Source: Nanobdellota archaeon
Lineage (GTDB): Archaea > Nanobdellota > Nanobdellia > Woesearchaeales > JAHWHD01
Direction of reading: 5' to 3'
Assembly (NCBI GenBank): GCA_034722435.1
Contig: JAYENX010000007.1
Coordinates: 1 to 19,693 of the forward strand
DNA: 19,693 nucleotides
The notes beneath the pieces were generated by a model, which was not told where the DNA came from, searched no databases, and worked only from the letters and a program-made list of their open reading frames with translations. Numbering within the stretch: the first letter of the stretch is position 1; the number at the start of each line of letters is the position of its first letter. Positions 1-19,693 of the stretch are shown one piece after another. Made by a program: the position numbers and the translations under genes.

Positions 1-800
1 GAAGCTGGTGTATCTGTTAAGGTATCAAAGGTTGTAGAACCATTAATAGTCACAGTTGTTGTATCACTTCCATTATCAGTTACTTCTACACCATCTCCTA
101 CAAAATTTAAGTTATCTCTTTGTGTAAGTGGAGTTCCCTCATCTTGAATAGTATGTCCTCCACCACTACCTGCAATAGACACTGAACCATCTGAATTAAC
201 AGTTACTGACCCATTAGCAAATTTAAGAGTGTTAGTGGTTGCTACTGGTGAGCCATCTTCTTCTGTAATGTTCAGTCTTGTTGATCCTCCACCAAACAAA
301 CTTGTTCCTTGTTTTTTCTTAATATCTTTTTCAAGCTTTTTCAATATTTTATCTAAACCACGAATAGCAGATTTGTCAAGCTTTTCATCTTCATCTTTTA
401 TAGATTCCAATTTATCTCTGATTTTTTCTGGTGTATCTAAAATGATTTCTTCATTCTCTGGTATCCTTGATAATACTTCTTCTATTATGTGTTCCTCATC
501 AGCATCAAGTCCATCAATTCCACCTTCCCCTTTGTCTCCTTTTAGTCCTTGAACTCCAGTTTCTCCTTGTTCTCCTTGTTCTCCTTGGATACCTTGTTCC
601 CCTTGGATACCTTGTTCTCCTTGTTCTCCTTTTTCTCCTTTAACGAAATCAACATCTCTAAAGTCTATATCACGAACTGACTCCTTGATTTCATCAGCTG
701 AATCTTCTATATCTGAAAGAACTGTCATTATAACTGCATCTTTACTTGAAGCAGTCTTATCATTCATTAGAATGTCTTGTATATTTCTTTTATTTTTCAT
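1..800 (-). CDS. Collagen-repeat tail fibre-like structural protein (partial, runs off left edge)
   Basis: Open frame from ATG at 800 to the window edge, absent from the ORF track: MKNKRNIQDILMND...GEKGEQGEQGIQGEQ...GGGHTIQDEGTPLTQRDNLNFVGDGVEVTDNGSDTTTVTING. It has 15 Gly-X-Y triplets, then a Thr/Gly/Asp-rich beta-type segment, and follows the ejection genes. Confidence 0.75.
   Translation of the reverse strand, partial: MKNKRNIQDILMNDKTASSKDAVIMTVLSDIEDSADEIKESVRDIDFRDVDFVKGEKGEQGEQGIQGEQGIQGEQGEQGETGVQGLKGDKGEGGIDGLDADEEHIIEEVLSRIPENEEIILDTPEKIRDKLESIKDEDEKLDKSAIRGLDKILKKLEKDIKKKQGTSLFGGGSTRLNITEEDGSPVATTNTLKFANGSVTVNSDGSVSIAGSGGGHTIQDEGTPLTQRDNLNFVGDGVEVTDNGSDTTTVTINGSTTFDTLTDTPA
504..638 (-). 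repeat. Collagen Gly-X-Y tandem repeat (15 triplets, 9-bp unit)
   Basis: GEK GEQ GEQ GIQ GEQ GIQ GEQ GEQ GET GVQ GLK GDK GEG GID GLD; the plus strand shows repeated TCCTTGTTC units. Confidence 0.9.
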
Positions 801-912
801 AATATATTTTTCTTAATGTTTGAGCCTTTTTTTTAATGTCGTTGCTCTCGACTTTAATTTTTATCAATAACTCTGCTGGTATTGATTTCTTATTTCTAAA
901 TGGATTTTTCAT
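790..912 (-). CDS. Small basic hypothetical protein (40 aa)
   Basis: MKNPFRNKKSIPAELLIKIKVESNDIKKKAQTLRKIYYEK, TAA stop. A-rich start context; fills the gap before the fibre gene and overlaps its start. Confidence 0.5.
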   Translation of the reverse strand: MKNPFRNKKSIPAELLIKIKVESNDIKKKAQTLRKIYYEK

Positions 913-996
913 AATGTTTGTGTTATAATAGTAGTATATGTGAACAATTATATTTATATTGATTGTTGTAAGTGCTACAATAGACCTAATAAGAGA

Positions 997-2682
997 TTAA
1001 TCTTGTGATTGCTCTGACACTCATTCCAGTAGTATCCCTTTTGTAACAGGGTCTGCTTTTTCCAGTGTCGCAATAAATTTTACAGCTTGTGTTTTAGTAA
1101 TCCCAGTTAATGCAGTTAGTTCTCCAACCATTTTAGGTGATATTACTATTTGTGACAATCCCCTAACCAAATCTCCAATACTTGCAGTGGACCTAGACAC
1201 CCCTTCTGATAAAAGCCTACCTGCCTCTTGCCCAATAATATCTTTTCCACCAACTATTTCTTTTTCTAGCATTTCAATCCCAGTTCCTTTCTCACCAGAA
1301 AAAATATTACTTATTTTCTTTTCAACTTTAATCCTTTCTGCTGTAGAGATACCACCCTTAGCCCCAAATTCTTGCTTCATCACATCTAAAATATCCATTG
1401 ATGTAGCATACTTTTTATTTATATCCTTAACTTGAGGTACTTTTTTTGATAAATAATCAAGTATATTTTTTGAGGTTCTGTCAATAATTGAATTAAGCTC
1501 ACTTGTTTGTGTTGCTGTTCTGAAATTTTTAATTTTTCTTGTTAGCATTAGCAACCCCTCTGGTGTTGTGTCATCTCATTTGTTAATAGCATCAAAAACA
1601 TCATCCAATCTTTTTGCTTCGATATTGTCTAATGGGGAATATTTTGTATTTAATTTTCCTCCATCCATTGTGACTTTGAAATCATCAAGTGTTTTTGATA
1701 AGTTCTCTAAAATTCCTTTTGTTGTTATTGTTGTTTTTTTACCCTCTTGGCTTATAACTTGAGTTGCTCCATTCTTGAATTTTTTAAATTTCACTGGTAA
1801 CTTATCTACAGCCTCCCTGTATTCTTTCCCCGCATTACTTCTTAATGTTTTTACACCTTTTTGAATATCTTTAGCCTGACTTGTTAAACTAGTTTCACCC
1901 CTCAATCCTTTTAATGCTGCAACAGGGTTTTTTAATATCGAATCTATTACAGCAGTTCCTTTCCCTGAAAACACACCTGCAGTTGATTTCAAAATTCTGC
2001 CACCTGTATCTGCTATTTTACTTATCACTGGTTTAGCAACTGCTCCAACAATAGGTAATGCACCTGCTATACCACCAACTGTTGCAACTTCTTCATTTAA
2101 TTCTCCTTGTCTTGCTGTTTCAACTGCTCCATATCCTAATGCCTCAGTTCCAGCTCTACCGAGTAATCCCCTTGTCTTTGAGAGAGTTTTACCCGCTCCA
2201 GCTACTTTACTTACAGCTGTCGCTCCTTTAGTGATAGCTCCAGCTGGTGCTAAGAAAGTAGCAATATCCCCAACAGCTCCTCCTATTTGTTGACCTGCAC
2301 CTTCTCTTTTTAGTGCTTCTTCAGAAAACACCCTATCTCCAAATATTCTCTCAACATTTTTTTTCCCTATTCTTTTTCCTCTTTCATATGCCTCCCCAAA
2401 AGACTCTTCACCCCCTAATGAGCGAGGTACAGCCATTATTCCTGCTCCTAGTTTTCCAAAAAGAGAACCAACACCTTTTACTAAACCAATTTCAGATTTA
2501 GCCAGTCCAAGCCTTATATCTTCAAACAAACTCTCTCCTTTTACAGATTTATCTATTTCTTTTTTTGAATATTTTTGTTTAAAATCATTGACAACAAATT
2601 GGATATTCTCTTGGCTCTCTTTGTTAGTTGTCATTTGTTTTACAATATTATCTAATTTTTGTCTATCTTGTTCTTGTAACAT
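997..2682 (-). CDS. Internal virion (ejection-type) protein, 561 aa with TGA=Trp
   Basis: Track ORFs 1576..2682 and 1021..1554 are in one frame. Reading through TGA at 1576 and 1021 reaches TAA at 997. Ala/Gly-rich amphipathic central region (FLAPAGAITKGATAVSKVAGAG) and position after the nozzle fit podovirus ejection proteins. Confidence 0.7.
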
Positions 2683-2687
2683 ATTTT

Positions 2688-4757
2688 TTAGTAATTATAT
2701 TTTGTTCTTAAATTTTCTTGACCTGATGATTCACCCCCCATACCACTTAATCCTAATAATTCGTCTGCTGTACCTTTTATTTCTATATATATATTTTCCA
2801 TACCACTCACATCTCTTCCTAGTTTTGCACTTAGCCTTAATTTGTTTTCCAATGACCTTTGTATTGAACGAATTGTAATACCCAACACAGCCTTATTTAC
2901 ATCATTTGTTGATGTTAAATTAGGTAATGTTTTAGAATATATTTCAATATCTTTATCTGTTAGAACTCCAACTTCACCATAAATACCCCTGGCTAAATTG
3001 GGAACGATAGCAGATAATTGTGTCTTTACTATTTGTGACTTCTCTGCATAAGGGTTATTGCTTGTTATAGTTCCTCAAATAGGTCCAGTTGCAAGACTCT
3101 TTATATTGTTTTGCAAGTCTGATACTTGGTATAGTGTGTTTAAACCTTTTTCAAAAGAATTTATGAATGTGTCACTAACATCTTTCCCCCCTGCACTTGC
3201 TTTTAATATCCCTATAAAATCCCCTTTTTTTAGTGCTTCATCTTTTAATTTGTTTAATTCTTGGTCTACCCTACTTCTTAGATTATCTTTTACTGATATA
3301 TCTGTTAGTTTTTGTGTACTACCATCAGCCATTATTGATTTTGCTATTGTAAGTTCCTCACTGTCAGATGCCTCTTCTAAAAAATTCTTATAACTTCCAT
3401 TTGTGAAAGCCCCTCAAGGTTTAAATGAACCACCAGCTTCATCATACACTTTTCTTGCTATATCAATATTTGATTTTCAATCATTAACATCTAAATCTCC
3501 AATTTTATCTTTATGTACAGCAGTATTTATTTGGAAGATTCCATGACTCCCTTCTGGTGCTAGTTTATTATTTTTATCTCCATGAGCATCAATTTTTAGA
3601 TTACTTTCCCCCATGGCTATTGCTAATGCAACATCTGGATTTTCTGGGAACATCTTTATAATATATTCAGCTATCTCTCTTTCTTCAGTTGAAAAATTAT
3701 TTAAAGTTGTTGTTTTAAATAATTCAGTACCAGTAAGACCCTTAGATTCATTAAGTGCTGTTTTTATTTCTATACTCTCTTCAGTAGACATGTAAGGTAA
3801 TGCCAACATTAGTGCTTCACCCATATTCTCTGCTTTATATATTTTATCAATAACATTAGCAGGTGCTTGCTGAAGTCTTGCAACCTCTAAAGCTAGTGTC
3901 CCTATCTTATTCCTCTCTTCTTTTTGTAATGCAATATTTTCATCTTCTCTTTCTAACATAGTAAATGCTAGACTTAATTCTTTATCTTTTCTTCCAGTCT
4001 TTCTTTCAGTTTCTTCATTAAGTCATTCAAGTTGTTGTTTTTGTGCTGTAAGCATATCAGCTCTATCAGCAAATTCATATTCCACAGCTTGATTAACTTG
4101 CTCTAATGCCCCCTGATAATCTCCTTGTGTTGCTAGTAAGTCTGCTGCTGCATATCTTTTATCAATACCAATTCTTCTTGCTCTCCTTGTTGACTCTCCT
4201 TGATAAGCAGATGTAGTTCTCAATCCTCTTCCTTCAGATTCCTCTTGTCTCATTTGGTCATAAAGAGTATCTTCTTCAGCTTGCAATCTTTCTAACTTTC
4301 CAGATGCGGCAGTCATAGCTTCTCTTTTAGTACCAAGACCAGCTTCATCTCCAAGACTTGCTAATAAATCTGCTCTACCTCCTTGTCCTTGCAAAGCAGT
4401 TACAATCCCTTGCTGTCTTTCTCTTTCTAGTGTAGTTACTTCATCTTGTTTGTAAAAGTCTTGTGCTGTTTTGAGTAGATTATTAAAATCTGGAGTCTTT
4501 CTCATTGTTGGCTCTGGTGCTGTTGGTAGTCCTGACATGTCAGGTACATTTCCTAGCTCATTTACATCCATACTATTATTTTGTTTTGAAAAAGCACCGA
4601 TAGTATTCTTACCGATTATTCCATCAACTGTCAAGTTATTTTTTGTTTGGAAATCTCTTACTGCTTTATCTGTTTGCTTTCCAAAAATACCATCAGCAGT
4701 TATTCCCAGCTTTTCTTGATACTGTTTTAGGTCATCACCTGTATATCCTTGTTTCAT
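2688..4757 (-). CDS. Internal virion (ejection-type) protein with N-terminal peptidoglycan-binding domain and internal lytic transglycosylase/lysozyme-like domain, 689 aa with TGA=Trp
   Basis: Four track ORFs join through 4 TGA codons. N-terminus G..GDDLKQYQEKLGITADGIFGKQTDKAVRDFQTKNNLTVDGIIGKNT matches PG_binding_1. ALAIAMGES...SHGIFQIN...WKSNIDIARKVYDEAGGSFKPWGAF matches SLT/lysozyme-like motifs (putative catalytic Glu at 3606-3608). Confidence 0.8.
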
Positions 4758-4758
4758 T

Positions 4759-4914
4759 CTATATATTTTTTATTAGGTATTCTTTTGTAGAGATTAAATC
4801 ATCCCCATAAGTTTCTTTTAATATTTCCTCGACATAGTTTTTTAAGTCGAGATTTTTTTTACTTAACTCTTCCTTGACAGCTTCTCTTATTTCTTTTTTA
4901 ATTTCTTCATTCAT
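4759..4914 (-). CDS. Small hypothetical protein (51 aa)
   Basis: MNEEIKKEIREAVKEELSKK...KNI. The start at 4914 lies 1 nt after the upstream TAA; TAG stop 1 nt before the next ATG. Confidence 0.6.
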   Translation of the reverse strand: MNEEIKKEIREAVKEELSKKNLDLKNYVEEILKETYGDDLISTKEYLIKNI

Positions 4915-4915
4915 A

Positions 4916-6400
4916 TTAATCATCTTCTTTAACTTCATATTCAAATTTTGCACTAGTAATATTCAATCCTCTTTTTGAAGTTATTTTGAACTGTATTTCT
5001 TTGTATTCTGGAAGAGATTGTCCAGAAGTAAATCTCTGAACTTTTCTATCATCTTCTCCATCTACATCAATATCATAAGTTAAAATCTTGGATCAAGAAG
5101 CTACTTCATCATCGTGGCTATCTATATTGCTTGGGTCAATTGTCCTATAATAAACATTTGCTTCCTCTTCACCAAAGTCTGTGAGATTAGTTTTTGTAAA
5201 AGATAGAGTAAAACTCCTTAATTCTTTTGTTACACTTGTGTCTCCAAAGTATGAAGTGATGTATTCAGAATCTACTGTAAAATCAGAATAATCACTATAT
5301 CCATCATGGAGTTGTGCTAGTTTATAATTGTTATCTTTATCTCTATATCCAGCAACTAAAATTCCATGATATTCATTCACTGTGTAGAATTTCCCATCAC
5401 CCATTTCCATATCTCCTGTAACCCCTACAACTGATACTTCTCCTAGATGATTTATTTGATAAATCCCATTATATGCTACTTCTTCCCCTAGTCCTAAATA
5501 CAAGTTAATGCCATCAGTATATGTATTTCATCTTGCCTCTGCACTACCCCAAGCATCATCTATATTTTTTAATCTATTTAAAACATTGAAATATGAGCCA
5601 TTAAATTGTTTAATTCATGTAAACCCTTCGTTCTCTTTACTGTTTTTGCTTTTTATGTTTTGAACTATAACTGTGATTGCTTCATTAAGCACTGCTGCCC
5701 CTATAAAGAACCCATACCCTAAAGATATAGTTTTCTCAAAGGTTGCTGGTTCATTGATAACATCATATAAGAACATTCTTGTTTCTCCAGTAGCTTCCAC
5801 TTCAGCAAAAATAGCCATGAAACCTTTATACTCAATCATCTTTTTATACTCGTGTCCTTGAGGTAAGGTTTTTAATGAAGCACTAAATGTTGTTCCATCT
5901 TGTTTATATAAGTTATATCCTGATATATAATAAAGATTATCTGTTGATGTATTGTATCCCATCAAGTATTCTCCACCTGATGCAAATGATGTATCCACAT
6001 TTGCTGTAAAAACTTTTGTTCCAGTAACAAACTTAAATACATCTCCTGAACCCTCTTCTATACCATAAATACAGTTCTCAACTCCATCATGGTAGAACAA
6101 TGCATCTCCTAAATCTTCTGCAGTATCACGAGACTCAACCCCTGTTGTAATTCCAAAAGAGTTTCCTGTTGTAACTTCAGAGAACATAATATCATAAGTA
6201 TCATCTTCCCCTATAATTCATAAACCATCTCCTTGAATAAATTTTTGTGGATGGTATCCATTAGAAGTTGTAAGTGTCTCCATATCTGCCACAGGGAATA
6301 ATCCTTTTTTGTCAAGTCATTTACTTCTTAATTGAGCAAACCTTGTGTCTCTTTCATCACAAGACATTGATTTTTTAAAATCTATTTCTTTAATTGTCAT
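4916..6400 (-). CDS. Putative tail nozzle / tail tubular protein B-like, 494 aa with TGA=Trp
   Basis: Continuous frame from ATG 6400 through 5 TGA codons to TAA 4916. Aromatic/Gly-rich beta-strand composition; lies directly after the adaptor gene. The function is inferred from synteny. Confidence 0.6.
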
Positions 6401-6402
6401 TG

Positions 6403-7101
6403 TTATTTTGCATTTACTCTCTTTCCTCTCATTATGCTTTTTACATTATCAAGACCTTTAAGATACATCTCTAAAGCTTTTTCTGTCTCGAGTTTCTCCA
6501 TTTTAAGAGTATTTACTCTGTCTTGTTTGTAAATAGAACAATAAGCAAGGGAAGCTTCTATTGATAATAATGTGTGTGCTAGTCTTGGAATTTGTGGCTC
6601 TGCTGTTGTGTCTGTTGAATCGAAAAGTGTAGTTCTTTTTATATCGTAGATTCTTAAACCATCTGTTTTAGTATAGTTGGGAGTAGGATATAATGTTGCT
6701 GAATCACCTTCTATTGAGATATATCTTGGAATACCACCATCATCGTTAAAAAATTCTTGTACCGCACTACTAATTTGTTCCTTTTCAATTAATTTAAGGT
6801 TTGTTCAAACCCCATTTTCATCTTTCACTTCTGCTCTTCTAAAGTGATTGACTTCTGTAATTGGAACAAGATTAACACCATCTGCTAAATTATAATCAGC
6901 TAGGTTATATGGTGCTGTTGTGTTTGTGTCTGCTGGTTTAATCTTTCCAGAGTTCAAGATGATAAAGTTAATAACCTTATCATAGGAATTGTTTAAATTC
7001 CTTGTCTTATCCTTAATAGGATATTTGTTATCATTAGTTGAACACCTGAAATCTATATCTTGTATTAAACCTTGTAGATTTATTGTGTCTGAAAATTGCA
7101 T
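6403..7101 (-). CDS. Head-tail adaptor / tail tubular protein A-like, 232 aa with TGA=Trp
   Basis: Track ORF 6805..7101 extends through one TGA to TAA 6403. Contains G.PRYISIEGDSATLYPTP and EPQIPRLAHTLLSIEAS, patterns typical of podovirus adaptor proteins. Confidence 0.65.
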
Positions 7102-7102
7102 A

Positions 7103-7486
7103 TTATTTAGTGTTTTTTAATGCTTCTAAAAATTCATGCCCTGCTTTTTCTTTCACATCTGTAAATATAGCTACAATCTCTCCATCTTTTATTGTGATTT
7201 CCTCTAGGACTTCAAATTTAGAAGATTGTTCTTTCTTTTCAATCTTTTCTAATAATGGTACTACATCTTTTTTAACTTCATTAAAGTTTTGAGCAGTTTG
7301 TTTTATAGTGTTAGTTAGTTGCTGATTTTCCTCCATCAACTTTTCTGACATATCTTTTAGTTTTTCATTATTATCCTCTATTTTTTTAGTAATCTCTTTT
7401 GCTTTTACCAAATAAGCTTCTTTCTTTTCTATATATGGTTTTAATTTGTCATCTTTTACAATAACTTCTCTTGTATATTCTTTCAT
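7103..7486 (-). CDS. Hypothetical coiled-coil protein (127 aa)
   Basis: Complete ORF with TAA stop, Lys/Glu-rich heptad-like segment, coupled to the adaptor gene by a TAATATG junction. Confidence 0.75.
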   Translation of the reverse strand: MKEYTREVIVKDDKLKPYIEKKEAYLVKAKEITKKIEDNNEKLKDMSEKLMEENQQLTNTIKQTAQNFNEVKKDVVPLLEKIEKKEQSSKFEVLEEITIKDGEIVAIFTDVKEKAGHEFLEALKNTK

Positions 7487-7495
7487 ATGATTTAT

Positions 7496-7654
7496 TTAGT
7501 TAATTTCTCCATTAATTCTTCTCTCTTTTCATTTTTTCATTACCTCTGCTCTTGAGCTACCTGTTATTTTAAACCCATCTTTATCAATCATGTCTATTTT
7601 TTTGATTGGGTTAGGATCAATAGCTATTTGTGTTTTTTTGTTATCTGCTGTCAT
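7496..7654 (-). CDS. Small hypothetical protein (52 aa, one TGA=Trp)
   Basis: MTADNKKTQIAIDPNPIKKIDMIDKDGFKITGSSRAEVMKKWKERINGEIN, TAA stop; fills the gap after the capsid terminator. Confidence 0.55.
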
Positions 7655-7659
7655 GTTAT

Positions 7660-7691
7660 ATATAAATTATACTGGATAATAACCAGTATAA
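7660..7691 (-). terminator. Probable intrinsic terminator after the major capsid gene
   Basis: Perfect 9-bp inverted repeat TTATACTGG (7667-7675) / CCAGTATAA (7683-7691) with a 7-nt loop and a weak T-rich tail on the minus strand, 30 nt after the capsid stop. Confidence 0.6.
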
Positions 7692-7721
7692 ACAACCAAG
7701 TTTTGATTGTTAAACTAGCGA

Positions 7722-8618
7722 TTATGCTACTACTGATAGAATTTCAATTCCTGCATCTGCTCTGTTTACTACAACACCATATTTGATGTCTGATACAACT
7801 AGTTCCCCAAGGTATTCTAATTGGTAAGCTGATTGCATTCTAACTCCTGGTGTTCCATTTGCATCTACAAATGCTCCTGGTAGAGCTGCTGTTGCAAAGT
7901 GGATAGCATCTTTGTGTAGTAATGCTCCTGAAAAATCAGTTCCATCATCTGACACTGAGTTAGATTCAATAACATCTATGTTATAAATTCTTCCAACTCC
8001 TCCATTGTTTTTTGTTCCATCTTGCCCAAAGTCTCCTGAAACAAATCTATCTGAAGTCATTAAGTCTTCTCAAATTTGTTTTGGTGAAAGCACGAATGCT
8101 ACATCTTTGTTATTAAATGAACCTTTAACTGCTTGTTTTAATTTTGAAACAGCTGTTCTCAATGTAACATCTGATAAGTCTGTTCCAGTTGTTCCTACAG
8201 TAAGTGTAAATGAGCTAAATAATGCTGCTAAAGCATTTTCTAAGTCTTCTGCTACTGCATAACCTGCATCTTTCATTCTTCTTTCTTGGAATACATATGA
8301 AGCTTTCACTGCTGCCTTGTCTGTATCTTCAAGAACAAATGATGATTCTTTATGTGTATTAATGTTTAAAGTAATTGCTGTTTCAGTTGGGCTTTGTAAA
8401 GTAACTTGTGTTCCTGCTGCTTTTGTGTTTGTTGCAAAAGCAGTTGTGCTTGGAGTGTAAAGTACATCTCCTCCATTTGCTACCTCATCTGACCTATCTG
8501 TTACTAATCCTGCAATTCTTAAGTTTTCTCTGTAGAAGTCATTTACTGATGCTCCTCAGATTTCTGGTGTAAATACTGCAACGTCTACTGCTGTATAGTG
8601 GTTTGTTCCTAATGCCAT
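7722..8618 (-). CDS. Major capsid protein (P22-coat-like), 298 aa with TGA=Trp
   Basis: MALGTNHYTAVDVAVFTPEIW(TGA)GASV...GDVLYTP...ITLNINTHKESSFVLED...AGYAVAEDLE...GRIYNIDVIESN...SDIKYGV. The FxPE[IL]W and G..G.I.G/N..V..SN motifs fit this family; the gene follows a scaffold gene. Confidence 0.88.
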
Positions 8619-8660
8619 ATTATTTTTTGTTTAAAATTTGTTAATATGACAACACCTATA

Positions 8661-9230
8661 TTATTGCTGTGCTTTTCAAAGAGCCTTTCTTTCAGCATCT
8701 GTAAGACCTGAACTTTGCAGTGTCTTTTTTTGTTTTGCTGTTGAACCTCTACTAACTCCTAATTGGGCTTTTTTATTTTTATCCTCTTGGAGCTTAGTCT
8801 CTTTTCAAGTTTTAAAGTAACTTGATTTGTAAGCTTCGTCTAATGAAGTCCCTTCGATTTTAGCAATCTGAATAACTTTATCTACTGCATCGTCTTCAAA
8901 TTCAGAAGGTATATCTTGTGAATTAAATATTTTTGAGTAGAGTTTTCCTTCTTCCCTTGATAATGCATTTGTAGATTCAGTGTTGTCTTGTTTTGTCTTC
9001 ACTCACTTTCCCTCTACTTTTGTGTATCCTTCTCTTTTAAGAACTCTGTTTTGAATGGCTAACTCTTTCTTAAGGTTGTTACCTTTGTTAACACTTACTT
9101 CCTCTTTTTGTTCTTCCACCTCTCCTTCGATGTCTTCATTTTGTTCCTCTTCATAAGAATCAATATTAAGTTCATCTGTGTTATTTATTTCCTCAAAGTT
9201 TGTTTCTTCGGTATTGTTTAATTTTGTCAT
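8661..9230 (-). CDS. Capsid scaffolding protein, 189 aa with TGA=Trp
   Basis: Two track ORFs join through TGA at 9003, 8805 and 8676 to TAA 8661. Very acidic N-terminus and basic C-terminus; lies directly upstream of the capsid gene. Confidence 0.75.
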
Positions 9231-9286
9231 AGTTATTTTCTAGTTATTTAATTCACTTTTGTCATGGGAGTGATAACCCGTGTTAA

Positions 9287-9511
9287 TTATATTCCTCTTG
9301 ATTTAGTCTTCCTGTCTTTTTTTGGCTCAAACTTATCGTTCAAAGATTTAAACCCTGAAGCAAGTAAGTCTGCTGATAATTTATAATGTGCAGTTTCTTT
9401 TCCAGAGTATACATCTTCTAAAGCTTTTCTATTATTATGCTCTATTAAGAATGATACCAATGATTCCTGCATCTTTTTATCATTATAAAATTCTTTTAGT
9501 TTCTCTTCCAT
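9287..9511 (-). CDS. Small hypothetical protein between portal and scaffold (74 aa)
   Basis: Complete ORF with TAA stop and a TAATATG junction with the portal gene. Confidence 0.7.
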   Translation of the reverse strand: MEEKLKEFYNDKKMQESLVSFLIEHNNRKALEDVYSGKETAHYKLSADLLASGFKSLNDKFEPKKDRKTKSRGI

Positions 9512-9512
9512 A

Positions 9513-11237
9513 TTATTGTTGTCCTTGTGGTAGTGATTGCTCTATAGTTGCCTGTGTTTGTGTTTGATTACCTTGAGTATCAACTGTTCCAGTAGTTGCT
9601 CCACCACTAACACCAAATGTTGCTGATGATATACCTTGTACCTCCATCATTTCATTTATAAGTGTTTGTCTTTGTGGGTCACCTGGTTGTAATAATTGTA
9701 ACTGTGATGCTAGTGCATCTAATTTTCTCTGTCCATTAGTTTGTTCATCTGTTACATTAAAGAATCCTTTTTTTGTTATCTTTTCCATAGTGATGTACTC
9801 TTTTGGAATTGTTAGTTTTCTTTCACTACCTTGTTTTTCTAACTCTTTAGCTTTCATCTCCTCTATGTTAGATAAGTCATCTGCTGTAATTGCACCCTTA
9901 CCATTCATATTACCAATATTACTTAATATTCTTTCCTTGACAAACTCCCCTTTTGCTTTGTTGATAATATCTTCATCAATTAATCTTAACTCTCTTGGTG
10001 AGTATGAGGCTGTTAGCTCATGCTCTTGATTAATCTTTTTAATTAAGTCTGGCATAATTCAATCCACTAGGACTTCTCTTAAATTGAATCCATCATCATC
10101 TCTTCTCTTATTAAAGATTGACCCCGCTTGTGCTGCTTGTAAAGCTTGTGAAGCAAATGGTGTTCCAGCTTTTGCTTCTTCACCAGTTACAGCATTAAAA
10201 GCTGATTGGTCTCTTTGTAAGTTTTCAAATCAATTATCAATTGAAGCTTGGTACTGTACTAGCCCACCTGATGGCATTAAGCTCATTGGTTCAACATACT
10301 CATCATTCTCAAGATAAATCATTTCCCCATTCACAATAGCTTTGGCATCTGGTAGGTTTTGTTTGTTAGTCTTCATCACAACCTTACCTGACAAACTCCT
10401 TGCTTCACTTTCCTCAATCACTGCTTCGTTGATGGCAATTTGTGCTTCAAATGCTTCTTCTCACACACCAAGTCCTCAATCAATACCTTCAACTTCTTTT
10501 CTCTTAAAGAATTTGTATCTTGTTTCTGTTAAGTCTTGTTCATGTAGTAAAAATCATTCTCCATGCACTGTTGCTACAATAATGTTTTTTAATATCATTG
10601 AATCTTCATTCTCTTCATCAAAATACTCTGATGGGAATCAACCTTCAATGTCATAAACTTTTATACCTTCTCAAATCTGTTTTGTCTGTGAGTGTTTTAC
10701 AATCACTTCATCAACTTCATCTCAGCCCTTTCCCCTCATTTCTAATGGTGATAATTCATGCTCTTCAATCTTTATCCCATTTAAAATATCTTTTGGATTT
10801 ACTTTAATAAAATTTCAATTAACAATATCAATCTCGTTAGTCTTCTTCAACATTACATTTCCATACTCGCTCTTTTTTCTTTGGAACTTGTCTATAAATT
10901 CTCCTCAATTATTTTCTTTCATTCATTGCTGAATTTCTTTATTAATAATCATTGAGAATACATAGTCTGAATCAGTTGCTTGATATTCAATATTCTTTCT
11001 ATCTAAATTTTTAGCTCTTCATTCAAGGTCTACGAGTGCATTTCCTACATTCCTAAACCTATATGTGTTACCATCCTCATCCTTACCTCCATCAGTGTAT
11101 TTACTTAATACATAATGTGTTATCTGTGAGATTTTTTCTCCTAGATTAAAATCAATATCTCCAACAATCTTTATAGGATTGTTTTCATATGATTTTATAA
11201 GACCTTCTATGTGTCCTCTTATTTTTGTATCTAACAT
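9513..11237 (-). CDS. Portal protein, 574 aa with TGA=Trp
   Basis: Track ORFs 11019..11237, 10230..10421 and 9513..10055 share a frame, and 11 in-frame TGA codons link them. Size, position after terL, the IDWGLGVWEEAFEAQIAIN segment and the Gln-rich tail fit podovirus portals. Confidence 0.85.
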
Positions 11238-11247
11238 ATATATTTAT

Positions 11248-11276
11248 ATTATAACATTAAATTCCTTTTTTTACAA
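11248..11276 (-). promoter_or_regulatory. Sigma70-type promoter upstream of the portal gene
   Basis: TTGTAA (11276-11271), 17-nt spacer ending ATGT, TATAAT (11253-11248), i.e. an extended TGn -10. It overlaps the terL stop codon. Confidence 0.65.
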
Positions 11277-12771
11277 ACTTTCTAATTTTCATATTATTGT
11301 TGCTAATAAGTCCTGAAGTTACTTCCCCATTATTCACCCCAGTCTTTAATAAATCGAAGTAAGCTCTGAATAAGAATGTATCTCATATATCAGGACTTCT
11401 CCCTAAATATCCCTTCACAGTTTCCTCACTTTTGTTATTACTATCCTTTGGGATTAAGGCTAGCTTTTTATCATCTCCTTGTTGTTTCTGCCTCATAACA
11501 GCCAAGGCTTCTTCAACGATGACTTCCTTTTCTAATGCTGTTGCTGTTATAGATATTTTTCTATCCTCTATCATTTCAGCCAACTTAAATCCAGCTTGTG
11601 ACTTTAAGTTACTGAAGTTTACTACTGTGGTATCTATCCCAGGAACAATTTGTCTTCTGATTGTTTTAGCTTTTAAAGCTGATGAGTTGTTAACGAATGA
11701 CTTACAACCTTTTAAGAAGTCTGATACTCCACCACCCACACCATCATCATCAACAACGACATGACTTCTTGGTATTTTAAATTCTACTTCTAATTCCCTT
11801 GCATCTTGAACTGTTCTGTCAATTCCTTGTTTCTCTTTAACAACTCTTTTAATACTATGTCATCCTTTTCATACATTAAAAACTATTCTATCCCCACCAT
11901 ACCTTGCAACATCTATAGTTAAGTACATATCGTTACTCTCAATTATACTGTTTGTAAACATATCTTCAACTGCATCAAGTGATACAAGCATATTAGTTAC
12001 ATCATCATAGTCTCAATCTCCATCTCTTAGCCTTCTCTTTGTTTTTTCATCTACAATACCATCAAGCTGTGCCTTGTAACTTTTAGCAACATAAGGATTT
12101 TCACTGTATAGTACTGGAACATAAGCCACACTGCTATCAAGCTCCCCTTTTGTATATGGTATATGGAAGAATCTTTTAATCCAAGTTGAGCTGGGGTTAA
12201 AAGTACAGAGTGTTTTAGGTTTTATCTCAATAATGTTTGGATACTTCTCTGGGGATGTTTCATAATCCTTTGGTGGTTGCACCATTATATTTAATTCAGT
12301 ATCAAATAAGTTGTGTCTACCAGTCCTAGTCTTTAATACATCAAAGGCTTGAAAGTGGGTTTCCCCAGCTTCTTCAATAGCCCCCCTTGTATATTCAAGT
12401 GAACCGAACCTTTCGTACTCTGCATCAGTTGGCTTAAATGCAATATCAAGTAAATCAATAGTTGAGCCATTCTTAAACTTAATTATATTATACTTACCAT
12501 CTAGCTTTCAATCACTCTCTGGAATATTATGGTGTTTACATACTTTGTTCCAAGTAACATAGGTTGAAGCCATTAGTCTTTTTAACTCGTTCCTTGCTAT
12601 ATAACCACGATAGCCTGGAAACCTATAGGCATATATTAATTGGTCTTCACATATGAGTCAAGATTTACCTCCACCAGCACCTCCACCAAAGCCCACTATT
12701 TTTGTATGGTCATCATTAAGGTAGCCTCAAGCTATGTCTTGTTTTATTGTTGGTGTTAATGTTATTTCCAT
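11257..12771 (-). CDS. terL: Terminase large subunit, 504 aa with TGA=Trp
   Basis: Walker A GFGGGAGGGKSW, ARNELKRL, Walker B GAIEEAGE, CTFNP, LRDGDWDY, nuclease motifs TIDVARYGGD, VVDDDGVGGGV and GRSPDIWD. Seven in-frame TGA codons. Confidence 0.95.
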
Positions 12772-12777
12772 AATTTA

Positions 12778-13176
12778 TTAATCTTTATCGTTTGGTTTTA
12801 TATAATTAATTGATACAACAGTATTAAGCTCTGCTCCATCTTTACCAGATAGTTCTGTCTTTGTCAAGGCTTTACCATCCATCCTATCTAAGTATGAGTT
12901 CACAGCACCTAGCTTGACAGAATTGTTTTCTTCCATTGAAGTTAGAGCTTTTAATTCAGTAACTACACCATCATAAATTCTCTTATTTTCGATATAATCC
13001 ATTACTAATCTATTACTCTCTAAAGAATCAATTGTCTCTGATATTGATTCTTCCATATTCAAATCATAAATAACTTTTATTTCACCTCTTACAAATTGGT
13101 AATCTTTATTTATTGATAACACAGATAGTCTTTGTTTATCAGATAGTCTTTCTAATTTTTTTTCTAAACTTTCCAT
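12778..13176 (-). CDS. terS: Probable terminase small subunit (132 aa)
   Basis: Directly upstream of terL. C-terminal DRMDGKALTKTELSGKDGAEL pattern is typical of TerS proteins. Confidence 0.7.
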   Translation of the reverse strand: MESLEKKLERLSDKQRLSVLSINKDYQFVRGEIKVIYDLNMEESISETIDSLESNRLVMDYIENKRIYDGVVTELKALTSMEENNSVKLGAVNSYLDRMDGKALTKTELSGKDGAELNTVVSINYIKPNDKD

Positions 13177-13182
13177 AGCTTT

Positions 13183-13211
13183 ATTATAACATAATTAGTA
13201 TACCTTTACAA
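13183..13211 (-). promoter_or_regulatory. Sigma70-type promoter of the morphogenesis operon
   Basis: TTGTAA (13211-13206), 17-nt spacer ending ATGT, TATAAT (13188-13183), 6 nt before the terS ATG. Confidence 0.7.
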
Positions 13212-13227
13212 CACTAAAATCCAAAAG

Positions 13228-13557
13228 GTTACATTTGATTTGAAAAGTCTTTTGAGAAATATACAAATATATATATATTATTACTCTCTATTATATATAA
13301 AAAAAGTGTAACTTTGTAACCTTTTTAGCTTAGACCTTATAAAATAAGGGCTTCCGAGGTTACAAAAAAGTTACAAAAAGGTTACAAAGTTACAGAAAAC
13401 AGCCCTTTTTCACCCATTTTTCGGTTTTTTTACTCTACAACAACACACTTTAAGGTACTTGTAAATATTGAAAAAAGCAAAAAAACCAAAGGTTACAAAA
13501 AGTAATGTAACCTTTTATCCACAGTTTTTCTTGCATTTTGTAACCGACTATGTTACA
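13228..13557. repeat. Probable replication origin: 11 GTTACA/TGTAAC repeats in both orientations, an AT-rich tract and a central hairpin
   Basis: GTTACA at 13228, 13359, 13370, 13381, 13389, 13492, 13552; TGTAAC at 13307, 13315, 13506, 13539. CCTTAT-aaa-ATAAGG at 13335-13349; AT-rich run about 13261-13305; next to the primase-helicase gene. Confidence 0.7.
13515..13523 (+). promoter_or_regulatory. Consensus DnaA box
   Basis: Exact TTATCCACA, 7 nt upstream of the -35 of the rep promoter. Confidence 0.6.
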
Positions 13558-13559
13558 CT
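13531..13559 (+). promoter_or_regulatory. Sigma70-type promoter of the replication gene
   Basis: TTGCAT (13531-13536), 17 nt, TACACT (13554-13559) with an extended TGn element; overlaps two GTTACA repeats. Confidence 0.55.
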
Positions 13560-13661
13560 GATTGTATCAATGAGTTTAAAAATTTTAACGACTAAATTTT
13601 ACTTCTCTAAGTACTCATTGATTAAAAGGCTTAGGGAGGTAGAATTTAGTTTTTATTTATT

Positions 13662-15827
13662 ATGAATCAAAATCAACTTAAAGCATTAGAATATTGAGAT
13701 GAAGGATACTCTGTTTTTCCTTTGAAAATCTCATATAATAATGGAGATAAAAAACTATCATTTGTTAATGGAAGTTGAAAGAAGTATCAAGAAAAAAGAA
13801 TGTCAGAAGAAGAAGTTGAGAGAGCTTTTAGTGATCCAACATTATCTATAGGTATTGTAACTGGTAAGATTTCAAATCTTACTGTTATAGATATAGATAA
13901 GAATGAGCAAGGGAAGTTAAATGCTAACCCATCAGATTTTCCTGATACTCACACAGTTGAGACACAATCAGGTGGAGTCCATTTATACTATAAGTATACT
14001 GACAATATAAAACAAACACAGAATCTTAAAGTCCCAAACATTGGGGAGGTAGATATTAGAAGTGATGGAGGATTTGTAGTAGCACCAAATGGAGATGACA
14101 GATATAATACCAAAGACAACCAGCAACCAATAGATGCACCAGACCACTTATTTCAAACACAGAGTCCATCAGGAACTTTTAAACATACTACCATTGATGA
14201 TGTAATATATGTTTCAGAACACCCAGAGTTACATTCAAGAAATATAACAGTTTTCAACTACTTCTTGACAGAATTAAAACAAACTGCTACTGCTGATGAG
14301 TTCCAAGGTATCTATGAAAACTTAGTCTTCGCTACTAATGATATTCAATCGAGAGAGAAAATAGATAATATCAAAAAGACTTTTGAATCTGCTAAAAAGA
14401 TTATCCTTAAAGATAGAGAGGGTCAATCACAAAATGATATTAAAAAGGAAGCAACTAAAATGTCAGCTTCAAAAGTGAAAGCATACTTTGAGAGAGTAGA
14501 GGAATACTTTGTAAGAGAGAATGATAAGTATGTAGTATATGTTAAAGGAGATAATATAGAAGAGATATATAAATGAAGTGAAAAAGGACTTTATGAAAAA
14601 CAATCAAAGACACAAGTTAAAGCTGATATATCTACTTTCTTGAAAGAGAAGAATCTGTTTCAATATAATAAAGATAATTTTCACAATGAAATATACAACA
14701 GATTAATCACACACTTGTCAACCTTACCTAATAAAAGATTTACTGAGGTATCTGAAAAAATAAATGTACAAAATGGATTCTTTGATTTAGAGACAAGAAC
14801 TTTGATACCACACAGCAAAGATATTTTCACAGTTAACCAACTGAATTTGGCATATTACCCAGAAGAAACTGAGATGCCTATCTTTCAGAAGTATCTTGAT
14901 GTAATCGAGCAAGACTCTGATGGTCTATCTCAAATGTTACAAGAGTTAGCTGGGTATGTATTGCAAGAAGGTAATGCAAGGCAAGTAGTGCACTTTCTCT
15001 ATGGTGCGACTGGAGACAATGGTAAGTCTGTTTTTTGAAAGATTTTAGCAGAATTATTAGGACATAACAATGTATCTTTTGTTAAATTGGATTCATTCAA
15101 GTCCTCCTCTGACTTTGCACTTGAAGGATTAGCAGATAAAAAATTAAATGTTTCAGATGAAACAAATAGGAGTTATATTGATTCACCAGTATACACTGAG
15201 GCAACATCAGAAGGAACAATTAAGTTGAATAAAAAACATGGTGGAATGTATGATTACACAGTAAAAGCAAACTTTATAATCGTGGGTAACTTCTACCCAA
15301 AATTCAAAGATGCAACTGGTATGCAAAGGAGAGTTGTAGTTGTACCATTCAATCATAAGCTCAAACCAGAAGAAAAGATCTTGAATATTGAGAGAAGAAT
15401 AGCAGAGAAAGAATTATCTGCTATCTTTAACTGAGCTTTAAAAGGTATATTGATGGAGAGCAATTCATTCTTCTTATCAGAGCAATCAAAAGCTGGAACA
15501 CTTGAGTTTGAAGCTATCATCAATCCAGTTAAGGATTTTGTGGAGACTTCTTGTATCTATGATGAAGATGCTTGAATTAGTCCAAAAGAATTATATGGGA
15601 ACACAGAGTTTAGGAGTGAAACAGGTTACAACTTATTTATTAAAGAGAACAATAAAAAGCCTTTAGATTTTAGAAATTTCTCATCAGAGTTTAGAACATT
15701 AACTCAACAACATAAACTTCCTGGGTATGTTGAGTGGGGGGTGGTTAAAAAAGTAGATGGAAAAACAATGAGAGGTGTTAAAGGAATTAAATTATTAGCA
15801 GAATACAATGGAGAGGTTAACTTTTAA
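13662..15827 (+). CDS. Bifunctional primase-polymerase (Prim-Pol) fused to a P4/D5-type SF3 helicase, 721 aa with TGA=Trp
   Basis: ALEYWDEGYSVFPL...SWKKYQ, VIDID, TQSGGVHLYY, VDIRSDGGFVVAP (Prim-Pol). GATGDNGKS (Walker A), KLNVSDE (Walker B), NFIIVGN (motif C), MQRR and IFNWALKG (SF3). Six in-frame TGA codons; TAA at 15825. Confidence 0.93.
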
Positions 15828-15833
15828 AATAAT

Positions 15834-16022
15834 ATGAAATTTATAAGAAACTCATATAAGATAATAGACCTTGCCACTGGTAAGAAATCTAAGAGAAAAG
15901 AGCTTTTTGAAGCTATTAATAAAAGAAGAGAATTAAACAACAATGCACAAATCTGAAAGGTAGAAACATACCGAGCAGATGACAGCAGTGCAGATATTAT
16001 AAAAGAAGAATGAATAATGTAA
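15834..16022 (+). CDS. Small hypothetical protein (62 aa, two TGA=Trp)
   Basis: MKFIRNSYKIIDLATGKKSKRKELFEAINKRRELNNNAQIWKVETYRADDSSADIIKEEWIM, TAA stop; starts 6 nt after the helicase stop. Confidence 0.6.
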
Positions 16023-16240
16023 AACAATTCCTCACAGAAGGAATCAAAAGACTCGAAGCTGAAAATGAAAGGAGTAATAAATTCAACACTGAATATATAG
16101 CAGAGACAAGAGTTAAAAATAGGAGAAGAGAAAACACCACAAGAGAGATGAAGTTAAGATACAATTTTCACAAGTGGTCAATAGTAAAAAACAACAAGAG
16201 ATTAGAGGACTATAAGAAGTGATTGTCAACCTGTGGATAA
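16010..16240 (+). CDS. Small basic hypothetical protein (76 aa)
   Basis: The track ORF extends through TGA at 16220 to TAA 16238-16240. Confidence 0.55.
16232..16240 (-). promoter_or_regulatory. Consensus DnaA box
   Basis: TGTGGATAA, the reverse complement of TTATCCACA, 15 nt upstream of a -35 element. Confidence 0.6.
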
Positions 16241-16255
16241 CTCTTACCATCTCGC

Positions 16256-16284
16256 TTGACTTTTTCAACCCCTTGATATACAAT
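16256..16284 (+). promoter_or_regulatory. Sigma70-type promoter
   Basis: TTGACT (16256-16261), 17 nt, TACAAT (16279-16284), in an intergenic gap. Confidence 0.7.
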
Positions 16285-16332
16285 AGAGTTATGAAGGCAA
16301 GGGGAAATATTAAGTCTTTATAATAATATAAT

Positions 16333-16866
16333 ATGGAAAATATAGTTACATTAGCAAAAAAAGGAATAAATTACAAAGCAAAAAAAGAACAACTTAAGAA
16401 AATAGAATTTAAAAAAGTAGATGGCATCTGATATGGTTATGCTACAGATGGATATATTATGTTTGAAGTAAAAGCGGGTAGTATATCGTTTAAAGATAAA
16501 ACCCTGGAAAAGTTTTATATTGATGCCGTTGATATAAAAGATATAAGAATTAAAAAGAATGACATTGTTATTAGTGAAATAGATACAGAAAAAGGTATAT
16601 TACTTCTAATTGTAGAAGATAAAAAATACAATATATCAATAAAAAAAGAATGTCCAGGATTCCCCGACCTTGACGAAATAATAAACACCCGCGAAGATGT
16701 AAAAGAAACAACTTCTAAAAATTCTTTTAATTATGAGTATATAAAAAAAGCGGGTGAAATTCTGACTGATAAAACAAATGAAATAAATATACAATTTTAC
16801 AAAGGAAAACACCCATCAATTATAACGGGAAAAAATGGGGCTGCTTGGTTGATGTCAACAATATAA
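16333..16866 (+). CDS. Shortened DNA sliding clamp (DnaN/beta)-like protein, 177 aa with TGA=Trp
   Basis: Start extends to ATG 16333 through one TGA. YATDGYIM, GFPDLDEII, SFNYEYIKKA, INIQF..KHPSII and AAWLMST parallel the beta-clamp motifs VATDGHRL, GRFPDY..V, GFN..Y..D and AYVVMP, in the same order. Confidence 0.55.
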
Positions 16867-16884
16867 CAAAGTTATGTTATTTAT

Positions 16885-16918
16885 AAAGCATTTAACAATT
16901 TAGAATTAAATGCTTTTT
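16885..16918 (+). terminator. Terminator-like hairpin
   Basis: Perfect 11-bp inverted repeat AAAGCATTTAA (16885-16895) / TTAAATGCTTT (16906-16916) ending in a T run. Confidence 0.55.
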
Positions 16919-16930
16919 AATAATATAAAT

Positions 16931-17293
16931 ATGAATAAAAATATAATACTAACACTAACAGTGGCCGGAGTGGTTGCAATAACATCTCATTTATACATAA
17001 ACAATGAGTTAAAAGAACTAAATAACATTTTAACAATTAAAGAGAATACTATCACAAGCTTAACATCTTACAATAAAGATTTAAGAGATAGCAACAACGA
17101 ATTAAAAGCACAGAATGATGACATTCTGAAAAGCCTTGAATTTGAAATATCAGAAAGCAAAAGATTAAACGAAGAAGCAATACAAAGTGAGGAAGACATG
17201 GTAGCAATGGGGGAGAAATTTATTTCTTTTATTGAAAAAATAAATGTTGATACATTAAGGAGATTAGAAGCAATTGAATATTTAACTAAATAA
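16931..17293 (+). CDS. Hypothetical protein with N-terminal membrane anchor/signal and coiled coil (120 aa)
   Basis: MNKNIILTLTVAGVVAITSHLYI hydrophobic stretch followed by heptad repeats. ATG 16931 is preferred because ATG 16910 lies inside the hairpin. Confidence 0.75.
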   Translation: MNKNIILTLTVAGVVAITSHLYINNELKELNNILTIKENTITSLTSYNKDLRDSNNELKAQNDDILKSLEFEISESKRLNEEAIQSEEDMVAMGEKFISFIEKINVDTLRRLEAIEYLTK

Positions 17294-17294
17294 T

Positions 17295-17537
17295 ATGAAA
17301 CTAATCAAAGATAAAATAGAACACCTATTTAAAGGTGGATACATTGACGAAGTTGATGAAAACAATCATAATTATGTTGTTTATTTAGCTACAGAAGATT
17401 TAAAAGGAGATGGAGAATTATCAGAGGATTACGATGTAACCAAAGAGGAGGTTGAGGAAATTTATAAACCATTCATTGAAGAGTATATCAGGGATATAAA
17501 AGACTATGACGACTCTATATGAAGATTACCTAATTAA
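17295..17537 (+). CDS. Acidic hypothetical protein (80 aa)
   Basis: The track ORF extends through TGA 17520 to TAA 17535-17537; TAATATG junctions on both sides. Confidence 0.7.
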
Positions 17538-17538
17538 T

Positions 17539-17658
17539 ATGAAAAAAACACAAAGCCCTGAGAAGCGAAATGTTCCTAACAAGACTAATGATAACAAAAA
17601 AGTGCTTTTATGTCAATGACTTGAAAGCCATCCACCTTATCTTCTGGCGAGAGGGTAA
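17539..17658 (+). CDS. Possible small hypothetical protein (39 aa)
   Basis: MKKTQSPEKRNVPNKTNDNKKVLLCQWLESHPPYLLARG. The start is coupled by TAATATG, but the 3' half overlaps a structured element. Confidence 0.35.
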
Positions 17659-17742
17659 GATAAGACCGAAACTGTCTTAAAACTAATTATAAAGTCATAT
17701 CTCCAAATAAAAAGATAAAGAGATAGATTAATAAAAAAAATT

Positions 17743-18090
17743 ATGACAGATATTTTTAACGAGGCAAACAAGCCAGAATCAAACTGATTCAAATTTAATA
17801 AAGTAGGTGATTCAGTATCAGGTAAATTAGTAGAAAGAAGACATCAAGAAGGACAAGGAAATTTCCCAGCACAAGAAGTGTATGTTCTTAAAAAAGATGA
17901 TGGAGAAGATGTTAATGTAGGAATTTCAATAAATAAAAGCTATGTAGTCTCAAGAGCAAATAAAGCAGAGGTGGGAGACACATTAGGATTTAAATTTGAA
18001 AAAGAAGTTCCATCAGCAACAAAAGGAAATGCACCAGCTAAATCTATTGAAGTGTATCTTGTAAAAGGTGAAGAAGGAATAGACTTCTAA
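17743..18090 (+). CDS. Probable single-stranded DNA-binding (OB-fold) protein, 115 aa with TGA=Trp
   Basis: MTDIFNEANKPESNWFKFNKVGDSVSGKLVERR...EVYVLKKDDGEDVNVG...GDTLGFKFEKE...EEGIDF. The beta-rich pattern and acidic C-terminus ending in Phe fit an SSB, and it lies in the replication/recombination module. Confidence 0.55.
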
Positions 18091-18180
18091 CATCAACTCC
18101 TTGAATGAGTATAAACTTACCATTTTTATATTATTATAAGACTATTTTGTATATACTTTACAGATTTTGTAAGCAATACT

Positions 18181-18277
18181 TTGATGGTGTTGTGATGAGA
18201 ATATTCAAGGTAAAAGGAATCCCTAATACATTGCAAGTTAAAACCTTGTTCTCATCACAATGCTATTAACTTTAGCA
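18181..18277 (+). ncRNA. Structured intergenic RNA element, copy 1
   Basis: TTGATGGTGTTGTGATGAGAA (18181-18201) pairs with TTCTCATCACAATGCTATTAA (18249-18269): 21 bp with 4 G-U and no mismatch. CAAGGT/ACCTTG extends the stem after a TATT bulge. Confidence 0.6.
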
Positions 18278-18295
18278 GATTAATAATAAAATAAT

Positions 18296-18994
18296 ATGGA
18301 ATTAATAAAAGGAAAAGAATACAAGACAAAAAAAGAGAATAAAATTTACACAGGATATTATACAGGTATTGAAACAACAAACGGCTTTCTTTTCGAGCTT
18401 TCAGATGACCCATCAAAAGGTTGAGATAGGGATACTTTGGTTCCAAAAGATTGAGTATCAATTGGAGATGATAAATACTGATGATTTGATGAAGATGATA
18501 AATTTGAGGAGGTTAGTCGGGAATCCCAACACCCCACTCTTATGACAACAAAGGAATTTACGGGTAGTGTATATGAAGCAATGGGGGGGGGAGAAATTAA
18601 TGAACCACAAGCAGATGTTAGTGTCATTGAAAGGGTAAGGGAAGCTATTAGTAAGTTGGGATTCCAGGGGGGTGAAGAGGAGGAGTTTAATAAATATGTA
18701 AAAAAAGCATGAGAAGAGCCTGAATGCAATCCCCTAATAGAATTTAAAACTAGGAGTGTGTGAAAAGAAGAAATTAATAACAATAAAAATATGACAATAA
18801 AACAAACATTTAAAAAATTAACAATGAGTAAAGCAGATAAAAACCTTATCAAAGCTGGAGTTGTTAATGATGAATTAGAATTAACAAATAGTGGAAGAGA
18901 TTTAGTGGTTGACTTAATGTTCAACAATAAAGATATTAAGGCTGAAATTGCTAAGATGGCAGAGGCTATTGTTAAAGAACAAGAAGACTGTTAA
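18296..18994 (+). CDS. Hypothetical protein, 232 aa with six TGA=Trp
   Basis: Open from ATG 18296 to TAA 18994 with no TAA or TAG, including a TGA-TGA pair (YWWF). The in-frame ATG at 18791 has its own A-rich start context. Confidence 0.65.
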
Positions 18995-18995
18995 G

Positions 18996-19100
18996 ATTGG
19001 TGGTGTTGTCAAGGGAAAGAACTTGAATAAGTTGGATTGTGAGAGCTAACTCCTAAGGTAGAACTCAGTAATCCCCCTTGACAATGCTCCTAATAGCATT
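18996..19100 (+). ncRNA. Structured intergenic RNA element, copy 2
   Basis: ATTGGTGGTGTTGTCAAGGG (18996-19015) pairs with CCCTTGACAATGCTCCTAAT (19075-19094): 19 of 20 pairs including G-U. It encloses hairpins at 19020-19033 and 19034-19074. Confidence 0.6.
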
Positions 19101-19107
19101 AATTATT

Positions 19108-19693
19108 ATGAAATTATACAAATCAAGAGCATCTGGAGTTGGGCATTTATTTACCCAGCCCAAATTAAAGAAGGACAGGGGGGAACTATCCCAGACAGCG
19201 AAGTCAGCATTAGAACACTGACTAAAAGAAAAGATATATAAAAGAAAGTTTGAGTTTTCTAATAAGTATACCGAGAATGGTATCACACAAGAAGATGAGA
19301 ATATAGATTACCTTGAAGCCAATTCAGAATACAAGAACTTAAAGAAGAATGAAGAACACTTTGAAAATGAATGAGTCACAGGGACACCTGACCTCTTGAC
19401 AGATGACAAGGTAATAGATATAAAATCATCTTTTAGTGGGGATACATTCCCTCTCTTTGATACAGAGATAACTAATAAATTATATATCTACCAATTACAA
19501 GCTTATATGTATCTTACTGGAAAGAGAAAAGCAGAGTTGGTCTATGTATTGGGTAACACAGCAGAGGAAGTTATTTTAAAAGAGTTCAACTATTCTGATA
19601 GTGAAGACTATGAGGAATTTAAGAAACAATATATCTATGATGGTATAGATTCAAAATACAGAATCAAAAGATTTGAGGTTGAATACGACCCAG
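19108..19693 (+). CDS. YqaJ/lambda-exonuclease-like PD-(D/E)XK nuclease (partial, runs off right edge)
   Basis: KSRASGVGHLFT...FSNKYTENGITQE...KNEEHFENEWVTGTPDLLTDDKVIDIKSS...YQLQAYMYLTGKRKAELVY; two in-frame TGA codons. Confidence 0.85.

Follow-up and report, generated by a model that had tools for sequence, protein, structure and literature searches.

Gene content of the contig

The window, that is, the whole stretch of DNA analyzed here, is one whole contig (JAYENX010000007.1, 19,693 nt, 32% GC) and constitutes roughly half of the genome of a small, podovirus-like tailed phage with double-stranded DNA. Its gene set comprises a terminase, a T7-type portal, an HK97-type capsid, a peptidoglycan-binding and -cleaving virion protein, a collagen-like fiber, a Prim-Pol/SF3 helicase, and an exonuclease (Table 1). 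The terminase large subunit (TerL), portal, and capsid form a collinear module that places the phage among podovirus-like Caudoviricetes, as judged from PHROG matches, the portal fold, and synteny with L004, an IMG/VR contig that is the nearest relative. About half of the phage genome, roughly 20 kb, lies outside of the contig, and several TerL and capsid homologs sit on contigs of ~37-40 kb.

The AlphaFold model of the portal (pLDDT 72.8) finds its best Foldseek matches in the portals of SU10, T7, P-SCSP1u, and A4 (E down to 3e-11). The T7/SU10-type podoviruses that share this fold are distant and use the standard code, as do the freshwater cyanopodoviruses Pf-WMP3, A-4L, and LPP-2, whose capsids are 22-33% identical. 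In the peptidoglycan-active protein both Pfam domains score over their cut-offs, and one of its TGA codons lies within the SLT catalytic domain (FKPwGAF, with w for a Trp encoded by TGA). The early gene at 16333-16866 is weakly RusA-like. Independent Logan assemblies of run SRR26901924 (contigs L034 and L060) are 99.9% identical to the window and retain 12 of 12 overlapping TGA codons, which are therefore not assembly errors. The gene for the 561-aa protein is called identically, with TGA as Trp, in L060.

Table 1. Features of the phage contig, with the evidence for each and the number of TGA and TGG codons.
Feature	Position	Strand	Evidence and Trp codons
Collagen-like tail fiber gene, cut off by left contig end	3..800	-	Pfam Collagen 32.7 bits, tail-fiber PHROGs; 0 Trp codons
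561-aa virion or tail protein, family unassigned	997..2682	-	2 TGA, 0 TGG; open only under table 4
689-aa protein, PG_binding_1 (N-terminal) and SLT_3 lytic transglycosylase (internal)	2688..4757	-	Pfam 46.7 and 32.6 bits; 4 TGA
494-aa structural protein, family unassigned	4916..6400	-	5 TGA, 1 TGG
232-aa structural protein	6403..7101	-	1 TGA; column is W in 11/16 relatives
127-aa protein	7103..7486	-	0 Trp codons; exact product also in Logan contig L034
Major capsid protein (MCP)	7722..8618	-	phrog_267 E 7e-24; 2 TGA, both columns W in 24-25/25 relatives
189-aa scaffold-position protein	8661..9230	-	3 TGA, all 3 TGG in L004
Portal protein, podovirus type	9513..11237	-	Foldseek and AlphaFold model; 12 TGA, 0 TGG
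TerL	11257..12771	-	phrog_2 E 4e-21; >1000 homologs; 7 TGA, 2 TGG
Small-terminase-position gene	12778..13176	-	Upstream of TerL, collinear with L004; 0 Trp codons
Divergent intergenic control region, 11 GTTACA/TGTAAC repeats	13177..13661	.	Between packaging and replication genes
Prim-Pol/D5_N/SF3 helicase replication protein	13662..15827	+	Pfam Prim-Pol 68.6, DUF5906 50.2, D5_N 36.5 bits; 6 TGA, 1 TGG
Five small early-region genes	16010-16240, 16333-16866, 16910-17293, 17295-17537, 17743-18090	+	Together 4 TGA, 2 TGG
232-aa protein, family unassigned	18296..18994	+	6 TGA, 0 TGG
Recombination exonuclease, cut off by right contig end	19078..19692	+	phrog_5715 E 4e-42; 2 TGA

UGA is an ordinary tryptophan codon across the contig

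The original prediction had read TGA as Trp (table 4) from about 57 in-frame TGA codons against about 6 TGG codons, and the count over 22 ORFs (6008 codons) comes to 55 and 6. The same ORFs contain no in-frame TAA or TAG, and both triplets are abundant out of frame. All credible genes end in TAA, with TAG closing only two doubtful small ORFs, which agrees with the predicted use of these two stops. Under table 11, the contig breaks up into short false ORFs: the coding density, computed on greedy non-overlapping ORFs of at least 60 aa, is 0.68 with a median ORF of 107 aa. It rises to 0.89 only when TGA is taken as sense (median 177 aa, longest 721 aa), compared to 0.73 for TAG as sense. That TGA does not terminate translation is illustrated by protein lengths equal to those of homologs, without fusions (portal 574/574, MCP 298/298, TerL 504/507, Prim-Pol 721 versus 720-725; the L004 MCP shows 299 when translated through its stop codon). 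With TGA as Trp, the Trp content is 1.0%, near the 1.7% of homologs, whereas TGG alone yields 0.1%. TGA makes up 90% of Trp codons and is thus the preferred one; the comparable A-ending share of other A/G codon pairs is 0.71-0.86. The base that follows TGA shows the distribution usual for first codon positions.

Homologous proteins identify the residue. All six motifs named in the original prediction are present with their W encoded by TGA (FTPEIw in the capsid, GGKSw and DGDwDY in TerL, SwKKYQ in the Prim-Pol, IFNwALKG in the helicase, and FKPwGAF in the transglycosylase). In TerL, five of the seven TGA columns hold W in 93-120 of 120 full-length homologs. In the portal, all six aligned columns with at least 70% W (71 homologs) are TGA in the contig, and the column of W48 in the exonuclease, also TGA, is W in five of six relatives. 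Conserved Trp columns of the capsid and the Prim-Pol hold TGA as well. Standard-code relatives cover 33 TGA columns, of which 19 have W as consensus and none has G. A Codetta-like pooling of log-odds over 22 well-occupied columns gives +54 bits for W, followed by F with -20 and G with -61. Aligned to L004, 14 of 24 TGA codons correspond to TGG and 0 of 24 to a Gly codon. UGA is hence an ordinary Trp codon (code 4) across the contig, and UAA is the working stop. The original prediction is confirmed by the checks that it proposed, with its scope corrected in one respect: the truncated fiber gene, which lies to the left of the region first described, belongs to the same phage but holds no Trp codon.

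Two other readings of the TGA codons have next to no probability. Phages of Gracilibacteria and Absconditabacteria use code 25 with TGA as Gly and are known from similar habitats (Liu et al. 2023, PMC10746230); like the contig, they carry dense in-frame TGA genome-wide, in their case in agreement with a recoded CPR host. A Gly reading finds some backing in TerL column 463, which is G in 77 of 120 homologs. It would, however, turn all conserved portal and capsid Trp into Gly and leave a Trp content of 0.1%, and it is rejected by the column test given above. It is this test that excludes Gly, rather than the collagen glycines that the original prediction had cited against table 25: the 16 Gly of the Gly-X-Y run (residues 55-97 of the fiber protein) are all GGN and none is TGA, as claimed, but this is weak as an argument. 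A decaying phage remnant with TGA as nonsense mutations would explain the presence of in-frame stops and nothing else. It is refuted by frames interrupted by TGA alone in spite of the abundant out-of-frame TAA and TAG, and by TGA codons sitting at conserved Trp columns; homolog similarity also runs past them over the full length, and the depletion of TGG matches the gain of TGA.

Relatives of the phage and its place in an archaeal bin

L004 is 83% identical in the capsid and uses the standard code; besides 23 TGG codons it contains a single in-frame TGA, which is shared with the contig and falls on a conserved Trp position in the portal. L003 has 11 TGA and 10 TGG codons and is the only clearly recoded one among the IMG/VR, ENA, and Logan relatives whose DNA was checked. 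The contig, its standard-code sister, and the half-recoded relative form a compact series for studying the capture of a stop codon. Standard-code relatives bear tRNA arrays with tRNA-Trp(CCA) among their members, a tRNA from which a suppressor could readily derive and which could lie just past the contig end. The closest cultured TerL relatives are phages of standard-code Bacteroidota, hosts that also lack Shine-Dalgarno (SD) leaders.

The contig is a foreign phage and a binning passenger in a standard-code archaeal bin, in which it is the sole code-4 contig among 60. In the other 59, density does not gain with TGA as sense, TGG occurs at 9.4 per 1000 codons, and TGA is used as stop; the bin encodes aRF1, and no prfB (RF2) was found in it. 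Since the bin is archaeal and of standard code, the contig does not sample a code-4 genome. The bin's other contigs hold no phage homologs, and neither a spacer-like match to the contig nor a junction with archaeal DNA was found.

An archaeal virus, with the co-binned DPANN archaeon or a relative of it as host, is a highly improbable reading. Apart from the co-binning, it can draw on G008:C21, a standard-code contig of a related phage in a different MAG from the order of this archaeon, and on a tetranucleotide distance that ranks 4th of 42 contigs and is not an extreme outlier. Besides termination at TGA and the aRF1 of the bin, the peptidoglycan-binding and transglycosylase domains speak against an archaeal host, as do the recognizable relatives, which are all bacterial phages, the missing junction and spacer match, and SD-like leaders on 5% of window genes versus 28% in the bin. 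The contig inflates the bin with genes of a bacterial virus and is to be excluded from the gene inventory of that archaeon.

Decoding of UGA and candidate hosts

Recoding extends evenly over the infection program. The TGA:TGG ratio is 36:3 in structural and 18:3 in replication genes (Fisher p = 0.65), with no late-gene bias, and the first replication gene, the Prim-Pol, carries TGA at codons 12, 39, 305, 459, 591, and 638. As TGA appears already at codon 12 and early usage equals late usage, the cell would have to read UGA as Trp from the onset of infection. Decoding would require a UGA-reading tRNA-Trp (with a UCA anticodon, or a CCA variant reading UGA) as well as little or no RF2 activity. 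The 19.7-kb contig encodes no RF1 or TrpRS, and no tRNA was found in it (ARAGORN with and without introns; Rfam), hence no suppressor tRNA; because about half of the genome and the host lie outside of the fragment, this does not show that the system lacks one.

Recoding of TGA to Trp is already known in phages, whereas here all gene classes are affected. Code-4 phages of standard-code hosts, e.g., Agate and Jade (Borges et al., 10.1101/2021.08.26.457843), are likewise tailed, have in-frame TGA on Trp in terminase and other genes, and have close relatives of standard code. A suppressor tRNA is found in only 35% of these code-4 genomes and was not detected in the contig either. They stem from gut samples, some are large, and their recoding is reported to be concentrated in structural and lysis genes with replication genes spared (10.1101/2021.08.26.457843); in the small podovirus-like contig, in contrast, recoding is as heavy in replication as in structural genes. 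The proposed role of recoding in late-gene timing does not explain a UGA=Trp assignment that is complete and unbiased across the infection program.

Mollicutes phages share the code 4 of their hosts and need no suppressors of their own, and they resemble the contig in that the whole genome is in code 4. Mollicutes have no peptidoglycan, and a Mollicutes phage was rejected in view of the PG_binding_1 and SLT_3 lytic transglycosylase domains of the contig; no resemblance of its proteins to those of cultured Mollicutes phages was found.

A walled bacterium of low GC with code 4 as its native code, e.g., one of the recoded Patescibacteria, is slightly favored as host and has about an even chance of being the right one. 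The UGA-reading tRNA-Trp and the low RF2 would then come from the host, and the wall is indicated by the same two domains. Patescibacteria with UGA=Trp have been published from family JAKLIH01, order UBA6257, class Minisyncoccia (Fakih et al. 2026, PMC13092985). They share low GC, TAA-dominated stops, TGA as Trp, and an RF2 that was not found, but are cellular genomes to which no phage has been linked. Three recoded Patescibacteria genomes were found here (G644; G847, GCA_027039745.1; G848, GCA_947311625.1). A text search of the accessions in the tables of PMC13092985 did not return them, and membership in the published family is not implied. Their rpoC genes contain 7-9 TGA codons, most of them at columns where family members without TGA in rpoC have W. 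Sampled loci have 28-31% GC, 89% TAA stops, and 5% SD-like leaders, figures that match the window. A search of G644 with the prfB model returned just a single weaker match, taken as RF1. The three genomes share their GTDB order with a Parcubacteria MAG that carries L055, a related phage contig (capsid 42%), and their GTDB family also holds five genomes with rpoC free of in-frame TGA. If that family mixes both codes, this would account for the code-11 sister phages.

Against a native code-4 host stand the relatives, which are almost all of standard code, and the cultured TerL kin, which infect standard-code Bacteroidota. The 12 genomes of the family with the recoded Patescibacteria yielded no TerL relative, and a DNA search there with the whole window gave nothing beyond AT-rich noise and a single PG_binding_1 motif match (50% protein identity). 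No CRISPR or prophage link to any host was found. Contigs of this phage family that sit in CPR and DPANN bins contain phage sequence only and may have come there through misbinning. The tRNA-Trp(CCA) arrays of relatives and the unseen half of the genome also weigh toward the other explanation, which is somewhat less probable yet a serious contender: a phage-borne tRNA-Trp(UCA), perhaps with RF1 or TrpRS, encoded in the unseen ~20 kb would impose code 4 on a host that stops at UGA, possibly an aquatic Bacteroidota bacterium. Both code-4 phages in standard-code hosts and closely related pairs of standard and recoded phages have precedent (10.1101/2021.08.26.457843). The standard code of the nearest relatives, the TerL affinity to phages of Bacteroidota, and the lack of SD leaders fit an imposed code, and L004 and L003 look like steps of a transition at the phage level. 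The even use of TGA in early and late genes argues against it, as does the first replication gene, in which codons 12 and 39 already call for UGA decoding. TGA further behaves as a fully established codon, and suppressor tRNA, RF1, and TrpRS are absent from the 19.7 kb of this incomplete genome.

On the side of a native code-4 host, a more specific reading is rather unlikely: the contig may represent the first phage of natively UGA=Trp Patescibacteria (CPR), with the 83%-capsid sisters on standard-code sister CPR and L003 and L004 recording the spread of the code from host to virus. If the host is a code-4 member of the Patescibacteria, the contig would connect a recently discovered recoded CPR lineage with a virus. 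The habitat of the phage is probably non-gut; the contigs of some relatives carry names that we take to be those of estuarine projects.

Tryptophan at in-frame TGA codons

TGA is read as tryptophan in the window, and the original prediction, which had claimed this for its whole length from the sequence alone, is borne out by homolog columns, by TGG codons of the nearest relative (L004), and by tryptophan content. At five of the seven TGA columns of TerL, W is found in 93–120 of 120 full-length homologs. In the portal (71 homologs), all six columns with at least 70% W, counted only where the window sequence is aligned, are TGA in the window. Standard-code relatives cover 33 TGA columns, and the consensus is W in 19 and G in none; many of the remaining columns are aromatic or hydrophobic, and others are variable. 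The comparison of TGA columns with homologs, which had been proposed as a check, selects Trp over Gly, with Codetta-like log-odds of +54 bits for W, −20 for F, and −61 for G across 22 well-occupied columns. Tryptophan content amounts to 1.0% with TGA as Trp and 0.1% without it, compared to 1.7% in homologs. The evidence is most direct in the alignment of L004 with the window over the genes from terminase to capsid, in which TGG lies opposite 14 of the 24 window TGA codons.

The comparison of translation tables points the same way, as coding density rises when TGA is sense: 37 short ORFs cover 68% of the window under table 11, and 23 ORFs cover 89% under the TGA-sense reading. The gain is not comparable with TAG as sense (73% coverage), and with TAA as sense (82%) the ORFs become no longer. 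In 22 ORFs, 55 TGA codons stand in frame next to six TGG codons, TAA and TAG never occur in frame, and TAA is the stop of all credible genes. Every motif quoted with the original prediction is present with its W written TGA, and the collagen glycines are GGN throughout and, as had been stated, never TGA. Two Logan contigs from run SRR26901924 that are 99.9% identical to the window keep all 12 overlapping TGA codons.

Recoding is complete and without bias. Of the Trp codons, 90% are TGA, which is similar to or a little higher than the proportion of A-ending codons in other A/G pairs (0.71–0.86), and the base 3′ of TGA has no special context. The TGA:TGG ratio does not differ between structural (36:3) and replication genes (18:3, p = 0.65). 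Prim-Pol, which opens the rightward arm, carries TGA at codons 12 and 39, the latter at a Trp that is conserved in eight of nine relatives. The pattern reported for gut phages, with recoding concentrated in late genes, does not fit this fragment. Phages with TGA = Trp are already known as a phenomenon; what goes beyond routine here is the even and complete recoding, which extends to the earliest replication gene, together with a graded series of relatives and a possible tie to recoded Patescibacteria.

Gene organization

With TGA as sense, the window takes on a compact two-arm phage map. It is the entire contig of 19,693 bp, one of 60 in a 1.3-Mb assembly, and since ORFs run off both ends and a terminal overlap is absent, it represents a genome fragment. 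The portal has no match in sequence-family searches, including a portal-family profile against PDB sequences. Its AlphaFold model (pLDDT 72.8) is matched by Foldseek to the podovirus portals of SU10, T7, P-SCSP1u, and A4 with E-values down to 3e-11, and the annotation is settled by this predicted fold. Distant cultured relatives are freshwater cyanopodoviruses, with 22–33% capsid identity to the window, and Bacteroidota phages, with 33–36% TerL identity.

Features of the window and of related loci
Sequence	Position	Strand	Feature
Window	13176 leftward	minus	Small-terminase-position gene, TerL, portal, scaffold-position gene, HK97-type capsid
Window	to left contig end	minus	Several virion proteins of unknown kind, then 689-aa PG_binding_1 + SLT_3 protein and collagen-like fibre
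Window	7667-7691	minus	9-bp stem with a T-rich tail, directly 3′ of the capsid gene
Window	13177-13661		Divergent region between packaging and replication arms, 11 GTTACA/TGTAAC hexamers
Window	from 13662	plus	Prim-Pol/D5_N/SF3-helicase protein, small genes, recombination exonuclease
L004 (IMGVR_UViG_3300028030_000184)	2053-3774		Portal gene with one in-frame TGA
L002, standard-code relative	8752-9939 and 17597-18283		RtcB RNA ligase immediately 5′ of Prim-Pol; 9-tRNA array
L054 (G008:C21), standard-code relative	2867-4295		Split capsid gene

The hexamers beside the Prim-Pol start look like iterons. The stem behind the capsid gene is a predicted intrinsic terminator of bacterial type, at a site usual for highly expressed capsid genes. 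No enrichment of the Bacteroidota promoter motif TAnnTTTG was found, and scans for sigma-70 promoters and terminators gave no information in DNA of such high AT content.

Origin of the contig and candidate hosts

The TGA = Trp code is private to this contig within its bin. The other 59 contigs gain nothing under the TGA-sense reading, have 9.4 TGG per 1000 codons, and contain genes that end in TGA. An archaeal aRF1 is found in the bin, and no bacterial RF2. None of the other contigs shows homology to the phage of the window, and no spacer-like match to it was found in the bin. SD-like leaders precede 5% of genes in the window and 28% in the bin, and the phage encodes peptidoglycan-targeting domains. 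It is concluded from the private code, the archaeal bin, the lack of a related contig or spacer, the peptidoglycan domains, and the few SD-like leaders that the window is a binning passenger, which flags a contaminant contig in the archaeal MAG. Related standard-code contigs, consisting of phage only, are found in two further MAGs, one archaeal and of the same order, the other from Parcubacteria; such low-GC contigs are thus readily binned with genomes of ultra-small cells. The slightly TGA-rich contigs C52, C53, and C42 of the bin were ruled out as phage pieces, as they have no homology to the phage family, and a single 21-nt match to contig C28 is treated as chance, since it falls within coding sequence that has no repeats. 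ARAGORN finds just four tRNA genes in the 1.3-Mb assembly, rated 94.5% complete; intron-containing or split archaeal tRNAs, or unassembled tRNA regions, may account for this.

Two hosts can be envisaged. A bacterium whose native code is already code 4 has about an even chance of being the true host. Mollicutes are ruled out by the peptidoglycan-targeting protein, and walled bacteria with UGA = Trp are known from Eggerthellaceae (PMC13462651) and the Patescibacteria family JAKLIH01 (PMC13092985). Starting from the Parcubacteria MAG with the related contig L055, 400 genomes of its GTDB order were sampled; nothing concluded here draws on genome G697, which is marked as unpublished. Three recoded genomes were found among these and their family: G644, G847 (GCA_027039745.1), and G848 (GCA_947311625.1), with loci L073 (G644:C16), L074 (G847:C18), and L075 (G848:C14). 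Their rpoC genes hold seven to nine in-frame TGA codons, most of them where family members without TGA in rpoC have W. A prfB model returns a single weaker match in some of the 400 genomes, which is taken to be RF1, and the one weaker match in G644 is read in the same way. In the sampled loci of the three genomes, GC is 28–31%, 89% of stops are TAA, and SD-like leaders precede 5% of genes, a profile that the window shares. Five genomes of the family have an rpoC without in-frame TGA, and in one of them (G710) the flanking genes are TGA-enriched; a mixture of the two codes within the family would lead one to expect sister phages that differ in code. The three accessions gave no match in a text search of the tables of PMC13092985, and the genomes may be extra JAKLIH01 members or a separate case. 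Against a native code-4 host of this kind, searches of 12 genomes of the recoded Patescibacteria family gave neither a relative of the phage nor a spacer, nor any specific similarity to the window. A gene of the Patescibacteria genome G760 with 80% nucleotide identity was rejected as a host link because it reflects a PG_binding_1 motif in a protein that is just 50% identical, and G633, recoded by the appearance of its rpoC, uses the standard code.

Somewhat less than an even chance is given to a standard-code host, in which a suppressor would be carried by the phage in the unseen half of its genome. This arrangement has precedent and fits the standard-code relatives and their tRNA-Trp genes; a Bacteroidota host would agree with the few SD leaders and with the similarity of TerL to that of Bacteroidota phages. 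Within the window, neither ARAGORN (with and without introns) nor Rfam (E up to 1) finds a tRNA, and no RF or TrpRS was found. Exact-product look-ups for extending the contig retrieved nothing but Logan contigs contained within the window, a metagenome scan with Prim-Pol gave distant relatives only, and an IMG/VR scan with the portal gave no match. A pattern made from the tRNA-Trp of the relatives with a UCA anticodon has its sole match in L046 (IMGVR_UViG_3300038988_000088), an unrelated recoded phage with 28% GC, 24 TGA and 27 TGG codons, and a UCA-anticodon tRNA that ARAGORN labels SeC.

Relatives and steps of code change

Almost all relatives checked by DNA (IMG/VR, ENA, Logan) use the standard code, the two exceptions being L003 and L004. 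L004 (IMG/VR 3300028030_000184, identical to ENA ERZ27262679 k141_409811) is collinear with the window over the stretch that runs from terminase to capsid (83% capsid identity) and follows the standard code with 23 TGG codons, next to a single in-frame TGA in the portal gene. This TGA falls on a column that is also TGA in the window and W in 61 of the 71 homologs, and the gene is conserved downstream of it; it may mark an incipient stage of recoding. L003 (ENA ERZ27262679 k141_273610, 55% Prim-Pol identity) has 11 TGA and 10 TGG codons in six replication-module genes.

L003 and L004 come from the same metagenome assembly (ERZ27262679), their ends do not overlap, and their intergenic similarity is equivocal. 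A half-recoded replication module (L003) is thus found in one assembly with a nearly unrecoded structural module (L004/L058). If they belong to one phage, early genes would be recoded more than late genes, which is the opposite of the published pattern.

tRNA-Trp(CCA) is among the genes of the tRNA arrays found in several standard-code relatives. In L002, which has both an RtcB ligase and such an array, the tRNA-Trp(CCA) has an A31-C39 mismatch (seen by eye) that leaves a 4-bp anticodon stem; a tRNA-Trp type with a 4-bp anticodon stem has been linked to UGA reading (2026 paper). The capsid gene is split in the standard-code relatives L054, L027, and L028, with the matching parts roughly 260–500 bp apart, pointing to an intron or some other insertion. 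Two close TerL homologs, P0102 and P0128, are each about 800 aa long. P0128 has no Pfam match on record, and P0102, with the intein-type Pfam domains PF07591 and PF14890, is a predicted intein-containing terminase.

Follow-up and report, generated by a model that had tools for sequence, protein, structure and literature searches.

What kind of cell could translate a phage that reads TGA as tryptophan and appears equipped to degrade peptidoglycan? The question is posed by contig JAYENX010000007.1, which was analysed over its whole length of 19,693 nt (the window) and which had been assigned to the 1.3-Mb bin of a standard-code DPANN archaeon. The initial annotation noted that the best-known code-4 bacteria lack peptidoglycan, and took a walled host that natively reads TGA as Trp to be the simplest inference.

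The phage contig and its genetic code

The whole contig is a TGA-recoded tailed phage of podovirus-like layout. It represents about half of a genome and is cut within genes at both ends. Its features, with their in-frame TGA counts, are:

3..800, minus strand: collagen-repeat tail fibre gene; 0 TGA; ORF runs off the contig end; Pfam Collagen, E=6.5e-8
997..2682, minus strand: 561-aa structural-module protein, function unassigned; 2 TGA; whole only with TGA as sense
2688..4757, minus strand: 689-aa virion-associated muralytic protein (PG_binding_1 and SLT_3); 4 TGA
4916..6400, minus strand: 494-aa tail (nozzle?) candidate, by position after the adaptor gene; 5 TGA
6403..7101, minus strand: 232-aa head-tail adaptor candidate; 1 TGA; 25–32% identity to genes of relatives
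7722..8618, minus strand: HK97-type major capsid protein (MCP); 2 TGA; phrog_267, E=7e-24
8661..9230, minus strand: 189-aa scaffold candidate, between portal candidate and MCP; 3 TGA
9513..11237, minus strand: 574-aa portal candidate, by size and by position between TerL and scaffold/MCP; 12 TGA
11257..12771, minus strand: terminase large subunit (TerL); 7 TGA; phrog_2, E=4e-21
12778..13176, minus strand: 132-aa first gene of the leftward operon, by position perhaps the small terminase; 0 TGA
13177..13661, no strand: divergent control region, candidate origin or operator; at least nine (A)AAGGTTACA motifs, in both orientations
13662..15827, plus strand: PrimPol-D5_N-SF3 helicase replication protein; 6 TGA, the first at codon 12
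16333..16866, plus strand: RusA-like resolvase candidate; 1 TGA; phrog_3007 only, E=1.6e-6
18296..18994, plus strand: 232-aa replication-module protein, function unassigned; 6 TGA; whole only with TGA as sense
19078..19692, plus strand: PD-(D/E)XK-type exonuclease; 2 TGA; cut by the contig end; phrog_5715, E=4e-42

The tail fibre gene also matches many PHROG tail-fibre families, and the replication protein carries Pfam PF09250, PF08706 and PF19263 (phrog_1156, E=1.5e-56). Pfam and PHROGs scans gave no family match for the 997..2682 and 18296..18994 proteins; the 4916..6400 protein likewise matched no family and the portal candidate no profile. The portal candidate has syntenic homologues in two relatives, L015 (62% identity) and L019 (28%), and genes of roughly 500 aa stand after the adaptor gene in relatives as they do here. 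The adaptor candidate has no direct Pfam match of its own; PF24175 (SU10_adaptor) is matched by same-sized genes in the same position in two relatives. PF25209 matches a Logan gene identical to the MCP. Identity to the L015 copy is 82% for the MCP, 54% for the scaffold candidate and 34% for the 12778..13176 protein. TerL is 39–46% identical to copies in IMG/VR relatives, and relatives of the exonuclease measure 224–234 aa at full length. The labels ‘clamp-like’ and ‘SSB-like’, attached to two genes at the outset, found no Pfam or PHROG support.

The (A)AAGGTTACA motif is concentrated in the control region, where a repeat search returned families D1–D8 and the inverted pairs I2, I6, I12, I14, I15 and I17. 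A TGTTATAAT box ends 6 nt upstream of the ATG of the 12778..13176 gene.

How firmly is TGA established as a sense codon? Under code 11 the contig yields short ORFs only; with TGA as sense, genes of 561, 689, 494, 574, 504 and 721 aa appear, which lifts ORF cover from 0.47 to 1.06. The phage genes contain 53 in-frame TGA codons against 5 TGG. TAA is the stop of all 16 complete genes, and TGA is never a stop. At 36 sites aligned with standard-code relatives, W stands opposite TGA at 23 and G at none. Both TGA sites of the MCP align with W in relatives and all three of the scaffold candidate with W in L015, while in the portal candidate seven sites lie opposite W and one opposite L015's own TGA. 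The independent Logan assembly of run SRR26901924 gives the TGA-bearing genes exactly, that at 997..2682 included; the TGAs are thus not assembly errors. We conclude, on this sequence evidence, that TGA is an ordinary codon for Trp in this phage, and not for Gly.

The initial annotation had counted six TGAs in the primase and two in the exonuclease, correctly, and was also right that they are not confined to late genes. TGA is present in 17 of the 22 tabulated genes, at 11.1 per 1000 codons in the replication module and 8.9 in the structural module (p=0.47), and the TGA:TGG ratio is the same in both. The base following TGA matches the background (p=0.97), with no bias toward leaky contexts.

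Is this code old in the phage family? Together with TGA=Trp phages from other metagenomes, the contig forms a clade nested among some 60 standard-code relatives. Other members contain 11 TGA versus 10 TGG (L092), 9 versus 2 (L096) and 8 versus 1 (L097). No clade member uses TGA as a stop, a role that it fills at 13.5% of the stops of the standard-code relatives. Among the nearer relatives the number of in-frame TGAs runs through 0, 1, 11 and 53; L015 has its single one in the portal-like gene, at a position that is TGA in the window as well. Since the roughly 60 relatives use the standard code and the counts form such a gradient, the recoding is, as judged from these genomes, derived in this family.

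The muralytic protein, the probable host wall and the archaeal bin

Does the phage act on murein? The 2688..4757 protein consists of an N-terminal PG_binding_1 domain (PF01471, E=3.5e-12), a long helical middle and an SLT_3 lytic-transglycosylase domain (PF18896, E=1.1e-7; 32.6 bits versus a 27-bit cut-off), both matches exceeding the Pfam cut-offs. The residues E384-S385, G406, Q409-I410-N411 and W448 are invariant across four aligned, diverged sequences, and W448 is itself TGA-coded. The peptidoglycan-binding and lytic-transglycosylase domains proposed from the sequence are thus borne out, by the profile matches and by an intact catalytic Glu-Ser motif. The closest homologues are without the PG_binding_1 domain; in relatives, homologues of the gene come after an SU10-type adaptor gene and one or two tail genes. 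Because the SLT catalytic motifs are kept in a protein of the virion module, the evidence supports a bacterial host with a murein wall. The transglycosylase, as part of the tail/ejection module, would probably open that wall at DNA entry.

A wall-less Mollicute host, the muralytic domains being relics, is very improbable. Among code-4 groups Mycoplasmatales is by far the largest (PMC13695967), and the window shares with its members low GC and a strong preference for TGA over TGG. The PG_binding_1 match, however, is strong, and the catalytic Glu-Ser and downstream motifs have stayed invariant in four diverged sequences. In addition, the relatives were recovered in lakes, brines, groundwater and sediments and not in animal or plant hosts, and no Mycoplasma or Spiroplasma phage is among the matches.

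Could the virus truly belong with its bin, either infecting the DPANN archaeon or being physically carried with it? Bin membership and a tetranucleotide profile inside the bin range (4th of 42 contigs, about 1.5 SD) speak for this, as does the presence, in a second MAG from this archaeal order, of 3.3 kb from a distantly related phage. But the archaeon ends 158 of its 585 long ORFs (27%) with TGA. Its bin contains aRF1; no bacterial release factor was found there, no UCA anticodon among the 15 detectable tRNAs, and no PBP transpeptidase, Mur ligase or other murein gene. The phage contig, the only recoded contig in the bin, has no protein in common with the rest of it, no spacer or CRISPR array was found, and even a distant portal-like gene occurs in only 1 of 400 genomes of the archaeal order. 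The phage, for its part, carries a RusA-like gene besides its murein-directed domains, and its relatives are bacterial phages. We regard a true association as extremely improbable. Since only composition ties the contig to the bin, it is best explained as mis-binned, the archaeon having a similar base composition. The archaeal MAG is a GTDB species representative and would then hold a foreign, differently coded phage contig, which could mislead virus–host links or genetic-code annotation for DPANN archaea.

Reading of TGA by the host or by the phage

If the host is a walled bacterium, what reads the TGA codons of the phage? Patescibacteria and Actinomycetota have walls, and the premise that code-4 bacteria are wall-less is outdated, walled code-4 bacteria, including Patescibacteria (Minisyncoccia), having been reported in 2026. 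The lineages are the Minisyncoccia family JAKLIH01 and genus GCA-2747955 (PMC13092985, PMC13695967), and Eggerthellaceae (PMC13462651). The code-4 Minisyncoccia have lost prfB, and most carry tRNA-Trp(UCA) (PMC13695967, PMC13092985).

That the host of this phage natively reads TGA as Trp is plausible, if somewhat short of probable. On this reading, the likeliest of those considered, TGA would be decoded by host translation in a bacterium with tRNA-Trp(UCA) and without RF2, and both the codon-12 TGA in early genes and the 12 TGAs of the portal candidate would be translated without release-factor competition. Code-4 Minisyncoccia would be the best candidate group. The Patescibacteria/CPR-like host first suggested gains from the appearance of that group in print and from L019, a family member on a contig of a Parcubacteria MAG, a placement that is a binning result only; no spacer, prophage, co-abundance or other host link was obtained. 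Genes of that MAG share with the phage SD-poor starts and a TATAAT close to the ATG. The phage's own starts are A-rich and without SD, which had been taken as a CPR sign but is not specific to CPR. No close relative or spacer-like match turned up among 400 sampled genomes of the class Minisyncoccia and 400 of the phylum Patescibacteria, and the literature searched contained no phage of the code-4 Minisyncoccia or Eggerthellaceae lineages.

It is possible, though unlikely, that the clade represents the first recognised viruses of code-4 Patescibacteria (Minisyncoccia), a phage lineage that followed its host across the code change. The proposed series would lead from the standard-code relatives, through the TGA-avoiding, ‘dual-compatible’ sister L015, to the full TGA=Trp phage of the window. 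If the host is natively code-4, the clade would open a way to study how the recently discovered walled code-4 bacteria live and evolve, and would form a natural series of a phage lineage adapting to a change of host code.

Might the phage instead recode by itself, in a walled host that keeps the standard code, for instance a Flavobacteriia-like member of the Bacteroidota? We consider this a strong rival, nearly as plausible as native reading. The unassembled part of the genome would encode a device for reading TGA, either a UCA-anticodon tRNA-Trp or something else, that is transcribed early and competes with host RF2 for TGA, as has been suggested for code-4 phages of the gut. As first noted, the window holds no tRNA (ARAGORN finds none in the 19.7 kb, and Rfam none even at a permissive threshold) and no release factor (the 18 longest ORFs, scanned against Pfam and PHROGs, gave none); TrpRS is likewise missing from these 18 ORFs. 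A further ~18 kb of other clade fragments contain no tRNA, and the count of zero in five recoded fragments tells against a phage-borne tRNA. Because both contig ends fall inside genes, the lack of a tRNA is not conclusive. In the standard-code relative L091, nine tRNAs, tRNA-Trp(CCA) among them, follow the exonuclease gene at a distance of about 3.2 kb. The sequence of the window breaks off within the exonuclease, and the region matching the L091 array lies just beyond the cut. More distant relatives also carry tRNA-Trp(CCA).

Precedent for such self-recoding is documented: standard-code walled hosts carry code-4 phages, small recoded clades of 22–34 kb included, and a suppressor tRNA is detectable in only 35% of such phages (10.1101/2021.08.26.457843). 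The derived recoding, graded among standard-code relatives, is consistent with it, as are the A-rich, SD-less starts. Bacteroidota are a standard-code, SD-less phylum known for recoded phages. The nearest cultured-phage homologues are indeed those of Bacteroidota (for TerL, 17 of 24 records, at 25–36% identity, with eight full-length matches at 33–36%; for the exonuclease, Nonlabens phages at 38%), in a comparison that is biased because, to our knowledge, no CPR phages have been cultured and the database holds none.

On the other hand, the described cases keep their replication genes in the standard code, whereas here the replication genes match the late genes in TGA density, and the first rightward gene already has a TGA at codon 12. 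Suppression would have to be nearly complete for the portal candidate with its 12 TGAs, and across the phage genes TGA contexts show no bias toward leakiness. The intergenic regions are without a Bacteroidota-type TTTG/TAnnTTTG promoter and a canonical TGnTATAAT box heads the late operon, although this is weak evidence. If the phage does recode by itself, it would be an unusually complete non-gut case, with suppression required from the first early codons onward, and it would call into question the view that recoding serves mainly to time late genes. Of the original reading, then, the walled bacterium stands; that a native code-4 host is the simplest inference lacks support, since recoded phages on standard-code walled hosts are documented and the contig is incomplete.

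Comparison with known systems

How does the muralytic protein compare with those of known podoviruses? The SLT domain of T7 gp16 is an example of a podovirus virion-associated lytic transglycosylase. Common to both is an SLT-type domain with a catalytic Glu-Ser in a large, mostly helical protein, likewise encoded in the tail/ejection module after an adaptor and a ~500-aa tail gene. Here, however, the SLT domain is central and not N-terminal, and there is an extra N-terminal PG_binding_1 domain; neither a sequence nor a fold match to gp16 was obtained for the phage protein.

With the code-4 phages of Borges et al. (TGA to Trp; the Jade, Sapphire and Agate clades; 10.1101/2021.08.26.457843) the present phage shares in-frame TGA=Trp, the loss of TGA as a stop, low GC and close standard-code relatives, as well as tRNA arrays in the wider family and, as in most described members, the lack of a detected suppressor tRNA. 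In those phages recoding is concentrated in late and lysis genes; in ours it is uniform, replication genes and first early codons included. The source here is also non-gut, aquatic or saline, and the genome small and podovirus-like.

The code-25 phages described in 2023 (PMC10746230) have in-frame TGA dense across all genes, as does ours, and their sister phages avoid TGA both as stop and as sense; L015 resembles these ‘dual-compatible’ phages. But here TGA stands opposite Trp and never Gly, which indicates code 4 and not code 25 and sets the phage apart from the Gracilibacteria/Absconditabacteria type, as originally proposed; nor was a spacer link to any CPR host found. The walled code-4 bacteria, themselves cellular lineages, match the predicted host type in decoding TGA as Trp, in the loss of prfB and, for the most part, in having a tRNA-Trp(UCA).

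Gene layout and the reading of TGA

The window is the entire contig C7 of an assembly of 1.30 Mb (60 contigs, 94.5% complete). How is it to be read? Under code 11 there are short ORFs across its length; with TGA taken as a sense codon, long genes appear, in two divergent modules.

Genes of the window in module order (coordinates and strand where cited in the text)
Leftward structural module
1: 132-aa gene, no TGA
2: TerL
3: 574-aa portal candidate
4: scaffold candidate
5: HK97-type major capsid protein (MCP)
6: adaptor candidate
7: 494-aa tail gene
8: 2688-4757 (-), 689-aa PG_binding_1/SLT_3 protein
9: 561-aa gene
10: collagen-repeat fibre, cut by the left contig end
Rightward replication module
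First: 13662-15827 (+), PrimPol-D5-helicase (primase)
Next: small ORFs
Next: RusA-like gene
Next: 232-aa protein of no assigned family
Last: PD-(D/E)XK exonuclease, cut by the right contig end

There is no terminal overlap between the ends of C7. Since the longer contigs of relatives measure 26-39 kb, the window is perhaps about half to two thirds of the phage genome. Exact-protein look-ups found the same virus in only three short Logan contigs of run SRR26901924, none extending past the window, and returned no record for three genes close to its right end; the cut exonuclease, used as a query, recovers relatives at no more than 81% identity. In the 485-bp divergent intergenic region (13177-13661), (A)AAGGTTACA(AA) recurs at least nine times, in either orientation and with perfect 20-nt inverted arms, a cluster that is probably an origin or operator candidate. 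Within the replication module, 16910-17293 encodes a 127-aa protein without TGA. It has a weak match to a PHROG 'endolysin' (phrog_25820, E=8e-6) and weak coiled-coil-like Pfam matches, and might serve in lysis or as an accessory protein.

Which amino acid does TGA specify? At the aligned TGA sites of MCP, scaffold, portal candidate and TerL, standard-code relatives carry Trp at 23 of 36 and Gly at none. This bears out the Trp reading of the initial annotation and rules out code 25, in which TGA is Gly. TGA outnumbers TGG by 53 to 5 in the window genes, and TAA is the stop codon of all 16 complete ones. An independent Logan assembly of SRR26901924 yields proteins identical to those of the window; the TGAs are therefore real. 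Nor are they confined to late genes, as had already been noted: with small ORFs included, the replication genes have 11.1 TGA per 1000 codons and the structural genes 8.9 (p=0.47). The two modules do not differ in their TGA:TGG ratio, and the base following TGA is at background (p=0.97). In the primase, codon 12 is already TGA; the portal candidate contains 12 TGAs. ARAGORN, and Rfam even at a permissive threshold, likewise detected no tRNA in the window, and among its 18 longest ORFs neither Pfam nor PHROGs matched a release factor, in line with the initial annotation.

Provenance of the contig

If C7 lies in the bin of a Nanobdellota archaeon, is that archaeon the host? All other contigs of the assembly are dense in code-11 genes, and C7 alone requires TGA as sense. 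TGA terminates 158 of 585 long ORFs in the assembly, which has archaeal aRF1-type release factor genes and no bacterial RF-1/RF-2 domain; none of its detectable tRNAs carries a UCA anticodon. Searches for a PBP transpeptidase and a Mur ligase in it were negative. C7 shares no protein and no significant short DNA match with the other contigs, and no CRISPR array was found in the assembly. Among 400 genomes of the archaeon's order, a portal-like gene occurs in one, and it is distant and non-recoded. The code, the missing murein genes, the lack of shared genes or spacers and the lack of recurrence within the order together speak strongly against an archaeal host. C7 was placed in the bin because its tetranucleotide profile falls inside the bin's spread (fourth of 42 contigs), and it is best read as a mis-binned bacteriophage contig.

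In the archaeal assembly, at 94% completeness, no more than 15 tRNAs can be detected, mostly with introns; for a tRNA-Gln and a tRNA-Lys (G000 C13:7566-9132 and C59:9940-11773), ARAGORN calls introns some 1.5-1.7 kb long. Another MAG of the same order contains a 3.3-kb standard-code fragment (L018, G006:C21:1-3322) with a distant portal-like gene (24-26%) and an MCP start at 45% over 75 aa. Like C7, it is probably a low-GC phage contig placed in the wrong bin.

Standard-code relatives and a recoded clade

About 60 loci from IMG/VR and public metagenomes (lakes, brines, groundwater and sediments) have the same gene order and an MCP 38-45% identical to that of the window. They use the standard code throughout, their conserved genes have no in-frame stops, and TGA accounts for 13.5% of the stop codons. 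Nearer relatives, from samples other than the window's, form a recoded clade.

Recoded relatives of the window (identity to the window; in-frame TGA versus TGG)
L096 / L097: exonuclease 69%, g17743 82%; 9 versus 2 / 8 versus 1
L092: primase 55%; 11 versus 10
L015 (= L020): MCP 82%, portal candidate 62%; one TGA in the portal-like gene, other Trp TGG

The lone in-frame TGA of L015 (IMGVR_UViG_3300028030_000184 = Ga0256831_1006241) lies near 3253-3255, at a site that is TGA in the window too. L015 never uses TGA as a stop and writes Trp almost only as TGG; it thus avoids TGA but still needs one to be read. No recoded fragment of the clade shows a code-switch gene, and an IMG/VR scan with the primase gave distant matches only.

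The next relative out, L091 (ENA ERZ23498475, ZHAN22-2 scaffold_1601; primase 41%), uses the standard code: TGA is 3 of its 18 stops and never occurs in frame, and Trp is written TGG 49 times. It has nine tRNAs (Pro, Met, Glu, Arg, Ala, Gln, Trp-CCA, Leu, Gly) in a tight array at 17597-18285, some 3.2 kb downstream from the exonuclease, exactly in the part that is absent from the window. tRNA-Trp(CCA) is present in more distant relatives too. L091 also encodes an RtcB RNA ligase and a free-standing 144-aa SLT_3 protein. L019, a further family member, was recovered from a Candidatus Parcubacteria MAG, on a contig of 21 kb; this MAG has two RF-1-domain genes, as would be expected of a standard-code genome with RF1 and RF2.

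The wall-directed protein and the host

Are the wall-directed domains of the 689-aa protein functional? Both exceed the Pfam cut-offs (PG_binding_1, E=3.5e-12; SLT_3, E=1.1e-7), in agreement with the initial annotation. In an alignment of the SLT region with two homologues and a relative's free-standing SLT_3 protein, no sequence departs from the catalytic Glu-Ser (E384-S385), from G406, from Q409-I410-N411 or from W448, whose codon in the window is TGA. The structure model has a mean pLDDT of 51 and gave no significant Foldseek match. To judge from these residues, the muralytic domains do not appear degenerate, and we infer from this that the virus is equipped for a host with a murein wall. 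In relatives, the order is SU10-type adaptor gene, one or two additional tail genes, then the homologue of this gene. The protein would therefore act from the virion, in opening the wall or in ejection, and would not be a classical endolysin. Patescibacteria and Actinomycetota are walled.

The lack of Shine-Dalgarno (SD) sequences, along with the small podovirus layout, had been taken to suggest a CPR-like host. SD-less starts do not discriminate: the Parcubacteria MAG's own genes are likewise SD-poor, and so are those of Bacteroidota. Neither TGnTATAAT nor the Bacteroidota-type promoter motif is enriched over shuffles; the one suggestive promoter clue is where two extended -10 boxes are located. 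In Candidatus Parcubacteria MAG GFS_112 (L102-L104, G401), 4 of 13 genes examined lack an SD and show an extended -10 box (TGnTAtAAT) that ends 5-8 nt ahead of the ATG, a pattern that suggests leaderless or near-leaderless mRNAs.

Does the host itself read TGA as Trp? We put this at close to an even chance. A native reading would account for recoding that is uniform, free of context bias and already present in the first codons of early genes, for the load of TGAs in the portal candidate, and for the lack of code-switch genes in all recoded fragments; it would also fit the SD-poor starts and TATAAT near the ATG that phage and Parcubacteria MAG have in common. It is a serious, if somewhat lesser, possibility that the phage recodes by itself on a standard-code host. 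Autonomous recoding is the documented norm for code-4 phages, small clades included, and the majority of these have no detectable suppressor tRNA (10.1101/2021.08.26.457843). tRNA-Trp genes occur in the family, and the contig breaks off shortly before the place where one relative keeps its own. The nearest cultured-phage homologues of TerL and exonuclease belong to Bacteroidota phages, a comparison biased by a database without CPR phages. An MCP search of 400 Minisyncoccia genomes, the class of the Parcubacteria MAG, gave four matches, distant and non-recoded, and no close relative. Whole-window DNA gave only short chance-level matches to 400 genomes of the phylum Patescibacteria, none spacer-like, and no CRISPR-like array occurs at the 10 best-matching loci.

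Code-4 phages are already known (10.1101/2021.08.26.457843); what is unusual here is that a small podovirus-like phage from outside the gut is recoded uniformly; its relatives form a useful natural series. That code-4 bacteria have no wall is a premise that no longer holds, since walled ones have been known from 2026 on. Code-4 lineages now described are Eggerthellaceae (PMC13462651) and Minisyncoccia of family JAKLIH01 and genus GCA-2747955, the latter two all lacking prfB and most having tRNA-Trp(UCA) (PMC13092985, PMC13695967). The Patescibacteria-like code-4 host predicted in the initial annotation is thereby plausible. The native reading also gains from the TGA-avoiding L015, which resembles the 'dual-compatible' phages of TGA-recoded CPR bacteria, which use TGA neither as a stop nor as a sense codon (PMC10746230).

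Follow-up and report, generated by a model that had tools for sequence, protein, structure and literature searches.

Related long RNA hairpins with a wobble-rich box in the early operon of a phage that reads TGA as Trp

Two related long RNA hairpins flank a single gene in the plus-strand early operon of the 19,693-nt stretch of DNA analysed here (the window). Both are built around the same 8-bp helical segment, hereafter the box, and comparison with related contigs indicates that the hairpins are real and conserved in related phages. They are most likely an ordinary kind of phage element belonging to a new sequence family. What is new here is the sequence family, its wobble-rich box, an alternative hairpin that competes with the long helix for one arm, and the setting in phages that read TGA as Trp. 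By analogy with phages T7 and SP82, the hairpins may be RNase III-type processing or stability sites; this is the best supported of the readings considered, at about even odds.

Sequence and fold of the two hairpins

In a scan of the contig with 110-nt windows, both copies are the most stable plus-strand windows, and they are the only two copies in the whole 1.3-Mb bin to which the contig was assigned. Covariance model (CM) R1, with which they were scored, was built from three sequences.

18181-18269, plus strand: RNA hairpin copy 1; MFE -32.1 kcal/mol, z -5.6; 102 bits with CM R1
18996-19094, plus strand: RNA hairpin copy 2; MFE -38.4 kcal/mol, z -5.0; 107.5 bits with CM R1

The box common to both copies consists of GGUGUUGU paired to ACAAUGCU and includes three G-U wobbles. 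Its arms lie at 18186-18193 and 18257-18264 in copy 1, and at 19002-19009 and 19081-19088 in copy 2. An earlier reading of this DNA from its letters alone (the sequence-only reading) had singled out shared flanks, and our searches of the window agree with it. On the 5' side, TTGATGGTGTTGT (18181-18193) and TTGGTGGTGTTGT (18997-19009) are the sole zero-mismatch matches, and on the 3' side, ACAATGCT has exact matches only at 18257-18264 and 19081-19088. As that reading had proposed, G-U wobbles take part in the pairing of the flanks, the stems go on as GATGAGAA/TTCTCATC in copy 1 and as CAAGGG/CCCTTG in copy 2, and the tops of the two structures differ. Copy 1 is a continuous helix of 22-23 bp with an irregular apical stem-loop on top. 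Copy 2, from the base upward, is composed of a 5-bp lower helix, a 1x1 U*C mismatch and 14 bp including the box, and its apex is a junction carrying two apical hairpins.

The folding energies lie beyond those of shuffled controls, as had been asked of them, with no shuffle as stable as the real fold for either copy (0/200 each). The minus strand folds more weakly by about 8-9 kcal/mol, with MFE values of -24.1 (copy 1) and -29.3 (copy 2) kcal/mol and z -3.1 in each case, in agreement with the proposed strand preference. With DNA parameters, the plus strand is favoured by a mere 1-2 kcal/mol, and copy 2 loses the pairing of its box. Since the strand asymmetry is nearly gone and this box is unpaired in the DNA fold, the selected fold is that of the RNA.

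Both hairpins are closely packed against genes. Copy 2 begins one base past the ORF7 stop codon, ATGs follow the two copies at 18296 and 19108 as previously read, and the long helices end only 11-27 nt before the next start codon. The description of the hairpins as intergenic holds if TGA is read as a sense codon and fails under table 11, with which the stretch between the copies is occupied by small ORFs. Neither copy is followed by a T-run or U-tract, the terminator scan lists nothing there, and the combination of a G+C-rich stem and a U run that marks a Rho-independent terminator is absent from both. The earlier reader could not assign the hairpins to a known family, and neither could we: a search of the window against Rfam 15 returned no match at the hairpins up to E = 10, and nine related loci, searched up to E = 5, gave only chance microRNA-precursor models at their hairpins (lowest E 0.074, half the gathering score).

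Several other candidates were considered and rejected. The sole candidate for a sigma-70 promoter in or before the hairpins, TTGACA at 19078 with AATTAT ending at 19106, was discarded because transcription would begin past the ATG. A hammerhead-like GUGAUGAG in copy 1 was dismissed, as copy 2 does not conserve the motif, and so was hairpin-stimulated stop-codon readthrough, as the frame is closed after 11 codons. A 54-aa ORF overlapping copy 1 (18105-18269) is considered spurious because it is not conserved in L135, a related contig described below.

A probably mis-binned phage and its early operon

The window is an entire contig of the 1.3-Mb bin, which represents a standard-code DPANN archaeon, and it has the lowest standard-code ORF coverage among the bin's contigs. 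Under table 11 the 19,693 nt are split into small ORFs, whereas long genes appear when TGA is treated as a sense codon. TGA corresponds to Trp across the contig, in early and late genes alike. The TGA codon of ORF6 is aligned with the nearly invariant W15 of 35 ORF6 homologues, and the TGA codons of the exonuclease gene align with W or aromatic residues in its relatives. ARAGORN found only 4 tRNA genes in the archaeal bin and no tRNA or tmRNA gene in the window. Because of its TGA=Trp code and a virion protein with the peptidoglycan-directed domains PG_binding_1 and SLT_3, the contig is almost certainly a mis-binned phage of a walled bacterium. Its gene content is that of a tailed phage reading TGA as Trp, with a predicted polycistronic early/replication transcript. 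Pfam and PHROG scans thus place the hairpins among early/replication genes, in the phage early operon that had been suspected.

1-13176, minus strand: late genes (Pfam/PHROG scans)
11260-12771, minus strand: large terminase, late gene
7725-8618, minus strand: major head protein, late gene
within 1-13176, minus strand: tail fibre, late gene
within 1-13176, minus strand: virion protein with PG_binding_1 and lysozyme-like SLT_3 domains, late gene
from 13662, plus strand: early/replication operon (Pfam/PHROG scans)
13662-15827, plus strand: Prim-Pol/D5-type primase-helicase, early operon
17743-18090, plus strand: ORF6, 115-aa OB-fold protein (SSB-like); 42 homologues, conserved in the phage group
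18296-18994, plus strand: ORF7, 232 aa, read through six TGA=Trp codons and flanked on either side by a hairpin
19108-19693, plus strand: PD-(D/E)XK/YqaJ-type recombination exonuclease, truncated by the contig end; phrog_5715, E = 6e-40

The plus-strand operon also contains several small ORFs. ORF6 was modeled by AlphaFold as a small beta-barrel (pLDDT 89.8), and its Foldseek matches in the PDB, all of them weak, are OB-fold or SSB proteins. ORF6-type proteins (about 115-135 aa) have no Pfam family; on the strength of the model, ORF6 is probably a phage single-strand DNA-binding protein. Exonuclease homologues show identities of up to 81%. ORF7 has no family match and no relatives in IMG/VR, and the relatives that it does have are limited to its C-terminal ∼70 aa. 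These residues recur C-terminally in about 30 otherwise unrelated small proteins, one of which has leucine-rich repeats, and the domain is unnamed.

Two further features of the contig were recorded. A 177-aa protein encoded at 16333-16866 weakly matches a PHROG annotated as RusA-like resolvase (E = 1e-6). The divergent intergenic region at 13228-13559 contains dense GTTACA/TGTAAC repeats and a perfect 20-nt inverted repeat (13307-13326 with 13375-13394). Because these repeats are DNA-symmetric, we take the region for a probable origin or operator rather than an RNA element.

Homologues, covariation and neighbouring hairpins

Relatives of the phage, all of them short metagenomic contigs, were reached by protein searches with the exonuclease and ORF6. 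Two lineages supply the homologues with covariation for which the sequence-only reading had called: L135, with two copies, and L130/L131. L135 uses the standard code and its ORF6 is 71% identical. The first of its copies, L135_A (1106-1207, 99 bits with CM R1), starts 24 nt past the ORF6 stop codon and has the same flanks with a different but compensated upper stem. The second, L135_B (350-428, E = 0.0016 with CM R1), is diverged and ends at the ATG of the first plus-strand ORF. In L130/L131, where TGA is Trp and the exonuclease is 69% identical, the order is ORF6, a single hairpin and the exonuclease, with no ORF7. This hairpin is divergent and has kept only the core GUGUU/AAUGC.

Anchored on the core, the five family members align gaplessly. 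The helix measures 22-23 bp in copy 1, 20 in copy 2, 23 in L135_A, 20-22 in L135_B and 29 in L130. The box, which lies near the middle of the helix, is made up of the pairs G.U, G-C, U.G, G.U, U-A, U-A, G-C and U-A. The U.G pair at offset +1 is invariant in 5/5 members, the adjacent G.U pairs are nearly so, and a 1x1 U*C mismatch lies two positions below the core in 3/5. On either side of the box, the 5-bp helix below and the helix above covary (offsets -4, -3 and +7 to +12), for example as A-U / G-C / C-G or G.U / C-G / A-U. In A6, an alignment of four sequences, 97.3% of cells are paired, compared with 31-59% when the partners are slid, and 7/20 pairs have changed on both sides, a number reached in 1/500 shuffles. 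Because the family consists of five members from three phage lineages, the covariation statistics are thin, and we take the covariation on A6 as supportive, not as proof. All five members are intercistronic or in an operon leader, in sense orientation: after ORF6 (copy 1, L135_A and L130), before the exonuclease (copy 2) or before the first plus-strand ORF (L135_B).

An alternative pairing is available to the 3' box arm (AAUGCU), which can form a small hairpin with a complement just downstream.

18261-18277, plus strand: alternative hairpin of copy 1, UGCUA/UAGCA; 3'-fragment fold -4.4 kcal/mol
19083-19100, plus strand: alternative hairpin of copy 2, AAUGCU/AGCAUU; 3'-fragment fold -4.5 kcal/mol

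The same 3' arm is needed for the long helix and for the small hairpin, so that the two are mutually exclusive, the latter being about 25-30 kcal/mol weaker. The small hairpin, of 4-7 bp, is present in 5/5 members and leaves 5-18 nt between its end and the start codon that follows. In the L135_B version, the box arm has a C-to-U change that is compensated by G-to-A in the small-hairpin partner. The small hairpin of copy 2 stops 7 nt short of the ATG at 19108 and is also found in the DNA and minus-strand folds.

Further searches returned no additional members. Exact flank patterns gave 116 or more matches in IMG/VR with 17 specified bases and 7 with 20, as well as 74 in JGI metagenomes; we rejected these as chance matches, which lie mostly inside coding regions and in which the stem does not continue. 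In the IMG/VR exonuclease relatives (40-49% identity), a recombinase gene abuts the exonuclease gene and no hairpin is found there. When CM R1 was run together with CM R2 (see below) on the phage's own bin and on five bacterial MAGs, there were no copies outside phage contigs.

Long hairpins of other sequence are common at the same sites. In the relatives examined, any spacer after ORF6 holds a hairpin, mostly of 18-28 bp, and in L157 and L127 the corresponding place is taken by ordinary terminator-like hairpins with T-runs. The window itself has a third hairpin, unrelated in sequence.

13586-13655, plus strand: third long RNA hairpin; MFE -27.9 kcal/mol, z -6.9

This hairpin has 23-26 bp with 4 G-U pairs, is much weaker on the minus strand (-14.6 kcal/mol, z -3.6) and stops 6 nt short of the ATG (13662) of the primase-helicase gene. 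Within the 3' arm, GGGAGG lies about 22 nt upstream of this ATG, too great a distance for a normal Shine-Dalgarno site; most other genes of the contig have A/T-rich leaders without such a site. L135 has a long hairpin after each of its first two genes and another in the leader; among these, a 15-bp hairpin of unrelated sequence (575-645) follows the 49-aa first ORF.

Standard-code relatives have, downstream of ORF6, a sister RNA family about 90 nt long, located either directly after that gene or past an inserted HNH gene. CM R2, the model of this family, gave plus-strand scores of 44-91 bits, compared with 17-40 bits for the minus strand.

L249, 2008-2099: sister family member
L252, 883-975: sister family member
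L138, 5189-5286: sister family member
L137, 2688-2779: sister family member
L143, 3327-3415: sister family member

The family is also present in L139 and L140 (group L138-L140). It has a conserved core, AGGUUGAUCC ... UAAUCU, and an outer helix, AUUCU-CCCUG / CAGGG-GGAAU. With the window family it shares the base AUUC/GAAU and a 1x1 mismatch above it, and apical motifs as well: UCCUAAGG and GGAUUG/UAAUCC in copy 2, and CACCUUAAU in L135_A. One stretch, GGUUGAUCC(C)UG, has what we take to be a resemblance to the 5' end of small-subunit rRNA. An exact pattern for the family gave five chance matches in IMG/VR, none of which was confirmed by CM R2.

These comparisons also bear on the gene between the hairpins. 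ORF7 is absent from L130, and the interval between ORF6 and the exonuclease contains 0 genes in L130 and L138, ORF7 in the window and three small ORFs in L135. In L143, an HNH-type gene (2846-3313) separates ORF6 from the sister-family RNA; in L127, a contig without ORF6, another (176-652) lies just upstream of the exonuclease and needs TGA=Trp. From these gene orders, the region looks like an insertion hot spot, in which the ORF7 of the window appears to have arrived with, or acquired, its own hairpin copy. The absence of ORF7 from a close relative, the third hairpin at 13586-13655 and the meaning of TGA had all escaped the sequence-only reading, which was otherwise accurate about the pair of hairpins.

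Possible processing sites or regulatory RNAs

In the RNase III-type reading, we infer that the operon is transcribed through the hairpins and that host RNase III, or a similar dsRNA endonuclease, would recognise and cut the long helices, with effects on message stability and translation. Cleavage would separate the operon RNA into individual messages and would remove a helix of -32 to -38 kcal/mol from close to the next start codon. The freed 3' arm (AAUGCU) would refold with its downstream complement into a small hairpin, which would stand at the new 5' end and could shield the message that follows. The hairpins have the regular double helix, about two A-form turns or some 20-22 bp long, expected of an RNase III substrate, and all five members occupy the sense-oriented leader or intercistronic position expected of an RNase III site. 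The idealised E. coli RNase III substrate has 22 bp, with proximal boxes around a central cut (PMC3867540). A helix of 20-23 bp with a conserved central box fits this geometry. The T7 early precursor is polycistronic, roughly 7000 nt long, and has five RNase III processing signals (PMC3867540).

The present hairpins are like the T7 early signals in that they are coding-strand hairpins between genes and in a leader, have a helix of about two turns, and resemble each other within one genome. Cleavage by RNase III in T7 affects message stability and translation, and an internal loop at the scissile bond is typical of the sites there. In contrast, the helix described here is regular with a wobble-rich box, has at most a 1x1 mismatch, located below the box, and has no internal loop at its centre. 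There is no sequence similarity to the T7 sites, and the host here is not E. coli. The likeness to T7-type sites proposed by the sequence-only reading is supported in part.

RNase III processing sites are well known in T7, SP82 and lambda. The putL and putR RNAs of phage HK022, related to each other, structured and each of about 70 nt, act in cis in its early operons. They consist of two short stem-loops just downstream of promoters, whereas the present hairpins are single helices of 20-23 bp, and copy 2, which starts one base after the ORF7 stop codon, therefore leaves no room for a promoter before it. SP82, like the phage studied here, has several hairpin sites in its early transcript, and these RNase III sites have a conserved stem sequence in common. 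They are cut by B. subtilis RNase III, and it is to them that the present hairpins may be likened, although phage lineage and host are different. The SP82 sites are on record (Panganiban and Whiteley 1983, as cited in PMC4838370).

Contigs carrying ORF6 relatives were binned with Saccharibacteria, Levyibacteriota, Sediminibacterium and Nitrospinota MAGs, and one relative comes from Hainich groundwater. RNase III is encoded by 5/5 of the bacterial MAGs that carry ORF6-type contigs, a Saccharibacteria and a Levyibacteriota MAG among them. The archaeal MAG that holds the contig has no match to PF14622 or PF00636 for RNase III, and hence the argument for this enzyme depends on the contig being mis-binned. 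The presence of unrelated long hairpins at the same positions, both in the window and in relatives, points to recognition of dsRNA as such.

Against RNase III stands the box. E. coli RNase III is not known to need an invariant sequence box with conserved wobbles, and such a box fits a sequence-specific binding protein equally well. The conserved apical sequence of the sister family, needless for a plain cleavage site, also argues against it. The hairpins could instead be operators or riboregulators, in which a factor bound to the box, or a switch between the long helix and the small hairpin, sets translation of the downstream gene without cleavage; we regard this as possible, though unlikely. 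Candidate factors would be a sequence-specific phage protein or a ribosomal protein on the wobble-rich box. This explanation would account for the near-invariance of the box, G.U and U.G pairs included, amid surroundings that covary, for an exclusive alternative hairpin with one compensatory change, kept in 5/5 members, and for the location of every element, which ends near a start codon. It sits less well with the unrelated long hairpins found at the same sites in relatives, and Pfam and PHROG scans of the window recognised no candidate RNA-binding protein. The long helix is, moreover, about 25-30 kcal/mol more stable than the small hairpin, and with such a gap it is implausible that the two interconvert freely unless cleavage or a helicase intervenes.

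A broader form of the regulatory explanation is similarly doubtful. Here the hairpins would form one branch of a modular family of cis-regulatory phage RNAs that is as yet undescribed, with the box read by a sequence-specific factor and the long/small switch timing the recombination genes. The phages would then likely infect CPR-type bacteria, and the sister family (AGGUUGAUCC ... UAAUCU) would be a second branch sharing apical modules, suggestions that we hold just as tentatively.

We consider it less likely than the regulatory switch or binding factor, and on the whole improbable, that the hairpins are passive stabilisers or barriers, which would block 3'-exonucleases, or pause or terminate RNA polymerase without a U-tract, the box being common to the copies through recent duplication. 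The element does lie, in many relatives, directly 3' of the SSB-like gene, which is probably highly expressed, and L157 and L127 have their terminator-like hairpins with T-runs at the same place. However, the window copies lack a U-tract and are passed over by the terminator scan, and L135_B, being in a 5' leader, has no message upstream that it could protect. Mere recent duplication is disfavoured because the box has been kept across three lineages (67-81% protein identity) in which neighbouring pairs have changed.

A DNA-level element, whether an attC-like or ssi-like hairpin or a mobile palindromic repeat that brought ORF7 as a cassette, is also less likely than the regulatory explanation and very improbable: ORF7 is flanked by two copies and absent from L130, the ORF6-exonuclease interval is variable (0, 1 or 3 genes, or an HNH gene) and a Prim-Pol/helicase gene is nearby, but 3/8 box pairs are G.U and the box of copy 2 is unpaired under DNA parameters, there are no target-site duplications or Watson-Crick-symmetric terminal inverted repeats, Pfam and PHROG scans of the window show no integrase, a GTTRRRY-type attC core is absent, complementarity is not equal on the two strands as in a palindromic repeat or MITE, and the orientation always follows transcription.

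If the RNase III-type processing reading is correct, its practical gain would be modest, namely a covariance model marking gene boundaries in these phages, and the finding opens no long-standing question. For a group of uncultivated phages, some of them reading TGA as Trp, with relatives found in Saccharibacteria and Levyibacteriota bins, the hairpins would be the first RNA processing signals defined by sequence, and would come with concrete, testable predictions of cut sites. They would also illustrate the insertion of accessory genes along with a processing hairpin of their own, and the invariant tandem-wobble box could reveal how RNase III recognises its substrates in such hosts.
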